Source: an uncultured Actinomycetes bacterium (lineage in GTDB: Bacteria > Actinomycetota > Thermoleophilia > Gaiellales > JAICJC01). Taken from it: DNA of 64,000 nucleotides. The notes beneath the pieces are model-generated. The model saw only the letters and a list, made by a program, of their open reading frames with translations. It was not told the origin of the DNA and made no database searches. Of the stretch, positions 1 to 64,000 are shown piece by piece; within the stretch, counting starts at the first letter, position 1; every line of letters starts with the position of its first letter. The stretch covers positions 431,218-495,217 of the forward strand of contig CAVVAA010000004.1 of NCBI GenBank assembly GCA_963746115.1. The letters run 5' to 3'. Position numbers and translations under genes: made by a program.

Positions 1-1948
1 GAGGTTCCCGAGGGCGATCAGCGCCGAGATGCGCCACTCCATCGCCTCTGCCTGAAGCTCGGTGTCGCCGAGCTCGCCGGCGAGGTCGCGCGACTCGGTC
101 AGCATGTCGAGGATCTCGTCCAGGCCGGTCGTGCCCCGGGCCCAGTACGCCCGCATCAGCACTGTCGCGAGCGCCGGACGGTCGCCGATCCGGCGGGCCA
201 TCTCGATCGACTCGTGCCGAAGCAGGGCGCTGCGATCGTGGTCGCCGAGGAAGGCGCATGCGCGGGCGAGGCCGGAGAGCACCATCACGCGCAGACCGGA
301 GTCCTCGGCGCCGAGCATCGCCGCCGCCTCGTTGAGGAACTCGAGGGCGCCGGCATCGACCGCCGCCATCCGCCAGCACGAGTTCTCGAAGCCGACCGCC
401 GCGCGGGCGAAGAGCTCGCCGTCGCCCTGCTCGCGGGCGATGTCGGCGACGCCGCGGTAGGCGTCCAGGGCCTCCGAGCCGCGGCCGGCGCGGTAGCACA
501 CGGTGCCGAGCGCGAGCTCGACCTCGGCCCGCTCGCGGCGGTCGGCGATGCCGAGCCGAAGCGCCGTCCGCAGGGCGGCAACGGCCTCGTCGAACGCGAG
601 CGCGGCTGTCGCCGCCTCGGCCGCGCGCAGGTTGTACTCCACGGCGCGTCCGCCCTCCCAGCGGCGCCGCGGCGGTGAAGTGGTAGGCAAGGTCCGCCAG
701 GGTGCGTGCGGACGGCTCCGGCGAGATCGCCTCGAGCGCCTCGCCCGCGCGCAGGTGGAGCTCGACCCGCCGCGCCGCGGGCAGGCGATCGTAGAGCGCC
801 CGCCGCACGAGCTCGTGGGCGAAGCGGTAGACGAGCGGCCGCTCCGGCAGGTCGGCCACCATGCCGCTGCGGAGGGCAAGGTCGATCGACCCGAGCAGCT
901 CGGCCTCGTCTCTTCCGGTGCCGCGGGCGAGGACGGCGAGGTCGAAGTCGGGGCCGATCACCGCGGCGAGCTCGAGCACCGCGGTCGTGTCCTCGCCCAG
1001 CCGGGCGACGCGCTCGGTGACCACCTCACGCACGGTGTCCGGCGTGCCGAGCTCCTCGGGCGCCCGGGTCAGGCGGGCGCGCCCGTCGGCGAGGACGAGC
1101 GTCCCGGTCTCGACGAGCGCGCGCCACAGCTCGATCACCAGGAACGCGTTCCCCTCGGTGAGCTCGTGGATCGATGCGGCCAGCCGGGGCAGCTCGGCGC
1201 CGAGGTCGCCCCCGGCCGCCTGGCTCACGAGCTCCGCGATCTCGGCGCTCGTGAGCCCGGTCAGGCGGATCGGCACGACGCCCTCCGTGCGGCGCAGGTC
1301 GACGAGGGCGGAGGAGAGCTCCGTCGGCATGTCCGCCTCGAGGTCGCGGAACGTCGCGACGAGCAGCATGCGGGCGTCGGCGGCGGCCCGTGACAGGTGG
1401 CGCAGGAGGTTCAACGTCGGGTTGTCGGCCCAGTGGGCGTCCTCGAGGATCACGAGCAGCGGCCGCCGACGGGAGGTGTTCACGAGCAGCTCTGCGACGG
1501 CCTGGTGGAGGCGGTGGCGCTCGGTGTCCTGATCGGCCGTCACCGGTTCGGGAAGCGACCCCACGCGGGCGGCCAGGTCGGGGATCAGCCGGGTGAGCTC
1601 GCCGCCTGCTGCCCCGAGGTCCTGGCGCAGCTGCCCGGGCTCGGTCACGCGTGTCAGGTGGCCGAGCGCCTCTGCGATGGGCTGGTAGGGGATGTGCACG
1701 ACGGCGTCGCAGGCTCCGTAGAGGACCAGCACGCCGTCGCCGGCGGCCTCGTGGGCGAACTCGCGCACGAGCCGGCTCTTGCCCGAGCCCGCCTCCCCGG
1801 CGACGAGCGCGACGCGGCGGCCCTCGCCGCCCGCGCGGGGCATCAACGAGCGCAGGAGTGCGAGCTCGCGGGGCCTGCCGACGAACGGAAACGACGGCGT
1901 CAGCCGCAGCGAGCCGGGAAGCTCAGCTGCAGGGTCGAGCGCCGGCAT
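1..1948 (-). CDS. Large P-loop ATPase transcriptional regulator (LuxR/LAL- or SARP-like AAA + TPR-type architecture). N-terminal ~649 aa only; the C-terminus lies beyond the left edge.
   Basis: Own minus-strand translation from ATG (cat 1946-1948): MPALDPAAELPGSLRLTPSFPFVGRPRELALL... Walker A GEAGSGKSRL. Leu/Ala-rich helical repeats run to nt 1. Not in the ORF track because there is no stop in the window. Confidence 0.8.
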   Translation of the reverse strand, partial: MPALDPAAELPGSLRLTPSFPFVGRPRELALLRSLMPRAGGEGRRVALVAGEAGSGKSRLVREFAHEAAGDGVLVLYGACDAVVHIPYQPIAEALGHLTRVTEPGQLRQDLGAAGGELTRLIPDLAARVGSLPEPVTADQDTERHRLHQAVAELLVNTSRRRPLLVILEDAHWADNPTLNLLRHLSRAAADARMLLVATFRDLEADMPTELSSALVDLRRTEGVVPIRLTGLTSAEIAELVSQAAGGDLGAELPRLAASIHELTEGNAFLVIELWRALVETGTLVLADGRARLTRAPEELGTPDTVREVVTERVARLGEDTTAVLELAAVIGPDFDLAVLARGTGRDEAELLGSIDLALRSGMVADLPERPLVYRFAHELVRRALYDRLPAARRVELHLRAGEALEAISPEPSARTLADLAYHFTAAAPLGGRTRRGVQPARGRGGDSRARVRRGRCRPADGASARHRRPPRAGRGRARARHRVLPRRPRLGGPGRLPRRRRHRPRAGRRRALRPRGGRLRELVLADGGGRCRRPRVPQRGGGDARRRGLRSARDGALRPRPRMRLPRRPRSQRPASARVDRDGPPDRRPSGARDSADAGVLGPGHDRPGRDPRHADRVARPRRRARRHRASGRGDGVAHLGADRPREP

Positions 1949-2082
1949 AGTCAGATCTGATCATCCCACGCTCCGCGAGCGCGCGTCGAGAGTGGATCAA
2001 TCCCGGTCATGCGGGCGGCGCGCGGCGCCCGTAACGTCCACGTCTCGAGGGGAACACCTCTCACTGGACAAGGAGATCCACT

Positions 2083-3474
2083 GTGGCAACCACAGCATCA
2101 CTGGCAGATCTCGCCCAGCGCGAGCTGGCCGGCTTCGGCGGCGAGCTGATCGGCCCGGGATCGCCCGGGTACGACGAGGCCCGCGCCGTCTACAACGCGA
2201 TGATCGACCGGCGCCCGGGCCTGATCGCCCGCTGCGCATCGGCCGATGACGTGGCGGCGGCCGTCAACTTCGCCCGCCGGCACGACGTCATCCTGGCGGT
2301 GCGCGGAGGCGGGCACAACGGCGGCGGCCTGGGCACGGTCGACGACGGCGTGGTGATCGACCTCGGCCTGATGCGCGGCATCAAGGTCGACGCCGACAAG
2401 CGCACCGCCCGCGTCGAGGGCGGCTGCACCTTCGGCGAGGTCGACCGGGCAACCCACGAGGCCGGCCTGGCGACCCCGAGCGGGATCATCTCGACCACGG
2501 GCGTCGGCGGCCTGACGCTCGGCGGTGGCATCGGCTACCTCAGCCGCCGGCACGGGCTCACGATCGACAACCTGCTCGAGGCCGAGGTCGTGCTGGCCGA
2601 CGGGTCGCGTGCTCACGCGAGCGCGCGGGAGAACCCGGATCTCTTCTGGGCGATCCGCGGCGGCGGCGGCAACTACGGCGTCGTCACCGCGTTCGTGTTC
2701 CAGCTGCACCCGGTGAGCACGGTCGTCGCCGGCCCGACGTTCTGGCCGATCGAGCAGTCGGGCGAGGTGCTGCGCGCCTACCGTGAGTTCCTGCCCGCCG
2801 CCGATCGCGATCTGAACGGGTTCTTCCTGTTCGGCTCGGTGCCGCCCGCGCCGCCGTTCCCGGAGGAGCTGCACGGCCGCCAGATCTGCGGCATCGTGTG
2901 GTGCCACCTGGGCACGGAGGAGCAGGCGGCGGCCGCGATGGCGCCGATGCTGGCCGTGGGCACGCCGCTCATGCACGGCGCCGGTCCGATGCCGTTCCCG
3001 ATGATCCAGGGGGCGTTCGACGGGCTCTACCCGAAGGGGCACCAGTGGTACTGGCGTGCCGACTTCGTGCGGACGCTCTCCGACGCGGCGATCGCCACCC
3101 ACGGCGACTGGGGCCCGCAGATGCCGACCGGGCAGTCGACGATGCACCTCTACCCGATCGACGGCGCGGTGCACGACGTCGCCGAGGACGCGACGCCGTT
3201 CAGCTACCGCGACGTCACGTGGGCCGAGGTGATCGTGGGCGTCGACCCCGATCCGGCGAACGCTGCGGCGATCACCGCCTGGACGAAGGGCTACTGGGAC
3301 GCGACGCACCCGCACTCGGCGGGCGGCGCCTACGTCAACTTCATGATGGACGAGGGTCAGGAGCGCGTGCGTGCCACCTACCGGGGCAACTACGAGCGGC
3401 TGACGAAGATCAAGGCCGACTACGACCCGGAGAACCTCTTCCGCGTGAACCAGAACATCCAGCCGGCGGCCTAG
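2083..3474 (+). CDS. FAD-linked oxidase (VAO/PCMH fold with berberine-bridge-enzyme-like C-terminal domain)
   Basis: 463-aa ORF. FAD-binding region LAVRGGGHNGGG...GVGGLTLGGGIGYLSRRHG. BBE-like tail YVNFMMDEG...NYERLTKIKADYDPENLFRVNQNI. Confidence 0.85.
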   Translation: MATTASLADLAQRELAGFGGELIGPGSPGYDEARAVYNAMIDRRPGLIARCASADDVAAAVNFARRHDVILAVRGGGHNGGGLGTVDDGVVIDLGLMRGIKVDADKRTARVEGGCTFGEVDRATHEAGLATPSGIISTTGVGGLTLGGGIGYLSRRHGLTIDNLLEAEVVLADGSRAHASARENPDLFWAIRGGGGNYGVVTAFVFQLHPVSTVVAGPTFWPIEQSGEVLRAYREFLPAADRDLNGFFLFGSVPPAPPFPEELHGRQICGIVWCHLGTEEQAAAAMAPMLAVGTPLMHGAGPMPFPMIQGAFDGLYPKGHQWYWRADFVRTLSDAAIATHGDWGPQMPTGQSTMHLYPIDGAVHDVAEDATPFSYRDVTWAEVIVGVDPDPANAAAITAWTKGYWDATHPHSAGGAYVNFMMDEGQERVRATYRGNYERLTKIKADYDPENLFRVNQNIQPAA

Positions 3475-3481
3475 CGGCCGG

Positions 3482-3973
3482 CTAGGGCGGCCTGACCAAC
3501 CACCGGCGCTGGGCGTGCCAGCGCTGGATTGTCCGCCGGCTGGGCGGGCGGGCGGGACAGGCCGCATATCGGGCACGCACGGCGGGCGCGACCTCCGCAG
3601 GGGTCGCGCCCGCCGCGTATCCGTGTTCGACGGTGCGGCGCAGGTCGGGCCAGGCGTAGCTGCCGGGGCGGGGCCGGTGGGGTGCGGGGTCGCGCAGGCG
3701 CTCGAGGTGTGCCCTGAGCGCCCGGTCGCGGGCGGTGGTGAGGCAGTCGTTCGCCTTCCAGATGGCGGCCAGGGTGGTGACGAAGTCGCGGCCGCTGCGA
3801 CGCGTCTGAAACTCGCGGCTGGCGTGATCTGCGCAGAGCCATACCGACACGCGATGGGTCAGCTGCAGGCGCTGCGTCGTTCCGCGGGTGCGATCCACGC
3901 AGATCGCACACACCGGCTGCTTGGTCGGCACCTGGCGTGCCTTGTACAAGGTGGGCGGCGAGATCCACGGCAT
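3482..3973 (-). CDS. Hypothetical protein, 163 aa, Cys-rich (possible zinc ribbon) N-terminus
   Basis: Last 163 codons of track ORF 3482..5440(-), from ATG (cat 3971-3973): MPWISPPTLYKARQVPTKQPVCAICVDRTRG...WLCADH. The rest of that ORF is antisense to the aldo/keto reductase and was discarded. Confidence 0.45.
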   Translation of the reverse strand: MPWISPPTLYKARQVPTKQPVCAICVDRTRGTTQRLQLTHRVSVWLCADHASREFQTRRSGRDFVTTLAAIWKANDCLTTARDRALRAHLERLRDPAPHRPRPGSYAWPDLRRTVEHGYAAGATPAEVAPAVRARYAACPARPPSRRTIQRWHAQRRWLVRPP

Positions 3974-4408
3974 GGGTTTGAGTGTGGCGGTCAAGGTGTG
4001 CCCGGTGGGTGTCGAGGTGTTGGGGGTTTGTCGGGGAAGTGCAAATGACACATGTCGCACACGCCAAATGGCGCCTCCCCCAAGAACCACCCGCCACCCC
4101 ACCGCATGCCCGCCGGCGCCGACCGGCCAGCTCTCCCAAGGAGCGCCGCCCGCCGCCGGCCAAAACGGAAACGTCTTGAACGGCTGCCGCTCCCGCCCCG
4201 TCGCGACGTGCGGCCCTGGGACGCCGCGGAGCCGCTCCCGACGGTGACCCGTCGGATCCACCGGTCGGTCGCCGTTGGGCCTGCACGGCGACGAGGCCCA
4301 CGATCGTTGCGGTGCCGCGTACGAGCCCGTGTCGATGCCGGCCTCACCCGCCGCCCCGACCGGCTCGCCGTGACTACCGTTCGCCCCATCCGGGAAGAGG
4401 AGGTCGCG

Positions 4409-5383
4409 ATGCAGAAGGTGGCGCTCGGCAGTCAGGGGTTGACGGTGTCCCGGCAGGGGCTGGGGTGCATGGGGATGTCGGAGTTCTACGGGCCGCGGGA
4501 TGATGCGGAGTCGATCGCGACGATCCATCGCGCGCTCGAGCTCGGCGTCACGCTGCTCGACACGGCCGACGTCTACGGGCCGCACACGAACGAGCGCCTG
4601 GTCGGACGGGCGATCGCCGATCGCCGCGAGCGGGTGGTGCTGGCGACGAAGTTCGGGATCGTGCGCGACCCGGACAACCCGGCGGCCCGCGGCGTGAACG
4701 GGCGGCCCGAGTACGTGAAGGCTCGCTGCGACGACTCGCTCGAGCGCCTCGGCATCGACCACATCGACCTCTACTACCAGCATCGCGTCGACCCGAACGT
4801 CGCGATCGAGGAGACGGTCGGCGCGATGGCGGAGCTCGTGGCCGCCGGGAAGGTGCGCTTCCTCGGCCTCTCGGAGGCCGCCCCGGAGACGATCCGGCGC
4901 GCGCACGCGGTGCACCCGATCTCGGCGCTCCAGACCGAGTACTCGCTGTTCGCCCGCGACCCCGAGGCCGAGGTCCTGCCGACGGTGCGCGAGCTGGGCA
5001 TCGGGTTCGTGCCCTACAGCCCGCTCGGGCGCGGCTTCCTGACCGGGTCGTTCACGACGCTCGACGACCTCGACCCCGACGACTTCCGCCGGGGGCAGCC
5101 CCGGTTCCAGGGCGAGAACCTCGACCCGAACCTCGCCATCGTCGAGCGTGTGCGTGCCGTCGCCGAGGCTCACGGGGCGACGCCGGCCCAGGCAGCGCTG
5201 GCCTGGGTGCACGCCCAGGGCGAGGACGTCGTCCCGATCCCCGGCACGAAGCGGCGCCGCTACCTCGAGGACAACGTGGCCGCGCTCGACATCGCCCTCA
5301 CCGCCGGCGACCTCGCCGCGCTCGAGGAGGTGGGCGTCGCCCAGGGCGAGCGCTACGCCGACATGTCCGGCGTGAACCGCTGA
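4409..5383 (+). CDS. Aldo/keto reductase
   Basis: Track ORF 4052..5383 trimmed to ATG 4409, which is preceded by [38 protein letters not shown]...[13 protein letters not shown]...[10 protein letters not shown]. Full-length AKR pattern. Confidence 0.9.
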
Positions 5384-5387
5384 GCAG

Positions 5388-6203
5388 CTACCCGCCGGCG
5401 ACGTCGCGGCGCAGGAACACCAGGTACGCCGCGAGACCAAGCGGCACGGCGTAGACCGCGCACACCCAGGCCGCGCGGCCGATCGGCAGCCAGTCGGTCG
5501 GATCCTGGAAGAACCCCTGCCAGGCCTGGAACTGCGTCGTCAGCAGGTAGGGCTCGGCGCCGCCCAGCCCGGGCAGGATCCCGATCAGCTGCATGAGGAG
5601 CGCGGCCATCAGCGTCCCCACGACCGCCGCCGCGCTGTTCCGGGTGACGGCGGAGAGGAAGAGGCCGATGCAGACGACGGCGACCGTCGGCATCAGGTAG
5701 ACGGCGAAGCTCGCCAGCACGAGCAGCAGCCCGTGGGTCGCCGAGACGTGCGTGCCCGACAGGCTGACGAGGCCGTTGAAGCCCGACTTCGCGGTGCCCG
5801 CGACGAGCGCCGTCCCGCCCATCAGCACGAGGGCGAGCAGCGCATACGTGACGGCGGCGAGCAGCTTCCCGGCGAAGATCTGGCCGCGGTCGAGCGAGCG
5901 GGTGAAGATCGTCTTCAGCGTGCCGTTGTGGTGCTCGGACGCGATGATGTCGCCCGCGACGAGCGCCGTCACGAGCGGGAACAGCCACACCGACGCGAAC
6001 AGCAGCAGCACGAGCGGGATGGCGAGCCCCGACTCGCGCACGTACTTGCCGAACGCGACGTCGTTGGGCGAGCCGCTCTGGAGCGCGAGGGCCGTGACGA
6101 AGATGATCGGCACGGCGACCGCCGCCCCCAGGCCGAGGTACGTGCGCTTCTGCGACCACAGCTTGCGCAGCTCCCACCGGTACGCGGTCAGGAACGTCGG
6201 CAT
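5388..6203 (-). CDS. ABC-2 type transporter permease
   Basis: 271-aa C-terminal part of track ORF 5388..6851(-). ATG at 6203 overlaps the upstream stop (ATGA). Multiple hydrophobic spans. MPTFLTAYRWELRKLWSQKRTYLGLGAAVAVPIIF... Confidence 0.8.
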   Translation of the reverse strand: MPTFLTAYRWELRKLWSQKRTYLGLGAAVAVPIIFVTALALQSGSPNDVAFGKYVRESGLAIPLVLLLFASVWLFPLVTALVAGDIIASEHHNGTLKTIFTRSLDRGQIFAGKLLAAVTYALLALVLMGGTALVAGTAKSGFNGLVSLSGTHVSATHGLLLVLASFAVYLMPTVAVVCIGLFLSAVTRNSAAAVVGTLMAALLMQLIGILPGLGGAEPYLLTTQFQAWQGFFQDPTDWLPIGRAAWVCAVYAVPLGLAAYLVFLRRDVAGG

Positions 6204-7180
6204 CAGGCGACCGGCTCCAGCCGAGGCGCCGGCTCGGACGGGACGGCCCCGTCGGACTCGGTCAGGTCGAAGAAGACCTGCTCGAGCGTCGCCTGCTGCG
6301 GCACCAGCGCGCGCACCCCGATCCCCTCCTTGCCCAGCGCGATCATGAACCGCTCGACGACGGGCTCCTCGGCGCTGAAGCGCAGCTCGCCGTCCGCGAC
6401 CGAGACGTCGCCGAGCGCGAACTCCTCGGCGACCCGGCGCGCGCCCTCGACATCCGATGTCCGCAGCCCGTACCAGCTCCCCACCGAGCGCTTCAGGTCG
6501 ACGACCGGCCCCTCGTACAGGATCCGGCCCTTGTTGATGATCGCGACCCGGTTGCACAGCTCCTCGACGTCGGCCATCTGGTGGCTCGAGAGCATCACCG
6601 TGATCCCCTCCGACGACAGCCGGCGCACGAGCGTCTTCATGTCGCGCATCCCGGCCGGGTCGAGCCCGGTGGTGGGCTCGTCGAGCAGGAGCAGCTGCGG
6701 CCGGCGCAGCAGCGCGGCGGCGATGCCGAGCCGCTGCTTCATGCCGTGGGAGTAGTTGCCCACCCGGTCGCCGCCCCGCTCGGCCAGGTCGACGGTTGCG
6801 AGCATCTCGTCGACCAGCGAGCGGGCGTCGCCGCCGTCGTAGGCGGCGCACAGCTCGAGGTTCTTGCGCCCGGTCAGGTAGGGGTAGAACTGGGGCGCCT
6901 CGACGAACCCGGCCACGCCCTGGAGCGCGCGGCGGCCGAGCCGCACCGGGTCACGCCCGAACAGGTGGGCCGTGCCCTCGCTGGGGCGGATCAGCCCGAG
7001 CAGCATGCGCAGGGACGTCGTCTTGCCGGCGCCGTTCGGCCCCAGGTATCCGTACACGTCGCCGTGCTCGACCGTGAGGTCGACGTGATCGACGGCGACC
7101 AGGCGCCCGTAACGCTTGACGAGCCCGCGGGCCGCGACCGGGCGGTCGGTGCCCGCGGGCTCGGCGTTCTCCGCCGTCAC
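6203..7180 (-). CDS. ABC transporter ATP-binding protein
   Basis: 325-aa ORF. Walker A GPNGAGKTT, signature SHGMKQRLGIA, Walker B LLLLDEPTTGLD. Confidence 0.92.
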   Translation of the reverse strand: MTAENAEPAGTDRPVAARGLVKRYGRLVAVDHVDLTVEHGDVYGYLGPNGAGKTTSLRMLLGLIRPSEGTAHLFGRDPVRLGRRALQGVAGFVEAPQFYPYLTGRKNLELCAAYDGGDARSLVDEMLATVDLAERGGDRVGNYSHGMKQRLGIAAALLRRPQLLLLDEPTTGLDPAGMRDMKTLVRRLSSEGITVMLSSHQMADVEELCNRVAIINKGRILYEGPVVDLKRSVGSWYGLRTSDVEGARRVAEEFALGDVSVADGELRFSAEEPVVERFMIALGKEGIGVRALVPQQATLEQVFFDLTESDGAVPSEPAPRLEPVA

Positions 7181-7181
7181 C

Positions 7182-8354
7182 TCAGCCGATCCCCCGCGCG
7201 GCGATGATCGCCGCGGCGGAGGGCAGCGAGCCCACGACGGTGTAGCGCACGCCGTTCCGGTCGAACTGGATCAGTGTCCCGAGGGCGGTGTCGAGCTCGT
7301 GGCCGGACGCGCCGTCGATCGAGACGCGCGGCAGCGCGGCGAGCGGCGAGTGGTCGGCGCCGGCCGGCGTCCGCTGCTCGAGGACGGCGATCGCGCCCAG
7401 GCCCTGGCCGTACACCGCGACGGCGGCCGGCGTGCCCGACCAGTCGATCAGCCGCACGGACTTCCGCGGCAGGCCGACGAGCGAGCCCGGCGCGCTCAGC
7501 CGGAACGGCAGCGCCCGCGCGACGGCGGCCATGCCACTGACGTCGGGATGGTGGGCCGGTCGCATGCCGGCGGGCCGGGCCATGTGCTTCGGCGGGTGCA
7601 CGCGCACGATCTTCGTGCCGGGAGCGAGGTGCACCGCCAGGTCGGAGCTCGACACGGCGCCGTAGCTGATGTCGGTCACGGTCAGGGACAGCACGGGCGA
7701 GGAGTCCGTGCGGCTGTAGACGGCGATGCGCAGCGGGATCCCGTGGGCGGCGTCCCAGGCGAGCTGCACGGATCCGAGCAGGCCGCCGCTGTGACGCGGC
7801 GAGACCCGCACCGTGTACGCGGGCCGGCCGGCGATGTCGCCCGGGATCGCGCCGCTCAGATCGACGTGCTGCGTGACCTTCGCGAGCGCCCGCTGGATCT
7901 GGGAGATGCTCGGCACGGCGTGGCCGTGCATGTCCGATCCCGCGCCGTGGTCGTGGTGGCGGATCGGCATGACGTAGGCGGTGCCGGAGGAGACGTCGTA
8001 CAGGGTCGCGGTCGTCCCGTCGATACCGATCTCGGTGTCGCCGGCCGAGGACTGCAGCTCGAGGCGCAGCTTCCCGCCGCCGGCCCAGACGCGTCCCGTC
8101 GCGCCCGTGATGAGCGGTGAGCTCGAGCCGAGCGAGCTGTTCGCGACCAGGTGGTCCGTGAACTGCACCCGCGCCGTCACGCCCGAGACGGGCCGGGCGG
8201 CCGCGGCATCGTGGATCGCGGCTGCGAGCGAGCGGTGCGGCGGCTTGGGGCTGTCGCCGCCTGCGAGGGCGACGGCGCTCCCGGCCGCGACCGCCACCAC
8301 GACGATGATCGCGATGATGAGCTGTCTGGTCGATGCCCTTCGCAGAATGTTCAT
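7182..8354 (-). CDS. Membrane-anchored LolA-like / lipoprotein-sorting-fold protein (DUF2092/DUF4367-like)
   Basis: 390-aa ORF with N-terminal anchor LIIAIIVVVAVAAGSAVALAG followed by a beta-rich ectodomain. It sits between the histidine kinase and the ABC ATPase with 1-4 nt spacing. The family name is from memory and was not searched. Confidence 0.5.
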   Translation of the reverse strand: MNILRRASTRQLIIAIIVVVAVAAGSAVALAGGDSPKPPHRSLAAAIHDAAAARPVSGVTARVQFTDHLVANSSLGSSSPLITGATGRVWAGGGKLRLELQSSAGDTEIGIDGTTATLYDVSSGTAYVMPIRHHDHGAGSDMHGHAVPSISQIQRALAKVTQHVDLSGAIPGDIAGRPAYTVRVSPRHSGGLLGSVQLAWDAAHGIPLRIAVYSRTDSSPVLSLTVTDISYGAVSSSDLAVHLAPGTKIVRVHPPKHMARPAGMRPAHHPDVSGMAAVARALPFRLSAPGSLVGLPRKSVRLIDWSGTPAAVAVYGQGLGAIAVLEQRTPAGADHSPLAALPRVSIDGASGHELDTALGTLIQFDRNGVRYTVVGSLPSAAAIIAARGIG

Positions 8355-9745
8355 GGTCCGTTCCCTCCAGGTCCGTCACGCCGAGTTCTATCCGCGTCGC
8401 CTGAAAGGCGTCTGAGAGCGGGCAGGACGATGGCGATGCGGGGGCCGGCGATCTCGAGCCGGCCGCCGTGGCGCTCCGCGGTCGCCCGGACGAGCGCCAG
8501 GCCGAGGCCGGAGCCCGGCCGCGCCCGCGCATCCTCGCCGCGCCAGAAGCGCGTCGTCGCCGCCTCGACCTGGTCGGGCGGGATGCCCGGCCCGGTGTCG
8601 GTGACGGTGAGCCGCACCTCGTCGCCGGCGCGGGTCACGGCGACCTCGACCGGGCCGTCCTCCGGGCCGTGAGCGAGCGCGTTTGCGACCAGGTTTCTGA
8701 GCGCCCGTTCGAGCGCCTGCTCGTCGCCGCGCACGATCCCGGGATCGTGCGCCTCCGCGCGGACGCGGCCGCCCGCTGAGGCCAGCGCCAGGGCGTCCAG
8801 GCGCACCTCGGCGTCAGGGACGGCGGCGGCGTCCTCGCGGGCCAGCGCGAGCAGCTCGTCGACGAGGCGGCTGAGCCGGTCGGCGTCCGCCTGCAGGTCG
8901 GCGAGCGCCTCGCGGTCGGCGCCGTGGCGGGCGAGGTATTCGGCGTTCCCGCGCAGCGCGGCGAGCGGGTTTCGCAGCTCGTGCGAGGCGTCGGCGACGA
9001 AGCGCCGCTCCCCTTCTCGCGAGCGCTCGAGCGCGGCCAGCATGCGGTTCAGCGTCTCGGCCAGGCGGGCGACGTCGTCCGGGGTGCGGCCGCCGTCGGC
9101 CGCCGGCAGGCGCAGCGAGGGATCGCCGCGGCGTTCGATCACCTCGGCGCCCTCGGCCAGGGCCTGCAGCGGGCGCAGGGCGCGGCCGGTGAGGACGTAC
9201 GCGATCGGCGCGACGAGCAGCGCGGCCGCGAACGCGCAGGCGACGATCAGCGTGCGCGACTCGTGCAGGGTGGAGTCGACCTCGTCGGTCGTCGACGCCA
9301 CGACCACTGCCCCGCCCGAGGCGGGCCCGCCGAGGGCGGCGAGCGGCGCGGCGTAGAGGCGCAGGCGCTCGCCGGCGAGCGTGCCGTCGCCGTACACCCC
9401 GCGGCCGCCGCGGATCGCCCGCCGCGCGAGCGTCCCGCCGGGCAGCGTCGTTCCCGCCAGCTTGCGGCCGTGCCGGTCGACGACCTCGACCTCCAGGCGG
9501 CGGGCCTCGACCGACGCCTCGAGCACCGGCGGGGAGGTGAGCAGCGCCGGCGCGGTGGCCGCGAGCTGGGCCACCTGCGCGGCCCGGTCGCGGAGGGTGC
9601 TGTCGAGCGCCTGATGCAGGTGGCGGGAGAGCAGCACCTGCACGGCCGCCCCGAGGACGACGACGGCGGCCACGATCGAGATCGTCGCGGCCGCCACGAC
9701 GCGGGTGCGCAGACGCGGGGCCCGCGTGCGCAGGCGTCCCGTCAT
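8351..9745 (-). CDS. Sensor histidine kinase (HAMP-HisKA-HATPase, OmpR-partner type)
   Basis: Track ORF 8351..9868 trimmed to ATG 9745, which overlaps the response-regulator stop (ATGA). H-box FVADASHELRNPL. ATPase motifs TDTGPGIP and GSGLGLALV. Confidence 0.9.
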   Translation of the reverse strand: MTGRLRTRAPRLRTRVVAAATISIVAAVVVLGAAVQVLLSRHLHQALDSTLRDRAAQVAQLAATAPALLTSPPVLEASVEARRLEVEVVDRHGRKLAGTTLPGGTLARRAIRGGRGVYGDGTLAGERLRLYAAPLAALGGPASGGAVVVASTTDEVDSTLHESRTLIVACAFAAALLVAPIAYVLTGRALRPLQALAEGAEVIERRGDPSLRLPAADGGRTPDDVARLAETLNRMLAALERSREGERRFVADASHELRNPLAALRGNAEYLARHGADREALADLQADADRLSRLVDELLALAREDAAAVPDAEVRLDALALASAGGRVRAEAHDPGIVRGDEQALERALRNLVANALAHGPEDGPVEVAVTRAGDEVRLTVTDTGPGIPPDQVEAATTRFWRGEDARARPGSGLGLALVRATAERHGGRLEIAGPRIAIVLPALRRLSGDADRTRRDGPGGNGP

Positions 9746-10404
9746 CGCCGCAGGACGAACCCGGCGCCCCTGATCGTGTGGATCAGCGGCGGGTCGCCGA
9801 GCTTGCGGCGCAGGTACGCCACGTAGCGGTCGACCACGTTCTCGGTCGATGCGGAGCCGTCGCTCCACACGGACGCGAGCGCGACCCGGCGAGAGACGAC
9901 CCGGCCGGGGTGGTGCAGCAGCAGCTCGAGCAGGGCAGCCTCACGGCCGGTGAGCTCGATCGCGCGCCCGCCTCGGACGGCGGTGCGCGAGCCCGTGTCG
10001 AGCGAGAGGTCGGCGAACTGGAGCAGGGGCGTCTCGCTCCCCCGCCGCAGCAGCGCTCGCAGCCGGGCCAGCAGCTCCTCCGTCGCGAACGGCTTCACCA
10101 GGTAGTCGTCGGCGCCCGCGTCGAGCCCGGCCACCCGGTCGGCCACGGTATCGCGGGCCGTAAGCATGAGGATGGGCACGGGCACGCCCTTCTCGCGCAG
10201 GCGCCGCGCCACCGCAAGGCCGTCCAGCCCGGGCATGATCGCGTCGAGGACGATGGCGTCGGGCGGGTCGCGCTCGACCTCGACCAGCGCGGCCCCGCCG
10301 TCGGACGCAAGGGCGGTCTCGTAGCCCTCGGCGCCGAGCGTCCGCGCGAGCGTCCGCCGCACCGGCCCGTCGTCGTCCACGATCAGCACCCTGGTCTTCA
10401 CCAT
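9742..10404 (-). CDS. OmpR-family response regulator
   Basis: Track ORF 9742..10776 trimmed to ATG 10404: MVKTRVLIVDDDGPVRRTL...DAIMPGLDG...LTARD. Winged-helix tail IHTIRGAGFVLRR. Confidence 0.92.
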   Translation of the reverse strand: MVKTRVLIVDDDGPVRRTLARTLGAEGYETALASDGGAALVEVERDPPDAIVLDAIMPGLDGLAVARRLREKGVPVPILMLTARDTVADRVAGLDAGADDYLVKPFATEELLARLRALLRRGSETPLLQFADLSLDTGSRTAVRGGRAIELTGREAALLELLLHHPGRVVSRRVALASVWSDGSASTENVVDRYVAYLRRKLGDPPLIHTIRGAGFVLRR

Positions 10405-10457
10405 CGTCCGTTCCCTTGCAGCGTACGGCGTGCGCGCCGCTCGCGTACCATCGCGGG

Positions 10458-11633
10458 GTGCGCGAGGGCTTGCCGTTCCCCGTCGAGGAGTACCGCGGCC
10501 GCGCCGAGCGCGTCCGGGCGCGGATGCGGGAGCGCGGGGTCGACGTCCTGTTCGTGACCAGCCCGGCGAACCTGTGCTACCTGACCGGGTTCGAGTCGGT
10601 CTGGTACCCGCCCCGGGCGCCCGTCGGCGTCGTCGTGTGCGCCGCCGACGAGCGGCTCGTGTTCTGCGACTACGAGCGCCACGAGACGCTCGTGCGGGAG
10701 ACGGCCCACTACGACGACGCGGTCTTCTACCGCTACGAGGACGTCCTCGACAAAATCGCGGACTCGTTCCGCGCACGGGGATGGCTCGACGGCGCGATCG
10801 GGCTCGAGCGCTGGTCGCCGGCGCCGGGCGCGCCGCTGCTCGACGCCCTCGCCGCCCGGCTCGGCCAGCTCGGCGGGCAGATCGTTGCCGGAGACTGGGT
10901 CGTCGACCGGGTACGGCTGGTGAAGTCGCCCGCCGAGGTCGAGTGCGTGCGCCGCGCGGGCGCCATCGTCGACGCGGCGTTCGACGACCTCGTCGAGTAC
11001 CTGCGGCCGGGGCAGACCGAGCTCGAGATCGCGGCCCGCCTGGACACGGTCATGGCCGAGCAGGGCGGCGAGCGGGCCGCGATCCAGACGATGGTCTCGG
11101 CTGGGCCCGGCGTCTGGTGCCGCACCCACGCGCCGCCGTCGCCGCGGCCGGTCGGGGTCGGCGACGTCATGTACGTCGACGCGTGCGGCGTGGTCAACCG
11201 CTACCACGCGGACGTGTGCCGGACGTTTGCGATCGGCCGCGACCATCCCGAGGCCCGGGCGATCCTCGACGTGACGGCCGGGAGCGTGGACGAGGTGCGC
11301 CGCGCGGTGAGGCCCGGCGATCCGCTCGACGTCGCCCAGCGCGCGGCCGAGGAGTTCGTGTTCTCCCGCTTCCCACGCGAGCAGGTGTGGTGGGTGGGCG
11401 GCTACGCGCTCGGGATCGCCATGGCGCCGAACTGGGTCGGGCACACGTACCTGTCGAACGACGCGTTCGAGCAGTTCACCTGGGAGCCGGGGTACGTCAC
11501 GAACTACGAGAACATCCTGTTCGACCGCGATGCGGGGTTCACGGCGAGCTACATGGAGACGCTGCTCATGACCGAGGACGGCATCGAGGTGCTCTCCCGG
11601 CGGCCGCGTACGTTGACCGTGCTTCCGGGGTAA
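10458..11633 (+). CDS. M24-family metallopeptidase (Xaa-Pro aminopeptidase / creatinase-like)
   Basis: Track ORF 10416..11633 (TTG start). GTG 10458 gives the typical N-terminus VREGLPFPVEEYRGRAERVRARMRERGVDVLFVTSPANLCYLTGF. The pita-bread domain follows. The start is uncertain within +/-42 nt. Confidence 0.8.
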   Translation: MREGLPFPVEEYRGRAERVRARMRERGVDVLFVTSPANLCYLTGFESVWYPPRAPVGVVVCAADERLVFCDYERHETLVRETAHYDDAVFYRYEDVLDKIADSFRARGWLDGAIGLERWSPAPGAPLLDALAARLGQLGGQIVAGDWVVDRVRLVKSPAEVECVRRAGAIVDAAFDDLVEYLRPGQTELEIAARLDTVMAEQGGERAAIQTMVSAGPGVWCRTHAPPSPRPVGVGDVMYVDACGVVNRYHADVCRTFAIGRDHPEARAILDVTAGSVDEVRRAVRPGDPLDVAQRAAEEFVFSRFPREQVWWVGGYALGIAMAPNWVGHTYLSNDAFEQFTWEPGYVTNYENILFDRDAGFTASYMETLLMTEDGIEVLSRRPRTLTVLPG

Positions 11634-11634
11634 C

Positions 11635-11658
11635 GGCCAAGCACCCGGCCCTGGCACC
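11635..11658. repeat. Degenerate family-B pair (GGCCAAGCACC-c-GGCCCTGGCACC)
   Basis: Starts 2 nt after the M24 peptidase stop. CTGGCACCGCGAC matches the 47618 copy with its spacer. This copy is diverged. Confidence 0.35.
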
Positions 11659-11765
11659 GCGACTACGCGCCCTCGCCCAAACCGACCAGTCGGCCGGGCA
11701 CCGATGAATTTCAGGGCGGGAGTGGCGTCTGACCCCCAGACGACCCGAGAGCAAGGAGTTCTGAG

Positions 11766-12338
11766 ATGCGGAAGCTGATGGCGTTGGTGTTCCACTACTC
11801 GCTCAACGGCCTTGTGGCCGACGAGGGCACCGAGTACCTCAAGTTCTGCTTCGAGCTGCTCGACGAGGGTGGCGGCCCGAGCGACGATCAGGAGTCCATC
11901 GACTTTCTGCAGGGCGCGGACGCGCACATCATGGGCCGCAACGCGTACGAGGGCATGGCCGCGAGTCTCCCGTCCAACCCCGACCATCCGTGGTCAGACA
12001 TCATGAACGCCGGGCGTAAGGTCGTCTTCTCGCGGACGCTGAAGACGGCCGACTGGGCCAACACCACCATCGCCGCCGGTGACACGACGGAGGAGATCGA
12101 CAAGCTCAGGCAGGGCGGCGACGGCCACATCGTGGTGTGGGGCGGCGTCAGCCTGTGGCGGTCGCTGATGCGGCTCGACCTGATCGACGAGTGGCACCTG
12201 GGCCTACACCCCTACGTTGCCGACGAGGGCACCCTGCTGTTCGACAACGTCCCCAAGTCCTACCGGCTCGATCTGATCTCCAGCACCCCCTTCGGGTCGA
12301 CCGGGGTCCTCGAGCTGCAGTACCGGCGACACCGTTAA
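11766..12338 (+). CDS. Dihydrofolate-reductase-family protein (RibD C-terminal domain type)
   Basis: 190-aa ORF preceded by AAGGAG. MRKLMALVFHYSLNGLVADEG...IMGRNAYEGM...HIVVWGGVSLWRSLMRLDLIDEWHL. Confidence 0.75.
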   Translation: MRKLMALVFHYSLNGLVADEGTEYLKFCFELLDEGGGPSDDQESIDFLQGADAHIMGRNAYEGMAASLPSNPDHPWSDIMNAGRKVVFSRTLKTADWANTTIAAGDTTEEIDKLRQGGDGHIVVWGGVSLWRSLMRLDLIDEWHLGLHPYVADEGTLLFDNVPKSYRLDLISSTPFGSTGVLELQYRRHR

Positions 12339-12406
12339 TCAGCGGACCAGGCCGCAAGGAGGACTGTGATGGAGGGCCTGATCTCCGGTCGCGGTACCCT
12401 GGGCTG

Positions 12407-12835
12407 GTGCCCAAGGCACCGATCCCCGATGTGGTCGGCGAGTTCCTCGCCCGGCCGAACCCCGCGGTCATCGCGACGATCCGTCCCGACGGCTTCCCGC
12501 ACACAGCCGCCACGTGGTACGTGTGGGAGGATGGCCGCGTGCTCGTGAACATGGACGAGACCCGCCGCCGACTCGATTACATGCGCCGCGACCCGCGCGT
12601 GTCGCTGACCGCGCTCTCCGAGGACGAGTGGTACCGGCAGGTGACGCTCATCGGCGAGGTCGTGTCGATCGAGCCCGACCCGGACCTCCACGACATCGAC
12701 CGCCTCTCCACGCACTACAGCGGCAACCCCTTCGGCGCCCGCCACCAGCATCGCTGGAGCGCGTGGGTGCGGATCGACCGCTGGTTCGGCTGGGACGGCG
12801 GCACGTCGTGGCCGCCGCGCGGGGCCGCCTCGTGA
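12407..12835 (+). CDS. PPOX-class (pyridoxamine-5-phosphate-oxidase-fold), probably F420-dependent, oxidoreductase
   Basis: In-frame GTG 12407 within track ORF 12137..12835: VPKAPIPDVVGEFLARPNPAVIATIRPDGFPHTAATWYVWEDGRVLVNMDETRRRLDYMRRDPRVSL. GTG 12430 is an alternative start. Confidence 0.7.
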   Translation: MPKAPIPDVVGEFLARPNPAVIATIRPDGFPHTAATWYVWEDGRVLVNMDETRRRLDYMRRDPRVSLTALSEDEWYRQVTLIGEVVSIEPDPDLHDIDRLSTHYSGNPFGARHQHRWSAWVRIDRWFGWDGGTSWPPRGAAS

Positions 12836-13191
12836 AGGGCCTCGAGCTCGTGAGCCTGGACGCGCCGACCGAGGTGCGGACGTTCGAGAAGGGCCGGTTC
12901 GAGGTCTACGGCGTCGGGCCGATGACGCTCGGCCGGGCCACCTACGAGCCGGGCTGGCGCTGGTCGACCCACGTGGGCGCCAAGACGGGCGAGGCGTCCT
13001 GCCAGGTCGAGCACGTCGGGCTCGTGCTGAGCGGCCAGGCGATGGCGGCGATGGACGACGGCACCGAGCGGGTCATGCGGGCGGGCGAGTTCTTCTACGT
13101 GCCGCCGGGCCATGACAGCTGGGTCGTAGGCGACGAGCCATACGTGTCGCTGCACATCATGGGCAGCGAGGGCTACGCCGCCGCCGAATAG
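12832..13191 (+). CDS. Cupin-domain protein
   Basis: GTG 12832 overlaps the upstream stop (GTGA). VKGLELVSLDAPTEVRTFEKGRFEVYG...AGEFFYVPPGHDSWVVGDEP. This is the C-terminal part of track ORF 12514..13191. Confidence 0.7.
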   Translation: MKGLELVSLDAPTEVRTFEKGRFEVYGVGPMTLGRATYEPGWRWSTHVGAKTGEASCQVEHVGLVLSGQAMAAMDDGTERVMRAGEFFYVPPGHDSWVVGDEPYVSLHIMGSEGYAAAE

Positions 13192-13200
13192 AGCGCGACC

Positions 13201-13233
13201 GGTGCCAGGCACCGCGGCGAGGTGCCAGGCACC
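13201..13233. repeat. Palindromic 13-mer pair, family B (GGTGCCAGGCACC-gcggcga-GGTGCCAGGCACC)
   Basis: Two exact copies 7 nt apart, between the convergent cupin (stop 13191) and fae (stop 13265). Confidence 0.9.
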
Positions 13234-13264
13234 GACCTTCGCCAACCTCCGTCGTCGACGGGCG

Positions 13265-13798
13265 TCAGCTGCCGGAGTAGTACGGGTTGCGCACGGTCTC
13301 GCGGCGCCCGGCCAGGTCGCGCGCGGCATCCGGATCGCGGCCGGATACCGCCATGCCGACGGCCTTGCGCGTCGCCTTCCGCGCGGCCACCCGGACGGCC
13401 GTCTCGTCGGCTGCGCCGGTGTCGATCCACACGGCGACGAAGACGATGGTCTCGTCGGTCGGCGGGAGCAGGTCATCGGCGACGGCGTCGAGCACGCCCT
13501 GGCCGACGCCGAGCTGCGTCGCGCCATAGGTGATCTTGGCGTGGCGGTCGCCGGCGAGCGTCGACTTGTTCATCATCACGGTCGGCGGCCAGATCGGCTC
13601 GTAGTGATCCTTGTCCGGGCCGACGCACACGAGGATCGGGCTGTGGCCCTGACGCGGCGTGGTGAACGCCGTCATCAGCGCCGCGGCGGTCGTGCCGCCC
13701 CGGCGGGCGAGGATCACGTTGACGTGGCAGCCGTCGGGATCGGTGCCCGACCAGCCCTCCCCGATCGCCCCGTCGAGCGAGCGCTCCTCGATTCCCAT
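13265..13798 (-). CDS. fae: Formaldehyde-activating enzyme (Fae) family protein
   Basis: 177-aa ORF. IGEGWSGTDPDGCHVNVILARRGG...PTVMMNKSTL...GATQLGVGQGVLDAV...VFVAVWIDTGAADE aligns by eye with Fae of methylotrophs (VGEALVG...HIDLIIGPRGS...FGPAQ...VGVFIHWEAADD). Confidence 0.75.
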   Translation of the reverse strand: MGIEERSLDGAIGEGWSGTDPDGCHVNVILARRGGTTAAALMTAFTTPRQGHSPILVCVGPDKDHYEPIWPPTVMMNKSTLAGDRHAKITYGATQLGVGQGVLDAVADDLLPPTDETIVFVAVWIDTGAADETAVRVAARKATRKAVGMAVSGRDPDAARDLAGRRETVRNPYYSGS

Positions 13799-13905
13799 CC
13801 ACCCTCCTTGACTCGTGGTCGTCCTCCGCCGCGCCAGGGTCGTCAGGCGCGAAACACGCTGGTAGGCTAGAGCGAGAACGTGTCAAGGCGGGAGGTGGGG
13901 CTCGT

Positions 13906-15066
13906 ATGGGTGCAGGAGGGCGACGCGTGCGCGCGTCTGCGGCCGCGGCCGTCGTGCTGGCGGCGGCGGGGGTCGGCGTGCTCGGCGGCGGGAGCGCCGT
14001 GGCGGCGAATCCGGGCGTGATGGTGGCGTGGGGCAGCGACGCCGACGGCCAGCTTGGGAACGGGGCCGCGGGCGGCCATCTCAAGGCCGGGGCGGTGCCC
14101 GGGATGACGGGTGTGGTCCAGATGGACGGCGGCCGCGAGCACGTCATCGTGCTGAAGCAGAACGGCACCGTCTGGGCCTGGGGCATGAACAACGATGGCC
14201 AGGTCGGCGACGGGACGAAGATCAACCGCCAGGCGCCCGTCCAGGTCGAAGGCCTGACCAACGTCCGCGACGTCGCCACGGGCCACTACTCGAGCATCGC
14301 CCTGAAGAAGGACGGCACGGTGTGGTGCTGGGGCCTGAACAACTTCGGCCAGCTCGGCAACGACACCACGAAGACGAGCGCCGTGCCCGTGCGGGCCAAG
14401 GGGCTCACGAACGTGATCCGCATCGCCGGCGCGCGCGACCACACGCTCGCGGTGAAGTCCGACGGGACGGTCTGGGCGTGGGGCGACAACCAGTTCGGGA
14501 ACCTGGGGAACGGCACGACCACGAACAGCGACGTCCCCGTGCAGGTGAAGGGCCTCGCGAACGTGATCTTCGTCGCCGGCGGCCGCGACCACAGCCTCGC
14601 CATCGAGAAGAACGGCTCGGTGTGGGCGTGGGGCTGGAACCAGTACGGCCAGCTCGGCGACGGGACGAAGACGAACCGGCTCGTGCCCGTCCGCGTGCAG
14701 GGGATCACCGGCGCGGTGCAGGTCGCCGCGGGCGCCAACCACAGCGTCGCCCGGCTCTCGAACGGCACCGTGTGGGCCTGGGGTCAGAACAGCTTCGGCC
14801 AGGTCGGCGACGGCACCGGCGTGAGCCGCCTCGTGCCGGTCAGGGTGCCCGGTATCGCGAACGCCATCAACATCGGCGCCGGCCGCCTGCACTCGCTCGC
14901 GATCGAGAAGGACCGGTCGGTGTGGGCGTGGGGCGACAACGACTTCGGCCAGCTGGGCGACGGCACGACGACGGACCGGTTGCGGCCGGTGCGCGTCCCC
15001 GGGGTGACCGGGGGCGAGGAGGTCGCCGGCGGCCGCGACTACAGCGTCGCGCTCGTCCAGCCCTAG
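13906..15066 (+). CDS. Secreted RCC1-repeat (seven-bladed beta-propeller) protein
   Basis: 386-aa ORF with signal-like N-terminus AAAVVLAAAGVGVLGGGSAVA. Seven repeats of the (V/W)WAWG-N-(D/Q)GQ(L/V)G(D/N)GT pattern. Confidence 0.88.
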   Translation: MGAGGRRVRASAAAAVVLAAAGVGVLGGGSAVAANPGVMVAWGSDADGQLGNGAAGGHLKAGAVPGMTGVVQMDGGREHVIVLKQNGTVWAWGMNNDGQVGDGTKINRQAPVQVEGLTNVRDVATGHYSSIALKKDGTVWCWGLNNFGQLGNDTTKTSAVPVRAKGLTNVIRIAGARDHTLAVKSDGTVWAWGDNQFGNLGNGTTTNSDVPVQVKGLANVIFVAGGRDHSLAIEKNGSVWAWGWNQYGQLGDGTKTNRLVPVRVQGITGAVQVAAGANHSVARLSNGTVWAWGQNSFGQVGDGTGVSRLVPVRVPGIANAINIGAGRLHSLAIEKDRSVWAWGDNDFGQLGDGTTTDRLRPVRVPGVTGGEEVAGGRDYSVALVQP

Positions 15067-15077
15067 CCGCTGCAATC

Positions 15078-15107
15078 GGGGACTGTCCCCGCACGGGGAC
15101 AGTCCCC
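15078..15107. repeat. Palindromic 13-mer pair, family A (GGGGACTGTCCCC-gcac-GGGGACAGTCCCC)
   Basis: Exact copies, between the convergent RCC1 gene (stop 15066) and the MFS gene (stop 15113). Confidence 0.9.
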
Positions 15108-15112
15108 ATCCG

Positions 15113-16357
15113 TTACGCGTCGGCCGAGACCGGCTCGGGGCTGAGGTCGTCGAAGCGGTCGATCCGGCGCAGCTCCGGGAACCGCCACGCCCACACGATC
15201 GCGACGGCGATCGATGCGACTCCGCCCAGGACGACCGCCGGCACGGCGCCGATGATGGCGGCGGCGGCACCGGACTCGAACGCGCCGAGCTCGTTCGAGG
15301 CGCCGATGAAGACCCGCTCGACGGCGCTCACCCGGCCGCGGAGCGCCGGCGGCGTGAGCAGCGGCGAGAGGGTGCTGCGCACCACCATGCTGATCATGTC
15401 CGCGCCCGCCAGCGCGGCGAGCGCGAACAGCGAGAGCACGAAGCTGCGCGACAGCCCGAACACGATCGTGAACACGCCGAACAGCGCGACGACGCAGAAC
15501 AGGGTCTCGCCCACCCGTCGGCGCAGGGGCCGGGCCGAGATGAGGGCGCCGACGACGACCGCCCCCACACCGGGCGCGGCCCGCAGCACGCCGTTCCCGG
15601 CCGCCCCGACGTGCAGGATGTCGCGGGCAAACACGGGCAGGAGCGCCGTCGCGCCCCCGAACAGCACGGCCATCAGGTCGAGCGAGATCGCGCCGAGCAG
15701 TGGCCGGCTGCGGAAGATCAGGCGCACGCCGTCGAGCACGTCGGCGAGCCGGGGCTCGTGGTCGCCGACATGGGCGACGCCGATCGCCGACGGGACCATC
15801 GGCAGGAGCGCCGCCCCGGCGCCGGAGCACGCCGCCGCGAAGAGGTAGGGCGCCGGCGCGCCGATCGTCTGCAGGATGCCGCCGATCGCCGGGCCGGCGA
15901 TCATCGCCGCCTGGCCGGCCGATGTGACGACCGCGAACGTCTGCGACAGGTTCTCGGCGGCCACGCCCGCGGCGAGCAGCGGCCCGAGCGTCGGGCCGAC
16001 GAAGGCGTTCCCGATCCCCCAGCCGAACGCGAGCAGGTAGAGCGGCCACACCGCCGTGTCCCCCGCGGCCGCGTCGAGCGCAAGGACGATCGCGATCACC
16101 GTGCCCCAGACGAGCCCGAGGCCCGCGACGACGCGGCGGTCGTGGTGGTCGATCACATGCCCGGCGGGCAGGGCCAGCAGGACGGCCGGGACGAACTCCG
16201 CCAGGCCGAGCAGCCCCAGCACGAGCGGGTCGTGCACGCGGGCGTACGCCTGCCATCCGATGGCGGTTGCCGTCGCCCCCAGCGCGAGGCTGGTGAGGAT
16301 CTCGACAAGCACCATCACGGTGACGATGCGGTTTCCCCGCCGGAACATCGGACGCAT
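15113..16357 (-). CDS. MFS transporter
   Basis: C-terminal ~414 aa of track ORF 15113..17029(-): MRPMFRRGNRIVTVMVLVEILTSLALG..., about 12 hydrophobic spans. In-frame ATGs at 16390, 16357 and 16348 are all possible starts. Confidence 0.8.
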   Translation of the reverse strand: MRPMFRRGNRIVTVMVLVEILTSLALGATATAIGWQAYARVHDPLVLGLLGLAEFVPAVLLALPAGHVIDHHDRRVVAGLGLVWGTVIAIVLALDAAAGDTAVWPLYLLAFGWGIGNAFVGPTLGPLLAAGVAAENLSQTFAVVTSAGQAAMIAGPAIGGILQTIGAPAPYLFAAACSGAGAALLPMVPSAIGVAHVGDHEPRLADVLDGVRLIFRSRPLLGAISLDLMAVLFGGATALLPVFARDILHVGAAGNGVLRAAPGVGAVVVGALISARPLRRRVGETLFCVVALFGVFTIVFGLSRSFVLSLFALAALAGADMISMVVRSTLSPLLTPPALRGRVSAVERVFIGASNELGAFESGAAAAIIGAVPAVVLGGVASIAVAIVWAWRFPELRRIDRFDDLSPEPVSADA

Positions 16358-16494
16358 GCTCGCCGATCCGGGCGGGCGCACGGGCCGCATGCGATCCGAC
16401 CGGTAATACCTGGAAAAACCCCCCAGGCTGCGGAGGCCGTGTACGCCGTTTCGGGGAGGGTCGGCGTCCGCGTGGCGATCTAGCATCCCGGACC

Positions 16495-17751
16495 ATGAAC
16501 GGGACCACGACCGAGGACGCCAGGTCGCCGCTGCCGGCGCGCGATCCGGTCGTCTCCGCGCGCCGGATCGGCGCGGCCGCCGGCGATGCCGCCGCCGGCC
16601 GCGTGCGGCTGCTGCTGGTCGACGCCGACGAGGTCGCCGCCCACCAGCTGCAGCGTCAACTGCATGACTTCGGCGCCGGGTTCGAGGTCGCCGTCGCCGG
16701 ACGCCTGAGCACGGCGCTCGCCCACCTTGCGACCGCGCCGACCGACGCCGTCGTGGCCGACCTGTCGCTGCCCGACGCCGGGGGCCTCGAGACGCTCGGA
16801 CGGCTCCGCGCGGGCGCCTCCGACCTGCCGATCCTCGTGCTGGCCGGCCGCGACGAGGAGGAGCTGGCGCTCGCGGCGCTCGGCGCCGGCGCGAGCGACT
16901 ACCTCCTGAAGGGACGGACAACTCGCGATCTGGTCGCCCGTGCGGTGCAGTACGCGATCGAGCGCGAGCGGCTGCTCGTCTCCGAGCGCGAGAGCCGCCG
17001 CGACGCCGAGGTAGCCCGCTCGAGCGCACTGCGCAGCCAGCGGGCGCTCGAGGCGAGCGAGAAGCGGCGCCGGTCGCTGCTCGGCTCGATGCTGCGGGCC
17101 GAGGAGGCCGAGCGCCAGCGGATCGCGGTCGAGCTCCACGACGACACGGTGCAGGTGATGGTGGCCGCGCTCGTCGGCATGGACGCCTGCCAGGCGACGA
17201 TCGACCGCGATGACCCCGGCGGTGCGGTCGAGAGCATGGCCCGGGCGCGGGCCACGTTGTCGGAGGCGGTCGACCGGGTGCGCCGGATGAGCTTCGAGCT
17301 GCGGCCGCCGCTGCTGGACGCCCAGGGCCTCGGGCCCGCCGTCACCGACCTCGTGGACGAGGTCGCGGCGGAGTGCGGCCTCGAGCGCCGCGTCGACGTC
17401 TCGCTGCGCCGCTATTCCCCCGAGATCGAGATCCTCACCTACCGCACCGTCCGCGAGCTGATCGCGAACGTGCGCAAGCACGCCCGGGCCGGGCGGGTCG
17501 AGGTCGACCTGCACGAGGAGCGCTCGGCGGTCGTGTGCACGCTGCGCGACGACGGCGTCGGGTTCGACGCGGGCGGGATCGAGCGGGCCACCGGGCGGCG
17601 GGGAATGCGGCTCCACCTCGGGCTCGACGCGACCATCGAGCGCGTCCGCGTGGCCGGCGGCACCTTCGCGATCGAGTCGACGCCGGGCGGGGGCACGTCG
17701 GTGCGCTTCACCGTCCCCATCCACCGCCAGGGAGACGTCCGCCCGCGCTAG
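16495..17751 (+). CDS. Hybrid receiver (REC) - HisKA_3 - HATPase sensor kinase
   Basis: 418-aa ORF. REC: RLLLVDAD...VVADLSLPDAGG...DYLLKG. HisKA_3 H-box ERQRIAVELHDDTVQ. ATPase LRDDGVGFD...GGTFAIESTPGGGTSV. Confidence 0.85.
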   Translation: MNGTTTEDARSPLPARDPVVSARRIGAAAGDAAAGRVRLLLVDADEVAAHQLQRQLHDFGAGFEVAVAGRLSTALAHLATAPTDAVVADLSLPDAGGLETLGRLRAGASDLPILVLAGRDEEELALAALGAGASDYLLKGRTTRDLVARAVQYAIERERLLVSERESRRDAEVARSSALRSQRALEASEKRRRSLLGSMLRAEEAERQRIAVELHDDTVQVMVAALVGMDACQATIDRDDPGGAVESMARARATLSEAVDRVRRMSFELRPPLLDAQGLGPAVTDLVDEVAAECGLERRVDVSLRRYSPEIEILTYRTVRELIANVRKHARAGRVEVDLHEERSAVVCTLRDDGVGFDAGGIERATGRRGMRLHLGLDATIERVRVAGGTFAIESTPGGGTSVRFTVPIHRQGDVRPR

Positions 17752-17861
17752 CGGGTTATTGGAGCCGGGTTGGCGGGCGGTTTGCGCCTCCCGTGATGCC
17801 TCCTACCCTTGGCCCTGGCGCGGAGGCAGCGCGCCGGTGTCGTTCCAGACGTGGGAGGGTC

Positions 17862-19022
17862 ATGTCGAGGTCGTCCGTATGCACGCTCGTCGTTGCGCTT
17901 GCAGCCGTGGGGGCCGCGGCGCCGGCGCCCGCCTCCGCCGTTCCGGCCGCCGGCCCGCAGAGCGCGCCGCTTGCGACCTGGCAGGCCCAGGGCCGGGTGC
18001 GGGCGCTCGCGATCGCAAACGGCGTCGTCTACCTCGGCGGCTCCTTCACGACCCTGTTCTCGCACGGGACACGCGACACGATCGTGCGTCACCACCTGGC
18101 GGCGATGAACGAGGCCACCGGAGCCCCGACGGCCTGGAACCCGAACGTCAACGGCAACGTGCAGACGATCCGCGTGATCGGCAAGCGCGTCTACATCGGC
18201 GGGAGCTTCACGTCGGTCGGCGGGCGGCGGGTGCGCAACGTGGCGGCGATCGGCCGGGCCGGCGGTCGCGTCGTGGCCGGCTTCCACGGCTCCGCCAACG
18301 CGACGGTGAACACGCTGGCGGCATCGAGCTCGACGCTCTATCTCGGCGGCGCGTTCACCCGGGTCGACGGCATTGCCCGGCGCAGCCTGGGGGCGGTGTC
18401 GCTCGCCACCGGTGCGCTGCGCGGGCGCTTCCGCGCGAGCACGAGCGGTGTCGTGAACACGCTTCTCGGCGATGCGAGCACGGGCCGTCTCTACGTGGGC
18501 GGCAACTTCGCTCGGATCGACGGCCTGTCGCGGCCGTTTCTGGGCGCCGTCGGCGAGCGTCGCGGTGCCGCGTTCCGGTGGTCGAGCGCGCCGCTCGGAC
18601 AGGTGTGGTCGCTCGCGCTCGACCCGGGCGGGCCGCTCTACGCCGCCGTCGGCGGGCACCTCGGCGGCCAGCTCGACTCCTACACGGCCGCGACCGGCAC
18701 GCGCCGCTGGCACCGGTTCGCCGACGGCGACGTCCAGGCGGTCGCCCTGGCCGGCGGGGAGGTGCTGGCGGGCGGCCACTTCCTGAACGCCTGCGGCACG
18801 AACCAGGGCGGCGGCAGCCCGTGGGTGTGCACCGTCCCGGTGCAGCGCGACCGCTTCTTCGCCACCAACGCGGCCGGGACGATCCAGCCGTGGAACCCGG
18901 GCGCGAACAGCCTCTACGGGGTCTGGGCGCTGCGGGCCGACGCGCACCACATCGTCGCCGGCGGCGACTTCACGACCGTCGCCGGTAACCACCAGGCCCG
19001 CTTTGCGGAGTTCCTCCGCTGA
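17862..19022 (+). CDS. Secreted beta-propeller repeat protein (delta-60/DUF5122-like repeats)
   Basis: ATG 17862 (preceded by GGGAGGG) within track ORF 17373..19022. Signal peptide MSRSSVCTLVVALAAVGAAAPAPASA. Repeated VY(L/I)GG(S/A/N)FT..(D/G)G motifs. Paralogous to the N-terminal part of 25557..28239(-). Confidence 0.75.
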   Translation: MSRSSVCTLVVALAAVGAAAPAPASAVPAAGPQSAPLATWQAQGRVRALAIANGVVYLGGSFTTLFSHGTRDTIVRHHLAAMNEATGAPTAWNPNVNGNVQTIRVIGKRVYIGGSFTSVGGRRVRNVAAIGRAGGRVVAGFHGSANATVNTLAASSSTLYLGGAFTRVDGIARRSLGAVSLATGALRGRFRASTSGVVNTLLGDASTGRLYVGGNFARIDGLSRPFLGAVGERRGAAFRWSSAPLGQVWSLALDPGGPLYAAVGGHLGGQLDSYTAATGTRRWHRFADGDVQAVALAGGEVLAGGHFLNACGTNQGGGSPWVCTVPVQRDRFFATNAAGTIQPWNPGANSLYGVWALRADAHHIVAGGDFTTVAGNHQARFAEFLR

Positions 19023-19035
19023 CAGACCGGAACCA

Positions 19036-19062
19036 GGGGACTGTCCCATGGGGACAGTCCCC
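19036..19062. repeat. Palindromic 13-mer pair, family A (GGGGACTGTCCC-at-GGGGACAGTCCCC; first copy lacks its last C)
   Basis: Between the convergent beta-propeller gene (stop 19022) and the choline-kinase-like gene (stop 19072). Confidence 0.85.
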
Positions 19063-19071
19063 GCTTCCTCT

Positions 19072-19983
19072 TCAGTCCTCGCGCACGACCTCGTCCAGGA
19101 GCCGGTCGAAGTCGGGCCCGTCGAACTCGGCGAGGGCGCGCTCGTACTTCTCCATGCCCCACGACCAGAAGTCGAAGTCGATGTCCGAGACGCCGTCCTG
19201 GATCGATGCCCAGAGCGTCCACCCGTACTTGGACATGAGGCCCCACAGGCGGGCCCGCGCGATCCGGTTTCGCAGCCTCTGGCCGTAGTAGTGGGTGACG
19301 AGCTCCTCGAGCTGATCGAGCGAGAGGTTCGACTCGCTCCAGACGTTTCCGAGCTCGAAGCAGGCATCGTTCATGCCCGAGTACTCGTAGTCGATCAGCC
19401 GGAACTCGCCGCCGGTGTCGATGAAGTTCTCCGCCAGGAGGTCGTTGTTGCAGGGCACCGTGCCCTCGTCCCGGAGGGCCATCGCCGCCTCGATGCGGCG
19501 CACCTGCGGCTCGAACTCCAGGTAGCGCTCGGGCAGCCGGAAGCCGCGCTCCTGCACGAGCTTCAGGTACCGGCGCTGGATCTGGAACATGTTGAAGTCG
19601 TCCCGGAACGGCGCCGCGGCATGCAGCCGCCGGCAGGCCGCGGCGACCGCCTCGAGCTTGTCGCCCCGGCGCAGGTCCTCCGCGCTCTGGGTGGAGCCCT
19701 CGATGAACTCGAGCACGAGCAGCGAGTGCTCCGGCACGTAGTCGACGACCTTCGCGCCGACCCCCGCCTCGGCCGCCGAGACGCTGTTTCGGTACTCGTT
19801 CTCGCGGTCGATCGCGAGCAGCCCGGCGTCCTTGGCAGAGACGCGCATCACGTACGCCCCGGCGCCGGTGACGACCTTGTAGTTCGTGTTCGTGAGCCCG
19901 CCCGCGAGCTCGGCCACGGTGCGCTCGCCGCGCAGCGCCGGAACCATGTCGAGCAGCTCTCGAAGCGCCGGATCTTCGGCCAC
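19072..19983 (-). CDS. Choline/ethanolamine-kinase-family phosphotransferase (APH fold)
   Basis: 303-aa ORF with GTG start and GAGGAGG 5 nt upstream. GGLTNTNYKV. Brenner-type PCNNDLLAENFI and choline-kinase motif LIDYEYSGMND. Confidence 0.8.
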   Translation of the reverse strand: MAEDPALRELLDMVPALRGERTVAELAGGLTNTNYKVVTGAGAYVMRVSAKDAGLLAIDRENEYRNSVSAAEAGVGAKVVDYVPEHSLLVLEFIEGSTQSAEDLRRGDKLEAVAAACRRLHAAAPFRDDFNMFQIQRRYLKLVQERGFRLPERYLEFEPQVRRIEAAMALRDEGTVPCNNDLLAENFIDTGGEFRLIDYEYSGMNDACFELGNVWSESNLSLDQLEELVTHYYGQRLRNRIARARLWGLMSKYGWTLWASIQDGVSDIDFDFWSWGMEKYERALAEFDGPDFDRLLDEVVRED

Positions 19984-20017
19984 CGGAACCTCCTCGGTCC
20001 GTCGTCGGGCCGCCCAC

Positions 20018-20023
20018 TATAGT
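20018..20023 (+). promoter_or_regulatory. Candidate -10 hexamer TATAGT, 8 nt upstream of ATG 20032, implying a leaderless mRNA
   Basis: cactTATAGTcaccgccaATG sits in a 48-bp divergent intergenic region. There is no room for an SD upstream of 20032. Confidence 0.3.
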
Positions 20024-20031
20024 CACCGCCA

Positions 20032-22456
20032 ATGCAGCCGCAGCGGGCAAGCGTGGTCGTGATCGGCGGCGGCGTCACCGGCTGCAGCGTCGCGTACCAC
20101 CTGGCCGCGGCGGGCGTGCGCGACGTGCTGCTGGTCGAGAAGGACGAGCTCACGAGCGGCTCCACCTGCCACGCCGCCGGGCTCGTCACCCAGTTCAACC
20201 CGTCGCCGGCGATGATGGCGTTCCGCCGCTACAGCGTCGAGCTCTACAACCGCCTCGGCGTGTTCGACGGCATCGGCAGCCTGCGCATCGCCTCGACGCC
20301 GGAGAGCCTGGTCGAGCTGCGCCGCGGCGCCAGCCGGGCGCGCGGGATCGGCCTCGACGTCGAGGTGATCGGCCCGGCCGAGGCCGTCGCGCTGATGCCG
20401 GCCGCGTCGCCGGAGTCGCTGCACGGCGCCGTCTGGATCGCGGACGACGGCTGTGTCGACCCGCACACCGCCACGTACGCCCTCGCGAACGCCGCCCGCG
20501 ACCTCGGCGCGGGCATCCTCACCCACACGCGCGTCACCGGGATCGAGCTCGGGCCGGGCCGGCGCGTCCGGGCCGTCGCCACCGACGCGGGCCGGATCGA
20601 GACGGAGATGATCGTGAACGCGTGCGGGATGTGGGCGCCGCAGGTGGCCGCGATGGTGGGCGCGTTCGCCCCGTCCGTCCCCGTCGACCACCAGCACATC
20701 GCCCTCCATGCCGTGGCCGGCCACGAGCTCGACCGCGACATGCCCTGCTTCCGCGACACCGACAACCTGGTCTACGGGCGGTCGGAGGCGGGCGGCGTCC
20801 TCTTCGGCGGCTACGAGCCGAACCCGGTCGCGCGGTGGGTGGACGGCGTGCCATGGGGCCACGCCGGCACGACCCTGCCCGCGGATCCCGAGCGGTTCGC
20901 GCAGCTGATGGAGGGCGCGGCCCGGCGGTTCCCGTTCCTCGACGACGCCGGCGTGGTCGCGCTCGTCTGCCACCCCGACGCGATGACTCCGGACGGCAAT
21001 CCGCTCCTCGGCCCGATGCCGGGCGTGCCCGGGTTCTGGATGGCGGCCGGGCTTTCGCTGAACGGGTTCGGCGGCGCCGGCGGCATCGGCAAGACGATCG
21101 CCGAGTGGATCACCGCCGGCGAGACCGAGTGGGACGTGCACGGCTACCGGGCCTGGCGGTTCGGCGAGGCGCACCGGCACCCTGACGCGCTCGAGGCGGC
21201 CGGGCGCGAGACCTACAAGTACTACTACCGCCTCCGCTATCCGCTGGACACGTCCGAGTGGGGCCGCCCCGGCCGCGTCTCGCCCCTGCACGGCCCCACC
21301 CAGGACCTCGGCGCGGTCTACGGCGCGAAGAACGGCTGGGAGCGGCCGGACTACTACCGGCCCGGGCAGGCCTGGCGGCGCGCGGGCGAAGACCAGCGCG
21401 CCTACGGGTGGACGCGCCCGCCCGAGCTCGCACGCCTTGCGGTCGAGCACGAGGCCTTCCGCGAGCGGGTCGGCATCATCGACATGACGTCGTTCGGCAA
21501 GATCGAGGTCGAGGGGCCCGACGCGCTGGCCCTGCTCGACCGGGTGTGCGCGAACCGGATCGACCGGCCGCCGGGGAGCGTCATCTACACGCAGTGGTGC
21601 GACCGGCGCGGCGGCATCGTCGCCGACGTGACGGTCACCCGCCTCGGCGACGAGCGCTTCCGCGTCGTCACCGGGGCGGGCGTGGTCGACTCCGACCTCG
21701 GCTGGCTTCTGCTCAACCGTCGCGACGGCGAGCACGTCCGCCTGCGCGAGGCGAGCGCCGAGCTGGCCGTGATCGGGATCTGGGGGCCGCGGGCGCGCGA
21801 CGTGCTCGCCGCGTGCACGGCCGACGACTGTCGGCGCGGACGCGCTGCCGTTTCGCCGCGCCGCCGAGATCGGCCTCGGCCCCGCGCCGGTGCTGGCGCA
21901 GCGGATCACCTACGTCGGCGAGCTCGGGTTCGAGCTCTACGTTGCGCCCGAGTGGGCCGTCCAGGCCTGGGACGCGCTCCTCGCCGCCGGCCGCCAGCAT
22001 GGCATCGAGCCCGGCGGCTACCGGGTGCTCGAGTCGCTGCGGATGGAGAAGGGCTACCGCTACATGGGCACCGACATCTCCGCGGGCGACACGCCCTACG
22101 ACGCCGGCCTCGGCTTCTGCGTCGCCCTCGACAAGGGCGAGTTCAACGGCCGCGAGGCGCTCGCCGCCGCGGCGGCGAAGCCACGCAAGCGCGCCCTGCG
22201 GACGCTCGTCGTCGGCGGCGACGAGTACCTGCCGCTCTACGGCGGCGAGGCCGTGCGGGTGGACGGCCGCACCGCCGGCCGGGTCCGCAGCTGCGCCTAC
22301 GGCTTCACGGTGGGGCGCAACATCGCCTACGCCTATCTCCCGGCCGAGCTGGGCGAGGGGACGGCGGTCGAGGTCGAGGTGCTGGGCGAGCCGGTCGCCG
22401 CCCGGGTCGCGGCCGACGTGCTCTACGACCCCGAGCACCTGCGCGTGCGCGGCTGA
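20032..22456 (+). pseudogene. Dimethylglycine/sarcosine oxidase-dehydrogenase family protein (FAD DAO domain + GcvT-like folate-binding domain), with one +1 frame break near 21826-21832
   Basis: N-terminal VVVIGGGVTGCSVAYHLA. The frame changes from ...IWGPRARDVLAACTADD to ...ADALPFRRAAEIGLGPAPVLAQRITYVGELGFELYV (track ORF 21890..22456). Length 2425 nt = 3n+1. Confidence 0.8.
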
Positions 22457-22474
22457 GCCGATACGGTCCCGCGC

Positions 22475-23944
22475 GTGGCCGCGCCGTCCGTGATCCTCGC
22501 CCTCGACCAGGGCAGCTCGAGCACCCGCTGCATCGCCTACGACGCGCGCCTGAGCCAGGTCGCAACGGCGGTGTCGCGGGTCGAGACGTCGCGCCCCGGC
22601 CCGGGCATGGTCGAGCACGACCCGGACGCGCTCCTGGCCGGTGCGCTCGGCGCGATCGCCGAGGCGCGCGCTGCCTGCGGGGGCGACGTGGCCGGAATCG
22701 GCGTCGCCAACCAGACCGAGACGTTCGTCCTGTGGGAGCGGGACACGGGGCGCGCGGTCACGCCGCTGATCAGCTGGCAGGACCAGCGGGCCGAGGAGCT
22801 CTGCCGGGCGCTCGCCCCCGAGCCCGCGGCAGAGCGGATCGGGGCCGTGACCGGGCTCGCGCTCGATCCGACCTTCTCGGCGCCGAAGCTGGCGTGGCTC
22901 TTCGGCCGCGACCCGGCGCTGCTCGCGCGGGCGGAGTCGGGCGAGCTCGCGTTCGGCGACGTGGCCTGCTGGCTCGCGTGGCACCTGTCCGGCGGCGCCG
23001 GCCATGTCAGCGAGCCGTCGAACGCCTGCCGCACCCTCGTGCTCGACATCGGGGCGATGGCGTGGGACGACGGCCTGCTCGACCTGTTCGGTGTGCCCGC
23101 GGCGCTGCTGCCCGGAGGTGCGCGACTCCGACGGCTCGGGACTGGTCACCTCGGCGGAGATGGTCGGGTTCGAGGCGCCCGTCGCTGCCATGCTCGGCGA
23201 CCAGCAGTCGGCGCTCTACGGCCAGGGCTGCACCGCTCCGCGGATGGCGGCGCTCACCCTCGGCACCGGCGCCTTCGTGTGGCTCAACGCCGGCCCCGAC
23301 CGGCCCGACCCGTCCGAGGGCGTGCTCGCGACCGTTGCCTGGCAGACGGCCCGGCGAGGGCCGCACCTATGCGCTCGAGGCCTTCGGCGCGAACGCGGGC
23401 AACGCCCTCGGCGTGCTGCGCGGGAGCGGCCTTGTCGATGCGGGCTGGCAGTCACGTGCACCCGATTGGGCCCGCCCGCACCCGGTCGTCGTGCCCGCGC
23501 CGGCCGGCCTCGGGACGCCGCACTGGCACGGCGCCGACCGCGTGACGGTGGTCGGGGCGAGCAGCGCGACGACGGCGGACGACCTCGCCGAGGCATGGGT
23601 GGCCGGCGTCGCCCATCAGGTCGCCGACGCGCTCGCCGCCCAGGAGTCGTCGGGCGGGATCGACGTCCTGCGCGTCGGCGGCGGCCTCGCGGCCGACCGC
23701 GCGCTCCTGCAGGCGGTCGCCGACCTGTCCGGGCGTCGTGCTCGAGGTCGCCGCCGACCTCGAGGCGACGGCGCGCGGGATCGCGACGCTCGCCGCCGCG
23801 TCTGTCGGCGTGCTCGACGCCGGCGCGGCCGGGCACGCGGTGGCCCATCGGGTGGAGCCCGCGCTCGACGCGACCGGCCGCGAGCGCGAGCGGGCGCGGT
23901 GGCGCGACGCGCTCGAGGTGCACATGCGCCCGGAGCCGGGGTGA
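22475..23944 (+). pseudogene. glpK: Glycerol kinase (FGGY family), broken by three +1 frame shifts (~23112, ~23360, ~23735)
   Basis: The pieces read ILALDQGSSSTRC...ISWQDQRA...LLP | EVRDSDGSGLV...AMLGDQQSALYGQGC...TVAWQ | YALEAFGANAGNAL...GLGTPHW...LRVGGGLAADRALLQAVADLSG | VLEVAADLEATARGIATLAA, across four track frames. Confidence 0.8.
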
Positions 23945-25542
23945 GCGACGCCGCGCTCGGGCCCGCCGCGCGCGCCGCGGCGCTCGGGCGGATGCGGGCG
24001 GAGCGGTTCGACCTGCTCGTCGTCGGCGGCGGGATCACCGGCGTCGGCATCGCCCTCGACGCGGCAACGCGCGGCCTGTCGGTCGCCCTCGTCGAGGCGC
24101 ACGACATCGCCGCGGGGACGTCGAGCCGCTCCAGCAAGCTCATCCACGGCGGCCTGCGCTACCTGGAGATGCTCGACTTCGGCCTCGTCCGCGAGGCGCT
24201 GCGCGAGCGCCGGCTGCTGCTGACGACCCTGGCGCCGCACCTCGTCCGTCCCGTGCCGTTCCTGTTCCCGCTGCGGCACCGGCTGTGGGAGCGGCCCTAC
24301 CTGGGCGCCGGGCTTCTGCTCTACGACACCATGGGCGGCGCCCGCCACGTTCCGCGGGCGCAGCACCTGTCGAAGCGGACGGCGCTGCGCTCGGCGCCGG
24401 CGCTGCGCCCGGACTCGCTGGTCGGGGCGGTGCGGTTCCACGACGCGCAGGAGGACGACGCCCTCTTCGCCGTGCACGTCGCCCGCACGGCGGCCGCGCA
24501 CGGCGCCGCGATCGCGACGCGAGCGGCGGTCACGGCGTTCGCGCGCGACGAGCGCGGACGGGTCGCCGGCGCGCGCGTCCGCGACGGCCTCGCCGGCGGC
24601 GAGCTCGACGTGCGCGCTCGCCACACGATCGTCGCCGTCGGCGTTGGCACCGACCGCGTGCTCGAGCTTGCGACCGGAAGCCCGCACCACGCCCTGCGCC
24701 CGTCGAAGGGCGATCCACCTGCTCGTGCCGCGCGCGGCGATCCCGATGCGGACGGGGCTCTTCATGCGCACCGAGAAGAGCATCTTCCACGCCATCCCGT
24801 GGGGCGACGGAGCACTGGCTGCTGGGCGATACGGACACCGAGTGGGACGGCGACGCCGGACGCGCCCGTGGCCAACCGGGCCGACGTCGACTACGTGCTC
24901 GCGAAGGTGAACAGCGTGCTCGTGCGGCCGGTCCAGAAGGCGCAGGTCTGCGGCGTCTACGCGGGCCTGCGCCCGCTCGTCGCGGCCCAGGGGGCGGCGA
25001 CGACGACCCGCCTCTCCCGCGAGCACCGGCTGTTCGCGCCGCTGCCGGGGCTGACCGCGATCGCCGGCGGCAAGTACACCACCTACCGGGTGATGGCCCG
25101 CGATGCGGTCGATGCGGCGGCCCGCGACCTCGGTGGCGCTGCGCCCTCGCGGACGCACGAGGTTCCGCTGGTCGACGCCGCGGGCGAGGTCGACGCGCTG
25201 GTCGCCGCCGACCCGGCGCTGGGGGAGCCGATCGCGGGCACCCGGCACAGGGCCGCCGACGCCGTCCACGCGTGCACGCACGAGGGCGCGCTCGACCTGG
25301 ACGACGTCCTCACCCGGCGGCTGCGGGTCTCGATCGAGGTGCCCGACCGCGGCCGGGCGGCCGCCGCCGAGGTTGCCCCGCTCGTCGCGCCCGCGCTGGA
25401 CTGGTCGGACGCGCGGGTGGCTGACGAGATCGCCCGCTACGTCCGGCTCCGCGACGCCGAGGCTGCCGCCGAGGACGCGCCCGACGACGCCACCGCCCGC
25501 GCACGCTACCGGGCCGTGCTCGGCGCACCAGACGGGGTCTGA
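23941..25542 (+). pseudogene. glpD: Glycerol-3-phosphate dehydrogenase (FAD-dependent, GlpD type), with three +1 frame shifts (~24711, ~24808, ~24852)
   Basis: GTG 23941 overlaps the glpK stop (GTGA). FDLLVVGGGITGVGIALDAATRG...SSRSSKLIHGGLRYL. Middle section RPSKG | IHLLVPRAAIPMRTGLFMRTEKSIFHAIPWGD | HWLLGDTDTEWDGD | ANRADVDYVLAKVN lies in three frames. Start and end share one frame. Confidence 0.8.
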
Positions 25543-25546
25543 CCCC
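25534..25546. repeat. Palindromic 13-mer, family C (GGGGTCTGACCCC), single copy
   Basis: Exact palindrome. Its central TGA (25540-25542) is the glpD stop codon. It lies between convergent glpD and the adhesin-like gene. Confidence 0.7.
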
Positions 25547-25556
25547 ACCTGGCGCG

Positions 25557-28239
25557 TCAGAACATCGTCTGGGTCTTCGTGAACGAGCCGCCCGCCGGGT
25601 TCCCCGCTGGGTCGGTGATCGTCGGCGCCGGCGTGTAGGTGACCGTGACGTTCTTGACGGTGCCGAGGGCGGTGCAGCCGGCACCTGCGCAGGCCCGAAG
25701 ATGCGGGCGGTCAGCGACACCTGAGCGCTCGAGTAGGAGAGCACCGACGACGCCCAGCTCGCGCTCGTGCCGTCGGCGGTCAGGTAGCCGTCGCTACCCA
25801 GATCCAGCGACCCGGCGATGAAGCTCCCGATCGTGAGCGTGTCGTTGCCCGGTCCCGTGGGATCGGTGATCGTGATTGTCGTCGTCGCCGGGATCGACGA
25901 CGGCAGGAGCGACTCGCTCCACTCGGCGTGATCTCGTCGCAGGCCTCGGGAACGCCCGCCGTGTTCACCGTCCCCGCGCAGGCACCCTCGTGTTGTGCTG
26001 GTGGCGGAAGCCGACCGCCACCGGCCCGGCACCGTCGGCCGGGGCGACGCGGCGAAGGACGCGCGGTTCCCGCCCATGTCCTGGATGCTCGTTCCCCGAC
26101 TGCAGCCCGACCTGGAACAGGCTCGACCGCGTGTCGGGCTGATCCGTCCAGGCGCCGATGACGAGCGTCGCGGTGTTCCCGCTGTGCTCACGGACTGCAG
26201 CGACGCCGCCGGGGCACGTTCGGTCAGCGTCCAGCCCTGGCCGTGCAGGGCGCGGCACAGGTGGCCAGCGGCTCGTTGAACGTGACCGCGACCCGGTCGA
26301 CGAAGCCGTCCTCGTCCGTGGTCGAGCATGTCATGCCGGTCAGGCGGGCGGGGTCTTGTCGCCGACCGCCGACGGATCGCGGTCACCGACGTCGCGTGAC
26401 GGAGTTGTTGTTGCCCGACACCGCGTCGAACTGCGTGCCGGCGACGAGGCGGGTTGATCAGCGTCTGCGGCGAGCCGGGCGCCGTCATCGGGATGGTGAT
26501 CGTGACGGAGTCGCCCGAGGTCAGCGCCCCGAGGTTGCAGCTGACGGTCGTCGTGCCGAGCACGACCCGGCCGTCGTGGTGACGCTCCGGCAGCGGAGTC
26601 GTCGGCAGCGTGTCGCGTGAACGTCGCGTCCGGCTCGGGGCCGGGCCGTGGTTGACGACCGTGAGCATGTAGGCGAAGCCGGCGCCCTGGTCGACCTTCG
26701 CGGACACCGCCGTGGAGACGCCGAGGTCGGCGCCGCCGCGCGCGGTGACGGTCGTGGTGGCCGAGGCGGAGTTGTTCGCTCGCGTCCGGGTCGGCCGTCG
26801 TCGACGAGACCGACGCGGTGTTCGCGATCGTGCCCGCGGTGTCGCGGTCGCGGGTGATCGCGACGCTCGCGCCCGGCGGTCTCACGGCACCCAGGGTGCA
26901 GCTCACGGTGCGGCGGGATCGTTGTAGCTGCAGCCAGGCGCGCTCTGCGAACGTGAGGCCGGCGGGGAGGACGTCGGTGACCGTCGTGCCGGCGCGGTGT
27001 CCGGGCCGGCGTTGGCGACGCTTGCCGTGAACGTCACCTGCTCGCCGACGTCCAGGCTCGACGGGGAGCCGGCGAGCGACAGCGAGAGGTCGGCGGAGGC
27101 CGCGGCCGCCGAGTCGGTGAACTGGGCGAAGTTGGCCGCTTCTGATCCTGCACGCGGGTGAAGTCGCCGCCGACGTAGAGCTTGTTGGAGCCCTCCCCGT
27201 CGACTGCGAAGACGCCCAGGAACCCGGCCGTCACGGCGGGCAGCCAGCTCGTGTCCAGGGCGCCGGTGGACGCGTTGGCGCGCACGAGCTGGTTGACCAC
27301 GGTGCTCTTGTACTTGAGGAAGTGGCCGCCGAAGTAGGGGACGTCCGCGAGCACTGCGACCGCCTGGACGTTGCCGTCCGTCGTCTGCTCCCAGACCTTG
27401 GCGCCGGTGGTCAGGCTGACCGCGAGCGCTTTGCCGCCGCTGCCACCACCCCCGCCGTACAGCCGGGTGCTGCCCGGGGCCAGCGCCAGCACGGGGTAGG
27501 TCGGGTGGTAGACGCCGGAGATCGAGGCGCCGGTGGTCGGGTTCACGGCGGTCAGGCTCTTCTGGGACGTGCCGTTGACGGTGGCGAAGTTGCCGGCCAG
27601 ATACAGCCGGGTGGACGTCAGCACGAGCGCGCGCACGAGGTTGTCGGCGCTCGTGGTGAACCCGGGCGTGAACGAGCCGTCGGCGGCGTTCAGCTCGTCG
27701 ACCCGCGACACGGCCGTCTGGCCGATCTTGGTGAACGCGCCGCCGATGTAGACGGTGCTGGGGCCGACGGCGATCGCCCGGATGACGTTGTTCGGCCAGC
27801 CGCCCGTGGGCTTCCACGCGATCAGGGCTCCGGTGGCGGTGTTGAAGACCGCGATCTTCTTCTGCGTCTTGCCGTTCACGGTGTTGAAGTTCCCGCCGAC
27901 GTAGAGGCGGGAGCCGTCCGGCGATGCGGCCAGGGCGAATACCTCGGCGTCCACCGTCGGCGCGAAGCCGGTCGGCTGGCCGGTGGTTGCGTCGATCCCG
28001 GCCAGGTTGGACGCGGGCGCCGTGGCCGTGCTCGCCGTGTCGTCCAGCTCGGTGAACGTCCCGCCGAGGTAGATCGTGCTGCCGACCCGGAGCACGACGT
28101 CGACCTTGCCGTTCGTCCCCCACGTGACGTCGGGGACGAGCGGGAGGGCGGCGACCGCCTGGGATTCGCCCACCGTGAGGAGCGCCATGCCGATTCCGGC
28201 GAGGACGAGCAGGCGGCGGACGCGGCACCTTGTCACCAT
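25557..28239 (-). pseudogene. Large secreted beta-propeller + DUF11-repeat (conserved repeat domain) surface/adhesin-like protein, fragmented over many frames
   Basis: N-terminal MVTRCRVRRLLVLAGIGMALLTVGESQAVA plus propeller repeats (track ORF 27034..28272). Continuations lie in other frames: ADLSLSLAGSPSSLDVGEQVTFTASVANAGPDTA, SCTLGAVRPPGASVAITRDRDTAGTIANTASV, FAYMLTVVNHGP, TTVSCNLGALTSGDSVTITIPMTA. Own translation of the tail: ...GTVKNVTVTYTPAPTITDPAGNPAGGSFTKTQTMF*, with stop at 25557. Confidence 0.65.
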
Positions 28240-28375
28240 ACGCGCAACCTTACACATTATTGGCAGTGACACGCGTTACGGCCGGGTTCACCCATCTGAC
28301 GCAGGATCGTCACCCCGCCTTGATCCGCCGCCTCGTACGCTGAATCCAGAGCGGTCAATCGAACAGGAGGCGGTC

Positions 28376-28918
28376 ATGCAGATGATGTGGGAACGACGGG
28401 CGGCGAAGCTCGGGGCGGTGCTGGTGGCGGCGGCTGCGGTCGGCGCGGCCGGCGCCGCCGAGGCCCACGCCGCGGCGGGATCTGCCGCAAGCGTGCCCCG
28501 CTGCCGGCTGAGCCAGCTCGCGCTGGCACAGCCCAAGTCGAGCGGTGCGGCCGGGAGCGTTCGGATGCGGTTCGTGTTCACGAATGTGAGCGGGGCGACG
28601 TGCAAGCTCTTCGGCTTCGCAGGGATGGAGCTCCTGAACGCACGCAACGCTCCCCTTCCGACGTACGTCCACCGCGGCACGAGCAGCGTCGTCCCGCCCG
28701 AGCCCGAGGCCGACGTCGTCATGACGCCCGGACAGCACGGGTCGTTCTACGCCGGCTACTCCGATGTCCCAACCGGCGCGCAGACGTGCCGCGTCTCGAC
28801 CTCCGTCGAGGTGACGCCGCCGAACGACGCCAACCACTTCACGCTGAAGCTCGCCATCGCGCCGTGTGGCGGGACGATCACGGTCTCACCCGTCGTGCAC
28901 GGCCGGCTGCCGCTCTGA
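28376..28918 (+). CDS. Secreted DUF4232-like protein
   Basis: ATG 28376 after CAGGAGG, within track ORF 28076..28918. Signal AKLGAVLVAAAAVGAAGAAEAHA. CRLSQL...FVFTNVSGATCKLFGFAGMELL...TCRVSTSVEVTPPND...LAIAPCGG. Confidence 0.65.
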   Translation: MQMMWERRAAKLGAVLVAAAAVGAAGAAEAHAAAGSAASVPRCRLSQLALAQPKSSGAAGSVRMRFVFTNVSGATCKLFGFAGMELLNARNAPLPTYVHRGTSSVVPPEPEADVVMTPGQHGSFYAGYSDVPTGAQTCRVSTSVEVTPPNDANHFTLKLAIAPCGGTITVSPVVHGRLPL

Positions 28919-28934
28919 CGGCAGGTCGGGCCGA

Positions 28935-30107
28935 TCAGGCTCGCGCGCCTGGCCCGTAGGCCAGGCGCAGCAGCCGGCCGGCGGCGAACCGACCCGGGCG
29001 CAGCTCGGAGACGTCGACCGGCGGCGTCCGCCCGGTCACCTCGGCCGCGACCACCTCGCCGACGGCGGGGGAGAGCTTGAACCCGTGGCCGCTCCAGCCG
29101 ACCGCCAGATACAGGCCGTCGATGCCGGGGCACGGGCCCAGGATCGGGTTCCAGTCCGGCGTAATGTCGTACGGCCCCGCCCACGCCCGCTCGACGGCGA
29201 AGTCGGCCAGGCGGGGGTAGCGCACGGCCACCGCCTTGCGGACGATGTCGGCGTACCCGGCCGACGCCTCGTGGTCGCAGTCGTCGGCCCGGTCGAGCGG
29301 ATCCTCGCCGGCGTAGGCGACGGCGCAGAACCGGCGGCCGCGGTCGGGGCGCACGACGACGTTCGTGACGCCGTCCGAGCACACCGCCGAGGGCAGCGGC
29401 GCGCCCGGCTCGCGGCGGGCGACGACCACCTGCAGCCGGCGCAGCTCGATCGGCTGCTCGGCGCCGATCGGGCGCAGTAGGTCGTTCGTCCACGCGCCGG
29501 TCGCGAGGACGACCGTGCCGGCGGCGGTGAGCCCGCGGTCGGTCTCGACCCCGGTCACGCGCCCGTTCTCGACGCGCAGCCCGCGGACGGCGCATCCGAG
29601 CTCGTGGCGCAAACCTCGCGACGACGCGGCCGCGAACCAGCCCAGGCACATCTTCTGCGCGTCGGCGAAGCCGCCGTCCGGCTCGTACGCCGCCCCGGCG
29701 ACCCCGTCGAGCGAGAGCTCGGGCTCGACCTCGCCGATCTCGTCCGGCTCGAGAAAGTGTGTCTCGAGGCCGATCCGCTGCAGCCGGGCGACGTTGTCGC
29801 GGCAGGCAGCTGCGAGCCGCTCGGGCACCGTCAGCAGATAGCCGCAGCGTACGTAGCCGGCGTCGGCGACGCCGACCTCGTTCTCCCAGTCGGCGATCGT
29901 GCGCGTGCCGGCCATGGCCAGGCGAGCGGTGACGGCGTTCGAGTAGTGGCGGCGCACCATCGAGAACGAGCGGCCGGAGTCGCCCGAGCCGGGCCAGCCG
30001 CGGTCGAAGAGGGCGACGCCCCGGTGGCCGTCACGGGTGAGCGCATGCGCCGTCGCGAGGCCGGTGATCCCGGCGCCGACGATGGCGATGTCGGTCGAGT
30101 CGGGCAC
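28935..30107 (-). CDS. FAD-dependent oxidoreductase (DAO family: glycine/D-amino-acid/sarcosine-oxidase-beta-like)
   Basis: Track ORF 28935..30194 trimmed to GTG 30107: VPDSTDIAIVGAGITGLATAHAL. The longer N-terminus would translate the palindromic repeat at 30142-30173. Transcribed divergently from the BMC operon. Confidence 0.8.
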   Translation of the reverse strand: MPDSTDIAIVGAGITGLATAHALTRDGHRGVALFDRGWPGSGDSGRSFSMVRRHYSNAVTARLAMAGTRTIADWENEVGVADAGYVRCGYLLTVPERLAAACRDNVARLQRIGLETHFLEPDEIGEVEPELSLDGVAGAAYEPDGGFADAQKMCLGWFAAASSRGLRHELGCAVRGLRVENGRVTGVETDRGLTAAGTVVLATGAWTNDLLRPIGAEQPIELRRLQVVVARREPGAPLPSAVCSDGVTNVVVRPDRGRRFCAVAYAGEDPLDRADDCDHEASAGYADIVRKAVAVRYPRLADFAVERAWAGPYDITPDWNPILGPCPGIDGLYLAVGWSGHGFKLSPAVGEVVAAEVTGRTPPVDVSELRPGRFAAGRLLRLAYGPGARA

Positions 30108-30141
30108 GGCGGCAACGCTACACCCGCCGACTTCTGCGATG

Positions 30142-30173
30142 GGTGCCTGGCACCGCGTCCGGTGCCAGGCACC
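30142..30173. repeat. Palindromic 13-mer pair, family B (GGTGCCTGGCACC-gcgtcc-GGTGCCAGGCACC)
   Basis: Two exact 13-nt palindromes 6 nt apart, in the divergent control region between the FAD oxidoreductase and the BMC operon. Confidence 0.9.
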
Positions 30174-30187
30174 GGTGCGCCATCGGC

Positions 30188-30233
30188 AGACCAATACGCC
30201 CGATTTGCTTTTTGGTCTGGTATTCGGTACGTT
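30188..30233 (+). promoter_or_regulatory. Candidate promoter/operator of the BMC operon: everted half-sites AGACCA (30188-30193) and TGGTCT (30213-30218), -35-like TTGCTT (30205-30210), -10-like TACGTT (30228-30233)
   Basis: This is the most AT-rich stretch of the intergenic region. The half-sites equal the two halves of the HutC/DasR-type TGGTCTAGACCA motif but in swapped order, 19 nt apart. ATG at 30248. Confidence 0.3.
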
Positions 30234-30247
30234 CCGCCGCGATCGGG

Positions 30248-31540
30248 ATGTACGACTACGGCTTCTTCTCCTACGAGTCCAAGGACGAGTTCCTCGACCG
30301 GTCGCGGCAGTTCTGGAACCCGGACAAGACCGACTTCTGGCAGGACGCCGGGGTCGACCTCGTCATCGACCGCCGCGAGGGCTACTTCTTCTGGGACATG
30401 GCCGGGCGGCGCCTGGTCGACCTGCACCTGAACGGCGGCACGTACAACCTGGGCCACCGCAATCCCGAGCTGATCGCGACGCTCGAGCAGGCGATGCAGC
30501 GCTTCGACATCGGCAACCACCACTTCCCGGCGCTCGCCCGCACCGCCCTGGCCGAGGCGCTCGTGAAGACGTGCGCCCCGAACATGCGCCGGGTGGTCTA
30601 CGGCGCGGGCGGCGGCGAGGCCACCGACATCGCGATCAAGACCGCCCGCCACACCCGCCAGCGGCGCAAGATCGTCTCGATCCTCAAGGGCTACCACGGC
30701 CACACCGGCCTCGCGGTCTCCGCCGGGGACGACCGCTTCTCGAAGCTCTTCCTGGCCGACCGCCCCGACGAGTTCGTGCAGGTGCCGTTCAACGACCTCG
30801 GCGCCATGGAGGGTGCGCTGCGCGCGGGCGACGTGGCCGCCGTGCTGCTCGAGACCATCCCCGCCACGTACGGCTTCCCGCTGCCCGACCCCGGCTACCT
30901 CCAGGGGGTGAAACGGCTCTGCGAGCGGTTCGGCGCCCTCTACATCGCCGACGAGGTGCAGACCGGGCTCATGCGCACGGGCGAGATGTGGGGCATCTCC
31001 AAGGCCGGCGTCGAGCCGGACATCATGGTGATCGGCAAGGGCATCACCGGCGGCATGTACCCGATCTCGTGCGTCGTCCTCTCGGAGGAGTGCTCGGCGT
31101 GGCTGAAGGAGGACGGCTTCGGCCACATCTCCACCGGCGGCGGGGCCGAGCTCGGCTGTGTCGTCGCCCTCAAGGTGCTCGAGATCTGCGGCCGGCCGGA
31201 GGTGCGCTCGATGGTGCACTACATCTCCGACCGCTTCGGCCGCGGCCTGCGCGCGATCCAGGAGCTCTACCCCGACTGGTTCGTCGGCATCCGCCAGGAC
31301 GGCGTGGTCATGGGGCTCGAGTTCGACCATCCCCAGGGCGCGAAGATCGTGATGAAGCAGCTGTACGAGAACGGCGTGTGGGCGATCTTCTCGACGCTCG
31401 ACCCGCGCGTGCTCCAGTTCAAGCCGGGGATCCTGCTCGGCCCGGAGCTGGTGGACGAGGTGCTCGACCGCACCGAGGTGTCGATCGGGCAGGCGCTCGC
31501 CGAGGTGCGCGGCGGCCGGGCCGCGGTGGGGGCGCGATGA
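30248..31540 (+). CDS. Class-III aminotransferase-fold PLP enzyme. In RMM-type BMC loci this is the 1-amino-2-propanol O-phosphate phospho-lyase.
   Basis: ATG 30248 within track ORF 30143..31540. MYDYGFFSYESKDEFLDRSRQFWNP...LNGGTYNLGHRNPE...IADEVQTGLMRTGEMWG...PDIMVIGKGITGGMYP (PLP Lys). Confidence 0.8.
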   Translation: MYDYGFFSYESKDEFLDRSRQFWNPDKTDFWQDAGVDLVIDRREGYFFWDMAGRRLVDLHLNGGTYNLGHRNPELIATLEQAMQRFDIGNHHFPALARTALAEALVKTCAPNMRRVVYGAGGGEATDIAIKTARHTRQRRKIVSILKGYHGHTGLAVSAGDDRFSKLFLADRPDEFVQVPFNDLGAMEGALRAGDVAAVLLETIPATYGFPLPDPGYLQGVKRLCERFGALYIADEVQTGLMRTGEMWGISKAGVEPDIMVIGKGITGGMYPISCVVLSEECSAWLKEDGFGHISTGGGAELGCVVALKVLEICGRPEVRSMVHYISDRFGRGLRAIQELYPDWFVGIRQDGVVMGLEFDHPQGAKIVMKQLYENGVWAIFSTLDPRVLQFKPGILLGPELVDEVLDRTEVSIGQALAEVRGGRAAVGAR

Positions 31541-33042
31541 GCGCCGTCGCCGCCGAGCCGGCCGGCGTCCCCCGGGCGCGGATGATGCTCCAGCGCGCCC
31601 ACTGGGCCGCCACGGCGTTCGCCGCGTACGACCACGAGCGCACCCGCCGCATCGTCGAGGCAGTCGCCGAGGAGGCATACCGAAACGCCGAAAGGTATGC
31701 CGAGTGGGCGGTCACGGAGACCGGCATGGGCGTGGTCGAGCACAAGCGGCGCAAGAACGAGGCCTGCTCGCGCGGGCTGCTCGAGTGGTACGGCGGCCGC
31801 GACTACGTGAGCGCCCGGGTCGATCCCGAGGCGAAGATCGTCGAGCTGCCCCGGCCGGCCGGCGTCGTCCTCGCCCTGACGCCGTCGACGAACCCGATCG
31901 CCACCGTCTACTTCAAGGTGCTGCTGGCGCTGATGACCCGCAACGCCGTCGTCGTCAGCCCGCATCCGCTCGCGCGCGAGTCGTCGGCCGACGCCGCCCA
32001 CCGCCTGGCGGCGGCCGCCGTCGAGGCGGGCGCCCCCGACGGGTGCGTGCAGGCCGTGGAGGAGCCGACGATCCCGCTGATCGAGGCGCTCATGAGCGAC
32101 CCGACGACCGACGTCATCCTGGCGACGGGCGGCGTCGCGGTCGTCCGGGCCGCCTACCGCTCCGGCAACCCGGCGATCGGCGTCGGCCCGGGCAACGTGC
32201 CCGCGCTCGTCGATCACACCGCCGACCTGGCCGCGGCCGCCGAACGGCTGATGGACTCGAAGTGCTTCGACAACTCGATCCTGTGCACGAACGAGTCGTG
32301 CGCGATCGTCGAGGAGCGCTGCGCCGCGGAGTTCGAGCGCGAGCTGGCCCGCCACGGCGGCCACGTGGTCGCGCCGGACGAGGTGGCGGCGGTGCGCGAG
32401 AAGCTCTACCCGGAGGGCCGCATCCGGGTCGACCTGGCCGGGCGCGACGCGGCCCGGCTGGCGGAGGAGTGCGGGATCCGCGTGCCGGCGAAGACGCGCG
32501 TCCTGGTCGCGCCGTTCCCGCTCGTCGTCCCCGAGGAGCCGCTCGCGCGCGAGAAGCTCTTCCCGCTGCTCGGGCTCGTGCGGGTGCCGGACGCGCGCCG
32601 CGGCATCGACGCCGCGTGCGCCATGCTGCGCATCGGCGGGGCCGGCCATTCGGCGGTGATCCACTCGCGCGACCCGCGCACGATCATGGCCTACGGCGCC
32701 GCGGTGAAGGTGCTGCGGGTGGCCGTGAACGTCGGCGGCAGCACCGGCTCGGCGGGCCTCGACACGAACCTCGCGCCGACGATGACGATCGGCACGGGCT
32801 TCTTCGGGCGGTCGTCGCTCGGCGAGAACCTGGAGCCGCGGCATCTGATCAACATGACCCGGGTCGCCTATTCCTCCGACCCGTCCGAGGCCTTCGGCGA
32901 CTTCGCCGACCTCGAGCCGTGGAGCGCCGCGCCCGAGGCCGCACCCGTCGCGGCGCCGGAGCGTCCGGCGGCCGTCGCCGAGGCCCGCGACGAGATCCGC
33001 CGGATCGTGCTCGAGGAGCTGCGGGAGCTGGTGAGACGTTGA
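31537..33042 (+). CDS. CoA-acylating aldehyde dehydrogenase (EutE/PduP-like) with C-terminal amphipathic extension
   Basis: ATG 31537 overlaps the upstream stop (ATGA). Lies in the frame of track ORF 30037..33042. LTPSTNP...ATGGVAVVRAAYRSGNPAIGVGPGN...KCFDNSILCTNE (catalytic Cys). Tail PEAAPVAAPERPAAVAEARDEIRRIVLEELRELVRR. Confidence 0.88.
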   Translation: MSAVAAEPAGVPRARMMLQRAHWAATAFAAYDHERTRRIVEAVAEEAYRNAERYAEWAVTETGMGVVEHKRRKNEACSRGLLEWYGGRDYVSARVDPEAKIVELPRPAGVVLALTPSTNPIATVYFKVLLALMTRNAVVVSPHPLARESSADAAHRLAAAAVEAGAPDGCVQAVEEPTIPLIEALMSDPTTDVILATGGVAVVRAAYRSGNPAIGVGPGNVPALVDHTADLAAAAERLMDSKCFDNSILCTNESCAIVEERCAAEFERELARHGGHVVAPDEVAAVREKLYPEGRIRVDLAGRDAARLAEECGIRVPAKTRVLVAPFPLVVPEEPLAREKLFPLLGLVRVPDARRGIDAACAMLRIGGAGHSAVIHSRDPRTIMAYGAAVKVLRVAVNVGGSTGSAGLDTNLAPTMTIGTGFFGRSSLGENLEPRHLINMTRVAYSSDPSEAFGDFADLEPWSAAPEAAPVAAPERPAAVAEARDEIRRIVLEELRELVRR

Positions 33043-33647
33043 TGGCCGAGCTCAGATCGTTCATCTTCATCGACCAGCTCCAGCCGCAGACGATGTGCTA
33101 CCTCGGCACGTGGATCCGCGGCCGGCTCCCGCGCACGAACATGGCGGCGCAGATCATCGAGATCGCGCCCGGCCTGGACATCGAGCCGCTGACCGACGTC
33201 GCGCTCAAGTCGACCGAGGTGCAGGCGGGCATCCTGGTCGTCGAGCGCCAGTTCGGCTACCTCGAGATCCACTCCCGCTCGACCGCCGAGGTGCACGCCG
33301 CGAGCAGCGCCGTGCTCGAGGCGCTCGGCGCGACGGCCGCCGACGCGACCCGGCCGCAGATCCTGGCGTCGGAGCTGATCACCCGGCTCGACCACCAGCA
33401 CGCCTTCCTGATCAACCGCAACAAGCTCGGGTCGATGGCGCTTCCCGGCGAGTCGCTCTTCGTGCTCGAGATGCAGCCCGCCTCCTACGCGATCCTCGCC
33501 ACGAACGAGGCCGAGAAGGCGGCGCGGATCAAGGTGGTCGACTACCGCATGATCGGCGCCACCGGCCGGGTGTACCTGGCCGGCATGGAGGCCGACGTGC
33601 GCACGGCCGGCGACGCCGCCGTCGCGGCGCTGGGAGGTGCGGTGTGA
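33042..33647 (+). CDS. BMC shell protein, ~200 aa, tandem-domain (BMC-T-like), paralogue 1
   Basis: ATG 33042 overlaps the ALDH stop. MAELRSFIFIDQLQPQTMCYLGTW...VVERQFGYLEIHSRS...INRNKLGSMALPGESLFVLEMQPASYAILATNEAEKAA...GATGRVYLAG. Paralogous to 34802..35443. Position matches the ~200-aa shell genes of RMM loci (from memory). Confidence 0.65.
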   Translation: MAELRSFIFIDQLQPQTMCYLGTWIRGRLPRTNMAAQIIEIAPGLDIEPLTDVALKSTEVQAGILVVERQFGYLEIHSRSTAEVHAASSAVLEALGATAADATRPQILASELITRLDHQHAFLINRNKLGSMALPGESLFVLEMQPASYAILATNEAEKAARIKVVDYRMIGATGRVYLAGMEADVRTAGDAAVAALGGAV

Positions 33648-34270
33648 GCACCCCGGAAGACGCCGACGTGCTGCGCAGCGTCACTCGCGAGGTGCTGGCC
33701 GACCTCCTGCCCGAGCTGCTGTCGGAGGCGCTGACGACGTCGAACGGGAATGGGCATGGGGACAGTCCCCATCCGGGGACTGTCCCCGATTCTCGGCCAG
33801 GCACCGTCCCCCAGGTGCCGGGGCCGCCGATCGCCGCCGTGCATCGCCCCGCCGGGTGGCGTCCGCCGCCCGAGTCGGATACGACCCGGCCGCAGCCCGC
33901 GGCACCGGCGCCCGTGTCGGCGCAGACGGATGCCGGCGCGGCCGTCGAGCGGGTCGACCTGCGCAGCGACGCCGACCTGGACGCGTTCGTGCGCTCGCTC
34001 GTGCACCGGTTCGAGAACCCGCGCGACCGCATGGCGATCCGGTCCGGCAAGCTGCGCTTCCGGCTGGGCGCGACGGCCGAGACGACCTCGCAGCCTGCGT
34101 CCGCGCCGGCGATCCGGATCGAGCGCGGCGCCGTCACCGAGCGGGCCGTGCGCGACGCGGCCGCCCAGGGCGCCCGGCTCGTGCTGGCGCCGCGGGCGGT
34201 GCTGACGCCGATGGCGCGCGACCGCGCCCGGAGCCTGGGAGTCGAGATCGAGAAGGAGCGACCATGCTGA
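33644..34270 (+). CDS. BMC-associated protein of unknown function, 208 aa. Has an N-terminal amphipathic helix and a Pro-rich linker that contains an in-frame palindromic repeat.
   Basis: GTG 33644 overlaps the upstream stop (GTGTGA). [30 protein letters not shown]...[26 protein letters not shown]...[47 protein letters not shown]. Confidence 0.6.
33758..33787. repeat. Palindromic 13-mer pair, family A (GGGGACAGTCCCC-atcc-GGGGACTGTCCCC), inside a CDS
   Basis: Exact copies. Translated in frame as [10 protein letters not shown] within the linker of gene 33644..34270. Confidence 0.9.
33795..33822. repeat. Degenerate family-B pair (GGCCAGGCACC ... GGTGCCGGGG), inside the same CDS
   Basis: 10/13 and about 9/13 matches to GGTGCCWGGCACC, 7 nt downstream of the family-A pair. 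Translated as [10 protein letters not shown]. Confidence 0.4.
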
Positions 34271-34506
34271 GAGCGACCGTCACCGGCGCTGTGTGGGCGA
34301 CCAAGCGGGTCGACCGGATCCCGAACGGCGCGTTCCTCGAGGTCGAGATGGACGGCGGCGGCCGCGCGGTCGCGTTCGACGTGCTCGGAAGCGGCGTCGG
34401 CGAGCGCGTGCTGGTCGCAACCGGCTCGGTCGCCTCGAGCTGGCTCGGGGACGACCATCCGCCCATCGACGCACTCATCATCGGATCCATCGACGAGAAC
34501 GAGTAA
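34264..34506 (+). CDS. BMC vertex pentamer (BMC-P, EutN/CcmL family)
   Basis: ATG 34264 overlaps the upstream stop. 80 aa: [57 protein letters not shown]...[11 protein letters not shown]. Matches the EutN pattern by eye. Confidence 0.85.
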
Positions 34507-34517
34507 GAGGAGGAGTC

Positions 34518-34796
34518 ATGGCACAGAACGCAATCGGCATGATCGAGACCAAGGGGTACGTGGCGGCAATCGCTGCCGCGGACGCAATGGTCAAGGCCGC
34601 GAACGTCACGATCGTGGCCCGCGAGCAGGTCGGCGACGGCCTCGTGTCCGTCGTGATCCAGGGCGACGTCGGGGCCGTGAAGGCCGCCACGGAGGCGGGC
34701 GCCGAGACCGCCTCGAGCGTCGGCGACCTCGTGTCGGTGCACGTCATCCCGCGCCCGCACTCCGAGCTCGACAAGCACTTCGTGCACGCGGGCTAG
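34518..34796 (+). CDS. BMC hexamer shell protein (BMC-H, PduA/EutM-like, Pfam BMC domain)
   Basis: ATG 34518 after AGGAGGAG. 92 aa: [81 protein letters not shown]. Confidence 0.93.
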
Positions 34797-34801
34797 CGGG
34801 G

Positions 34802-35443
34802 ATGGAGAACTCCGCAGTCCAGCTGCGGGTCTACCTGCCGATCCCGAGGCTCGGCCGCCAGTTCGCGGCCTATCTGGGGACGCCCACGCGTGCCCGTGGA
34901 TACCCGCCGATCGAGGGCGACCACGCGCTGATCGTCGAGGTGGCGCCGGCGCTCGCGATCGAGCGGGTGACCGACCTCGCGCTGCGGTCGGTGCCGGAGA
35001 TCGAGCCGGGCATCCTCTACGTCGAGCGCCAGTTCGGCGTGCTCGAGGTGCACCACCGGGACAAGGCGCTCGTCGACCGGGCCGGCGCGGCCATCCTCGA
35101 CGGGATCGGGGCGACGGCCGCGGACGCGCTGCGGCCGCGTATCCTCTACGCCGACGTGATCGAGGACATCACCGACCAGCACGCGGTGATCATCAACCGC
35201 AACCGCGAGGCGTCGATGGTGCTGCCGGGCGAGACGCTGCTCGTGTACGAGGTGGTGCCCGCGCTGCACGCCGCCATGGCCGCCAACGCCGCCGAGCGGG
35301 CCGCGCCGGAGGCGACGCTCGTCACCGTCTCGATGATCGGCGCCGCCGGCCGCATCTACATGTCCGGCGACACGGAGAGCGTCGTGCGCGCCCGCGACGA
35401 GATCACGCGCGTGCTCGAGTCGGTGGAGGGCCGTGAGCACTGA
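34802..35443 (+). CDS. BMC shell protein, ~213 aa, tandem-domain (BMC-T-like), paralogue 2
   Basis: 213-aa ORF. YVERQFGVLEVHHRD...INRNREASMVLPGETLLVYEVVPALHAAMAANAAERAA...GAAGRIYMSG. Collinear with 33042..33647. Confidence 0.65.
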   Translation: MENSAVQLRVYLPIPRLGRQFAAYLGTPTRARGYPPIEGDHALIVEVAPALAIERVTDLALRSVPEIEPGILYVERQFGVLEVHHRDKALVDRAGAAILDGIGATAADALRPRILYADVIEDITDQHAVIINRNREASMVLPGETLLVYEVVPALHAAMAANAAERAAPEATLVTVSMIGAAGRIYMSGDTESVVRARDEITRVLESVEGREH

Positions 35444-36419
35444 CCAGGCTGCGATCGACCGCCTGGCCCAGGCCGCGCTGCCCGCGTACGACCTCGACCC
35501 GGCGGCCACGGTCGCCCTGATCAACGTGTCCGAGAACTGGACGTACCGGATCGAGGAGCCGGGCGGCCGCGCGTTCGCGCTGCGCGTCCACCGGCCGACG
35601 TACCACACGGCCGAGGAGATCGCCTCGGAGCTCGACTGGATCGACGCGCTGCGCGATGACGGCGTGGTGGAGACGGCGCATGCCGTCGCCGGCCGGGGCG
35701 GGGACCGCGTCTGCCAGGTGCGCACCGACGAGCTCGGCGAGCGCAACGTCGTGCTGTTCGACTGGCTCGCGGGCGAGATGCCCGACGCCGACGCGCACGA
35801 CCTCATGCCCGGGTTCCGCACGCTCGGCGCCGTCTCGGCCCGGATGCACCGCCATTCCCGCAGCTGGGCGCCGCCGTCGGGGTTCGCCCGCTTCCGCTGG
35901 GAGTACGACACGACGCTCGGCGCGAACGGCCACTGGGGCCGGTGGCAGGACGGCCTCGGGATGGGATCGGAGGAGCTCGCGCTGCTCGGCCGGCTCGACG
36001 CCACGCTACGGCAACGGCTCGACGCCTACGGCCAGGGGGCCGAGCGGTTCGGCCTCGTCCATGCCGACATCCGCCTCGCCAACCTGCTCGTCGACGGCGA
36101 GCACGTGCGCGTGATCGACTTCGACGACTGCGGCTGGTCGTGGTTCATGTACGACTTCGCCACGACCGTGTCGTTCATCGAGGACCACCCGGACGTGCCC
36201 CGGCTGAAGGCCGCCTGGGTGGAGGGCTACCGCTCCGCCGCCGAGCTCGACCCGGCCGACGAGGCCGAGCTGGACACCTTCGTCATGCTGCGCCGGCTCC
36301 TGCTCGTGGCCTGGATCGGCTCGCACCACCAGTTCGCCACCGAGGCCGCCGAGCTCGGCGCCGGATTCACCGCCGGCACCTGCGCGCTCGCCGAGCGGTA
36401 CCTCTCCGCATACGGCTGA
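35433..36419 (+). CDS. APH-fold phosphotransferase. In RMM-type loci this is the 1-amino-2-propanol kinase.
   Basis: 328-aa ORF with GTG start, overlapping the upstream gene by 11 nt. INVSENWTYRIE...FGLVHADIRLANLLVDGEHVRVIDFDDCGW. Confidence 0.82.
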   Translation: MSTDQAAIDRLAQAALPAYDLDPAATVALINVSENWTYRIEEPGGRAFALRVHRPTYHTAEEIASELDWIDALRDDGVVETAHAVAGRGGDRVCQVRTDELGERNVVLFDWLAGEMPDADAHDLMPGFRTLGAVSARMHRHSRSWAPPSGFARFRWEYDTTLGANGHWGRWQDGLGMGSEELALLGRLDATLRQRLDAYGQGAERFGLVHADIRLANLLVDGEHVRVIDFDDCGWSWFMYDFATTVSFIEDHPDVPRLKAAWVEGYRSAAELDPADEAELDTFVMLRRLLLVAWIGSHHQFATEAAELGAGFTAGTCALAERYLSAYG

Positions 36420-36424
36420 GCCGG

Positions 36425-36772
36425 CTACTTGATGCTGACCACGAGCCGCAGGCGACCCGCATGTGGGACGTGGATCACGTGTGGCACGGTCACCGGTGGT
36501 AGGCCGCCCGTCCTGATGCTGACCGTGTACGTCCCGGGAGCCACGTCGAAGGCGAACCGGCCCTGTCGGTCGGTGCGGACGTCGGCCGACTCGCCATCAC
36601 CCTCGATCTCCAGGCGCACACCGGGCATCGCGACCGGCCCGCCCGCTGCAGGGCCGCCGATGCGCACGAGCGTGCCGTGCGTGTGGACCGGCCTGGAGCT
36701 CGCGGTCGATCCGCTTCCACATGCGGAGACGAGGAGGACGGCGAGCAGCACGACCGCGCGGGACCAATTCAT
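36425..36772 (-). CDS. Small lipoprotein with carboxypeptidase-regulatory-like (Ig-like beta-sandwich) domain
   Basis: Last 115 codons of track ORF 36425..37972(-), from ATG 36772. MNWSRAVVLLAVLLVSACGSG (lipobox LVSAC). VRLEIEGDGESADVRTDRQGRFAFDVAPGTYTVSI. Confidence 0.6.
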   Translation of the reverse strand: MNWSRAVVLLAVLLVSACGSGSTASSRPVHTHGTLVRIGGPAAGGPVAMPGVRLEIEGDGESADVRTDRQGRFAFDVAPGTYTVSIRTGGLPPVTVPHVIHVPHAGRLRLVVSIK

Positions 36773-36791
36773 GGCATTTGGACCGTAGAAT
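36761..36791 (+). promoter_or_regulatory. Candidate operator/promoter upstream of the SDR-GntR genes: everted GGACCA (36761-36766) / TGGACC (36779-36784), then -10-like TAGAAT (36786-36791)
   Basis: Same everted GACCA...TGG(A/T)C arrangement as at 30188-30218. Sits in a 54-bp divergent gap. Confidence 0.25.
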
Positions 36792-36826
36792 GGGCCGCCC
36801 GGTTCCACCGATCGCACGAGGAGGAG

Positions 36827-37612
36827 ATGATGTTCACCCCACTCACCGGCCGGACGGTGCTCGTCACCGGCGGCACCAAGGGCATCGGCAAGGGCATCGC
36901 GGGCGAGTTCGCAGCTGCGGGCTGCAACGTCGCCCTGAGCGGCCGCGGCGAACATGCCGGCGAGCAGGCGGTGCTCGACCTCGAAGCGCGCGGCGGCCAC
37001 GTCTCCTTCTACAAGGGCGACGTCGCCAGGGCCGACGACTGCGAGCGGGTGGCGTCCGAGGTCGCCTCGCGCTACGGCGGCATCGACATCGTCTGCGCCA
37101 ACGCCGGCGTCTTCCCCGACGTCAAGCTGGCGGACATGACCGAGGACGACATCGACACGATCTTCGCGACCAACGTCAAGGGCACCATGCTGACGGTGAA
37201 GGCCTGCCTGCCCCACCTGGAGCGCTCCGGCCACGGCCGGGTGATCCTGACGAGCTCGATCACCGGCCCGATCACCGGGTTCCCGGGCTGGTCGCACTAC
37301 GGCGCGACGAAGGCGGCCCAGCTCGGCTTTCTGCGCACCGCCTGCATCGAGCTCGCGCCGAAGCGGATCACGGTGAACGCCGTCCTGCCGGGCAACGTCG
37401 AGTCGGAGGGGATGGACGAGCTCGGCCCCGAGTACCGGGCATCGATGGAGGCGTCGATCCCGCTCGGCCGCCTCGGCTACCCGTCGGAGATCGGGGCGGC
37501 GGCGGTGTTCCTGGCGACCGACGAGGCGGGCTACATCACCGGCCAGACCATCGTGGTCGACGGCGGCCAGATACAGCCCGAGTCGCTGGCCGCGCTCGAG
37601 GCCGCCCGGTAG
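36827..37612 (+). CDS. Short-chain dehydrogenase/reductase (FabG-like). In RMM-type loci this is the aminopropanol/aminoacetone dehydrogenase.
   Basis: ATG 36827 after GAGGAGGAG, within track ORF 36677..37612. VLVTGGTKGIGKGIA...NAGV...SSITG...YGATKAA. Confidence 0.88.
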   Translation: MMFTPLTGRTVLVTGGTKGIGKGIAGEFAAAGCNVALSGRGEHAGEQAVLDLEARGGHVSFYKGDVARADDCERVASEVASRYGGIDIVCANAGVFPDVKLADMTEDDIDTIFATNVKGTMLTVKACLPHLERSGHGRVILTSSITGPITGFPGWSHYGATKAAQLGFLRTACIELAPKRITVNAVLPGNVESEGMDELGPEYRASMEASIPLGRLGYPSEIGAAAVFLATDEAGYITGQTIVVDGGQIQPESLAALEAAR

Positions 37613-37619
37613 GGGCGCC

Positions 37620-38414
37620 GTGACCGAGCCCGTCCCCGGACTGCCCGCCGCCTTCGCGCCGCTCGGGCCGGCGGCGGCGGGCCTGCGCGACCGCCTCGCC
37701 GCCGAGATCGAGTCCGGCGCGCCAGGCCCGGGCGAGCGCCTGGGCGCCGAGCGCGAGCTCGCCGCCCGGCTGGGGGTGAGCCGCTCGACGCTGCGCGCCG
37801 CCCTGGATGCGCTCGAGACGGCGGGGGTCGTGCACCGCGTCCGCGGCCGGTCGGGCGGCATCTTCGTCTCGGAGCGGCGGGTCGAGCGCGACCTGACGAG
37901 CCTCACCAGCCTGCCGGCGTACATGCGCCGCCAGGGGTTCCAGTCCGGCGCCCGCGTGCTCTCGACGGCCACGGTCGGCGCCGACGCCGAGGCAGCCGCG
38001 GCCCTCGACGTGCCCGAGGGCGCGCTCGTGCTCGAGGTCGTCCGCGTCCGCCTCGCCGACGAGCAGCCGATCTCGCTCGAGCGGGCCCGCTTCCCCGCCG
38101 ACCGTTTCCCCGGGCTGCTCGACCGCTCGCTGTCGGGATCGCTGTACGAGCTGCTCGAGTCCGGCTACGGCCTGCGCCCGAGCGAGGCCGAGGAGCGGGT
38201 CGAGGTGGTCGGCGCGACGGCCGCCGAGGCCCGCGTGCTCGAGGTGCGCGCGGGCGCGCCGCTGGTGTCGATCGCCCGCACGGCCTGGTCGGAGGACGGC
38301 CGCCCGTTCGAGCGCTCGAACGACCTGTTCCGGGCCGACCGGGTGCGCATCGTCGTGCGCGTGCGCACGCGCGACCCGCATTCGCTGGGAAGCGCCGTCG
38401 AGGTCGTCCGCTAG
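37620..38414 (+). CDS. GntR-family transcriptional regulator, HutC subfamily (UTRA effector domain)
   Basis: 264-aa ORF. GERLGAERELAARLGVSRSTLRAALDALETAGVVHRVRGRSGGIFV, followed by a UTRA-like C-terminal half. Confidence 0.85.
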   Translation: MTEPVPGLPAAFAPLGPAAAGLRDRLAAEIESGAPGPGERLGAERELAARLGVSRSTLRAALDALETAGVVHRVRGRSGGIFVSERRVERDLTSLTSLPAYMRRQGFQSGARVLSTATVGADAEAAAALDVPEGALVLEVVRVRLADEQPISLERARFPADRFPGLLDRSLSGSLYELLESGYGLRPSEAEERVEVVGATAAEARVLEVRAGAPLVSIARTAWSEDGRPFERSNDLFRADRVRIVVRVRTRDPHSLGSAVEVVR

Positions 38415-38425
38415 CAGGGGCGTGG

Positions 38426-38923
38426 GTGGTGACCGAGTTACAGCAACTGCGAGCCGACCATGCAGTGGCGGTTCTCGCCTTCGAGCTGGCAAACCGCGCG
38501 TACTTCGCTGCGTCGATCTCCGACCGGGGCGATGCGTTCTTTGACGAGTTCACCGCACGGCACCGCGCCCTGCTGGACGAGCAGGACGCCGGCATCGGCG
38601 CGTTCTACGTGCTCGTCGCCGAAGATGGCTCGGTCCTGGGCCGGTTCAACCTGGTCTTTGTCGACCATGGGACGGCGGAGCTCGGGTACCGGGTCGCGCA
38701 GCACGTCGCCGGACGCGGCGTGGCGACAGAGACCGTGCGGGAACTCTGCCGGCTGGCCGCGACCCGTCACGGCCTGCGGAGGCTCAGGGCAGCCACCGCC
38801 TGTGAGAATGTCGCCTCCCGGAAGGTGCTGGCCAACGCCGGGTTCGTCGCGGTCGGCCCGGCCGATCCAGCCGACATCGGCGGAAAGCCGGGCACCTGGT
38901 ACGAGCGCGCCATCGCTGAATAA
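38426..38923 (+). CDS. GNAT-family N-acetyltransferase (RimJ/RimL-like)
   Basis: 165-aa ORF. ELGYRVAQHVAGRGVATETVRELCRLA...RLRAATACENVASRKVLANAGF. Confidence 0.8.
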   Translation: MVTELQQLRADHAVAVLAFELANRAYFAASISDRGDAFFDEFTARHRALLDEQDAGIGAFYVLVAEDGSVLGRFNLVFVDHGTAELGYRVAQHVAGRGVATETVRELCRLAATRHGLRRLRAATACENVASRKVLANAGFVAVGPADPADIGGKPGTWYERAIAE

Positions 38924-38949
38924 ACGGGGTCTGACCCCGTTTATTCAGC
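38915..38949. terminator. Extended family-C palindrome (35-nt perfect inverted repeat around GGGGTCTGACCCC), a putative bidirectional terminator hairpin
   Basis: GCTGAATAAACGGGGTC-T-GACCCCGTTTATTCAGC. The TAA stop of the GNAT gene (38921-38923) lies inside the left arm. There is no obvious U-tract. Confidence 0.55.
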
Positions 38950-39070
38950 TGGGGGGCGCCAGGCGGCCTGGGAGCGGGCCACGCAGCAGGAGCGGCCGAC
39001 GCGGCAGATGAGCCGGTCGAGCGTGCGCAGGATGCGGGCGGCGGTCGCCATCCGTCCACGGTAGCCCAAA

Positions 39071-40045
39071 GTGCCATACTCCCCGGAAGCGATGGCCGAG
39101 CACGTCATCACCCGCGACGCGCCCACCCACCGCAGCTGGGACGTGGACACGGAGCCGGTCGTGCGGATCCGGCCCGGCGACGTCGTCACCGCCGAGACCG
39201 ACGACTTCGCGGGCGGCCAGATCACCCGCACCTCCACCGCGGCCGACCTGCCCCGGCTCGACTTCGACCTGATCTACCCGCTCGCCGGGCCGATCTACGT
39301 CGAAGGCGCCGAGCCCGGCGACGCGGTCGCGATCGAGTTCCTCGAGTTCGAGCTCCCCGAGTGGGGCTGGGCCTGCATCATCCCCGGCCTCGGGCTGCTC
39401 CCGCCGGGCGAGTTCACCGATCCGTACATCAAGTTCTTCGACCTGACCGGCGGCGCCGAGATGGACTTCGCGCCCGGCGTGCGCCTGCCGATCGAGCCGT
39501 TCTGCGGCACGACGGGGGTGCCCGGCGCCGGGATGCACGGCGTGCCCATCCCGCCGCCGCACGCCGGTGGCGGCAACATCGACTGCCGCCACCTGACGAA
39601 GGGGACGACGCTGTACCTGCCCGTCGGCGCGCCGGGCGCGCTCGTCTCGCTGGGCGACGCCCACGCCGCCCAGGGCGACGGCGAGGTGGCGATCTCCGGC
39701 GTCGAGTGCGCGATGCGGACGACGCTGCGGATCACCGTCGAGCGGGGCATGAACCTGCGCGCCCCGGCGCTGCGGCGGCGGCCCGGTCCGCTGACTCCGC
39801 GCGTCGACCGCGGCGGCTGGTTCGCGACGACCGGCGTCGAGCCCGACCTGATGGAGGCGTCCCGCTCGGCCGTCCGCGCGATGATCGAGCACCTGGTCGC
39901 ACGCCGCGGCCTCACACGTGAGGACGCTTACATGTTGTGCTCGCTTGCGGGTGATCTGAAGGTCACCGAGGTCGTCGATGCGCCAAACTGGATGGTGGGC
40001 TGCTTCATGCCCGACGCGGTGTTCACCAACCAGGAGGTCGCGTGA
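39071..40045 (+). CDS. Acetamidase/formamidase-family amidohydrolase
   Basis: 324-aa ORF. PLAGPIYVEGAEPGDAVAIEFLE...WGWACIIPGLGLL...GGNIDCRHLTKGTTLYLPV...LVSLGDAHAAQGDGEV. Confidence 0.85.
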   Translation: MPYSPEAMAEHVITRDAPTHRSWDVDTEPVVRIRPGDVVTAETDDFAGGQITRTSTAADLPRLDFDLIYPLAGPIYVEGAEPGDAVAIEFLEFELPEWGWACIIPGLGLLPPGEFTDPYIKFFDLTGGAEMDFAPGVRLPIEPFCGTTGVPGAGMHGVPIPPPHAGGGNIDCRHLTKGTTLYLPVGAPGALVSLGDAHAAQGDGEVAISGVECAMRTTLRITVERGMNLRAPALRRRPGPLTPRVDRGGWFATTGVEPDLMEASRSAVRAMIEHLVARRGLTREDAYMLCSLAGDLKVTEVVDAPNWMVGCFMPDAVFTNQEVA

Positions 40046-40488
40046 TGCACGACGTGGCGATGAGAGAGTCCCTCGAGCGGCTGGCGGAGCACGACGGCGG
40101 GAGGCGGCTTCTGCAGCTCGCCCTCCGCAGCATCGAGCGCGGCGACCACGAGCTCGTCTCCGGCTGCTGGACGCGCAAGGGCGACGCCGGATGCCTGTTC
40201 CAGCACGCCTACTGGCAGGGCGTGGCCGACGGCGTCTTCGCCGACGACGGCCGTGCCCGGGCCTGGGTCAGCGGCGTCGCCGGCAAGGACTACGACCGTG
40301 TGATCGACGTGATCGCGGCCTTCGACAAGCTCGCGCGGGCGGAGTACGCCGTCGAGCAGCGCCGCTTCCGGCCGCCCGTGCTCGACCGTGAGCGCTGGCG
40401 CGAGCGCGTCTCCGCGCTGCTCGTCGAGGTGCTCGGCGCGGGCGGCGACCGCACTCCGGGAGCCCTGCTCGACCCCGTCACGGCCTAG
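40042..40488 (+). CDS. Hypothetical protein, 148 aa, translationally coupled to the amidase
   Basis: GTGATG overlap with the amidase stop (40043-40045). No family recognised. Contains CWTRKGDAGCLFQHAYW. Confidence 0.5.
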   Translation: MMHDVAMRESLERLAEHDGGRRLLQLALRSIERGDHELVSGCWTRKGDAGCLFQHAYWQGVADGVFADDGRARAWVSGVAGKDYDRVIDVIAAFDKLARAEYAVEQRRFRPPVLDRERWRERVSALLVEVLGAGGDRTPGALLDPVTA

Positions 40489-40505
40489 CAGCCCCTCTGC
40501 AGGGC

Positions 40506-40556
40506 TTGACCTCCGCGCGCCGTAAATGGTACAAACGGCTCCATAGCTGTCTGACA
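40506..40556 (+). promoter_or_regulatory. Candidate promoter/operator upstream of the permease: TTGACC (40506-40511) and palindrome TGTCTGACA (40548-40556)
   Basis: The lowest-GC stretch between 40489 and 40602. GTCTGAC resembles a compact GntR/HutC GT-N-AC core. RBS GAGGGAGGTGG precedes ATG 40603. Confidence 0.25.
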
Positions 40557-40602
40557 ACTTCCGGCGGGCTTGAGGCCGGAACACCTAGAGGGAGGTGGTC
40601 GA

Positions 40603-42190
40603 ATGAGCAGTGAAGGCGGAGGCATGCACGAGCATCACGAGGGCATGCTTCCCGTGGTCGACAGCGTCGACGTTTCGGCGCGCGATGACGTCCACAAGCT
40701 GCACGGCGGCGCGATCGGTCTCTGGGGGGTGCTCTTCCTCACAGTGACCGGATCGGCGCCGATCTCGGCGATGCTCTTCAACACGCCGATCTCGATGGGC
40801 TTCGGAAACGGCCTCGGCACACCGGCCGGCTTCATGATCGCCACCGTCGTGCTGACCATCTTCTCGGTCGGCTACGTGGCGATGGCCCGCAAGGTCACCG
40901 CCGCGGGCGGCTTCTACAGCTTCATCAGCCACGGCCTCGGCCGTGAGCTCGGGATGGCGTCGGGACTGTCCATGGTCGTGGCGTACTCCGTGTTCGAGGT
41001 ATCGCTCATCGGCGGGTTCGCCTACTTCGCGACGCTCAAGCTGAACCAGTACGGCTACAACCCGTCGTGGTACTGGCCCGCGCTGTTCATGATCGTCCTG
41101 ATCTCGGTGCTCGCCTACTTCGACGTGCACATCTCCGCCCGGGTGCTGGGCGTGGCGCTGATCTGCGAGATCGTGCTCCTGCTGGTGTTCGACCTGGTCG
41201 TCTTCGGCCACGGCGGCAACAACATCCAGCTCGCCGCGATCAACCCGGTCAACGCGTTCAAGGGGCTCGGAGCCAGCGGCTCCGGCAACACGGCCGTCGC
41301 CGCCGGCGCCGCCGGGATCGGCATCTTCTTCGCCTTCTGGTCGTGGGTCGGCTTCGAGATGGCCCCGAACTACGGCGAGGAGTCGAAGAACCCCAAGAAG
41401 ATCGTGCCGAGGGCGATGTACATCTCGGTGATCGGCCTCGGGATCTTCTACACGGTCACCTCATGGGCCGCGATCTCGGGGTATCACTCCACCCAGGAAG
41501 CGGCCTTCGTGGCCCAGAACCAGTCGGCCGAGTTCTTCTTCATCCCGGCGAAGGAGTTCGGGAACGAGTTCCTGAAGGACGCGCTCAGCTGGTTCATCAT
41601 CACCGGCTCGTTCGCCTGCGGGATGGCGTTCCACAACACGACCGCGCGGTACATGTACTCGCTCGGCCGTGAGGGCGTCCTGCCCCGCGCGCTCGGGCGC
41701 ACGCACCCCAAGCACCGCAGTCCGCACATCGCATCGATCACGCAGTCGGTGATCGCGCTGATCATCGTGCGTGCTGTTCGTGACGCTGGCGAGCACCGGC
41801 GGCGACCCTGCGTCGTTCTCCGTCGCCTACCTGCAGGTGTACGGCCTGATGGCGGTGATGGGGGTCGTCTCGATCCTGGCCATCCAGGCGCTCGTCTCGA
41901 TCGCGATCGTGAACTACTTCCGCACCCACCATGCGGGCGACCATCACTGGTGGACGACGATGACCGCGCCGATCATCGCCGCGGTCACGCAGGCCTACGT
42001 GCTCTACCTGGCCATCGACAACCTCACGTTCCTGGGCGCCGGCTACTGGTACGCGAAGTGGCTGTGCTGGGCCGATCTCGCCATCTTCCTCGGCGGTATC
42101 GCCTACGCGTTCTACGTGAAGTCGAACGACCGGGCCAAGTACGAGGTGATCGGCCGTCTGATCAACGACGGCATGGACACTGCCGACTAG
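40603..42190 (+). pseudogene. APC-superfamily amino-acid/amine permease, one +1 frame break near 41770
   Basis: ATG 40603. MSSEGGGMHEHH...GLWGVLFLTVTGSAPISAM...FWSWVGFEMAPNYGEESKNPKK...SITQSVIALIIV | VLFVTLASTGGDPASFSVAYLQVYGLMAV... (track ORFs 40570..42324 and 41771..42190). Confidence 0.8.
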
Positions 42191-42223
42191 GCAGCCCACG
42201 CGGTGGTGTGGGGGCTTGCGCCC

Positions 42224-42896
42224 CTACACCACCGCCGCGGCGGCGTCGAGCGCGCAGCGCAGCTGCTCGTCGAGCGAGCCGCCCTCGACCAGACGGCCGT
42301 CCAGCGCGGCGGTGCCGATCGTGAAGGCCCACACGCCCCGCTCGGCCAGCGCCTGGATCCGGGCCGGCGAGTCGACCGAGCCGGCCGCGATCACGGGCAG
42401 CGACGTCGCGCCGACCACGGCCTCGACGAGCGCGTCGACGTCGCTTGTCGTAGCGGTAGGCGAGCAGGTTGATGCCGTCGACGCCGAGGCTCTCGGCCCT
42501 GCGGGCGTCCTCGGCGATGTCCTCGATCGAGCCGCGCAGGAGGCAGGGGTGGCCGACGATCTGGCCGACGTAGGGGAAGAACTTGATGCCCGTGCCGGCG
42601 ATGATCTCCTGCACCGGCTCGATCAGCGTGCCGCCGATCAGGTAGTCGGGGCCGATCTGCGCGGCCGCTCGGGCGGACTTGAGCGTATCCTCGGGCGTCT
42701 CGGACACGACCTCGAGGTGGGTCGTGTGGCCGTTTCGGCGGATGTCGTCCATGAGCGCGGAGAGCTCGTCGCGGGGCAGGCCCACGTCCTTGCAGCCGAC
42801 GTGGGTGACGCCGCTCTGGGCGATCGAGGCGTACACGGCTCTGGCGTCCGTGAGCGTCAGGTCGTCCCGCGTGAGCATGAAGATGAACTCGATCAC
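42224..42896 (-). pseudogene. TIM-barrel-like protein of uncertain family (phosphate-binding barrel, NanE/ThiE-like by eye), one frame break near 42445
   Basis: GTG 42896 with GGAGGA 6 nt upstream. VIEFIFMLTRDDLTLTDARAVYASIAQSGVTHVGCKDVGL...GINLLAYRYD | DVDALVEAVVGATSLPVIAAGSVDSPARIQALAERGVWAFTIGTA. Length 673 nt = 3n+1. Confidence 0.5.
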
Positions 42897-42908
42897 CAGA
42901 TCCTCCAA

Positions 42909-42931
42909 GTTGTAGGACAACTCGGTATGAT
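42909..42931. promoter_or_regulatory. Candidate GntR operator GTTGTAGGACAAC (42909-42921) plus -10-like TATGAT (42926-42931)
   Basis: Inverted repeat GTTGT-N3-ACAAC fits the generic GntR GT-Nx-AC pattern. It lies in the 75-bp divergent region between 42896(-) and 42972(+). A GntR gene lies two genes downstream. Confidence 0.35.
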
Positions 42932-42971
42932 ACTGGCTCACGACAACGGTGTGTGACGACGGGAGGGTGGA

Positions 42972-44030
42972 GTGCGAGCAGCGATCTGGGACGGCCCGGG
43001 CACGATGTCGGTGGGCACGGTGCCCGACGCCCGCTGCGCCGACGACGGCGTCCTCCTGCGTGTGACCGCCTGCGGCATCTGCGGGACCGACGTGCGCACC
43101 TTCTACAACGGCGACCGCCGCATCTCGCCGCCGTGGGTGCTGGGCCACGAGATCAGCGGCGAGCTGGTCGAGATCGGGGCGCGCGCCGCCGCCGAGATCG
43201 GCCAGATGGGGCTCTCGGTCGGCGACCGGGTGCACTGCATCTCGACGCTCTGGTGTGGCCGCTGCCGCCTCTGCCGCAGCGGCAACGAGCACCTGTGCGG
43301 GAACGGCGGGCTGATGGGGTTCGACTACCAGGGCGCCTACGCCGAGCTGGTCGCCATCCCGGAGGTCGCGCTCAAGAACCTCTTCCGCATCCCCGACGGC
43401 CTCTCCGACGTGCACGCCACGTTCACCGACCCGCTCTCGGACGCGATCTGCGGCCACAAGGACATCGCCGTCGGCCTGGACGACACCGTCGCCGTCATCG
43501 GCGCCGGCCCGGTGGGGACGGCCCACGCCGCCATCGCCCGGCTCGAGGGCGCCGGCCAGGTGCTGCTCGTCGAGACGGCCGCGGCCCGGCTCGACCTGGC
43601 CCGGGAGATCCTCGGCGACGAGCGCATGGCCTATGTCGACACGTCGAGCACCGACGGGCTCGCGGCGGTGCGCGCCGCGACGGAGGACATCGGCGCCGAC
43701 GTCGTCATCGTGGCGTGCTCGAGCGATGCCGCCCAGGAGGAGGCCATGGAGATGGCCGCGCCGCGCGGGCGGGTGCTCTTCTTCGGCGGCCTGCCCAAGG
43801 GCACGACCCATATCAACTTCCCCTCGAACGTCCTGCACTACCGGGAGGTGCAGGTGCACGGCTCCTACGCCTCCCGCCACCGCGACCAGGTGCACGCGCT
43901 CGACATGCTCGCGGACGACATCGGCGGCCTGCGCTCCGTTGTCTCGGACGTCGTCGACCTCGACAGCGCCCCGGCCGCGTTCGGACGCATCCGCGCCGGC
44001 GAGGTGCTGAAGGTCGTCGTGGAGCCCTGA
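42972..44030 (+). CDS. Zinc-dependent medium-chain alcohol dehydrogenase (threonine/sorbitol dehydrogenase-like)
   Basis: 352-aa ORF with GTG start after GGGAGGG. Catalytic Zn ACGICGTDV...GHE. Structural Zn CGRCRLCRSGNEHLC. Rossmann VIGAGPVG. Confidence 0.88.
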   Translation: MRAAIWDGPGTMSVGTVPDARCADDGVLLRVTACGICGTDVRTFYNGDRRISPPWVLGHEISGELVEIGARAAAEIGQMGLSVGDRVHCISTLWCGRCRLCRSGNEHLCGNGGLMGFDYQGAYAELVAIPEVALKNLFRIPDGLSDVHATFTDPLSDAICGHKDIAVGLDDTVAVIGAGPVGTAHAAIARLEGAGQVLLVETAAARLDLAREILGDERMAYVDTSSTDGLAAVRAATEDIGADVVIVACSSDAAQEEAMEMAAPRGRVLFFGGLPKGTTHINFPSNVLHYREVQVHGSYASRHRDQVHALDMLADDIGGLRSVVSDVVDLDSAPAAFGRIRAGEVLKVVVEP

Positions 44031-44049
44031 GGGCCGTAGGATCCCGGCG

Positions 44050-44799
44050 ATGACCACCCTGAACCGCCGCTCGCTGCGCCACTCGATCGCCGAGGGGCTG
44101 CGCGAGCGGGTGGTGGCGGGCGAGTTCGGGCCCGGCGACCGCCTCCCCGGCGAGCCGGAGCTGGCCCGCAGCCTCGGTGTGTCGCGCAGCTCGCTGCGGG
44201 CGGCGATCGCGCTGCTCGAGGAGGACGGCCTCGTCCGCCGGCTGCACGGGTCGGGCACCTACGTCACCGACCGGCCGCTGCTGCGGAACGACCTCAGCCG
44301 CAACTTCGGCGTCTCGTCCATGATCGCGGCGATGGGCCTCGAGCCGGGCACCGTCGACGAGACCTGCGCCGCCGAGCCGGCATCGCCCGAGGTCGCGACG
44401 GCGCTCGGGATCGAGCTCGGCGCGCCGACGAGCATGCTGCGCCGCGTCCGCACCGCGGGCGGTCGCCGGGTCGTCGACGAGACGGACTGGTGCCGCAGCG
44501 ACCTGCTCTCGCCGCCCGCGATGGCGGCCGCGGCGCAGGGCTCGGTGTACGCCGCGCTGGCCGAGCGGGGCGCGACCGTGCACCACGGCGTTGCGACGAT
44601 CACCCCCGACATCGCCATGGGCGACGTCGCCCTGCGGCTGGGGGTGCCCCGGGGCACGTTGCTCCTCACGCTCTGGCAGGTCGACAGCACCTCCGACGGC
44701 GCGGTCGCCATGGTCTCGCGCGAGCACCACCTGGCCGACGCGTTCGAGATCTCCGTCTACCGGCGCGGGCCGGGCGACGGCGCCGAGGACCCGCGGTGA
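44050..44799 (+). CDS. GntR-family transcriptional regulator (UTRA-type C-terminal domain)
   Basis: 249-aa ORF. GDRLPGEPELARSLGVSRSSLRAAIALLEEDGLVRRLHGSGTYV. Confidence 0.85.
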   Translation: MTTLNRRSLRHSIAEGLRERVVAGEFGPGDRLPGEPELARSLGVSRSSLRAAIALLEEDGLVRRLHGSGTYVTDRPLLRNDLSRNFGVSSMIAAMGLEPGTVDETCAAEPASPEVATALGIELGAPTSMLRRVRTAGGRRVVDETDWCRSDLLSPPAMAAAAQGSVYAALAERGATVHHGVATITPDIAMGDVALRLGVPRGTLLLTLWQVDSTSDGAVAMVSREHHLADAFEISVYRRGPGDGAEDPR

Positions 44800-46307
44800 G
44801 CGACGCCGATCTCGTCGTCGGCGTCGACGTCGGCTCGCAGGGCACCTGCGCCCAGGCCATCGCCGCCGACGGGACGCACATCGCCACGAGCTACGTCCCC
44901 CACACGCTCTCCTACCCGCACCCGGGCTGGGCCGAGCAGGACGCGCGCGAGTGGCTCGGCGCGGTCGCGCAGGCGCTGGCCGAGATCCGCCGCGAGGTCG
45001 GAAACCGGCCGCTGCGGGCGATCTCGTTCGGCTCGCAGCTCGACGGGATGGTGCCGGCCGACGCCTCCGGCGAGCCGCTCGGGCCGGCGCTGATCTGGAT
45101 GGACCGGCGCGCGGGCGCCGAGTGCGCCGCCGCCGAGGAGCGGATCGAGCCCGCGCGGCTGCGCGCGCTCACCGGGTGCAACCTCGACCCCGGCCACGTG
45201 GCCGCAAAGATCGCCTGGCTTGCGGGCAACCAGCCCGACCAGCACGCCGCCGCCCGCTGGTTCCTGCTGCCGGGGTCGTTCGTCGCCTGGCGGGCCTCCG
45301 GCGAGGTGGCCGTCGACCACTCCAACGCCTCGTCGTCGATGCTGCTCGACGTCGAGACGGGGGACTGGTGCGGCGAGGCGTGTGCGGCGTTCGGAATCGA
45401 TCCCGGCTCGCTCGCCCCGGTGCGCCCGTCCGACTCGGTGCTCGGCCCCGTCGCGCCCTGGCTGCGCGAGGCGGCCGGCCTCGACCCTTCGACCCTCGTC
45501 GTCCTCGGCTGCGGCGACGAGATGGCGGCGACGCTCGGCGCAGGCGTCGTCGACCCGGGCGCCGTGTGCGACGTCATGGGCACGGCCGAACCGGTGTGCG
45601 CCGTCGCGCCCGGGCCCGCGCTCGACCCGGACGGCGTCACCGAGCTGCATCCGCACGCCGACCCCGGCGGCTGGCTGCTCGAGAACCCCGGCTGGCTCTC
45701 CGGCGGGGCGTACCGGTGGTTCCGCGACGAGCTCGGCTCGGTCGAGGCGGCGCGCGCCGCAGCGACTGGCACCGACGTCTACGAGCTCCTGAACGATCTC
45801 GCCGAGGGCGTGCCCGCCGGGGCGGACGGCGTCCTGTGGGTGCCGGCGCTGGCCGGTGCGATGGCGCCCGAGTGGAACGCCGATGCTCGCGCCGGCTGGT
45901 TCGGCCTCACGGCTGCCCATGGCCGGGCGCACATGGCCCGCGCGCTGCTCGAGGGCAACGCCTATGCGCTGCGCGACGTGCTCGAGGCGATGGGCGCCGC
46001 CGGCCTGCGCGCGACCGAGCTCGTCTGCGTCGCCGGCGGTGCGCGCGGCGGCCTCCTGCGCCAGATCCGGGCGGACGTCACAGGCCTTCCCGTCACCCGC
46101 CCCTACGACGTCGAGACGACCGCCCGCGGCGCCGCGATGCTGGCCGCATCGGGGGCTGGTCTGCACCCGGACGCCCGCACGGCCAGCCTGGCGATGGCCG
46201 GGCCCCGCGTCGAGCCGGCCCTGCCCGACCCGGAACGGCGCGGGCTCTACGACGACCTGCACGCGCGCCACCGGCGCCTCTACGCTGCTCTCAAGCCGCT
46301 CTTCTAG
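44796..46307 (+). CDS. FGGY-family carbohydrate kinase (xylulokinase-like)
   Basis: GTG 44796 overlaps the GntR stop (GTGA). Lies in track ORF 44490..46307. VVGVDVGSQGTCAQ...WMDRRA...CGDEMAATLGAG...VAGGARGGLLRQIRADVTGLPV...ETTARGAAMLA. Confidence 0.88.
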   Translation: MSDADLVVGVDVGSQGTCAQAIAADGTHIATSYVPHTLSYPHPGWAEQDAREWLGAVAQALAEIRREVGNRPLRAISFGSQLDGMVPADASGEPLGPALIWMDRRAGAECAAAEERIEPARLRALTGCNLDPGHVAAKIAWLAGNQPDQHAAARWFLLPGSFVAWRASGEVAVDHSNASSSMLLDVETGDWCGEACAAFGIDPGSLAPVRPSDSVLGPVAPWLREAAGLDPSTLVVLGCGDEMAATLGAGVVDPGAVCDVMGTAEPVCAVAPGPALDPDGVTELHPHADPGGWLLENPGWLSGGAYRWFRDELGSVEAARAAATGTDVYELLNDLAEGVPAGADGVLWVPALAGAMAPEWNADARAGWFGLTAAHGRAHMARALLEGNAYALRDVLEAMGAAGLRATELVCVAGGARGGLLRQIRADVTGLPVTRPYDVETTARGAAMLAASGAGLHPDARTASLAMAGPRVEPALPDPERRGLYDDLHARHRRLYAALKPLF

Positions 46308-46316
46308 GAGGACCCT

Positions 46317-47610
46317 ATGAAGACTGACGCCGTCGACGCGGCCCTGGCCGAGCTGGCCCGGTTCCCGCTCCTCGACTCGCTCTACGGCCGCCGCTCGCGC
46401 CGCTTCCCGATGGGCGGCAGCATCCCCGACGGCCCGCTCGCCTATGCCTCGCAGCACGAGCACGTCCCCCTGAGCGAGCTCGAGACGCTGCTCATCCTGA
46501 CCGCCATGGCGGGCACGACCGGGTGGCACTACGGCATCACCCGCCACGCCCGCTACGCGCCGCACTTCGCCAACTACAACGGCGCCGCCGCCGGCCGCAC
46601 CATCCCCTCGGCGGCCGGGTTCCACACGAGCGAGCTCTTCTACACCGACGACTCCGGCCTCTACTACTTTCCGACCCGCGACGCCGGCGCCCTGGTCGAC
46701 CCGGCCGAGGAGGAGATCACGCCGGCGCTCATGATCGAGCGCCACCGCGACCGGATCGTGAAGCTCTCGGGCGAGCGTCTGCACCTGCCCCGCGAGGAGC
46801 CCTACCTCGAGGGCCACAACACCTGGATCGCGAACGAGCCCGGCTCGCTCCTCGCCATCCCGGTCGCCGACATCGCCCAGCACCACATCGCCAACATCTG
46901 CTTCTTCACCCAGAACGGCTTCTGCCTGGTCGACGACCTGCACGGCCGCCCGATCCCGGGGATCGAGCAGTTCGAGGGCCTCGTCGACACGACGCAGCCC
47001 GTGCCGCTCTCGTTCGTCGAGCAGTACTCGCTCACCGAGGCGACCGCCGAGCTCATGGTGTCGAGCTACAACGGCGCGCTGCTGCTCCAGGCGATGGGCC
47101 TCGGCGGCTGGTCGTACGACGGGATCGAGCACATGGCGCTCCTGGGCGCGTCGGGCGAGCCGGACGTGCCCGGCCTGGGCTTCCGCTTCGACACCGACCC
47201 GCGCTGGGGCACGCCCAACCCGACCGGGCGCACCGACGGCACCTTCCACGCGTTCTGCCCACCGCACTTCCCGACGATGGCCGCCGCGGTCGAGGCGTTC
47301 GCCGAGCGCAAGTTCGGCCCCGGCGGGCCGTACCACCCGGACACGCCCGGGGCGTGGACCGAGTCGTCGGCGATCCGGGCATCGGCGGAGCCATATTCGG
47401 AGGAGTTCAAGGCGTGCGTGACGCTCCAGTGCGACTACACGCTCGAGACGTGGGGCAAGTTCCCCGGCACCGTCCCCAGCGTGTGGGTGATGAACGTGCT
47501 CCAGGCGCAGCACCTCGACCTCGATTTCTACGACCGGTTCTTCCGGCCGGGCGCCGTCCTCGACACGCACCGGCGCCACTTCGACGTCTGGCACCGCAGA
47601 CGACGGGTGA
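46317..47610 (+). CDS. Conserved-looking protein of unknown function (~430 aa), possibly nitroreductase/SagB-like fold. The 3' end is unresolved.
   Basis: ATG 46317. LYGRRSRRFPMGG (an RRSxRxF-type motif). The track ORF runs on to 48515 through the family-B repeat and the next gene. A TGA at 47608-47610 lies in the +1 frame just before the repeat, so the listed end is provisional. Confidence 0.5.
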
Positions 47611-47617
47611 GAGGGCC

Positions 47618-47650
47618 GGTGCCTGGCACCGCGACGCGGTGCCAGGCACC
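47618..47650. repeat. Palindromic 13-mer pair, family B (GGTGCCTGGCACC-gcgacgc-GGTGCCAGGCACC)
   Basis: Exact copies 7 nt apart, between co-directional genes, 15 nt upstream of GTG 47665. Confidence 0.9.
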
Positions 47651-47664
47651 TGTAGAGTCGGGCC

Positions 47665-48783
47665 GTGGGAGGCACGGCGATCGCGCGGGTCGAGGTCTAC
47701 GGCTACGAGCTGACGTACGTCGGCGAGGAGTACGTGATGTCGGGCGGGCGCTCGATCGCGTCGCTCGACTCGACGGTCGTGCGCGTGGTCACCGAGGACG
47801 GGGTCGAGGGCTACGGCGAGACGTGCCCGCTCGGGAGCACCTATCTGGCCGCGCACGCCGAGGGCGCGCGGGCCGCGCTGCGCGAGCTCGCGCCCGCGGT
47901 GGTCGGTGCCGACCCGGCCGGGTTCCTCGCCCTCGGCGACCGCATGGACGCCGCCCTGACCGGGCACGAGTACGCCAAGAGCGCGATCGATGTCGCCTGC
48001 TGGGATGCGGCCGCCCGCGCCCAGGGCGTCTCGGTGACGACCCTCCTCGGCGGCCTCCGCAACGAGTCGTTCCCGCTCTACGTCGCGATCCCGCTCGGAG
48101 ACCCGGCGGCGATGGCCGACCACGTCGCGGCGCTGCGGGCCGAGGGCATCACGCGGTTCCAGCTCAAGGTCGGGGACAGTCCCCGGGTCGACGCCGAGCG
48201 CGTCCGGGCGGTGCTCCCCAGGTGCGGGCCGGACGACGTCGTGATCGCCGATGCGAACGGGCGCTACACGACGCAGGAGGGCGTCGCGGCCGTCGGCCTG
48301 CTGGCAGGGCTCGACCGCGTGTACGTCGAGCAGCCCTGCCCCACGCTCGAGGCCTGCCGGTACGTGCGCGAGCGCTCGGCGCTCCCGTTCGTCCTCGACG
48401 AGTGCATCTCCGACGTCCCGTCGCTCGTGCGCGCGCACGACGCGCGGGCGATGGAGGCGTTCAACCTCAAGATCTCGAAAGTGGGCGGTCTGACAAAGGC
48501 ACGCCAGATGCGTGACCTGGCCGACGCGCTCGGCCTCTCGGTCACGATCGAGGACACGTGGGGCGGCGATCTCGTGACGGCGGCCGTTTCGCACCTTGCG
48601 GCCAGCACGAGGGCACGTACGCTCTTCACGGTGTCGTTCATGAACGACTGGACCAACGAGCACGTGGCCGGGTACGAGCCCCGGTCTTCGGCTGGGCGCG
48701 GGTCGGCGCCGGCCGGCCCCGGGCTGGGGGTCGACGTGGATCTGGGCAGGTTGGGGGCGCCACTCTGGAGCACTGCGGAATGA
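47665..48783 (+). CDS. Enolase-superfamily enzyme (mandelate racemase / muconate lactonizing enzyme family)
   Basis: 372-aa ORF. KSAIDVACWD...FQLKVG...ADANGRYT...YVEQPC...LDECI...FNLKISKVGGLT. Confidence 0.88.
   Translation: MGGTAIARVEVYGYELTYVGEEYVMSGGRSIASLDSTVVRVVTEDGVEGYGETCPLGSTYLAAHAEGARAALRELAPAVVGADPAGFLALGDRMDAALTGHEYAKSAIDVACWDAAARAQGVSVTTLLGGLRNESFPLYVAIPLGDPAAMADHVAALRAEGITRFQLKVGDSPRVDAERVRAVLPRCGPDDVVIADANGRYTTQEGVAAVGLLAGLDRVYVEQPCPTLEACRYVRERSALPFVLDECISDVPSLVRAHDARAMEAFNLKISKVGGLTKARQMRDLADALGLSVTIEDTWGGDLVTAAVSHLAASTRARTLFTVSFMNDWTNEHVAGYEPRSSAGRGSAPAGPGLGVDVDLGRLGAPLWSTAE
48172..48184. repeat. Single family-A 13-mer (GGGGACAGTCCCC) inside the enolase-superfamily CDS
   Basis: Exact match, translated as GDSP in KVGDSPRVD. 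May be coincidental because it is unpaired. Confidence 0.35.
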
Positions 48784-48784
48784 C

Positions 48785-49798
48785 GTGAGCGGCCCGCCGA
48801 GCCTCAGCCTGCGCGAGGTCGCCGACCGCGCCGGAGTGGCGATGTCGTCGGTCTCGCGCGTCCTCTCGGGGCATCCGGACGTGAGCGTGGCGATGCGCGC
48901 GCGGGTGATGGCCGTCGTGGAGGAGCTGGGCTACGAGCCGAACATGCTCGCCGCCAGCCTGCGCCGGGGCTCGACCATGACGGTCGCGGCGATGGTGCGC
49001 GACGTCTCGGCGCCCTTCTATGCGGCCATGGCGCTCGCGGCCGAGGGCGGTCTGCGCGAGGCGGGGTACGCGATGCTCGTGTCGAGCTCGCAGGGCTCGC
49101 CGGAGCTGGACGCCGCACAGATCGTCCAGTTCCGGCGCCGGCGCGTGGACGGCCTCCTGCTCTCGGTCGCCGACGAGTCCGACGCGGCGACGCAGGAGGA
49201 GGTACGGCGTCTGCAGGCGCCGGTCGTCCTCGTCGACTGCGAGCTGGCCGGGGTGGCGGGGACGAGCGCGGTCCTGTGCGACCACGCGGCGGGCATCGAG
49301 CGCGTCGTGGAGCAGCTGCGCGGGCTCGGCCACCGCCGGATCGCGCTCGTCGCCGGGCGGGTGGCGTCGCGGCCGGCCCGGGAGCTGGCACGCGCCTTCG
49401 AGACCACCTGCGGCTGGCTCTCGATCGCTGCGACGGTGGAGCGCGACGTGGTCGACCCGGCCGCTGCGGAGACCGCGACGGCGCGGGTGCTCGACCGGTC
49501 CGACCGGCCGACCGCGGTCGTCTCCGGCTCGGCGGCGATCCTGCCCGGCGTCCTGCACGCCGCCCGCGCGCGGGGGCTTCGCGTCCCGGCCGACCTCTCG
49601 GTGGTGACGTTCGACGACGCGCCGCTGCTCGAGGCCGTGGAGCCGCCCATCGCCGCGTTCGACCGCGACCCGGTGGCGGTCGGGCGGGAGGCGGCTCGCC
49701 TGCTCCTCGCCCGCATCGGCGGTGGGCCGCCGGAGACGTCGTCGGTCGCGATCCAGTTCACCCCGCGGGCGAGCTGCGCGCCGGCCCCCGGAGTCTGA
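48785..49798 (+). CDS. LacI-family transcriptional regulator
   Basis: 337-aa ORF. HTH SLREVADRAGVAMSSVSRVLSG, followed by a periplasmic-binding-protein-like sugar-binding domain. Confidence 0.9.
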   Translation: MSGPPSLSLREVADRAGVAMSSVSRVLSGHPDVSVAMRARVMAVVEELGYEPNMLAASLRRGSTMTVAAMVRDVSAPFYAAMALAAEGGLREAGYAMLVSSSQGSPELDAAQIVQFRRRRVDGLLLSVADESDAATQEEVRRLQAPVVLVDCELAGVAGTSAVLCDHAAGIERVVEQLRGLGHRRIALVAGRVASRPARELARAFETTCGWLSIAATVERDVVDPAAAETATARVLDRSDRPTAVVSGSAAILPGVLHAARARGLRVPADLSVVTFDDAPLLEAVEPPIAAFDRDPVAVGREAARLLLARIGGGPPETSSVAIQFTPRASCAPAPGV

Positions 49799-49803
49799 CC
49801 CGG

Positions 49804-50616
49804 CTAAGCGGCGTCGAACAGCAGCCGGTCGAGGCCGCGCACGAGCCCGGCCCGCTCGCGGACGCGGCGGGCGGCGAGCAGCGAGCCGGCCACGAAGATG
49901 GCGGAGTCGCCCTGCTCGTCATGGCGGAGGATCAGGCGTTCGCCCGGCAGCCCGAACACGACCTCGACGGCGGGATTCGATCCGGCCAGCCGCACCGAGT
50001 GCACCCGGGCGCCGCCGATCTCGGCGCCGCGCGCCTCCGGTGGGCCGACCGGCTCGGCGACCGCCGGCGTGGGCTCGCCGGCGCGCTCGTGCGCGAGCAG
50101 CTCGGCCAGCTCCCGGGCGGTGCCGCTGGGCGCGTCCGGCTTGGCGGCCGAGCCGTACTCGATGATCTCCCAGTCGGGGACGTGCCGGGCCGCGAAGCGG
50201 GCCAGGTGCTGCATCAGCGCCGCGGTGACCGAGAAGTTGCCGGTCGCCACGCCGACGCCGGCGGCGCGGGCGGCGGCGTCGATCCGGTCGAAGTCCGCGT
50301 CCGTGAGGCCGGTCGTCCCGATCACCACCGGCACCGATCGCTCGAGGGCGAGGTCGACGTTGCGGCGGACGACTGCCGGGTGCGTGTAGTCGATCAGGAC
50401 GTCGGGGCGGCGGTCGAGGGCGCGGGCGAGGTCGTCCTCGACCGCGACGCCGACGGGCGCGCCGAGCACGACCTCGCCGACGTCGCGCCCGATCTCGCGC
50501 CGGGCGACGGCCGAATGCAGCCGGTACCCGGCGGTGGCGACGACCCCGGCGACGAGCTCGCGGCCGACGGCGCCGAGGGCACCCGAGACACAGACCTCGA
50601 TGTCGCGACCCGTCAC
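49804..50616 (-). CDS. Dihydrodipicolinate-reductase (DapB)-like NAD(P)-binding protein with an atypical active-site motif
   Basis: Track ORF 49804..50766 trimmed to GTG 50616. VCVSGALGAVGREL...VIGTTGLT...EIIEYGSAAKPDAPSGTA. Canonical DapB has E-x-H-H-x-x-K-x-DAPSGTA; here the His-His pair is Tyr-Gly. Confidence 0.65.
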   Translation of the reverse strand: MTGRDIEVCVSGALGAVGRELVAGVVATAGYRLHSAVARREIGRDVGEVVLGAPVGVAVEDDLARALDRRPDVLIDYTHPAVVRRNVDLALERSVPVVIGTTGLTDADFDRIDAAARAAGVGVATGNFSVTAALMQHLARFAARHVPDWEIIEYGSAAKPDAPSGTARELAELLAHERAGEPTPAVAEPVGPPEARGAEIGGARVHSVRLAGSNPAVEVVFGLPGERLILRHDEQGDSAIFVAGSLLAARRVRERAGLVRGLDRLLFDAA

Positions 50617-50687
50617 CGGCGCGGATGGTACCCGGGGACGTGATCGTTGCCCGCGCGCCTCGGCGGGAGAAGCCGTACACTCGGGGC

Positions 50688-52559
50688 ATGCTGAGTGTGC
50701 AGGCCACGCCGCCCGCCCATGTCGATGCGCGGCCGGCGATCGTCCGGGTGGCCTGCCCCCGGACACGGCCCCTGGGCGAGTGCGGGTTCCTGCGCGTCCC
50801 GCTCAACCGCCGCCACCCGAACGGGCGCACGATCCGGATCTACTTCGAGCGCTACTTCCGCACGCAGCGGTCGCGGCCGCAGACGTCGACGGTGCTCTCG
50901 ATCGAGGGCGGCCCCGGGTTCTCGACCACCGCCGACCGGGCGGCGCGCCTGCAGCTCTGGCGGCCCGTCTCGGCCCGTCGCGACCTGCTGCTCGTCGACC
51001 TGCGCGGCACGGGCCGCTCGGGCGCGCTCAACTGCCCGGCGTTTCGGCGCCACATCCTGCCGTACGTCGTCCGCGCCGGCCGGTGTGCGGCCCAGATCGG
51101 GCCGAAGCGGGACGACTACGACACCTCGCAGTCCGTGCAGGACCTGAGGGCCGTGGTCGCCGCGCTCGGCATCCACCGCCTCGACGTGTACGGCGACTCG
51201 TACGGGTCGTACGCCGCGCAGGCGTTCGCGATCCGATATCCGCACCTGCTGCGCTCCCTCGTCCTCGACGGCACCTACCAGCTGCCCGGGTCAGACCCCG
51301 CGCTGGCCGACCTCGCCGAGAGCACGCAGAGCTCGCTGCGGCTGGCATGCGAGCGCCGCCCGGGCTGCCCCGCCGGCCGCCATCCGCTGGCCCTGCTCGG
51401 CAGGCTCCTGCGGCAGGTGCGCCGCCACCCGATCGTGGGCACGGCCCCCGACGCCGACGGGACGATGACCCACGTCCGCGCCGATCCCGACACGCTCGGG
51501 CAGCTCGTCCAGTCCGGCTTCTACTACCAGGGCGTGTGGCGCGACATCTTCGCTGCCACGCGCTCCGCCTTCGCCGGGGACACGCAGCCGCTGCTCCGGC
51601 TCGTCGCCGAGACCGAGACGACCGACGGCCCGAACGGGGACCCGCGCGAGTTCACCGAGTCGCTCTACCTGTCGGTGATCTGCCACGACTATCCCGAGCT
51701 GTGGCCGATGGGGACGCCCGTCTCCCAGCGCGCGCCCTTCATCCGCTCCGCGCTCGCCGCCTACCCGCCGGGGACGTTCGCGCCGTTCACCGCGAAGGAG
51801 TGGACCGGGCTCGACTACGAGGGCGCGCTCGCGTGTCTGAACTGGCCGCCGGCCGCGTTCCCCGACCCGCCGGTCTCGCCGTCGGCGCCATACCCCCACG
51901 TGCCGACGCTGATCCTGAACGGCGACCTCGACAACATCACGCCGCTCGCCGACGCCCGCGTCGTCGCGTCGCGGTTCCCCGACAGCACGCTCGTGGTCAT
52001 GCAGAACAGCGGCCACGTCACCGCGCTCCTCGACCAGAACGACTGCGCGTCGCTGATCTACGAGCGCTTCGTGCGCGATCGAAGCCCGGGCGACACGTCC
52101 TGCGCCCACCGCACGCCCGAGGTGCGGGTGGTGCCGTCGTTCCCGCTCACGCTCGCGGGGATGGCTGCCGCGCATCGCTCTCCGGGCGACCAGTCGACCC
52201 TGAACGACCGCCGCATCGCCGCTGCGAGCGCGTCCGCGGTCGCCGATGTGCTGCAGCGGTGGTGGGCGAACCTGAGCGGCAGCGGGGTCGGCCTGCGCGG
52301 CGGCCGCTGGTCCTACTCGGGGGGCGACCTGACCACCTTCACCCTCCACGACGTCGCCTTCGTCCCCGGCGTGAAGGTGAGCGGCACCGTCCGCTGGCGC
52401 TACTCCACCGGCCGTGTGCGCGCGACCGTGGTCACCCGTGCCGGCGGCACGGTCGAGCGGCTGCGGATGGCGTGGTCGCTGCAGGTGCGCGCGGCCCGCG
52501 GGCGGCTGGTCGGCAGCGAGGGCGGCCGCACGCTGCGCCTGCACATGCTCGCCCCCTGA
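50688..52559 (+). CDS. Alpha/beta hydrolase (tripeptidyl-aminopeptidase/TAP-like)
   Basis: ATG 50688 within track ORF 50625..52559. SIEGGPGFS...nucleophile elbow VYGDSYGSY...NGDLDNITP...NSGHV. Confidence 0.75.
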   Translation: MLSVQATPPAHVDARPAIVRVACPRTRPLGECGFLRVPLNRRHPNGRTIRIYFERYFRTQRSRPQTSTVLSIEGGPGFSTTADRAARLQLWRPVSARRDLLLVDLRGTGRSGALNCPAFRRHILPYVVRAGRCAAQIGPKRDDYDTSQSVQDLRAVVAALGIHRLDVYGDSYGSYAAQAFAIRYPHLLRSLVLDGTYQLPGSDPALADLAESTQSSLRLACERRPGCPAGRHPLALLGRLLRQVRRHPIVGTAPDADGTMTHVRADPDTLGQLVQSGFYYQGVWRDIFAATRSAFAGDTQPLLRLVAETETTDGPNGDPREFTESLYLSVICHDYPELWPMGTPVSQRAPFIRSALAAYPPGTFAPFTAKEWTGLDYEGALACLNWPPAAFPDPPVSPSAPYPHVPTLILNGDLDNITPLADARVVASRFPDSTLVVMQNSGHVTALLDQNDCASLIYERFVRDRSPGDTSCAHRTPEVRVVPSFPLTLAGMAAAHRSPGDQSTLNDRRIAAASASAVADVLQRWWANLSGSGVGLRGGRWSYSGGDLTTFTLHDVAFVPGVKVSGTVRWRYSTGRVRATVVTRAGGTVERLRMAWSLQVRAARGRLVGSEGGRTLRLHMLAP

Positions 52560-52589
52560 ATACACGGGGTCTGACCCCGGTTATTCGGG
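52555..52589. terminator. Extended family-C palindrome (imperfect copy of the 38915 element), a putative bidirectional terminator hairpin
   Basis: CCTGAATACACGGGGTC-T-GACCCCGGTTATTCGGG. Contains the TGA stop of the hydrolase (52557-52559) and the TAA stop of the convergent kinase (tta 52581-52583). Confidence 0.55.
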
Positions 52590-53921
52590 CAGGGGGACGT
52601 GGAACTCGAGCGTCGTCCCCTCCCCCGGAGTGGAGGTGACCTGGAGCGCGCCGCCGGCCGCGCGCAGGCGCTCGCGGGTCGTCTCGAGGCCGATGTGCAT
52701 CGCCCGGCGCGAGCGGCGCTGGTTCGTGCGGAAGCCGCGGCCGTCGTCGGCGACGCGCCCGTGCAGCGCGCCGCGGCGCTCGCCCAGCCGGATCACGACG
52801 TGGGTGGCGCGGGCGTGGCGGCGGACGTTGATGAGCGCCTCGCGCACCGTCCGGTAGACGAGCGTCTCGACCTCGTCGGGGTAGCGGCGCGAGCGCGTGC
52901 GCACGCTCACCTCGGCGCCGGTCTCGCGGGCGAGCGCCGCGGCCAGGTCGCGCACGGCCGCCGAGAGGCCGGCCGCCTCGAGCAGCTGCGGACGCAGCTC
53001 GAAGGTGAGCCGGCGGGTGCGCTCGGTCGCGTCGGCGAGCACCTTGCGGGCCGCGGCGATCGCCTCGCGGGCGGCATCGGCGTCGCCCTGGCGCAGGTGG
53101 CGGTCGCAGCGGTCGAGCTCGAGCAGCGACGCCGTCATCACCTGGATCGTGTCGTCGTGCAGCTCGGCGGCGATCCGGCCGCGCTCCTCGTCCTCGGCCC
53201 TGATCATGCTCTCGAGCAGCGCCTGGCGGCGGCTCTCGGCCTCGCGCAGCTGCCGCGACATGTCCCGTTCGACCGTGACGTCGCGATAGTTCAGGACGAT
53301 CCCGCGCACCGCCGGATCGTGCAGCAGGTTGGTGGCGACGCCCGCGACGGTGCGCCAGCTGCCGTCGCGGTGGCGGAGGCGGAACTCGGCCTGGATCTGC
53401 TCGCCGGGGCGCTCGTGCAGCTCGGCCAGGATCTCGCGGGCGCGGGCGGCGTCCTCGGGCCCCATCAGGTCGAGCGGCGTGCGGCCCTCGAACCACTCCG
53501 GCGGGCGGCCGACGACGGCCCCCATGCTCGGGTTCTGGTAGACGACGATCCCGCGCTCGTTCACGATCGTCACCGCCTCGCCCGCGTGCTCGACGAGCGC
53601 CTTGAAGAGCCGGCCCGCCCGGTCGGCGATCTCGTAGGACGTGCGCTCATCGGTGACGTCGACGATGATCCCGTGGACGAGCGGCTCCGCGTCGGGATCC
53701 GGCCGCAGCAGCAGCGAGCGCTCGTGGATCCAGCGCTCGCGGCCGTCGGGCAGGACGACCCGGTACTCGTCGCTCGGCGGCCCGCCGGTGCGCATGAACT
53801 CCTCGCTCTTGGCCACCACCCGCTGGCGGTCGTCGGGGTGGATGCGCTGCGACCAGACTGCGTAGCCGCTCGCCCACTCGGCCCGCGTGCACCCGACGAC
53901 GGCCTCGATCTGCGGGCTCAC
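52581..53921 (-). CDS. PAS-domain sensor histidine kinase (HisKA_3 / NarL-partner type)
   Basis: 446-aa ORF with GTG start. Two PAS-like segments. H-box ERGRIAAELHDDTIQ. ATPase VADDGRGF...GGALQVTSTPGEGTTL. PAS-like sequence continues in frame upstream of the start (see findings). Confidence 0.85.
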   Translation of the reverse strand: MSPQIEAVVGCTRAEWASGYAVWSQRIHPDDRQRVVAKSEEFMRTGGPPSDEYRVVLPDGRERWIHERSLLLRPDPDAEPLVHGIIVDVTDERTSYEIADRAGRLFKALVEHAGEAVTIVNERGIVVYQNPSMGAVVGRPPEWFEGRTPLDLMGPEDAARAREILAELHERPGEQIQAEFRLRHRDGSWRTVAGVATNLLHDPAVRGIVLNYRDVTVERDMSRQLREAESRRQALLESMIRAEDEERGRIAAELHDDTIQVMTASLLELDRCDRHLRQGDADAAREAIAAARKVLADATERTRRLTFELRPQLLEAAGLSAAVRDLAAALARETGAEVSVRTRSRRYPDEVETLVYRTVREALINVRRHARATHVVIRLGERRGALHGRVADDGRGFRTNQRRSRRAMHIGLETTRERLRAAGGALQVTSTPGEGTTLEFHVPLPE

Positions 53922-54114
53922 CCATACCGACGTGCCGTCGAGGCGGTCGATGTAGAAGGCGGCCGGGAGCGTCTCGATCAGGGCGGCCCAGGGCGGTTCC
54001 GGGTCGCCCGATGGTGTGCCGGAATCGTCGTCCAGGGATCCGTGCGGGTGATGATCGGTCGTGGCGGCCGCCTCGTCGGCGTGTCATGTTCTCACGGGCC
54101 GGACGGCGCCGCAA

Positions 54115-55045
54115 TCACCCGGAGCGAGGAGTGGGTGCCGCCGGCAGCCCGCCCGCCGGCAGGCGGCGCCGGGCCACCGCCGCCGGGTGGGGACGGCGCA
54201 CGTCCCAGGCGAGGCCGGCCCGCTCGAGCCCGCGGATGACGAGGCCCGTGACGTCCGGCCCGGAGCCCATGCCGTGGTAGGCGGCGGCCGGGAAGGCGTG
54301 GTGGTTGTTGTGCCACCCCTCGCCGAATGCGAGGACGGCGATCAGGCGGTTGTTCCGGCTCTCGTCGCCGGTGGCGAACGGCTGCGACCCGAACGTGTGG
54401 CAGATCGAGTTGACCGCGAACATGGAGTGGTTGTGGATGGCCATCCGCACGATGCCGCCCCAGAGCAGCCCCCGCCACCCATCCACGAGGGCGGGCACCG
54501 CCAGCCCGAGCGCGAGCCACAGCACCGACGTGCGCTCGATCGCCATCACCACGGGGTCGTTCATCAGGCGGCGGCAGTAGCGGTCGCGCTTGGCCGGGCT
54601 GACCGCGAACATCCAGCCGACATGGGCGTGGAGCAACCCGTCGACCGGGCTGTGCGGATCGCCTTCGCGGTCGGCGTGGGCGTGGTGCTCGAGGTGGCGG
54701 GCGGCCCAGTCGATCGGGCGGCTGGGGACGGCCATCGCGCCCGCGGCGAGCGCGGCTCCGGCGATCCACGGCGTGGTGCGGAAGCTGCGATGGGTGAGCA
54801 GGCGGTGGTAGCCGAGCGACGTCCCCAGGCCGGTGATGACGGCGAACGTCGACCAGGAGCACGAGGTCGACCGGCGCGAACGCCCGCTGCCACAGCGCCC
54901 ACATCGCGTAGGCGGCGGCGAGCAGCGGGCCGATCACGAACACCGCGATCGCGGCTCGCACGACGACGGGGGCGAGCCGCCGCTCGAGCGTCTTCACCGC
55001 GGCGAGCACGGCCAGCACGGCGACGACGGGAATGACCGTCGTCAT
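54115..55045 (-). pseudogene. Acyl-CoA (stearoyl-CoA-type, delta-9-like) fatty-acid desaturase, one frame break near 54848
   Basis: ATG 55045 overlaps the upstream stop (ATGA). MTTVIPVVAVLAVLAAV...DLVLLV | FAVITGLGTSLGYHRLLTHRSF...HLEHHAHADREGDPHSP...WHNNHHAFP (three His boxes). Length 931 nt = 3n+1. Confidence 0.8.
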
Positions 55046-55434
55046 GCCGTCTGCCGCTGCACGCGCATCGCGACGATTCCGAGCGCGAGCGTGATCGGCC
55101 CGACCAGGAGGTGGAACACGTTCTCGCCCCGGTCGAGCCGGAGGCCGAACGGGTGGTGGACGGCGAGCCCGAGCACCGCGAGCGCCGTGTAGAAGACGCC
55201 GAAGGCGAGCGTGAGCTGGGCGTACCCGCGCTCGCTCATCCCCCGGCCGGCCAGCACCAGCATCACGGCCCCCCAGGCCACGTGGATGAAGGCATGCCGG
55301 GGATCCGAGTTGGCGAAGCGGTTGGGGAGCTGGTTCGAGGCGTTGCCGCTCCAGTCGAGCGCCCACGACACGAGGCCCTGGCCGAGGAGCGTGGCGCCGA
55401 GGATGATGAGGTAGGGCCGAAGGGTCGGCGTCAC
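55042..55434 (-). CDS. Small integral membrane protein (DUF4383-like)
   Basis: Last 130 codons of track ORF 55042..57681(-), from GTG 55434, which overlaps the upstream stop (GTGA). Four hydrophobic spans. HVAWGAVMLVLAG...ENVFHLLVGPITLALG. Confidence 0.55.
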   Translation of the reverse strand: MTPTLRPYLIILGATLLGQGLVSWALDWSGNASNQLPNRFANSDPRHAFIHVAWGAVMLVLAGRGMSERGYAQLTLAFGVFYTALAVLGLAVHHPFGLRLDRGENVFHLLVGPITLALGIVAMRVQRQTA

Positions 55435-56228
55435 GTCGGCTCCACGTCCCGCCGAAGCGAGGCCGCGCCGGCCGCCGTGAACCCGGCCAGGCCCGCGGCC
55501 AGCCCGGCCGCCCAGACCCAGGTCGACGGGCCGCCGTCGAACTTTGCGTGGTGGACGAGCGAGGCGACCGCCGCCGTGGCGACGAGGACGAGCGAGCTGA
55601 GCGCGAACGGCCGCACCGCCTCGGGGCGGGACTCGTTGGCGGCGAGCGCCGCCCCGAGCGCGAACGCCAGGAAGATCGCGGCGTAGGTGCGGGCGAGCAC
55701 CGCGGTGAGCGCCCACGGCCACATCCGCACGGCCAGGCTCGGCGCCGCGGCAAGGATGACGCCGAGCAGCCCGAATACGACGGCCTGGGCGATGAACACC
55801 GGGGTCGTGCGATGCCGGCCGGGTCGGGCCGGACGGGCGAGGTGCAGGGCGCGCAGGATCGCGACCCCGGCGATCGGCTCGAGCACGTAGGACAGCAGCC
55901 ACGGATAGGGGATGCCGTCCGCCGTGTAGGTCGACCAGTACCAGATGGTGGCGGCCAGCAGCAGCGTCGTCACGGCGACGAAGCCGAACAGGTAGATGCG
56001 GGCGTCCACCGCCCGGCGCACGACGGCGGATGCGATCAGCCCGGCCGCCCCGGCCAGGTAGAACGAGGCGACGAACCGGGTGTTGAGCGGGGTCGTCTGC
56101 AACGGGAACCCGACCACGTGCGCCGGGCGGAACAGGCCCGTCAGCCCGATCGCGAGGCCCTGCACCGCGCCGATCAGGAGGTACGCGCGGAGCCACCAGG
56201 GGACGCCAGTTGGTGATGGTTGCAACAT
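55431..56228 (-). CDS. Integral membrane protein of unknown function (~265 aa, about 8 hydrophobic spans)
   Basis: Track ORF 55431..56255(-). ATG 56228 (MLQPSPTGVPWWLRAYLLIGAVQGL) or the track start 56255. No family recognised. Confidence 0.6.
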   Translation of the reverse strand: MLQPSPTGVPWWLRAYLLIGAVQGLAIGLTGLFRPAHVVGFPLQTTPLNTRFVASFYLAGAAGLIASAVVRRAVDARIYLFGFVAVTTLLLAATIWYWSTYTADGIPYPWLLSYVLEPIAGVAILRALHLARPARPGRHRTTPVFIAQAVVFGLLGVILAAAPSLAVRMWPWALTAVLARTYAAIFLAFALGAALAANESRPEAVRPFALSSLVLVATAAVASLVHHAKFDGGPSTWVWAAGLAAGLAGFTAAGAASLRRDVEPT

Positions 56229-57609
56229 GATCGCCGGCTGGCGACAATACCGCACCTTGGTGCACGATCACCGTCTTCCGCCGGGGCCGGGACCCGCAGG
56301 ATCGCTGCGCGTCATGGCCGGCCTCCACCGCGACCCCCTTGCCGTGATGTCGGGCCTGCAACGGCGCCACGGCGACCTGGTGCATTTCCGGATCGGCCCG
56401 CAGCACGTCTTCGTCGTCCTGCGGGCCGACCTGATCCGGGCGGTGCTGGTCAACCACCAGAAGTCGTTCAAGAAGGGGCCCGGGTTCGAGGCGGCGCGGA
56501 TCGTGCTCGGGGACGGGCTCCTGACCAGCGAGGGCGACTTCCATCTGCGCCAGCGGCGGATGCTGCAGCCGGCCTTCCATCGCCGGCGGGTGGCCGCCTA
56601 CGCCGGCATCATGGTCGAGGAGGCGGCCCGCGTCGGGGATGCGTGGAGCGACGGCGAGGTGCGCAACGTCGCCGTCGACATGAGCGGCCTCGCGCTGCGC
56701 GTGGTGACGCGGGCGCTCTTCGGCGCCGAGCTCGACGACGACGCCCGCGACATCGGCCGCGCGGTCGCCGAGGTGGGCGAGTTCTTCGACTACCTGACGA
56801 TCGCGCTCCTGCCGGTGCTGCTGCGGACGCCGCTGCCGCGCGTGCGCCGGTTCCGGCGCGGCATCGACGACCTCGAGGGGGCGACGGCGCGCGTGATCGC
56901 CGGCCGCCGGTCGGCGGACGCCGGCGCGGACGGCGACCTGCTCTCGATCCTGCTCGCCGCTCGCGACGTCGAGGGCGACGGCACCGGCATGAGCGACGAG
57001 CAGGTCCGCGACGAGGCGCTGACGCTGATCACGGCCGGCCACGAGACGACCGCCAACGGCCTCACCTGGACGTGGCACCTGCTGGCGGGGCATCCGCAGG
57101 TCGAGGAGCGGTTCCACGCCGAGCTCGCGCGGGTGCTGGGAGGCCGTTCGCCGGGGGTCGACGACGCGGCCTCCCTGGAGTACACCGAGGCGGTCCTGCT
57201 CGAGTCGATGCGGCTCTACCCGCCGGCGTGGGGGATCGAGCGCCGGGCTGTGCGCGACCAGGAGATCGGCGGGTACGTCATCCCGGCGGGCGCGGCCGTG
57301 CTGATGCCGACGTTCGTCACCAACCGCGACCCGCGGCTCTACCCCGATCCGCTCCGGTTCGACCCGGAGCGATTCCTCGGCGCCCCTGCCGCGGCCCGGC
57401 CCGACTGGGCCTATCCGCTCTTCGGCGCGGGCACGCGCAAGTGCATCGGCGTCGGCTTCGCGATGCTCGAGGCGGTGCTCGTGATGGCGGAGCTGGGGCG
57501 GCGCTTCCGGCTGCGCCCCGATCCGGGCCACGCGGTCGTGCCGCAGGCGCGCGTCTCGCTGCGCCCCCGCGACGGCCTGTGGATGCGGCCCGAGGCGAGG
57601 GCGGCGTGA
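56227..57609 (+). CDS. Cytochrome P450
   Basis: ATG 56227 within track ORF 56080..57609. PPGPG near the N-terminus. I-helix AGHETTA. EXXR ESMRLYPP. Heme loop FGAGTRKCIGVGFA. Confidence 0.9.
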   Translation: MIAGWRQYRTLVHDHRLPPGPGPAGSLRVMAGLHRDPLAVMSGLQRRHGDLVHFRIGPQHVFVVLRADLIRAVLVNHQKSFKKGPGFEAARIVLGDGLLTSEGDFHLRQRRMLQPAFHRRRVAAYAGIMVEEAARVGDAWSDGEVRNVAVDMSGLALRVVTRALFGAELDDDARDIGRAVAEVGEFFDYLTIALLPVLLRTPLPRVRRFRRGIDDLEGATARVIAGRRSADAGADGDLLSILLAARDVEGDGTGMSDEQVRDEALTLITAGHETTANGLTWTWHLLAGHPQVEERFHAELARVLGGRSPGVDDAASLEYTEAVLLESMRLYPPAWGIERRAVRDQEIGGYVIPAGAAVLMPTFVTNRDPRLYPDPLRFDPERFLGAPAAARPDWAYPLFGAGTRKCIGVGFAMLEAVLVMAELGRRFRLRPDPGHAVVPQARVSLRPRDGLWMRPEARAA

Positions 57610-58549
57610 CCGCCGGCTCGCATGGTCCCGGCCTCCGCGAGGCGCTCTGGGCGTGGGCGATCTGGGGCGTGGTCGCCGCAACGGTGTTCGTGACCTACTC
57701 CCGCCTGCCGTCGCGGGACTTCTACAACGTCACGGGGACAGGCGTCTGGTCGGGGGCGGCCCGCGTGCTCGTCCTCGCGGGCTGGCCGATCTCGCTGGCG
57801 GCGGTCGCGCTCATGGCGGTGGCGGTCGATCGGCTGCTCGCCGCCCGGCTCGATCAGGGCCTGCGCCGGGCGGTGACGGCGGCCGCGGTCGCGGCGACGG
57901 TGCTGTGCGCGACGATTGCGCTTCCGGGCGTGATCAAGCAGTCAGACCTCGACGCGAAACCCGCCAACCTGCTCGCGGGGATCGGTGTCCTTCGGCCCTC
58001 GGGCTGACGCTGTTCGCCCTGCGCCGCACCGGCGCCGGGCCCCCGGCCGAGCGCGGTCGAGGTGACCGGATCGCGCTCTGGGTCGCAGCGGTCTACGCGC
58101 TCGCCGCCCTGCCCTGGATCTTCGCGAACCTCGGCGTCTACGTCGGTGACGTCCCCGGCCTGCACCCCGTCTTCATGTCCAGGGAGGTCCTGCCCGAGCC
58201 GGGGCATCCGCATCTGCACGCCGTCCACCTCGGAAACCACGAGGGTCTCGACGGCTGGCTGCTCGCCGTCACGGCGCTGCTTCTGCGGCCGGTGCTCGTG
58301 CGGATGCGGCCGACGCGGCTGCGCCCGGTCCTCGGCGCATACCTCGCGCTCCTGCTCGGCTACGGCGTGATGGTGTCGGCGAACGACGGCTGGAACGAGC
58401 AGATCGTCAAGCGGCGGTGGACATCCCACGGCCTTCCGGACGTGCTCACCCCGAACCTGAGCGTCGGCTGGGCGATCCTGATCGCCGCCACCGTCGTCCT
58501 CTATCTCGTCGCCTTCCGGGTGCGGCCGGCGACGCCCGTCGCCGCTTGA
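57606..58549 (+). pseudogene. Integral membrane protein of unknown function, one -1 frame break near 57990
   Basis: GTG 57606 overlaps the P450 stop (GTGA). ...ANLLAGIGV | SALGLTLFALRRTG...ALPWIFANLGVYVGDVPGLHPVFMS. Adding one T to the tt run at 57991-57992 restores a single frame. Length 944 nt = 3n+2. Confidence 0.55.
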
Positions 58550-58583
58550 CCGCGCCCGCGGCCTTCGGCACGATGCTCCCGGC

Positions 58584-59945
58584 ATGAGCGACCGCATCGA
58601 CCCCGTCCTCGTCCACGCCGCCGAGTCGGCCGTCTTCCACCGCGAGCTCGACCGCGGCTACCCGCTGATCGAGCGGGGCGAGGGGATGTGGCTCATCGAC
58701 GCCGACGGCAACCGCTACCTGGACGCGGTCGGGGGCGGGGCGATGGTTGCCTCGCTCGGCGCCGGGGCGGCCGACGTGGTCGCGGCCGCCGCCGCCCAGC
58801 TGGGCGAGCTCGCGTTCATCTACAACCAGCAGTTCACGAGCCCGGCCCAGGAGCGGCTGGCCCGGGAGCTGATCGCGCTGGCGCCCGGATTCGCGCGCGT
58901 CCACTTCACGAGCGGCGGCGCCGAGGCGAACGAGACGCTGCTGCGGCTCGCCCGCGCCTACCACGTCGAGCGCGGTGAGCCGGAGCGCTGGAACGTGATC
59001 TCGTTCGCGCAGGCCTACCACGGGCCGACGATGGCGACGCTCGCGCTGACGGGGCGGCCGGGTCTCCACGGGCCGAACGGCCCCTACCTGCCCGGGTTCA
59101 TCCACGTTCCGCCGCCCACGCGCCGCTTCGACCCTACGGCTGAGCGCACGCTCGCCGCGATCCGCGACGCGATCGCCGAGCACGGTGCGGGGACGATCGC
59201 GGCGTTCTTCTGCGAGCCGGTCTCGGCCGCGGCGATGCCCGCGTTCCGGCCGCCCGACGCGTTCTGGCTCGGACTGGAGGAGCTGCGCCGCGAGCACGGC
59301 TTCCTGGTCTGCCTGGACGAGGTCGTGACCGGCATGGGGCGCACCGGCACCTGGTTCCACGCCCAGCAGCTGCCGCTGCAGCCGGACATCGTCTCGACGG
59401 CGAAAGGCCTCGGCGCCGGCTATGCCCCGGTCGCGGCAGTGCTCTGTCGCGAGCACGTCTACGCCGCCGTCGCCGGAGGGTCACGCAGCTTCGAGCTCGG
59501 CCATACCTGGGACGGCGCGCCGCTTTCGTGCGCTGTCGGCCTCGCGGTGATCGAGCATCTGCGGCGGGAGGGGCTGGTCGACCGGGTCGCGGCGCGCGGC
59601 CCGGAGCTGCGGGCGGCGCTGGCCGACGCGCTGGCCGGGAGCCCGATGGTGGCCGAGGTGCGCGGCCAGGGCTTCCTGCTCGGTATCGAGTACGCGGACC
59701 CGGCCGACGCCGAGTCGTTCCTCGATCCGGCGCTTCGCATCGCCCCGCGCATCGACCAGGAGGCGCTGCGCCGCGGCCTCATCGTCTACTCCACCCAGCC
59801 CACCGCGGACGGCTACGCCGGCGACCAGACGCTGCTCGCCCCGGCGTTCAACGCCACCGACGCGGAGCTCGAGCAGATGGTCGAGCGGATGCGGGCGACG
59901 GTCGCCGCCGTGCACGCCGAGACGTTCGCCGCCAGCCCCGGCTGA
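58584..59945 (+). CDS. Class-III (omega) aminotransferase family protein
   Basis: 453-aa ORF. FTSGGAEANE...LDEVVTGMGRTGTWF...DIVSTAKGLGAGYAP (PLP Lys). Confidence 0.88.
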   Translation: MSDRIDPVLVHAAESAVFHRELDRGYPLIERGEGMWLIDADGNRYLDAVGGGAMVASLGAGAADVVAAAAAQLGELAFIYNQQFTSPAQERLARELIALAPGFARVHFTSGGAEANETLLRLARAYHVERGEPERWNVISFAQAYHGPTMATLALTGRPGLHGPNGPYLPGFIHVPPPTRRFDPTAERTLAAIRDAIAEHGAGTIAAFFCEPVSAAAMPAFRPPDAFWLGLEELRREHGFLVCLDEVVTGMGRTGTWFHAQQLPLQPDIVSTAKGLGAGYAPVAAVLCREHVYAAVAGGSRSFELGHTWDGAPLSCAVGLAVIEHLRREGLVDRVAARGPELRAALADALAGSPMVAEVRGQGFLLGIEYADPADAESFLDPALRIAPRIDQEALRRGLIVYSTQPTADGYAGDQTLLAPAFNATDAELEQMVERMRATVAAVHAETFAASPG

Positions 59946-59948
59946 CCG

Positions 59949-61179
59949 TCAGGCGCCGGCGGCGTCGGGCTGCGGCACCCGCCACAGGATCCAGGCGATC
60001 GGCGAGACGACGATGATCGTCGCCCCGACCGCCAGCGCGCCCACGCCGGCCGACTCCAGGCCGTAGCCGCCGATCAGGGCCAGGCTGGCTCCGAGCAGTG
60101 CGGCGACCAGGTCGTTGAACCCGAGCAGCTTGCCCCGTTCGCCGGGCGCGGTGCTGTCGGCCATCTGCGCCGTCGCGGCCACGAAGGAGATGTTCCAGCC
60201 GATGCCGAGCCCGAAGAGCAGGAGGGCGGTCATCGGCACGCTCCCGAACCATTGCAGGCAGAGGGTCGATGCGCCCATCACGGCGAGCCCGGCGACTGAG
60301 CGCCGGCGTGCGGCCGATGCGGTCGATCAGGGCGCCGACCACGAGCACGAGCGCGTACATGCCGAGCACGTGCGCGCCGATGATCGGGAAGACGGAGTCC
60401 TGCGAATGGTGGTGCTCCTCGACGACCACGTACCCGGCCAGGTTCATCACCGAGACCATCACGCCGAAGCTGGCCAGGCTCGCGACCATCGCCAGGATCA
60501 CGCCGGGCCGGCGCAGGATCTCGGCGAGCGGCGCCGCGGTGGGCGGAGTCGCTTCCCGGCCCGGTCGCTGAGGAGCTGCGCGATCACCCGCGTGTCCGGG
60601 CGCACGAGCAGGACGACCACGAGCGCGATGAGCGCGATCCCGGCGGCCGAGCCACGGCACCGTCAGCTCGGCGGCGTCGAGCTTGCGGTCGGCGAACATC
60701 GGGCTGAAGACCGCCGGCCCCAGCACGGCTCCGACGACCGCGCCCGAGAGGACGTAGGAGATCCCCCGCGCGCGGTGGGCGGCCGCGTACATGTCGCCCG
60801 CCGCCGCCCGGATCAGGAGCGACGTGGCCTGGCCCATGCCGATCAGGACGAAGCCGGCCAGGAGCACCGGCACCGACGACGTGTGCGTGGCGAGCGCGGT
60901 CAGCGCGCAGCCGGCGGCCGCGGCGACGAAGCCGGCGGCGAGGACGGGCCGGCGCCCGTACCTGTCCATCGTCCGCCCGGCGACGACCGCGGTGAGCCCT
61001 GAGGACGTGAGGAAGATCGCCGGCCCGAGCCCGAGCAGGCCGCGCTCGCCGGTGACGAGCACAAATGTGATCGACGAGACCGCGGATGCCAGCTGCAGCA
61101 CCACGGAGTTCACGGCCGTGACGGTGGCCAGGACGAGCGTGTTCCGGCGGATCGTCCGGTCGAGGTCGGGCACGCACAT
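59949..61179 (-). pseudogene. MFS transporter, at least three frame breaks (~60295, ~60545, ~60655)
   Basis: N-terminal MCVPDLDRTIRRNTLVLATVTAVNSVV...DRYGRRPVLAAGF... . The mid section only reads as TM helix (AAGIALIALVVVLLVRPD) in another frame. C-terminal piece is track ORF 59949..60281. Confidence 0.7.
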
Positions 61180-61226
61180 AGCCTCGCAGATCCCGCGGCG
61201 GCGCCTATGATCGAGGGCGACCGCCC

Positions 61227-62242
61227 ATGCCAGCTTCCACGCCGATCGAGCTCGACGCCGCCGGCCGCACCGTCGCGGTGTCCAACCCGGACAAGGTCTT
61301 CTTCGCCGAGCGCGGCGAGACGAAGCTCGACCTGATCCGCTACTACCTCGCCGTCGAGGACGAGCCGTGATGCGGGCGCTGGGCGGGCGGCCCGTGCTGA
61401 TGGAGCGCTACCCGAACGGGCGCGGGCGGCACGTCGTTCTTCCAGAAGCGCGTGCCCGCGAACGCCCCGGAGTGGCTGCAGACGACGACGCGTGCAGACG
61501 CCGAACGGCACCCCGTCGCGCGCGCTCGTCGTCGCCGACGTCGCCCACCTGGCCTGGGCGGTGAACCTGGGCTGCCTCGGCTTCCACGTGTGGCCGTACC
61601 ACGCCGCCGATCCCGACCACGCCGACGAGCTGCGCATCGATCTCGACCCGTCGCCCGGTGTCACGTTCGCGATGGTGCGCGAGGCCGCCGCCGAGACGAG
61701 GCGCCTGCTGGACGAGCTCGGGTTGGCGTGCGGGCCGAAGACCACCGGCCGAAACGGCATCCACGTGTACGTGCGGCTCGAGCCGCGGTTCGACGCCTTC
61801 GCCGTCCGGGCCGCGGCGGTGGCGCTCGCGCGGGAGCTGGAGCGGCGCCGGCCCGACCTGATCACCGCCGCATGGTGGAAGGAGGAGCGCGGGGACGCGG
61901 GTGTTCTGCGACTTCAACCAGAACGCGCCGCACAAGACGGTGCTCGGGGCGTGGAGCGTGCGCCCGCGGGTCGGCGGCCAGGTGTCGACGCCGTTTCGCT
62001 GGGACGAGCTCGAGACGATCGCGCCCGAGGAGCTCACGCTCGCGAACGTGCCGGCGCGGGTGGCCGGGTCGGGCGATCCCTGGGAGCCGATGTCGGCGAC
62101 GCCGCAGCCGCTCGACCCGCTGCTCGAGTGGCACGAGCGCGACATGGCGGCGGGCCTGCAGGATGCGCCCTGGCCGCCGGTCTACCCGAAGATGCCCAAC
62201 GAGCCCGCCCGGGTCGCGCCCAGCCGGGCGCGCAAGACCTGA
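61227..62242 (+). pseudogene. Stand-alone LigD-type primase-polymerase domain (NHEJ PolDom), at least four frame breaks
   Basis: Pieces MPASTPIELDAAGRTVAVSNPDKVFFAERGETKLDLIRYYLAV | MRALGGRPVLMERYPNG | FFQKRVPANAPEWLQTT | VQTPNGTPSRALVVADVAHLAWAVNLGCLGFHVWP...TTGRNGIHVYVRL | VFCDFNQNAPHKTVLGAWSVRPRVGGQVSTPFRWDEL. Confidence 0.75.
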
Positions 62243-62778
62243 GCGGGCCGCCCCCACCCGACCCGCTGCCGTGGCGGGCCGCCAGGGTCACGCTGCGGCG
62301 ACTTCGCCCTGACGACCTGGCCGGGTTCCAGGCGTATCGCGGAGACCCCGAGGTCGGCCGCTACCAGGGCTGGGAGCCGACGACGGATGCCGCTGCGCGC
62401 GCGCTCATCGCGGAGATGGCCGCGGCGCCCTGCCCGACCCTGGGCGGGTGGGTGCAGATCGCGATCGCGGACGCCGGGAGCGACGCGCTCCTCGGCGACA
62501 TCGGCCTGCACGTGTCCGAGTCGGGAGAGGAGGCGGAGCTCGGCATCACCCTCGCCCGGGCCGCGCAGGGCCGTGGCCTGGCCGAGGAGGCCGCCCGGGC
62601 GCTGATCGCGGGGCTGCGGTCGGACACGGCCGTCCGCCGCCTGATCGGGATCACGGACGTCCGCAACGCTCCCAGCGCGCGTCTGCTGGAGCGGCTCGGG
62701 ATGACGCTCGAAGCGGAGGAGGAGGCGATGTTCCGCGGAGAGCTCTGCCGTGAGTGGCGCTACGGGCTCGTGCTCTAG
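62239..62778 (+). CDS. GNAT-family N-acetyltransferase. No canonical start codon was found.
   Basis: C-terminal part of track ORF 61492..62778: [30 protein letters not shown]...[24 protein letters not shown]...[13 protein letters not shown]. The first in-frame codon after the LigD stop is CTG 62239, so the start coordinate is provisional. Confidence 0.65.
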
Positions 62779-62810
62779 GCAGCGCGGTCGTCGCTACCCT
62801 GCCCGGCGAC

Positions 62811-64000
62811 ATGCAGGCCCGGGCCGACATCCGCAACATCGCGATCATCGCCCACGTCGACCACGGCAAGACGACGCTCGTCGACGCGCTCCTGCGCCAG
62901 TCGGGGACGTTCGCCGCCCACGAGGAGGCCGTCGACCGGGTCATGGACGCCGGGCTCGAGCGCGAGCGCGGCATCACGATCCTGGCCAAGAACACGGCGG
63001 TGCGCTTCGGCGACACGAAGATCAACATCATCGACACCCCCGGCCATGCCGACTTCGGCGGCGAGGTCGAGCGCGGGCTCTCGATGGTCGACGGCGTGCT
63101 GCTGCTGGTCGACGCGAGCGAGGGGCCGCTGCCGCAGACCCGGTTCGTGCTGCGCAAAGCGCTCCAGGGCCGGCTCCCGGTGATCCTCGTGGTGAACAAG
63201 ATCGACCGCCCCGACGCCCGCATCGCCGAGGTCGTCGACGAGGTGTACGCGCTCTTCTTCGACGAGGACGCCGACGAGTCGCAGATCGACTTCCCCATCG
63301 TGTACACGAACGCGCGGCTGGGCACGGCGACCCTCGACCCGGATGTCGCCGGCGAGACAATCCGGCCGCTGCTCGAGCTGATCGTCTCGCACATGCCCGC
63401 GCCGACCTTCGACCCGGGGCACCCCTTCCAGGCCCAGGTCGCGAACCTCGACTCGTCGCCGTATCTCGGCCGGCTCGCCCTGTGCCGCGTGCGCCACGGA
63501 GAGATCGCGCGCGGATCGGCCGTCGCCTGGTGCCGCCGCGACGGCACGCTGACGTCGATCCGGCTGACCGAGCTGCTCGTCGCCGAGGGCCTCGAGCGCG
63601 TCCCGGCCGAGCGGGCGGGGCCGGGCGAGATCATCGCCGTCGCCGGCCTCGACGAGGTGATGATCGGCGAGACCATCGCGGATCCCGACGACCCGCGGCC
63701 GCTGCCGCTGATCGTCGTCGACGAGCCCAGCCTCGCCGTTACGGTCGCGATCAACACGAGCCCGCTCGCGGGTCGCAGCGGCTCGCGCCTGACGGCGCGC
63801 ATGATCAAGGACCGGCTCGACCGCGAGCTGCTCGGAAACGTCGGCCTGCGCGTGCTCGACACCGACCGGCCGGACACATGGGAGGTGCAGGGCCGCGGCG
63901 AGATGCAGTTCGCCGTCCTGGCCGAGATGATGCGCCGCGAGGGCTACGAGATCACCATCGGCAAGCCGCGAGTGGTCACGCGCACCGTCGCCGGGAAGCT
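62811..64000 (+). CDS. typA: Translational GTPase TypA/BipA, N-terminal ~396 aa; continues beyond the right edge
   Basis: Own translation from ATG 62811. [28 protein letters not shown]...[16 protein letters not shown]...VVNKIDRP... . Not in the ORF track because there is no stop in the window. Confidence 0.92.

Follow-up and report, generated by a model that had tools for sequence, protein, structure and literature searches.

Palindrome Families and Their Gene Contexts

The window, i.e., the whole 64-kb stretch of DNA analyzed here, contains three families of short palindromes and derives from an uncultured actinobacterium resembling Thermoleophilia/Gaiellales. Family A (GGGGACWGTCCCC) occurs as paired units at 15078/15095, 19036/19050, and 33758/33775 and as a single at 48172; family B (GGTGCCWGGCACC) is paired at 13201/13221, 30142/30161, and 47618/47638 and is exact throughout; and family C (GGGGTCWGACCCC) is exact at 25534, 38926, and 52566, with one-mismatch copies at 11724 and 51287. 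The resulting tally is six doublets and four singles per 64 kb. These ten sites, together with one region of degenerate copies, are as follows:

11635-11736, unstranded: degenerate B-like copy (11635) and one-mismatch C-like copy (11724) between co-directional genes
13201-13233, unstranded: B doublet, GGTGCCAGGCACC-GCGGCGA-GGTGCCAGGCACC, between convergent cupin (+) and Fae-like (-) genes; hairpin of -31.8 kcal/mol, z -4.1
15078-15107, unstranded: A doublet consisting of a T-centred unit, GCAC, and an A-centred unit, which pair perfectly over a 13-bp stem; flanked by convergent RCC1-repeat (+) and MFS (-) genes; z -4.8
19036-19062, unstranded: A doublet with a 1-nt spacer and one mismatch in the first unit (...CCCA), between convergent genes
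25534-25546, unstranded: C single capping an extended hairpin (about 25520-25558)
30142-30173, unstranded: B doublet between divergent DAO oxidoreductase (-) and class-III aminotransferase (+) genes
33758-33787, unstranded: 30-nt A doublet lying in frame within the CDS at 33644-34270
38915-38949, unstranded: 35-nt perfect palindrome, GCTGAATAAAC-(C unit, 38926-38938)-GTTTATTCAGC, 3′ of a GNAT gene; z -7.0
47596-47662, unstranded: 67-nt insertion with a B doublet (47618-47650) inside; the upstream gene has lost its native stop codon
48172-48184, unstranded: A single inside a cis-3-hydroxyproline-dehydratase-like CDS, encoding VGDSPR
52558-52586, unstranded: palindrome, GAATACAC-(C unit, 52566-52578)-GGTTATTC, between convergent hydrolase (+) and PAS histidine kinase (-) genes

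Counted at the scale of the window, 8 of the 10 sites of these 13-nt perfect palindromes are extragenic, with a bias toward gene 3′ ends. Five lie between convergent genes (13201, 15078, 19036, 25534, and 52566), rather than the six given in an earlier note on this DNA; two lie between co-directional genes (38926 and 47618), one lies between divergent genes (30142), and two are within coding sequences (33758 and 48172). Several other context assignments in that note also needed correction, in that the 33758 doublet sits within a CDS and 47618 falls outside a divergent promoter. Some units are built into the genes that they adjoin. The C unit at 25534 contains the TGA with which the upstream DAO-family gene stops, the C-terminus of its product being 4 codons longer than in the relative L121, and the palindrome at 52558-52586 holds the stop codons of both convergent genes. 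The 33758 doublet encodes 10 residues in the linker following an encapsulation-peptide-like helix. The CDS around the 48172 single has the same length as its orthologues, and the identical 13-mer occurs in the relative L127, not in L125 or L126; this copy is probably a coding coincidence. As for the degenerate copies proposed earlier at 11635 and 33795, the former and its neighbor at 11724 are possibly decayed remnants and are not significant by themselves, the region folding no better than shuffles (z -0.95), and the right half of the latter is ancestral coding sequence common to relatives.

Recurrence, Folding, and Doublet Architecture

Family A yields 7 matches at no more than one mismatch, compared with 0.25 expected from 100 dinucleotide shuffles (at most 1 per shuffle); family B yields 6 matches versus 0.23 and family C 5 versus 0.28, likewise from dinucleotide shuffles. 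The three families are thus borne out at the coordinates first proposed for them, with 5-7 matches each against about 0.25. Short G+C-rich palindromes are frequent in a genome of 73% G+C; that the three families arose by chance or from base composition is nevertheless very improbable. The window does contain approximately 99 perfect palindromes whose arms reach 6 (odd) or 7 (even) bases or more, and the 48172 single, lying in a CDS with no change in length, may be such a coincidence; however, every family is more than 20-fold above dinucleotide-shuffle expectation, with the observed count reached in no shuffle, only these three palindromes recur, almost all of them are extragenic, and the same units are present in genomes of 40% G+C. 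At window scale, chance is refuted.

The doublet spacers measure 4, 1, and 4 nt in family A and 7, 6, and 7 nt in family B, a range of 1-7 nt rather than the 2-7 nt originally described. Because the centres are T/A, T/A, and A/T in family A and A/A, T/A, and T/A in family B, five of the six doublets form perfect inverted repeats. Each of the nine true sites gives a very stable hairpin (z -3.1 to -7.0 versus shuffles). The B doublets share 91-97% identity across 33-35 nt, spacer included, and no extended match was found in the flanks beyond the A, B, and C units. Within the 13-mers, the W centre is strict (340 versus 6), and positions 3/11 and 5/9 covary within a shared skeleton.

Such stems at gene ends raise the possibility of plain intrinsic, mostly bidirectional terminators that evolved in place, their shared stem being convergent and some hairpins terminating especially well. 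Half of the sites are indeed found between convergent genes, two more follow a gene, and the hairpins are very stable; the C singles are flanked by A-rich and U-rich sequence (GAAUAAAC...GUUUAUUC), both stop codons included, and have UUUAUU-like tails when read by eye rather than by scan. A consensus terminator scan covering 11-31 kb flags 19036 only, which has a U-tract, and three sites are not at the ends of transcription units. We nevertheless consider this explanation unlikely. Selection for hairpins accounts for neither the palindromic arms, nor the strict W centre, nor the restriction to just three stems; the U-tract is missing from most copies; and a terminator would do harm or serve no purpose at some of the positions occupied, namely in a CDS, between translationally coupled genes, and in a divergent promoter region.

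Turnover Between Relatives

Two relatives, L120 and L121, are syntenic with the window across 19-42 kb at 83-89% DNA identity, synteny with L120 beginning directly after the 19036-19062 doublet. None of the five window sites in this interval is present in either genome. The B doublet at 30142, missing from both, is replaced in a closer relative (L123, with a 97% identical aminotransferase) by a 63-nt C doublet at exactly that position. Relative to both genomes, the GNAT gene together with its hairpin (about 38409-39075) forms an indel. Farther along, the insertion at 47618 separates two genes that share 4 nt of overlap in L125, L126, and L127. At the convergent junction at 52566, whose flanks are conserved, L126 has a B unit, in contrast to the C unit of the window and L127. 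The elements behave as dispersed mobile repeats, not conserved operators, and undergo gain, loss, and unit swapping among close relatives. As a point against transposase-mobilized repeats, neither a target duplication nor a conserved cleavage tetranucleotide such as GTAG was found at the window copies.

The 67-nt insertion at 47618 has unique flanks; because of this, it could stem from recombination rather than transposition.

This turnover bears on two alternatives. The absence of hairpins at the same junctions in close relatives counts against terminators evolved in place. It also weighs on the proposal that the palindromes are operators for a host dimeric DNA-binding regulator or nucleoid-associated protein, with doublets allowing cooperative binding. 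With their common skeleton and the covariation of positions 3/11 and 5/9, the perfect 13-bp dyads do look like recognition sites, the doublet spacers are short, and one doublet (30142) lies in a divergent promoter region. Most copies, however, are at gene 3′ ends rather than promoters, the promoter-region copy is missing in L120 and L121 and belongs to another family in L123, and different families exchange at one site. The units may be dimeric protein-binding sites, as the earlier note suggested; since orthologous positions do not retain them, however, we consider it unlikely that they form a conserved operator for a transcription factor, and we rate operators as slightly less probable than terminators.

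Spread Across Genomes and Link to Y1 Transposase Genes

The A doublet occurs at more than 119 loci in many phyla, at G+C contents down to 40%, and was not found in 2.9 million viral contigs, an absence that argues against terminators. These doublets are enriched at ORF ends, with 31% convergent versus 7% in controls, and their flanks are complementary to each other yet different at each locus. In low-G+C genomes, they lie between A-runs and T-runs at ORF ends, as terminators might. Across phyla, same-centre (direct) doublets account for 105 of 159 and inverted doublets for 54, a departure from the REPIN definition. Clusters and tandem arrays of units occur in other genomes (L058, L085, and L100). 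As an identical site in many phyla is unlikely to have one host regulator in common, this distribution also disfavors operators.

No recurrent neighbor gene was found besides a Y1 transposase gene, a further point against operators. Y1 genes are present in 4 of 119 A-doublet loci, three of them confirmed as Pfam Y1_Tnp, and those of L027 and L041 have A units on both sides. A set of 80 metagenomic homologues added two loci with flanking A units, L149 and L188, and one, L167, with a C unit just upstream; across these five loci, the distance between unit and gene is roughly 50-100 nt on the upstream side and roughly 15-90 nt on the downstream side. The best NCBIfam match of the Y1 proteins is "REP-associated tyrosine transposase" (NF047646), with scores of 66-79.7 bits, just below the RAYT equivalog cut-off of 80, and the proteins carry the HUH, WQ, Y..NP, and WSS motifs. 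The search for RAYT or IS200-type TnpA genes suggested in the earlier note was hence productive in other genomes, where the same 13-mers flank RAYT-like Y1 genes on both sides. Flanking of transposase genes by these units counts against plain terminators. In the operators' favor, some subclass 2.1 Y1 proteins bear a C-terminal HTH domain (PMC6006769).

In most cases, the Y1 homologues have terminal inverted repeats (TIRs) that begin with GGGGWCAG or GGTGTCAGG, which corresponds to the TIRYT motif of the literature, GGGGWSAS. Up to 300 nt from a Y1 gene, GGGGWSAS has a density of 1.54 per kb, versus 0.37 per kb elsewhere. TIRs were identified in 52 loci, with cores including GGGGTCAGGCTAC, GGGGACAGGCTAC, and GGTGTCAGGTACC; core type tracks transposase similarity (identity of 0.63 within a type versus 0.42 between types). 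Exact A, B, or C units do not flank most of the 80 homologues, and no Y1 gene was seen with family B at its flanks, the nearest case being the similar GGTGTCAGGTACC. No Y1 gene was detected in the 64-kb window, its syntenic relatives, or any actinobacterial A-doublet locus.

Proposed Origin and Significance

With a probability of about 0.65, we interpret the 13-nt palindromes as dispersed REP/REPIN-like repeats that form hairpins and belong to the TIRYT type, already known among small mobile repeats. TIRYT genes encode HUH Y1 tyrosine transposases belonging to RAYT group 1 (Bertels et al., 2017)/TnpA-REP subclass 2.1. Because the window has no Y1 gene, we can only infer that the source genome encodes such a transposase and that it mobilizes the units. 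A Y1 transposase, encoded by one gene copy at another place in the genome, would recognize the units as small single-stranded DNA hairpins, possibly as duplex sites, and would copy or move singles and doublets about the chromosome. Copies would persist where harm is small, mainly just after stop codons and especially those of convergent genes, with occasional survival in frame in a disordered protein linker or between operon genes. The units may terminate transcription: once settled, their 13-17 bp G+C-rich stems would probably serve as bidirectional transcription stops or mRNA 3′-end protectors, and at several places units also provide stop codons.

A bolder version, which we hold tentatively and regard as somewhat doubtful, takes the 13-nt (or ~30-nt doublet) GGGGACWGTCCCC and its relatives as the minimal replicating units of a REPIN-like system that spans Actinomycetota, Planctomycetota, Omnitrophota, Patescibacteria, and other phyla. 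Serviced by group-1 RAYT/TIRYT transposases, families A, B, and C, as several specificity classes, would coexist in one genome, be interchangeable at any one site, and routinely deliver a ready-made stop codon plus a bidirectional terminator to gene ends. This transposase class has been reported without REPs, no REP-like sequences having been seen near subclass 2.1 genes (Quentin et al., 2018, PMC6006769).

If the mobile-repeat interpretation is true, a large share of gene-end hairpins in this little-known soil actinobacterial lineage, and likewise in many uncultured phyla, are copies of a transposase-recognized motif rather than home-grown terminators, which bears on terminator prediction, operon calling, and the assembly of repeat-rich intergenic DNA. 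The sites could also be used as markers of recent genome change. The widespread, functionally obscure TIRYT/RAYT group-1 transposases would gain a very short candidate substrate, and REPIN-type within-genome replicators would reach well past Proteobacteria. To our knowledge, no enzymology exists for TIRYTs; since 13-mers are easy to synthesize, binding and cleavage assays would be simple.

Comparison with Known Repeats

The palindromes resemble bidirectional intrinsic terminators in forming G+C-rich hairpins at convergent gene ends, with C singles between A-rich and U-rich flanks, but differ in being discrete repeated stems with palindromic arms, in mostly missing the U-tract, and in having some coding or operon-internal copies. 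The elements do not fit the definition of MITEs (IS-derived, 70-300 bp, with terminal inverted repeats and a target-site duplication), as they measure 13-35 nt and have neither a consistent direct duplication at the flanks nor extended similarity beyond the units.

Rickettsia palindromic elements (RPEs) are 100-150 nt long and CGTC-tagged. The 33758 doublet, in frame in a protein linker, is reminiscent of these and of intragenic REPs; however, the insert is only 30 nt here, and copies are mostly extragenic. Intragenic REPs are listed by Di Nocera et al. (PMC3733652).

The earlier comparison with REP/BIME elements holds in part: units flank Y1 genes elsewhere and show insertion polymorphism, whereas the window lacks classical traits, the GTAG tag among them. 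REP, BIME, and REPIN elements are reportedly mobilized by RAYTs in E. coli and Pseudomonas (Nunvar, 2010; Bertels and Rainey, 2011; Ton-Hoang, 2012). Shared with them are short extragenic palindromes, inverted doublets that form one long hairpin (five of six in the window fold as one stem), positions after genes, variability between relatives, and, in other genomes, a cognate Y1 gene flanked by repeats. Neither GTAG nor CGTC abuts any window unit, and GTAG adjoins only some copies in other genomes, e.g., the L085 array. Moreover, classical REPs are imperfect and 20-40 nt long, whereas the units here are perfect and 13 nt; spacers are 1-7 nt here rather than tens of nt; and, unlike in REPINs, direct-centre doublets outnumber inverted ones across phyla.

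The closest likeness is to TIRtrons. TIRs of TIRYT genes share GGGGWSAS (PMC3733652; PMC6006769), and some TIR families are moderately abundant, in dimers or clusters, with singles and self-complementary members also known (Di Nocera et al., 2013, PMC3733652). Families A (GGGGACAG...) and C (GGGGTCAG..., A-centred reading) begin with this motif and belong to a described motif class, which the earlier note did not recognize; family B (GGTGCCAG, GGTGCC...) falls outside it and resembles the GGTGTCAGGTACC TIRs of the homologues. By sequence, the repeats are the self-complementary form of the TIR cores at TIRYT genes (GGKGNCAG..., published as GGGGWSAS). Dispersed singles and dimers occur in the window and clusters in other genomes, where Y1 genes are flanked as well, and the taxonomically widespread subclass 2.1 (Quentin et al., 2018, PMC6006769) fits the cross-phylum range of the 13-mers. 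The repeats differ from TIRtrons in being 13-nt perfect palindromes, in effect two fused TIR tips; in a density of ~10 sites per 64 kb that looks higher, PMC3733652 giving no comparable per-kb figure; and in the coexistence of three families that exchange at one site. The repeats add one more case to an established type of small mobile repeat and do not constitute a new system.

Three families of short palindromes and their gene context

A palindrome scan of the window, which has a G+C content of 72-76%, recovered about 99 perfect short palindromes, and the only recurrent ones were the three 13-nt families A, B and C, whose copies are nearly all extragenic. Units were counted with up to one mismatch allowed and compared with 100 dinucleotide-preserving shuffles; the observed counts were reached in none of the 100, which upholds the earlier note's claim that the families are real.

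Table. Units of the three palindrome families in the window
Family A, GGGGACWGTCCCC: 7 matches, 0.25 expected
Family B, GGTGCCWGGCACC: 6 matches, 0.23 expected
Family C, GGGGTCWGACCCC: 5 matches, 0.28 expected

A and B units are arranged as doublets of two adjacent units, with measured spacers of 1-7 nt rather than the 2-7 nt first described. In five of the six window doublets the centres are complementary, so that the doublet as a whole forms a perfect 13-bp inverted repeat. C units are single and sit at the apex of longer palindromes, such as the perfect 35-nt palindrome at 38915-38949. In silico folding gave structures much better than those of shuffled controls at all nine genuine sites (z -3.1 to -7.0); the region 11620-11760, with a supposed degenerate copy near 11635, folds no better than shuffles (z = -0.95). 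Searches against Rfam, at the gathering threshold and at E ≤ 5, returned no match at any window site, and full-text literature searches with the exact 13-mers and 11-mers retrieved only unrelated eukaryotic or viral primers. Target-site duplications and flanks common to the copies were looked for, and none were found.

Genes were called from codon-position G+C and then checked with Pfam, which placed the copies as follows.

Table. Gene context of the window copies
13201, 15078, 19036, 25534 and 52566: five sites between convergent genes
38926: between co-directional genes, 3' of a GNAT gene and 5' of a formamidase gene
47618: between co-directional genes, 3' of a 429-aa gene (frame plot) and 5' of a cis-3-hydroxyproline-dehydratase-like gene
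30142: between divergently transcribed genes
33758: A doublet within CDS 33644-34270, coding for 10 residues
48172: single A unit within a gene, coding for VGDSPR, with length unchanged relative to orthologues

The copies are biased towards gene 3' ends. The unit at 25534 contains the TGA stop of its upstream gene, and the palindrome at 52566 contains both convergent stop codons. The intragenic doublet at 33758 lies in a linker after the amphipathic N-terminal helix of a microcompartment-associated protein. Compared with the contexts first assigned, the number of divergent sites stays at one, the convergent sites fall from six to five, and the co-directional sites (38926, 47618) and those inside a CDS (33758, 48172) each rise from one to two.

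The region 28935-38414, which we take to be a bacterial microcompartment locus of the aminoacetone/aminopropanol (RMM-like) type, encodes a DAO oxidoreductase, a class-III aminotransferase and a BMC-domain shell protein according to Pfam. The syntenic loci L120-L122 add an aldehyde dehydrogenase, EutN and more BMC proteins, and L122 further adds an APH-family kinase, an SDR and a GntR/UTRA regulator. Throughout L120 and L121, which lie on long contigs, gene calls are fragmented, with many short ORFs inside single genes of L122 and the window; this points to the kind of frameshift error that long-read assemblies typically contain, and a few such errors may also be present in the window itself.

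Gain, loss and exchange among relatives

The best homologues of the class-III aminotransferase (30248-31540) were found in MAGs labelled Gaiellales, Thermoleophilia, Solirubrobacterales or Actinomycetota. The 19-42 kb interval of the window is syntenic with L120 and L121 at 83-89% DNA identity, and none of the five sites in this interval was found in them, even with two edits allowed. A third relative, L123, whose aminotransferase is 97% identical, carries a 63-nt element, GGGGTCAGACCCC-GAACGG...CCGTTC-GGGGTCTGACCCC, in place of the window's B doublet; elements of this type also occur in other Thermoleophilia and actinomycete MAGs (L018, L062, L087).

In three further relatives (L125, L126, L127), the dehydratase gene overlaps its upstream gene by 4 nt (...TGGCACCCGTGA...), whereas the window has 67 extra nt at this junction, including the B doublet at 47618; by parsimony, this points to an insertion in the window lineage. 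The flanks of the insert are unique, which makes recombination an alternative route of spread. As assembled, the insertion abolishes the stop codon of the upstream 429-aa gene, which is 93.6% identical to its L126 orthologue, and the gene without a stop (46317-48515) continues across gene 47, out of frame, as far as 48515. The stop loss is either genuine, with the gene read through or a pseudogene, or the product of a 1-nt assembly error near 47595-47610.

The GNAT gene and the C hairpin at 38926 (38409-39075) are an indel, present in the window and missing from L120 and L121. In the corresponding position 5' of the formamidase gene, L126 carries an M29 peptidase with a B unit after it; thus, the repeats mark a junction of variable gene content. 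At the orthologous junction between the hydrolase and PAS-kinase genes, the flanks (TGAATAxxC...GGTTATTCA) are conserved and the apical unit differs, being C in the window and L127 and B in L126. Within the dehydratase gene, an exact A 13-mer with a rare AGT serine codon occupies the same codons in the window (48172) and L127 (10508), at 83% amino acid identity; it is missing from L125, a closer relative than L127, and from L126, and could reflect shared ancestry, convergence or conversion. A homologue search with the RCC1-repeat gene for loci orthologous to 13201/15078 yielded no close orthologues (best about 50% identity).

Absence, replacement, insertion, indel and swap together indicate that gain, loss and exchange of the elements happen over the time that species or genera take to diverge. 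This turnover fits dispersed mobile repeats, not conserved operators. Restriction or methylation motifs, suggested by the CCWGG core in B and by BsmFI/BanI-like half-sites, were set aside because the cores are not alike among the three families and the sites are insertions rather than substitutions, and lox/FRT-like recombination sites because of the variable spacing (1 to 9 nt).

The A doublet across phyla

A scan using one genome per species recovered at least 119 A-doublet loci. The matches listed come from Planctomycetota, Omnitrophota (40% G+C), Actinomycetes, Thermoleophilia, Gaiella, Coriobacteriia, Patescibacteria, Saccharibacteria, Aminicenantes, Acidobacteriota, Binatia, WOR-3, Nitrospira, Myxococcaceae, several Proteobacteria and others. 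Among these matches, the unit centre is W in 340 cases and S in 6, same-centre (direct) doublets are commoner than inverted ones, and C units co-occur although unselected (12 in 8 loci). Their flanks are often mutually complementary, yet vary from locus to locus, and consist of A-runs and T-runs in low-G+C genomes. The doublets listed are also enriched at ORF ends, with 31% convergent vs 7% at random positions. No match was found in 2.9 million viral contigs, and BLAST against 72,556 plasmids gave a single partial 18-nt match. FtsK/KOPS, parS or matS-like chromosome sites were rejected on the basis of the wrong sequence and the motif's sporadic taxonomic distribution. Sequencing adapters or assembly artefacts were rejected too, since Illumina and long-read assemblies made independently both contain the motif, as does an isolate genome.

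Several loci contain larger arrangements. In an actinomycete MAG (L058 4420-4860, OY969568.1), about nine copies are repeated in tandem every 50 nt or so. Each comprises an A doublet (some decayed) and a constant 21-nt spacer, and the array occupies a region of roughly 500 nt that reads by eye as divergent intergenic. In an Allosphingosinicella MAG (L085 1529-1685), nine A units form an 18-nt tandem repeat with GGTAG before each, so the unit is GTAG-tagged in that genome, as in classical REPs. Coriobacteriia MAGs (L024 4411-4465, L061 3061-3115, L100 2062-2180) have triple or larger arrangements whose 8-nt spacers form inverted repeats in their own right, giving palindromes of at least 55 nt with an A unit at the apex. 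Many A doublets in actinomycete and Thermoleophilia loci (e.g., L002, L018, L053, L058, L063, L069, L078) are preceded by a stop codon and GA(A/G)AAGC, similar to the A-rich prefix that transposase TIRs carry (AAAAG-GGGG...), and a prefix of this sort, TGAGAGGGCC, is found in the 67-nt insert of the window.

Linkage to Y1 transposase genes

All-against-all ORF clustering of the A-doublet loci gave generic ABC ATPases, short-chain dehydrogenases and response regulators as the largest clusters; a three-locus cluster was recognised as a Y1 transposase only after tblastn with E. coli RayT (L128), which matched four loci. An HMM built from 79 homologues confirmed exactly these four, and detected no Y1 transposase in the window, its relatives or any actinobacterial locus sampled. 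Pfam Y1_Tnp was found in three of the four (L027, L041, L042), and the L004 candidate has tblastn and HMM matches only; the proteins align with HUH, WQ and Y..NP motifs. For the A-flanked proteins tested, the best NCBIfam match was 'REP-associated tyrosine transposase', at 66-79.7 bits, below the cut-off of 80. A units lie on both sides of the Y1 gene in L027 and L041, and 29-nt palindromes of the form GGGGACAYGTACC..GGTACRTGTCCCC flank that of L042.

In a second sample, of 80 metagenomic loci with genes for relatives of these proteins, A units flank the Y1 gene in L149 and L188, and a C unit lies 83 nt upstream of it in L167. The search for RAYT or IS200/IS605-type TnpA genes proposed in the earlier note turned up A-flanked Y1 genes in other genomes (L027, L041, L149, L188). 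Across the metagenomic loci, the density of GGGGWSAS is 1.54 per kb within 300 nt of the Y1 gene vs 0.37 per kb elsewhere, and 52 loci have terminal inverted repeats (TIRs) of at least 11 nt, about 50-100 nt upstream.

Table. Examples of TIR cores of the Y1 homologues
GGGGTCAGGCTAC
GGGGACAGGCTAC
GGGGTCAGATCC
GGGGACACCATAC
GGTGTCAGGTACC
GGTGTCAGGAACC

Core type tracks protein relatedness, with a mean identity of 0.63 within types vs 0.42 between types, and the nearest protein neighbour has the same core type in 22 of 34 cases. Other Y1 homologues (L150 68-90 and 791-851, L133 3180-3235) are flanked by different REP-like hairpins, for example AAAAAGGGGCCGTACCCCTTTTT, which also makes a 61-nt doublet; the Y1 family thus has many cognate repeat types.

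Proposed origin and comparison with known systems

A, B and C are a real, well-defined repeat family. Units of families A and C are physically linked to Y1 transposase genes in other genomes, and the TIR core covaries with the transposase clade. Hairpin recognition on single-stranded DNA is established for TnpA-REP and IS200/IS605 family enzymes. The source genome would encode a Y1 transposase that, by analogy, would recognise the units in single-stranded DNA as small hairpins and spread them, and resident copies may serve as terminators or 3'-end stabilisers; the repeats have probably been co-opted as gene-end hairpins.

RAYT-like genes with terminal inverted repeats were named TIRYTs, within 'TIRtrons', by Di Nocera et al. 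(2013); GGGGWSAS is common to many of their TIRs, some TIR families, of moderate abundance, are organised as dimers or clusters, and one is self-complementary (PMC3733652). Most TIRYTs were later placed in TnpA-REP subclass 2.1, equivalent to Bertels' RAYT group 1, which is characterised by NH[YF]H, W[EQ] and Y..NP motifs, an SS tail and a wide taxonomic spread, and near whose genes REP-like sequences were not found (Quentin et al., 2018; PMC6006769). The published motifs of this subclass are present in the Y1 proteins found here. Families A and C consist of GGGGWSAS followed by its own complement, and so carry a published TIR motif, where the earlier note had not recognised the exact sequences as a described family. 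Family B, tied to Y1 TIRs by resemblance only, is a fully paired version of the GGTGTCAGGTACC type. This match to TIR motifs accounts for the unit identity across phyla and explains the common skeleton, GGNGNC-W-GNCNCC, already recognised in the earlier note. Specialists may be interested in units so extremely short yet constant in sequence across phyla, in three unit types that coexist and swap, and in the link to a transposase subclass reported without REPs. The REP/BIME-like architecture first proposed is borne out by the turnover among relatives and the linkage to Y1 genes elsewhere, and A, B and C are best filed in the REP/TIR-repeat class of Y1 tyrosine transposases, of the TIRYT type, rather than as a new kind of system.

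Follow-up and report, generated by a model that had tools for sequence, protein, structure and literature searches.

Which of the genes surrounding the microcompartment operon of an uncultured Actinomycetes bacterium belong to it? The window, a stretch of 64,000 nucleotides from a Gaiellales-like actinobacterial host with ~73% GC, carries an RMM1/AAUM-type microcompartment locus (core 30248-38414), and the original prediction was that four kinds of accessory gene around this core could extend the substrate range of the compartment. All of these genes are present in the sequence, at the positions given below. The window was compared with 168 related loci, among which 36 are full-length RMM loci; the loci are phylogenetically non-independent, and co-occurrence counts are given without tree correction. 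This neighborhood comparison bore out a link to RMM for the amidase and, weakly, for the DAO-family oxidoreductase, spoke against the GNAT and the lipoprotein, and moved the 148-aa protein to the permease. To judge from sequence, the conserved partners of the RMM locus would be confined to the amidase, the associated transporter and possibly the DAO, with the acetyltransferase and the lipoprotein being probable recent and unrelated insertions. The core comprises the following genes:

30248-31540, plus strand, class-III aminotransferase-like enzyme (Pfam; ATG start at 30248)
31537-33042, plus strand, AldDH (Pfam)
33042-33647, plus strand, first tandem BMC protein (BMC domain, E=1.2e-7)
33644-34270, plus strand, hypothetical protein of 208 aa
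34264-34506, plus strand, BMC-P (EutN_CcmL, E=9e-18)
34518-34796, plus strand, BMC-H (E=1.3e-27)
34802-35443, plus strand, second tandem BMC protein
35433-36419, plus strand, APH kinase (match to 6EF6)
36827-37612, plus strand, SDR of the aminopropanol dehydrogenase type (Pfam)
37620-38414, plus strand, GntR/HutC regulator (Pfam)

The assignment of the core to the RMM1/AAUM type, for which gene lists have been published (PMC4207490, PMC6620236, and the supplement of PMC8217296), draws on both shell and enzyme genes. The shell genes encode a single BMC-H, a single BMC-P and two tandem (BMC-T) proteins, with orthologues of both tandem proteins giving CsoS1D_N/BMC matches. The class-III aminotransferase-like enzyme, AldDH, SDR and GntR regulator occur together (Pfam), and the APH-family kinase is a homologue of (S)-1-amino-2-propanol kinase, matching the M. 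smegmatis aminopropanol kinase (6EF6_A) over residues 11-327 with 49% identity (E=3.7e-91). The core gene order recurs in 54 shell-bearing loci; among the full-length RMM loci, AldDH is present in 36/36, SDR in 34/36, GntR in 27/36 and the permease in 22/36. Like the RMM1/AAUM (Aut) loci of Mycobacterium smegmatis and Rhodococcus, the window has the matching enzyme, shell, kinase, SDR and GntR set as well as an amino-acid permease. However, the permease gene in those loci is divergent from the aminotransferase gene, whereas in the window it lies downstream of the regulator, and the Gaiellales-like lineage of the host is unlike theirs.

The remaining features of the locus are as follows:

28935-30107, minus strand, DAO-family FAD oxidoreductase, 390 aa (Pfam DAO, E=1.8e-65; GTG start at 30107)
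30108-30247, divergent intergenic region of 140 bp, from the DAO GTG at 30107 to the aminotransferase ATG at 30248
36425-36772, minus strand, predicted small lipoprotein, 115 aa (Pfam CarboxypepD_reg, E=2.9e-9)
38426-38923, plus strand, RimJ/RimL-like GNAT acetyltransferase (Pfam Acetyltransf_3, E=1.3e-17)
38915-38949, plus strand, hairpin with a perfect 16-bp stem that overlaps the stop codon of the GNAT gene (-27.4 kcal/mol, z=-4.8)
38941-39051, minus strand, candidate gene: conserved, Cys-rich small ORF of 36 codons, divergent from the amidase gene
39071-40045, plus strand, FmdA/AmdA-family amidase (Pfam FmdA_AmdA, E=1.3e-49)
40042-40488, plus strand, 148-aa orphan protein (conserved gene, 339 homologues)
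40570-42190, plus strand, APC-family amino-acid permease, frame-broken (Pfam AA_permease; frame plot)
42224-42896 (approx.), minus strand, ~223-aa TIM-barrel-like protein (weak NanE/HisA similarity)
42972-44030, threonine-dehydrogenase-like Zn-ADH, adjacent to the TIM-barrel gene

The FmdA amidase, the DAO, the 148-aa protein, the GNAT and the lipoprotein are not mentioned in the RMM descriptions of PMC4207490, PMC8217296 and PMC6620236 or their supplements, and no amidase is shown at the RMM locus of RHA1 plasmid pRHL2, a locus that is atypical, duplicated and incompletely annotated.

The GNAT gene is specific to the window. It had no tblastn match in any of the 168 related loci, including relatives with ~90% DNA identity, and it represents an insertion of ~500 bp: L001 (~90% DNA identity) lacks the segment 38413-38915, and ~38415-38955 of the window is unaligned in L087 and L109 (also ~90%). 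In L001, the hairpin of 38915-38949 is located directly 3′ of the GntR stop codon. The GNAT gene is a compositional outlier (GC3 0.83), and in L005 the corresponding junction holds an M29 peptidase gene, in L002 a PLD gene. Its product resembles RimJ/RimL-type GNATs (Acetyltransf_3), being remotely similar to 1NSL and 3IGR, but has no close characterized relative among them. The lipoprotein has a putative signal peptide with the candidate lipobox VSAC (by eye, the sequence MNWSRAVVLLAVLLVSAC fits a lipobox), and minus-strand coding of its gene is supported by a third-position GC frame plot. This gene is a variable insertion between kinase and SDR that is patchy even in close relatives: it was found in L003 and L005-L007 (42-64% identity), matches in L004 and L086 are fragmentary (<50% coverage), and it is absent from L001, L002, L008, L087, L089, and L109. 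Its GC3 is 0.845, compared to 0.95-0.97 in the neighboring genes. On these grounds, to which the predicted export of the lipoprotein is added, the substrate-range role originally predicted is not supported for either gene. Both probably entered variable junctions recently and show no sign of a role, and these two of the four flagged kinds of gene are best treated as local insertions and kept out of pathway models.

A version of the locus without shell genes separates the linked genes from the compartment itself. L166 and L167, which form one small clade, keep, in window order, the DAO (74-80%), SDR (78-79%), amidase (75-77%) and permease genes, as well as the TIM-barrel gene (83%), the Zn-ADH gene (81-83%) and the second GntR gene; missing are the genes for the aminotransferase, AldDH, the shell proteins, the kinase and the first GntR. 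Persistence of the linked genes in this form indicates that they are independent of the compartment, forming a cytosolic periphery rather than the compartment extension that had been predicted. The shell-less version thus shows which genes can work without a compartment, which helps to tell cargo from peripheral enzymes. Furthermore, solved homologues can be aligned with the amidase and the DAO along their whole length, leaving no extension at either terminus, and on this alignment neither is expected to carry an encapsulation peptide. These observations bear on the full model first proposed for the locus, namely, that N-acylated amino alcohols or aminoketones are cycled by the GNAT and amidase, which together with the DAO broaden the range of substrates open to the compartment itself. 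Although the GNAT and amidase genes are adjacent on the same strand and acetylation/deacetylation of small amines is plausible chemistry, the occurrence of the GNAT in 0/168 related loci largely refutes its part in the model, and its atypical GC3 and the unrelated genes at its junction also speak against it; a strong hairpin separates it from the amidase gene, and the survival of linked genes without a shell opposes a compartment-range function. The model is regarded as highly improbable.

The amidase is a full-length match to the short (~300-aa) members of the acetamidase/formamidase family (PF03069; 2II1, 3TKK, 2F4L, and 2WKN). It scores 169.6 bits against the PF03069 cut-off of 27, with conserved motifs aligned to 2II1 and 3TKK, and its best structural match is the acetamidase 2II1 (E=1e-43; GGN.D and GD.HA.QGDGE motifs aligned). 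Its homologues, 312-317 aa in length, align to 96-97% of the query, so translation probably begins at the ATG at 39092. The protein falls below the NCBIfam formamidase equivalog NF045496 (113.5 bits versus a cut-off of 500), and its context of permease and aminopropanol genes is unlike that of studied acetamidases.

An FmdA/AmdA amidase is located ≤10 kb from the RMM core in 12/36 full-length loci, nearly always adjoining the permease; the remaining two thirds of the RMM loci lack one over this distance. The RMM-linked amidases form two subfamilies, both FmdA_AmdA, with 64-76% identity within each sampled group and 29-36% between them. Orthologues of the window type occur in RMM loci of the window lineage; members of the second are found in RMM loci of Actinomycetes, where the permease gene precedes the amidase gene and the pair is divergent from the aminotransferase gene. 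The order in L008 and L019 runs from GntR through amidase to permease. As background, an amidase was found in 1/26 kinase-anchored loci without shell genes (the exception, L039, is itself an aminopropanol-pathway locus) and in 0/7 shell-less loci for which the 148-aa gene was the anchor. The predicted feeder function of the amidase thus stands in outline, given that its recurrence beside the RMM permease in two distant lineages fits an amide-hydrolyzing feeder step. The window subfamily also occurs shell-less (L166, L167, and L039), and a close homologue (74%) in an unrelated context in L168 counts against the association. These data also speak to the alternative that no extra gene is functionally tied to the core and that all are neighbors by shared ancestry and chance. 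The restriction of the DAO, lipoprotein and GNAT genes to close relatives or to the window itself would agree with it, as would the amidase of L168 and the lack of phylogenetic correction in the co-occurrence counts. However, two amidase subfamilies only 29-36% identical lie beside RMM permeases in differing arrangements and in different classes of Actinomycetota, and background loci almost never carry an amidase, making this alternative quite unlikely.

The overlap of the 148-aa gene with the end of the amidase gene was verified (GTGATG spans 40042-40047, and TGA at 40043-40045 is the amidase stop codon), but its product does not appear to be an amidase companion. In 63/69 evaluable loci, with or without an amidase or a microcompartment, the gene immediately precedes a permease gene of one subtype, whereas the amidase gene lies directly before it in just 14/52 loci; it also occurs beside a different microcompartment type or without any. 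The protein was thus reassigned to the permease, and its coupling to the amidase would be a clade-specific by-product of rearrangement, judging from these gene orders. It belongs to no Pfam family, is mostly helical, and has an invariant G-C-W...A-G-C-L-F-Q-H motif; its structure model (pLDDT 84) has no fold match in the PDB. At 50% identity, the family amounts to 43 clusters in a set of 1.84 billion representatives. Being small, unannotated and tightly permease linked, it merits a direct test.

In most relatives, the TIM-barrel gene heads an operon, followed by the 148-aa gene and then the permease gene. The fact that these three co-directional genes are divergent from Zn-ADH-GntR2 would suit a different assignment, in which the amidase, 148-aa protein and permease serve a neighboring catabolic module (the TIM-barrel protein, threonine-dehydrogenase-like Zn-ADH, second GntR, an FGGY kinase, and an enolase-superfamily enzyme) and the RMM cluster is merely adjacent. 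The Zn-ADH module has its own regulator, with FGGY and MR_MLE genes downstream, and is found with no microcompartment genes in its flank in L126, L132, L135, L142, L146, L152, and L123. In contrast, the amidase gene in L118, L133, L147, and L148 points the same way as the RMM operon, and the 148-aa and permease genes converge on it, while in Actinomycetes the amidase-permease pair is located beside RMM without any Zn-ADH module. In addition, the module adjoins RMM in 10/36 loci, from Gaiellales-like and Solirubrobacterales lineages, despite rearrangements, suggesting linkage rather than accident. Service to the neighboring module is a possibility that we consider doubtful.

The DAO belongs to the sarcosine-oxidase-beta/glycine-oxidase-like group (best solved structure 1Y56_B, E=1e-39) and matches positions 1-352 of the 353 in the PF01266 profile with 222 bits. 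It resembles the sarcosine oxidase beta, glycine oxidase, and proline dehydrogenase beta flavoenzymes (1Y56_B and 1VRQ_B) in its full-length DAO domain and N-terminal GxGxxG; a difference is that no alpha, gamma, or delta subunit genes lie nearby. No specific NCBIfam model (sarcosine oxidase beta, ThiO, or D-amino-acid dehydrogenase) comes near its cut-off, the best scores being 138 bits for soxB (cut-off 529) and 105 for ThiO (cut-off 251). Orthologues with 76-87% identity occupy the same position in L005-L008, and those of the shell-less L166 and L167 (74-80% identical) adjoin the SDR gene; the latter two loci probably reflect one evolutionary event, and common ancestry could account for the adjacency. 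A substrate-range role for the DAO is weakly supported: its place next to the SDR gene in the shell-less version argues for it, and confinement of its adjacency to the closest clade argues against.

The control region that the DAO gene was predicted to share with the aminotransferase gene is exactly 140 bp long but consists mostly of a dispersed repeat. It contains a REP-like hairpin (30142-30173; -39.4 kcal/mol, z=-4.2) whose palindrome recurs at 13201-13233 and 47618-47650, and only the aminotransferase-proximal ~55 bp is kept in relatives (L005-L007), the remainder being a copy of the dispersed palindromic repeat. The sole match of an Rfam search was a sub-threshold naRNA4 on this palindrome (E=0.94). 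As the prominent palindrome is a dispersed repeat unconserved in relatives, the region was rejected in part as a shared operator. A candidate HutC-type inverted repeat, AGACCAAT-N17-TTGGTCT, is present at 30188-30218 as a single occurrence in the window. It is absent upstream of the amidase gene, which, together with the strong hairpin between the two units, gives no indication of core/amidase co-regulation. A promoter/terminator scan of 28800-42400, uninformative at the GC content of the window, found nothing.

The explanation that we hold, if only just, to be probable is an RMM1/AAUM core with a conserved cytosolic periphery, in which the permease and amidase carry out uptake and hydrolysis, the DAO acts on the same amines, the 148-aa protein is a permease accessory, and the GNAT and lipoprotein genes are insertions. 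The RMM1/AAUM type processes 1-amino-2-propanol and aminoacetone via the SDR, the kinase, a class-III aminotransferase-like lyase, and AldDH inside the shell. For the window, the sequences establish what the genes are, which of them co-occur, and where the insertions and frameshifts lie; the substrates, the direction of flux, and the parts played by the DAO and the 148-aa protein we infer as follows. The permease would import a small amide, the FmdA-type amidase would hydrolyze it to an amine, amino alcohol or ammonia, and the resulting amine or amino alcohol would pass to the SDR and compartment. The DAO would most likely oxidize these same small amines (e.g., aminoacetone) at a C-N bond, providing a route independent of the shell. 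The 148-aa protein would be a lineage-restricted accessory of one permease subtype, and its translational coupling to the amidase may have arisen only when the permease cassette replaced an older permease in the window clade. The permease-amidase pair beside RMM loci in two distant lineages is unmentioned in the RMM catalogue papers searched; its recurrence points to an amide precursor for RMM/AAUM and gives a concrete enzyme to assay. A more specific proposal, rather unlikely as a whole, is that soil Actinomycetota naturally take up the RMM/AAUM feedstock not as the free amine but as an amide conjugate of aminopropanol or aminoacetone, from which the permease-amidase pair frees the amine, with the DAO as a shell-independent bypass and the 148-aa Cys-motif protein as a new accessory or sensor subunit of microcompartment-serving APC permeases. 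In that case, the junction cargo (GNAT, M29 aminopeptidase, and PLD) might represent alternative enzymes that release or modify such conjugates.

The frame break predicted in the permease gene at about 41770 was confirmed as a single-base +1 insertion at ~41771 (ATCGTGC[G]TGCTG) that four close relatives (L087, L007, L100, and L094) lack; intact orthologues in L002 and L003 encode 528 aa. The proposed uptake step may therefore fail in the genome from which the window derives. The TIM-barrel gene has a second +1 insertion at ~42443, with its tblastn match split between frames -3 and -1 and an extra base relative to L087.

Assignment of the Zn-ADH as an L-threonine 3-dehydrogenase was rejected on scores below the NCBIfam cut-offs (172 bits versus 380, and 169 versus 458); none of the amidase, DAO and Zn-ADH reaches an NCBIfam equivalog model. 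The best PDB matches of the Zn-ADH include archaeal Tdh structures (~1e-37), and threonine dehydrogenase stays a lead. Lastly, the 36-codon ORF divergent from the amidase gene is kept in L001, L003, L087, L089, L091, and L109 with GC3 of 0.89-0.97, and its substitutions by codon position (69/62/88) are only mildly enriched at the third position.

Given a GC content of ~73%, genes in the window were called by third-position GC and confirmed with Pfam, yielding the following order (coordinates, strand, product):

28935-30107, -, DAO oxidoreductase
30248-31540, +, class-III aminotransferase-like enzyme
31537-33042, +, AldDH
33042-33647, +, tandem BMC protein (first)
33644-34270, +, unknown 208-aa protein
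34264-34506, +, BMC-P
34518-34796, +, BMC-H
34802-35443, +, tandem BMC protein (second)
35433-36419, +, APH kinase
36425-36772, -, lipoprotein
36827-37612, +, SDR
37620-38414, +, GntR/UTRA regulator
38426-38923, +, GNAT
39071-40045, +, FmdA/AmdA amidase
40042-40488, +, 148-aa protein
40570-42190, +, APC permease, split over two frames
about 42224-42896, -, TIM-barrel-like gene
42972-44030, +, Zn-ADH
44050-44799, +, second GntR regulator

After the second GntR regulator, the stretch at 42972-49798 continues with an FGGY kinase, an unknown 396-aa protein, an enolase-superfamily (MR_MLE) enzyme, and a LacI regulator. The gene set agrees with the published gene lists for RMM1/AAUM, the aminopropanol-type microcompartment locus, and the APH kinase is 49% identical (E=3.7e-91) to the (S)-1-amino-2-propanol kinase of M. 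smegmatis (6EF6); the nearest relatives carry the labels Gaiellales or uncultured Actinomycetes. The sequence-level claims previously made about these genes all hold, including their coordinates, the 140-bp intergenic region between the aminotransferase gene and DAO (GTG start codon at 30107), the GTGATG at 40042-40047 that overlaps the amidase stop codon, and the break in the permease frame. Since its homologues measure 312-317 aa, the amidase probably starts at 39092 rather than at 39071. The locus is a variant of the known RMM1/AAUM type, and the leads it provides are a permease-amidase pair, a shell-less derivative, and an orphan permease partner.

All window proteins were searched by tblastn against three sets of related loci (handles L001-L168): 80 loci of species-representative genomes with the kinase as anchor, 80 metagenome loci with the 148-aa protein as anchor, and eight contexts found by exact-protein look-up. 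Microcompartment shell genes are present in 54 of the 80 kinase-anchored loci, and the 36 of these with full 10-kb flanks served as the base for counting.

Occurrence of window genes in full-flank, shell-bearing loci
AldDH, 36/36
Aminotransferase, 35/36
SDR, 34/36
GntR, 27/36
Permease, 22/36
Amidase, 12/36
TIM-barrel gene + Zn-ADH, 10/36
148-aa protein, 5/36
DAO orthologue, 4/36
Lipoprotein, 3/36
GNAT, 0/36

The original prediction, namely that the amidase and GNAT, or DAO, could extend the substrate range of the compartment, is partly supported: the amidase recurs with aminopropanol genes, but GNAT and the lipoprotein are best read as local insertions. The 12 amidase-bearing loci form two groups, four from the window's clade and eight from Actinomycetes (e.g., Nocardioides). 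The window's amidase shares 76-89% identity with those of its own clade but only 30-36% with the Actinomycetes amidases; inside each subfamily the sampled amidases are 64-76% identical, and both subfamilies belong to the FmdA_AmdA family. In the Actinomycetes loci, the permease and then the amidase form one operon divergent from the aminotransferase gene, while two loci (L008 and L019) have the order regulator, amidase, permease; the permease there is of a different subtype, and no 148-aa gene is present. As background, the amidase was found in one of 26 kinase-anchored loci without shell genes and, by tblastn, in none of the seven shell-less loci for which the 148-aa gene served as anchor. 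In the single background case, L039 from an Actinoplanes MAG (5172-12479), the amidase and permease genes form a pair running divergently from those for aminotransferase, kinase, SDR, and GntR, and shell genes and AldDH are both missing; the locus resembles a compartment-free aminopropanol pathway in which the amidase has been retained. Given the two groups and the low background, the amidase is therefore associated, in two independent forms, with aminopropanol genes and their permease. This association is not exclusive, as two thirds of RMM loci have no amidase within 10 kb and a 74% identical amidase homologue lies in an unrelated context (L168). The recurrent permease-amidase pair, of which the RMM literature searched makes no mention beside RMM, is a useful lead.

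Two amidase-anchored contigs, L166 (3200-10481) and L167 (7944-16774), carry orthologues arranged as in the window: DAO (74-80% identity), SDR (78-79%), amidase (75-77%), permease, TIM-barrel gene (83%), Zn-ADH (81-83%), and the second GntR, with the FGGY gene also part of the locus. Searches of both contigs with the window proteins (tblastn) detected no aminotransferase, AldDH, shell, kinase, or first GntR genes, showing that DAO, SDR, amidase, and permease remain together without a compartment. Because SDR and GntR are neighbors in almost all RMM loci, we infer that the shell-less version arose through loss of the compartment block, and the two contigs probably represent a single evolutionary event. 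Alignments of the amidase and DAO with solved homologues run over the full length of the proteins and leave no extension able to act as a targeting peptide; this, together with the persistence of both genes without a shell, suggests that the two are cytosolic peripheral enzymes. In the shell-less loci, DAO would be the obvious candidate to remove the aminoketone product of the SDR. The shell-less derivative delimits the cytosolic periphery of the locus.

The 148-aa protein is real and conserved, with an invariant motif G-C-W...A-G-C-L-F-Q-H, and belongs to a tiny family (43 clusters, at 50% identity, in a set of 1.84 billion representatives). It returned no family match and no fold match, and its structure model (pLDDT 84) is predicted to be mostly helical. 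In 63 of 69 evaluable loci, the gene immediately downstream, on the same strand, is a permease of the subtype sharing 70-91% identity with that of the window, the six exceptions being mostly short or error-ridden contigs; directly upstream are the amidase in 14 of 52 loci and the TIM-barrel gene in 30 of 52. The 148-aa-permease pair occurs beside RMM, beside another microcompartment type (L114, L120, L124, and L159), and also without either, e.g., in L126 and L152, which are among the loci with no microcompartment genes in the flank. Since the 148-aa gene goes with the permease and seldom follows the amidase across loci, the GTGATG overlap that couples it to the amidase is a derived trait of the window's clade, which originated when a cassette of this gene plus its permease was placed behind the amidase. 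As an orphan permease partner, the 148-aa protein is a further useful lead. The other microcompartment locus (L114, 2151-12887; likewise L120, L124, and L159) carries GATase, GXGXG, and Glu_synthase genes, resembling a three-subunit glutamate-synthase-like enzyme, as well as a 613-aa AldDH, BMC-H, a cyclophilin-like DUF3830 protein, BMC-P, a tandem BMC protein, and an IS200-like gene.

A role of GNAT in the function of the compartment is not borne out. GNAT has no tblastn match in any of the 168 loci, and its GC3 is 0.83 versus 0.95-0.97 in its neighbors. In comparisons with relatives of about 90% DNA identity, L001 lacks the segment 38413-38915 of the window, and L087 and L109 do not align over ~38415-38955. 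GNAT lies between the stop codon of the regulator and a 16-bp hairpin, which in L001 is located directly 3′ of the regulator. The regulator-amidase junction is a hot spot of variable cargo, occupied by an M29 aminopeptidase in L005 (12987-14075) and by a PLD-family gene and two small ORFs in L002 (7203-8989). The lipoprotein (GC3 0.845) fares no better as a functional component: it is patchy in relatives, with full-length copies in L003 and L005-L007 (identity only 42-64%) and fragmentary matches (<50% coverage) in L004 and L086, and is absent from L001, L002, L008, L087, L089, and L109. Functional models should omit both genes.

Compared with L087, L007, L100, and L094, the split permease contains a single additional base at about 41771, confirming the frame break; intact orthologues in L002 and L003 comprise 528 aa. 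The TIM-barrel-like gene has its own +1 insertion near 42443, placing two frameshifts inside about 670 bp, neither of them in a homopolymer run. The two affected genes are adjacent and in most relatives form one operon with the 148-aa gene, and the comparisons that revealed the insertions show the rest of the region's genes to be intact. The frameshifts may represent real decay of the uptake module or an assembly error.

Within the 140-bp region, conservation in relatives is limited to the ~55 bp proximal to the aminotransferase gene. Inside that part, just upstream of this gene, an inverted repeat AGACCAAT-N17-TTGGTCT followed by GGTATTCGGTAC (30188-30230) is a candidate binding site of the HutC-type GntR regulator; the repeat is kept in L005-L007 and has no second copy in the window. 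Between the regulator/GNAT and the amidase lie a strong hairpin and a conserved leader of ~110 bp, and sequence features offer no argument for cotranscription of the amidase unit with the core. The leader holds a Cys-rich ORF of 36-38 codons (MATAARILRTLDRLICRVGRSCCVARSQAAW...; 38941-39051, -), divergent from the amidase and retained in L001, L003, L087, L089, L091, and L109 (GC3 0.89-0.97); this ORF might encode a small protein or form a conserved element of the leader. The palindrome at 30142-30173 (14-bp stem) belongs to a dispersed repeat present in three copies, GGTGCCWGGCACC, whose pairs lie at 13201-13233, 30142-30173, and 47618-47650 (0.23 matches expected by chance) and which looks like a REP-like element. 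Related GC-rich hairpins occur at intergenic sites of relatives, e.g., L003 and L109, and a second hairpin type, ACGGGGTCTGACCCCG, is found at 38922 and 52562.

The part containing Zn-ADH, the TIM-barrel gene, and GntR adjoins RMM in all sampled Gaiellales-like and Solirubrobacterales loci, and a putative role for this module would be that of a threonine-to-aminoacetone feeder. The best solved relatives of Zn-ADH (42972-44030) include archaeal L-threonine 3-dehydrogenases (about 1e-37); its score is under the NCBIfam Tdh cut-off. Elsewhere in the sample, an RMM-type locus on plasmid pRHL2 of Rhodococcus jostii RHA1 (L165, 400544-408521) has its shell-gene block duplicated around the aminotransferase gene, and the duplicated genes are identical, with the same protein accessions appearing twice.

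Follow-up and report, generated by a model that had tools for sequence, protein, structure and literature searches.

A candidate PduM-like linker protein encoded between the shell genes of an RMM/AAUM microcompartment locus in an uncultured actinomycete

A microcompartment locus of an uncultured actinomycete was found to contain a conserved, unannotated gene, referred to simply as X, between two of its shell genes. The best explanation for its product is that of a non-enzymatic structural or assembly protein, a PduM-like linker between the enzyme core and the shell of the RMM/AAUM microcompartment, and we put the probability of this reading at slightly better than even (about 0.55). X is most likely built on the PduM plan and most likely does PduM's job. 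Encapsulation, binding partners, linker function and low abundance of the protein are what we infer; the alignments, motifs and gene positions are what was observed.

Gene X lies at positions 33644..34270 of the window, i.e., the whole stretch of 64,000 nucleotides that was analysed (this and all other features are on the + strand), and encodes 208 amino acids. The original prediction placed this ORF between a BMC-T-like gene and the pentamer gene, overlapping both, and sequence and family matches confirmed it; the N- and C-terminal peptides quoted there are exact. A ribosome-binding site, GGGAGG (33632-37), precedes the GTG start (together 33632..33646). This GTG, at 33644, shares the letters GTGA with the stop codon of BMC-T (TGA, 33645-33647), and the resulting overlap of 4 nt is present too in the gene calls of five sampled loci (L001, L083, L086, L087, and L089). 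At the other junction (34253..34270), the ATG of BMC-P (34264) falls within the final codons of X (ATGCTGA; stop codon TGA, 34268-34270), an overlap of 7 nt, and the codons of the terminal KE residues of X make up an AAGGAG ribosome-binding site. The two genes overlap or abut in at least 66 of 82 loci. Judged from this arrangement, BMC-P is apparently translationally coupled to X.

The third-position GC content of X is 0.91, compared with 0.91-0.98 in the neighboring genes. Conserved blocks have dN/dS ratios of 0.24-0.37 and variable segments one of 0.53, and homologues differ by indels whose lengths are divisible by three. For codons 201-208, both pS and pN are low; the extreme conservation of these last eight or so codons is probably due to the ribosome-binding site of BMC-P located there. 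Searches yielded 1575 homologues; the relatives make up at least 690 sequence clusters (counted as cluster representatives), and 312 species genomes contain one. X is a genuine conserved gene under purifying selection. One sequence in which BMC-H and X appear fused (P0129) was set aside as evidence, being a single contig of 654 bp and probably an assembly chimera. No library names the protein in Pfam, NCBIfam, and homologue searches. Moreover, no enzyme family or solved structure was matched in Pfam, PDB sequence, and structure searches, and a PDB sequence search with the profile of the C-terminal module gave nothing significant.

Upstream of X are the genes for an aldehyde dehydrogenase (AldDH, 31537-33042) and for a CcmP/CsoS1D-like double-domain shell protein, BMC-T (33042..33647; NF053796, E 1.9e-64; also Pfam BMC). 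Downstream are the genes for the pentamer BMC-P of the EutN/CcmL family (34264..34506; PF03319, E 9.4e-18), the hexamer BMC-H (34518..34796, from the ORF translation; its L001 orthologue carries PF00936), and a second, CcmP-like BMC-T (34802..35443; NF053796, E 3.9e-53). With Pfam and NCBIfam, the RMM1 gene set proved complete: class-III aminotransferase, AldDH, one BMC-H, one BMC-P, two BMC-Tdp, APH kinase, SDR, GntR, and permease. The gene order is identical to that of L001, and the composition agrees with the published description of RMM1 (Sutter et al. 2021, Supplementary Data 2 and 6). By its gene content, the locus is an RMM1/AAUM microcompartment of the amino-alcohol-degrading type (aminoacetone / 1-amino-2-propanol).

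Synteny was sampled in 82 loci that bear X. The slot was constant in all 82 (aminotransferase-AldDH-BMC-T-X-BMC-P-BMC-H-BMC-T-kinase-SDR-GntR), so that the orthologue in the same position, suggested as a check along with the original prediction, is indeed there. These loci include Mycolicibacterium agri, Nocardioides, and one Gemmatimonadota MAG, and the BMC-T/X/BMC-P arrangement was also seen in divergent metagenomic contexts. In one locus the shell cassette (first BMC-T, X, BMC-P, BMC-H, second BMC-T) is kept while the genes downstream differ, an indication that X moves together with the shell module. The slot is also the position of msmeg_0274, and by position X is the RMM/AAUM counterpart of that gene. 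The literature searched contained no mention of msmeg_0274 or MSM0274, and tables of microcompartment catalogues skip genes of this type.

The structured C-terminal domain, the other point proposed for checking, is present in the AF2 model (pLDDT 93-98). Its last part, the C-terminal module (residues 156-205; 34109..34258; pLDDT 94-98), is predicted as beta-alpha-beta-alpha-beta with the motifs GAVTE and TPxARD, and stands at the extreme C-terminus in 146 of 150 family representatives. Residues G162, E166, T188, and P189 are invariant in the family. Profile searches were carried out with the modules of the target and of 37 diverse family members. Among the NCBIfam models, TIGR02536 was matched by 33 of the 37 (best E 6.3e-6), EutQ by 12, and PduM by 9. 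The TIGR02536 matches covered profile positions of about 161-206 of 207, the target itself scoring 13.8 bits (cut-off 152.6) over positions 161-205; the EutQ model NF012001 was matched at its positions 5-46. The PduM matches were far below the cut-offs: PDU_like in 3 of 37 (best E 0.13), NF011957 in 9 (0.0079), and TIGR04493 in 4 (0.0055), with no match of the target X to PF15953, TIGR04493, or NF011957. The curated cut-off of a PduM, EutQ or TIGR02536 model was reached by no X sequence tested. The negative control was the middle module of X, of equal length and composition; it gave noise only and no relatives in Pfam, NCBIfam, or PduM.

When alignments were compared by hhalign, residues 173-205 of X aligned, end to end, with the C-terminal end of PduM (about 129-162) with a probability of 86.5% and an E-value of 4.6e-6. 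The score was 35.0, as against 18.1 or less for column-shuffled controls and 8.6 for reversed PduM. The possibility that this signal came from matching tails (EKE, KQE), serving as the ribosome-binding site of the downstream pentamer gene, was rejected because the score holds (34.2) with the tails removed. In the same alignment, the PduM pattern ..LVLxRxxVVTALAR[DE]AA..I.. has its counterpart at the extreme C-terminus of X. Likewise, the X module aligned with residues 2-45 of E. coli EutQ over 42 columns (probability 90.9%, E 1.1e-6; score 32.6, compared with at most 12.6 for shuffled controls), and the EutQ N-terminal module of about 45 residues, ITxxDIR...IITPEAREVA..LG, has a counterpart in X by both hhalign and NF012001. 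These profile alignments show the C-terminal module of X to be homologous to the C-terminus of PduM and the N-terminus of EutQ.

TIGR02536 ('eut_hyp', a hypothetical protein of non-proteobacterial eut operons) was the strongest library match, at the C-terminal end of both proteins. Its C-terminus appears to be a real relative and a further homologue of the module; here X was compared with the profile model alone, and the match is confined to the terminal 45 or so positions. EutQ, a cupin-fold acetate kinase of ethanolamine utilisation (PF06249), is differently built: the Pfam cupin model does not cover its X-like region, and the module is N-terminal and followed by the cupin enzyme domain, whereas in X it is C-terminal. 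No match to PF06249 or a cupin was obtained for X, which AF2 models as alpha/beta instead of a beta-barrel. Unlike the EutQ module, that of X appears in the model to pack against an extra beta-alpha-alpha-beta unit. In E. coli, eutQ is not adjacent to eutN, unlike X, which is beside BMC-P.

The expectation that a conserved C-terminal module would recur in other microcompartment-associated proteins was thus borne out by PduM, EutQ, and TIGR02536. The tentative comparison with the Co_AT_N type was not borne out: neither the C-terminal 61 residues of the target nor the 37 family modules matched PF12557 at E<=10. Pfam reported no Co_AT_N in E. coli EutT, either. The N-terminus of this EutT gave a weak match to the X module (hhalign probability 55%, score 23.9, shuffled controls 14.9 or less; 5.3 bits with the module HMM), and its residues 17-45 carry the X-like pattern G..h.L....LTPxAR. 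Three other candidates were rejected. E3_binding (the peripheral-subunit-binding domain; 6 of 37, best E 0.0037) was below cut-off and of the wrong topology, its matches being explained by the (S/T)PxAR..A..G(V/I) helix-cap pattern or a generic alpha/beta fold in common. The same applied to IF-2 (5 of 37 members), and CoA_binding_2 (2 of 37, E 0.018) was noise.

At the other end of the protein, AF2 predicts a helix for residues 4-32 (33653..33739; pLDDT 83-96) that resembles an encapsulation peptide or a signal sequence. An LRxLVREVLxxLLP-type motif is present in this helix in 117 of 150 family representatives. The translated AldDH gene ends in an encapsulation-peptide-like tail, EARDEIRRIVLEELRELVRR (32980..33039), and the consensus of the 75 AldDH tails recovered is aLREEIRRvVLEELreLV. 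The X motif, LRxhVREVLxxLL, is close to IRRhVLEELRELV in the AldDH tail of its own locus; thus the AldDH tail shares a motif with the N-terminal helix of X. The maximal hydrophobic moment over 18 residues was 0.39 for the X helix, compared with a mean of 0.32 for shuffled sequences, 21% of which equalled it; the values for the AldDH tail and PduM were 0.55 and 0.66. Of the amphipathic N-terminus first proposed, the helix stood, and by hydrophobic moment its amphipathicity is moderate at most. The targeting-peptide-like appearance also claimed for it agrees with the motif match, which is stronger evidence for the helix than the hydrophobic moment. A weak co-linear hhalign match between X 1-18 and PduM 1-14 was also obtained (E 0.005 for the segment alone).

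The helix is followed by a tether, residues 33-99 (33740..33940), that is predicted to be disordered, without secondary structure and with a pLDDT of 55-70. Of its 67 residues, 16 are Pro, 9 Ala, and 8 Gly. It varies in length among homologues through indels, and its dN/dS is 0.53. Within it lies a Pro-rich linear motif of 27 residues (55-81; 33806..33886; dN/dS 0.24), near-invariant in Gaiellales-type homologues; among 150 representatives, a strict version of the pattern picked it up in 30. This motif is restricted to certain lineages: it was found in Gaiellales and Solirubrobacterales loci and not in those of Streptosporangiaceae, Nocardioides, or Mycolicibacterium. Next comes the middle module, residues 100-143 (33941..34072), predicted as beta-alpha-alpha-beta (pLDDT 93-97) and conserved family-wide. 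The Pro/Ala-rich low-complexity linker of about 90 residues in the original prediction therefore survives as the disordered stretch 33-99, but it contains a conserved motif, and residues 100-143 are folded.

A terminal helix of about 15-20 or more residues, joined by a flexible linker to the body, is also the layout of encapsulation peptides such as those of PduP, PduD, and the RMM AldDH tail. The X helix differs from cargo encapsulation peptides in belonging to a protein that is not an enzyme (PduM and PduB are similar in this), in its length of about 29 residues, and in its modest hydrophobic moment.

PduM (PF15953 PDU_like; TIGR04493 / NF011957) is a structural protein of the 1,2-propanediol utilisation microcompartment. 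It begins with a helix that alternates hydrophobic and polar residues in the manner of a signal sequence, a pattern that the predicted helix of X resembles, and like X it lacks an enzyme signature and a solved homologue. In the AF2 models of the two, the order of secondary-structure elements is co-linear (N-terminal helix, beta-alpha-alpha-beta, C-terminal beta-alpha-beta-alpha-beta), and the last 31-33 residues of the C-terminal module align. The gene pduM is directly upstream of the pentamer gene in the order pduL-pduM-pduN, as X is upstream of BMC-P in 82 of 82 loci. On the other hand, PduM has no tether, in contrast to the predicted disordered one of about 70 residues with its Pro-rich motif in X, and possesses an extra segment of about 55 residues (54-109; alpha-alpha-beta-alpha-alpha-beta). 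The middle modules do not align. Demonstrable homology to PduM and EutQ extends over 33-42 residues only. The two proteins also come from different microcompartment types and phyla, X being of the RMM/AAUM type and from Actinomycetota.

Residues 1-23 of PduM are a signal sequence that targets it to the core (PMC12108088). Loss of PduM partly separates the core from the shell, and PduM is scarcer than PduN (PMC12108088, PMC9132943). In vitro, EutQ without its residues 1-100 no longer binds the BMC-H protein EutM (PMC4827028). In a PduM-like mechanism, the N-terminal helix (4-32) of X would act as an encapsulation peptide, putting the protein into the enzyme core; since it carries the AldDH-tail motif, X would enter the helix-mediated condensate together with the cargo. 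The flexible tether of about 70 residues would supply reach, and in Gaiellales and Solirubrobacterales its Pro-rich motif may provide additional docking. The compact alpha/beta domain (100-205), whose last 45 or so residues would be the module common to the C-termini of PduM and TIGR02536 and to the N-terminus of EutQ, would contact a protein on the shell side, and the core would thereby be tied to the shell through X. The apparent coupling to the pentamer gene suggests low, pentamer-linked expression, as for PduM beside PduN. Yang et al. detected an association of PduM with cargo but none with shell assemblies, which speaks against a firm choice of the end that touches the shell, even for PduM itself. 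The scaffold or cargo-organising factor guessed at originally would fit such a link to PduM.

The gene arrangement at the X/BMC-P junction could instead point to a vertex- or pentamer-specific assembly factor that recruits or chaperones BMC-P, closes the shell, and sets its size, with no general link between core and shell. The overlapping or abutting junctions, the BMC-P ribosome-binding site within the last codons of X, and the like position of pduM before pduN are in its favor, and the enlarged or elongated shells of strains without pduM (PMC9132943, PMC12108088) would also fit a capping defect. Yet adjacency and coupling indicate co-expression, not interaction; EutQ has the module although eutQ is not beside eutN in E. 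coli, and what the N-terminal region of EutQ is reported to bind is the hexamer protein, EutM (PMC4827028). We regard such a factor as unlikely.

Similarly improbable, in our estimate, is a cargo adaptor whose globular domain binds an enzyme without a targeting peptide, such as the class-III aminotransferase, and whose helix carries the complex into the lumen. By inspection, terminal helices of the encapsulation type occur within the locus on AldDH and X only, with no obvious extension on the aminotransferase, the kinase, or the SDR, and in RMM1 loci X invariably occurs alongside the genes for these enzymes. Against this, the module is common to PduM, EutQ, and TIGR02536, whose microcompartments have different cargo, and X stays in the shell cassette in the locus where the downstream genes differ.

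RMM loci lack PTAC (phosphotransacylase) and AlcDH (alcohol dehydrogenase) (PMC4207490), and a small cofactor-binding or catalytic protein might fill this gap, e.g., by recycling CoA or NAD+. The predicted domain of X is a small alpha/beta fold, with the faint CoA_binding_2 matches given above and others to Rossmann-like structures. None was significant, the best Foldseek hit of the X model being to the generic IF2 C1 fold (E 0.0096). Moreover, the nucleotide-binding glycine motif is absent, the invariant residues being the four listed; the homologous modules of PduM and EutQ have no known catalytic role, and a helix followed by a disordered tether is a typical scaffold layout. We consider a catalytic or cofactor-binding X very improbable. 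A chance open frame in GC-rich DNA between shell genes would suit the long ORFs that high-GC DNA gives in every frame and the lack of a library name for the protein, but this reading is already refuted by the in-frame GC3, the 690 cluster representatives, the block-wise conservation with indels in threes, a dN/dS that stays below 1 and drops furthest in the conserved blocks, the confident AF2 fold, and the conserved start/stop coupling.

The RMM/AAUM microcompartment is found in mycobacteria and many soil Actinomycetota; its shell-protein structures have been solved and its enzymes characterised, and no assembly factor assigned to it was found in the literature searched. If X is a PduM-like linker, it would offer a specific candidate factor for assembling the RMM compartment and for reconstituting it heterologously, and with the module of EutQ and TIGR02536 it would give PduM its first relatives outside Pdu; the short, transferable module and the helix motif would then be testable as shell- or core-docking parts for engineered compartments. 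More tentatively, and with rather less confidence than we place in the linker itself, the T-P-x-A-R-[D/E] module of about 40-45 residues (beta-alpha-beta-alpha-beta) may be an unrecognised docking module across microcompartment types: PduM in PDU, EutQ and possibly EutT in EUT1, TIGR02536 in EUT2, and X in RMM/AAUM. Such a module together with an encapsulation-peptide helix, encoded beside the pentamer gene in the case of PduM and X, might then be a general solution for coupling the metabolosome core to the shell or its vertices. PduM, which a 2025 description credits with no known homologues beyond Pdu, would in that case belong to a family that extends across several phyla and types of microcompartment.

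The open reading frame at 33644–34270 (+), here called X, encodes a protein of 208 aa. The sequence GGGAGG (33632–33637) lies ahead of its GTG start, which shares bases with the stop codon of the preceding gene (GTGA), and the ATG of the downstream gene lies within the final codons of X (ATGCTGA). Both overlaps had been reported in the original prediction, whose peptide strings for X were identical to our translation. The GC3 of X was 0.91, compared with 0.91–0.98 for the neighbouring genes (window G+C 73%). Indels in the alignment of X homologues were multiples of three, and dN/dS, pooled over 29 related loci, was 0.24–0.37 in conserved blocks against 0.53 in variable segments. Because of these three features the frame is coding, and the idea of a spurious ORF is refuted, with practically no probability left to it.

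The genes around X make an RMM1/AAUM-type microcompartment locus. They code for a class-III aminotransferase (30248–31540), an aldehyde dehydrogenase (AldDH; 31537–33042), a CcmP-like BMC-T (33042–33647), X, the pentamer BMC-P (34264–34506), the hexamer BMC-H (34518–34796), a second BMC-T (34802–35443), an APH-family kinase (35433–36419), an SDR (about 36830–37612) and GntR (37620–38414), with a permease downstream of GntR. This composition agrees with the description of RMM1 (Sutter et al. 2021). Between the kinase and SDR genes lies a small minus-strand gene (about 36425–36766), in whose product a CarboxypepD_reg-like domain comes after a lipoprotein-like signal (MNWSRAVVLLAVLLVSACGSG...); two of the loci fetched for comparison (L001 and L002) carry the same insertion (113 aa, PF13620).

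A word-indexed search returned 1575 homologues of X. Among the 120 listed, all named matches were "hypothetical protein" and a Pfam domain was present in none; Gaiellales were the closest named organisms. Exhaustive profile search gave 690 cluster representatives at E<=1e-3, of which 406 also reached E<=1e-10. Relatives are encoded in 312 stretches of species-representative genomes, the best 80 of which include Gaiellales, Thermoleophilia, Solirubrobacterales, Streptosporangiaceae, Nocardioides carbamazepini, Mycolicibacterium agri and a Gemmatimonadota MAG. The family is without annotation, and no function assigned to it was found.

When the ten locus proteins of the window were mapped onto 82 fetched loci, the order aminotransferase-AldDH-BMC-T-X-BMC-P-BMC-H-BMC-T-APH-SDR-GntR was observed in 82/82, as far as the contigs reach; all 82 were retrieved via X, so that the counts describe the position of X rather than the share of RMM loci that carry it. 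Divergent metagenomic members likewise lie between BMC-T and BMC-P. In one variant (L086, 1–3477; likewise a JGI contig), the genes after BMC-T-X-BMC-P-BMC-H-BMC-T encode a 99-aa DMF_alpha-like protein, an FMN_bind_2 protein and an AraC regulator in place of kinase-SDR-GntR; this locus may have its genes arranged differently (RMM2-like) or may serve another set of cargo. Since the genes after the second BMC-T are unrelated in this variant, it seems that X moves together with the shell cassette. The M. smegmatis catalogue (Sutter et al. 2021) assigns msmeg_0271 and 0275 to BMC-Tdp, 0272 to BMC-H, 0273 to BMC-P, 0276 to AldDH and 0277 to aminotransferase; msmeg_0274, in the slot of X, is absent from its M. 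smegmatis list, and no mention of it was found in the literature searched. Complete RMM1-type loci also occur in MAGs labelled Gemmatimonadota (L071) and 'uncultured Bifidobacterium' (L063), with X proteins that look typical of the actinobacterial family, which points to horizontal transfer or to errors of binning or labelling.

In at least 66 of the 82 loci the stop codon of X overlaps the BMC-P start or directly adjoins it, 46 of these having the identical 7-nt ATGCTGA overlap, and the 4-nt overlap between the first BMC-T and X was seen again in every context with gene calls. The AAGGAG ribosome-binding site of BMC-P (34253–34258) is formed by the codons of the terminal ..KE residues of X. 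Synonymous and non-synonymous change were both depressed in codons 201–208, in keeping with a dual constraint, so that the extreme conservation of 'EKERPC' is in part a matter of constraint on the DNA itself.

The anatomy of the protein was derived from family alignments and an AF2 model (140 sequences; mean pLDDT 81.7). Residues 4–32 form a predicted helix (pLDDT 83–96), the motif of which was present in 117 of 150 representatives. Residues 33–99, rich in Pro/Ala/Gly and variable in length, had no secondary structure (pLDDT 55–70). This tether contains the motif VPQVPxPPxAAVxRPSxW (residues 55–81, window 33806–33886; dN/dS 0.24), which is nearly invariant in Gaiellales/Solirubrobacterales-type members and confined to them, other lineages having different short linker motifs (GLAHSVRE / YTVRDGVE in Streptosporangiaceae). 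A middle module (residues 100–141; beta-alpha-alpha-beta, pLDDT 93–97; consensus V.L..D.DL..FVR.L..L.ENP..R..LR.GRLRF.L) and a variable loop (142–155) lead to a C-terminal module (156–204; beta-alpha-beta-alpha-beta, pLDDT 94–98), in which G162, E166, T188 and P189 are invariant and which is the extreme C-terminus in 146/150 representatives. The low-complexity linker of ~90 aa originally proposed is thus partly incorrect: disorder is predicted for ~67 residues, which include a conserved linear motif, and the 44 residues after them belong to a folded, conserved module. X is a real gene, conserved in position, with the anatomy described here. One orthologue (L007, about 8001–8603, from a Gaiellales MAG) lacks 17 residues within the C-terminal module, a gap that may stem from a deletion between the two 'AV' repeats or from misassembly. 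In another protein (P0129; L090 33–578) a complete BMC-H domain is apparently fused to the middle and C-terminal modules of X. As it comes from a single 654-bp contig of one sample, an assembly chimera is the most likely explanation; a genuine protein of this kind would join shell and X directly.

X itself had no Pfam match. When 37 diverse C-terminal modules were scanned singly against Pfam and NCBIfam, TIGR02536 (eut_hyp) was matched by 33 (best E 6.3e-6, profile positions ~161–206 of 207), EutQ by 12 (best E 0.0046, positions 5–46 of 233), two PduM models by 9 and 4 (best E 0.0079 and 0.0055, respectively) and Pfam PDU_like by 3 (best E 0.13). The top three of 18,950 NCBIfam families for the module were all microcompartment accessory proteins. 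We take TIGR02536 to be, as in its TIGRFAM description, an uncharacterised protein of non-proteobacterial eut operons. Co_AT_N, to which this module had earlier been tentatively likened, matched 0/37 in Pfam and was discarded. A control scan with the middle module of the same proteins, equal in length and composition, gave scattered noise only.

Genuine source-named PduM sequences were retrieved for profile-profile comparison. The X module aligned end to end with the last 33 residues of PduM (probability 86.5%, E 4.6e-6), and the whole-protein profile gave 71.7% (E 3.5e-5). Because X and pduM both precede a pentamer gene, their EKE/KQE tails (ribosome-binding-site codons) were checked as the driver of the match and rejected, the score being 34.2 without the tails versus 35.0; column-shuffled controls scored at most 18.1 and reversed PduM 8.6. 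Against E. coli K-12, the module matched EutQ 2–45 (probability 90.9%, E 1.1e-6, score 32.6; shuffled controls at most 12.6) and, more weakly, EutT 17–45 (55%, E 1.2e-4, score 23.9; controls at most 14.9), while no other Eut terminus scored above 14.8. The Pfam copy searched has no model over the N-terminus of EutQ (1–84) or EutT (1–94). These profile comparisons show that the C-terminal module of X is homologous to PduM and EutQ. In the E. coli K-12 eut locus (L084, 11503–13004), the adjacent eutT and eutQ both start with a ~40-residue ITxxxh...G..h.L....(I/L)TPxARE module, clear in EutQ and weak in EutT.

The AF2 model of PduM (pLDDT 92, pTM 0.80) has a helix (3–21), a beta-alpha-alpha-beta unit (E24–28, H29–34, H37–43, E46–50), an extra alpha-alpha-beta-alpha-alpha-beta segment (54–109) and a C-terminal beta-alpha-beta-alpha-beta unit (E114–118, H125–129, E134–138, H146–154, E157–161). 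In the predicted models, X has the same order of N-terminal helix, beta-alpha-alpha-beta and C-terminal beta-alpha-beta-alpha-beta, but with a long predicted-disordered tether after the helix and without the central segment of PduM. pduM lies directly upstream of pduN, as X does of BMC-P. X does share the terminal module, overall plan and gene position of PduM; it falls below the cut-offs of the PduM models and is therefore not filed as PduM. PduM, a structural protein present in smaller amounts than PduN, associates strongly with the cargo core; in its absence core and shell come partly apart, and shells are aberrant or enlarged (PMC9132943). Residues 1–23 of PduM are a functional signal sequence, and a 2025 study stated that no sequence homology was known for this protein beyond Pdu microcompartments (PMC12108088). 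EutQ promotes the formation of multiple Eut compartments, and without its first 100 residues in vitro binding to the hexamer EutM is lost (PMC4827028).

The 75 AldDH tails recovered typically end in a linker and then aLREEIRRvVLEELreLV. The N-terminus of X, starting e(L), and this tail are two versions of one motif, and the two proteins thus have a helix motif in common; each version is similar to the Pdu signal-sequence pattern (PduM: LQRIVEEIVSRL). The hydrophobic moment was 0.39 for the X helix (21% of shuffles as high), 0.55 for the AldDH tail and 0.66 for PduM. The N-terminus had been called amphipathic; a helix is indeed predicted, but its moment is modest, and the case for an encapsulation peptide therefore rests on the motif and the helix-plus-linker arrangement, not on amphipathicity alone. 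In the window (32900–33039), the AldDH C-terminus has a conserved FGDFxGL(E/Q)PW motif, after which a Pro/Ala linker of variable sequence leads to an encapsulation-peptide-like tail (EARDEIRRIVLEELRELVRR), an arrangement widely conserved in the 75 tails from related loci.

On the best-supported reading, to which we give a probability of roughly 0.55, X would be to RMM/AAUM what PduM is to Pdu: an assembly protein, not an enzyme, by which core and shell are coupled. X would enter the cargo condensate via its encapsulation-peptide-like helix, and its tethered alpha/beta domain, ending in the module common to PduM, EutQ and TIGR02536, would make the protein-protein contact that couples core to shell; X would be made in step with the pentamer. 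We infer its encapsulation, binding partners, abundance and linker role. Adjacency to the pentamer gene and the shell phenotypes of pduM mutants could also suggest a pentamer-specific assembly factor, which we consider unlikely. An adaptor for the aminotransferase, an enzyme apparently without a targeting peptide, is likewise doubtful, as the module is present in microcompartments with other cargo and in the variant locus. A cofactor-binding or enzymatic role found no significant support and is very improbable.

That a microcompartment locus encodes a scaffold-like protein is unsurprising in itself. The value of the finding lies in one short module that links PduM, the EutQ N-terminus, TIGR02536 and the X family, because this link is specific, appears to be undescribed so far and is directly testable.
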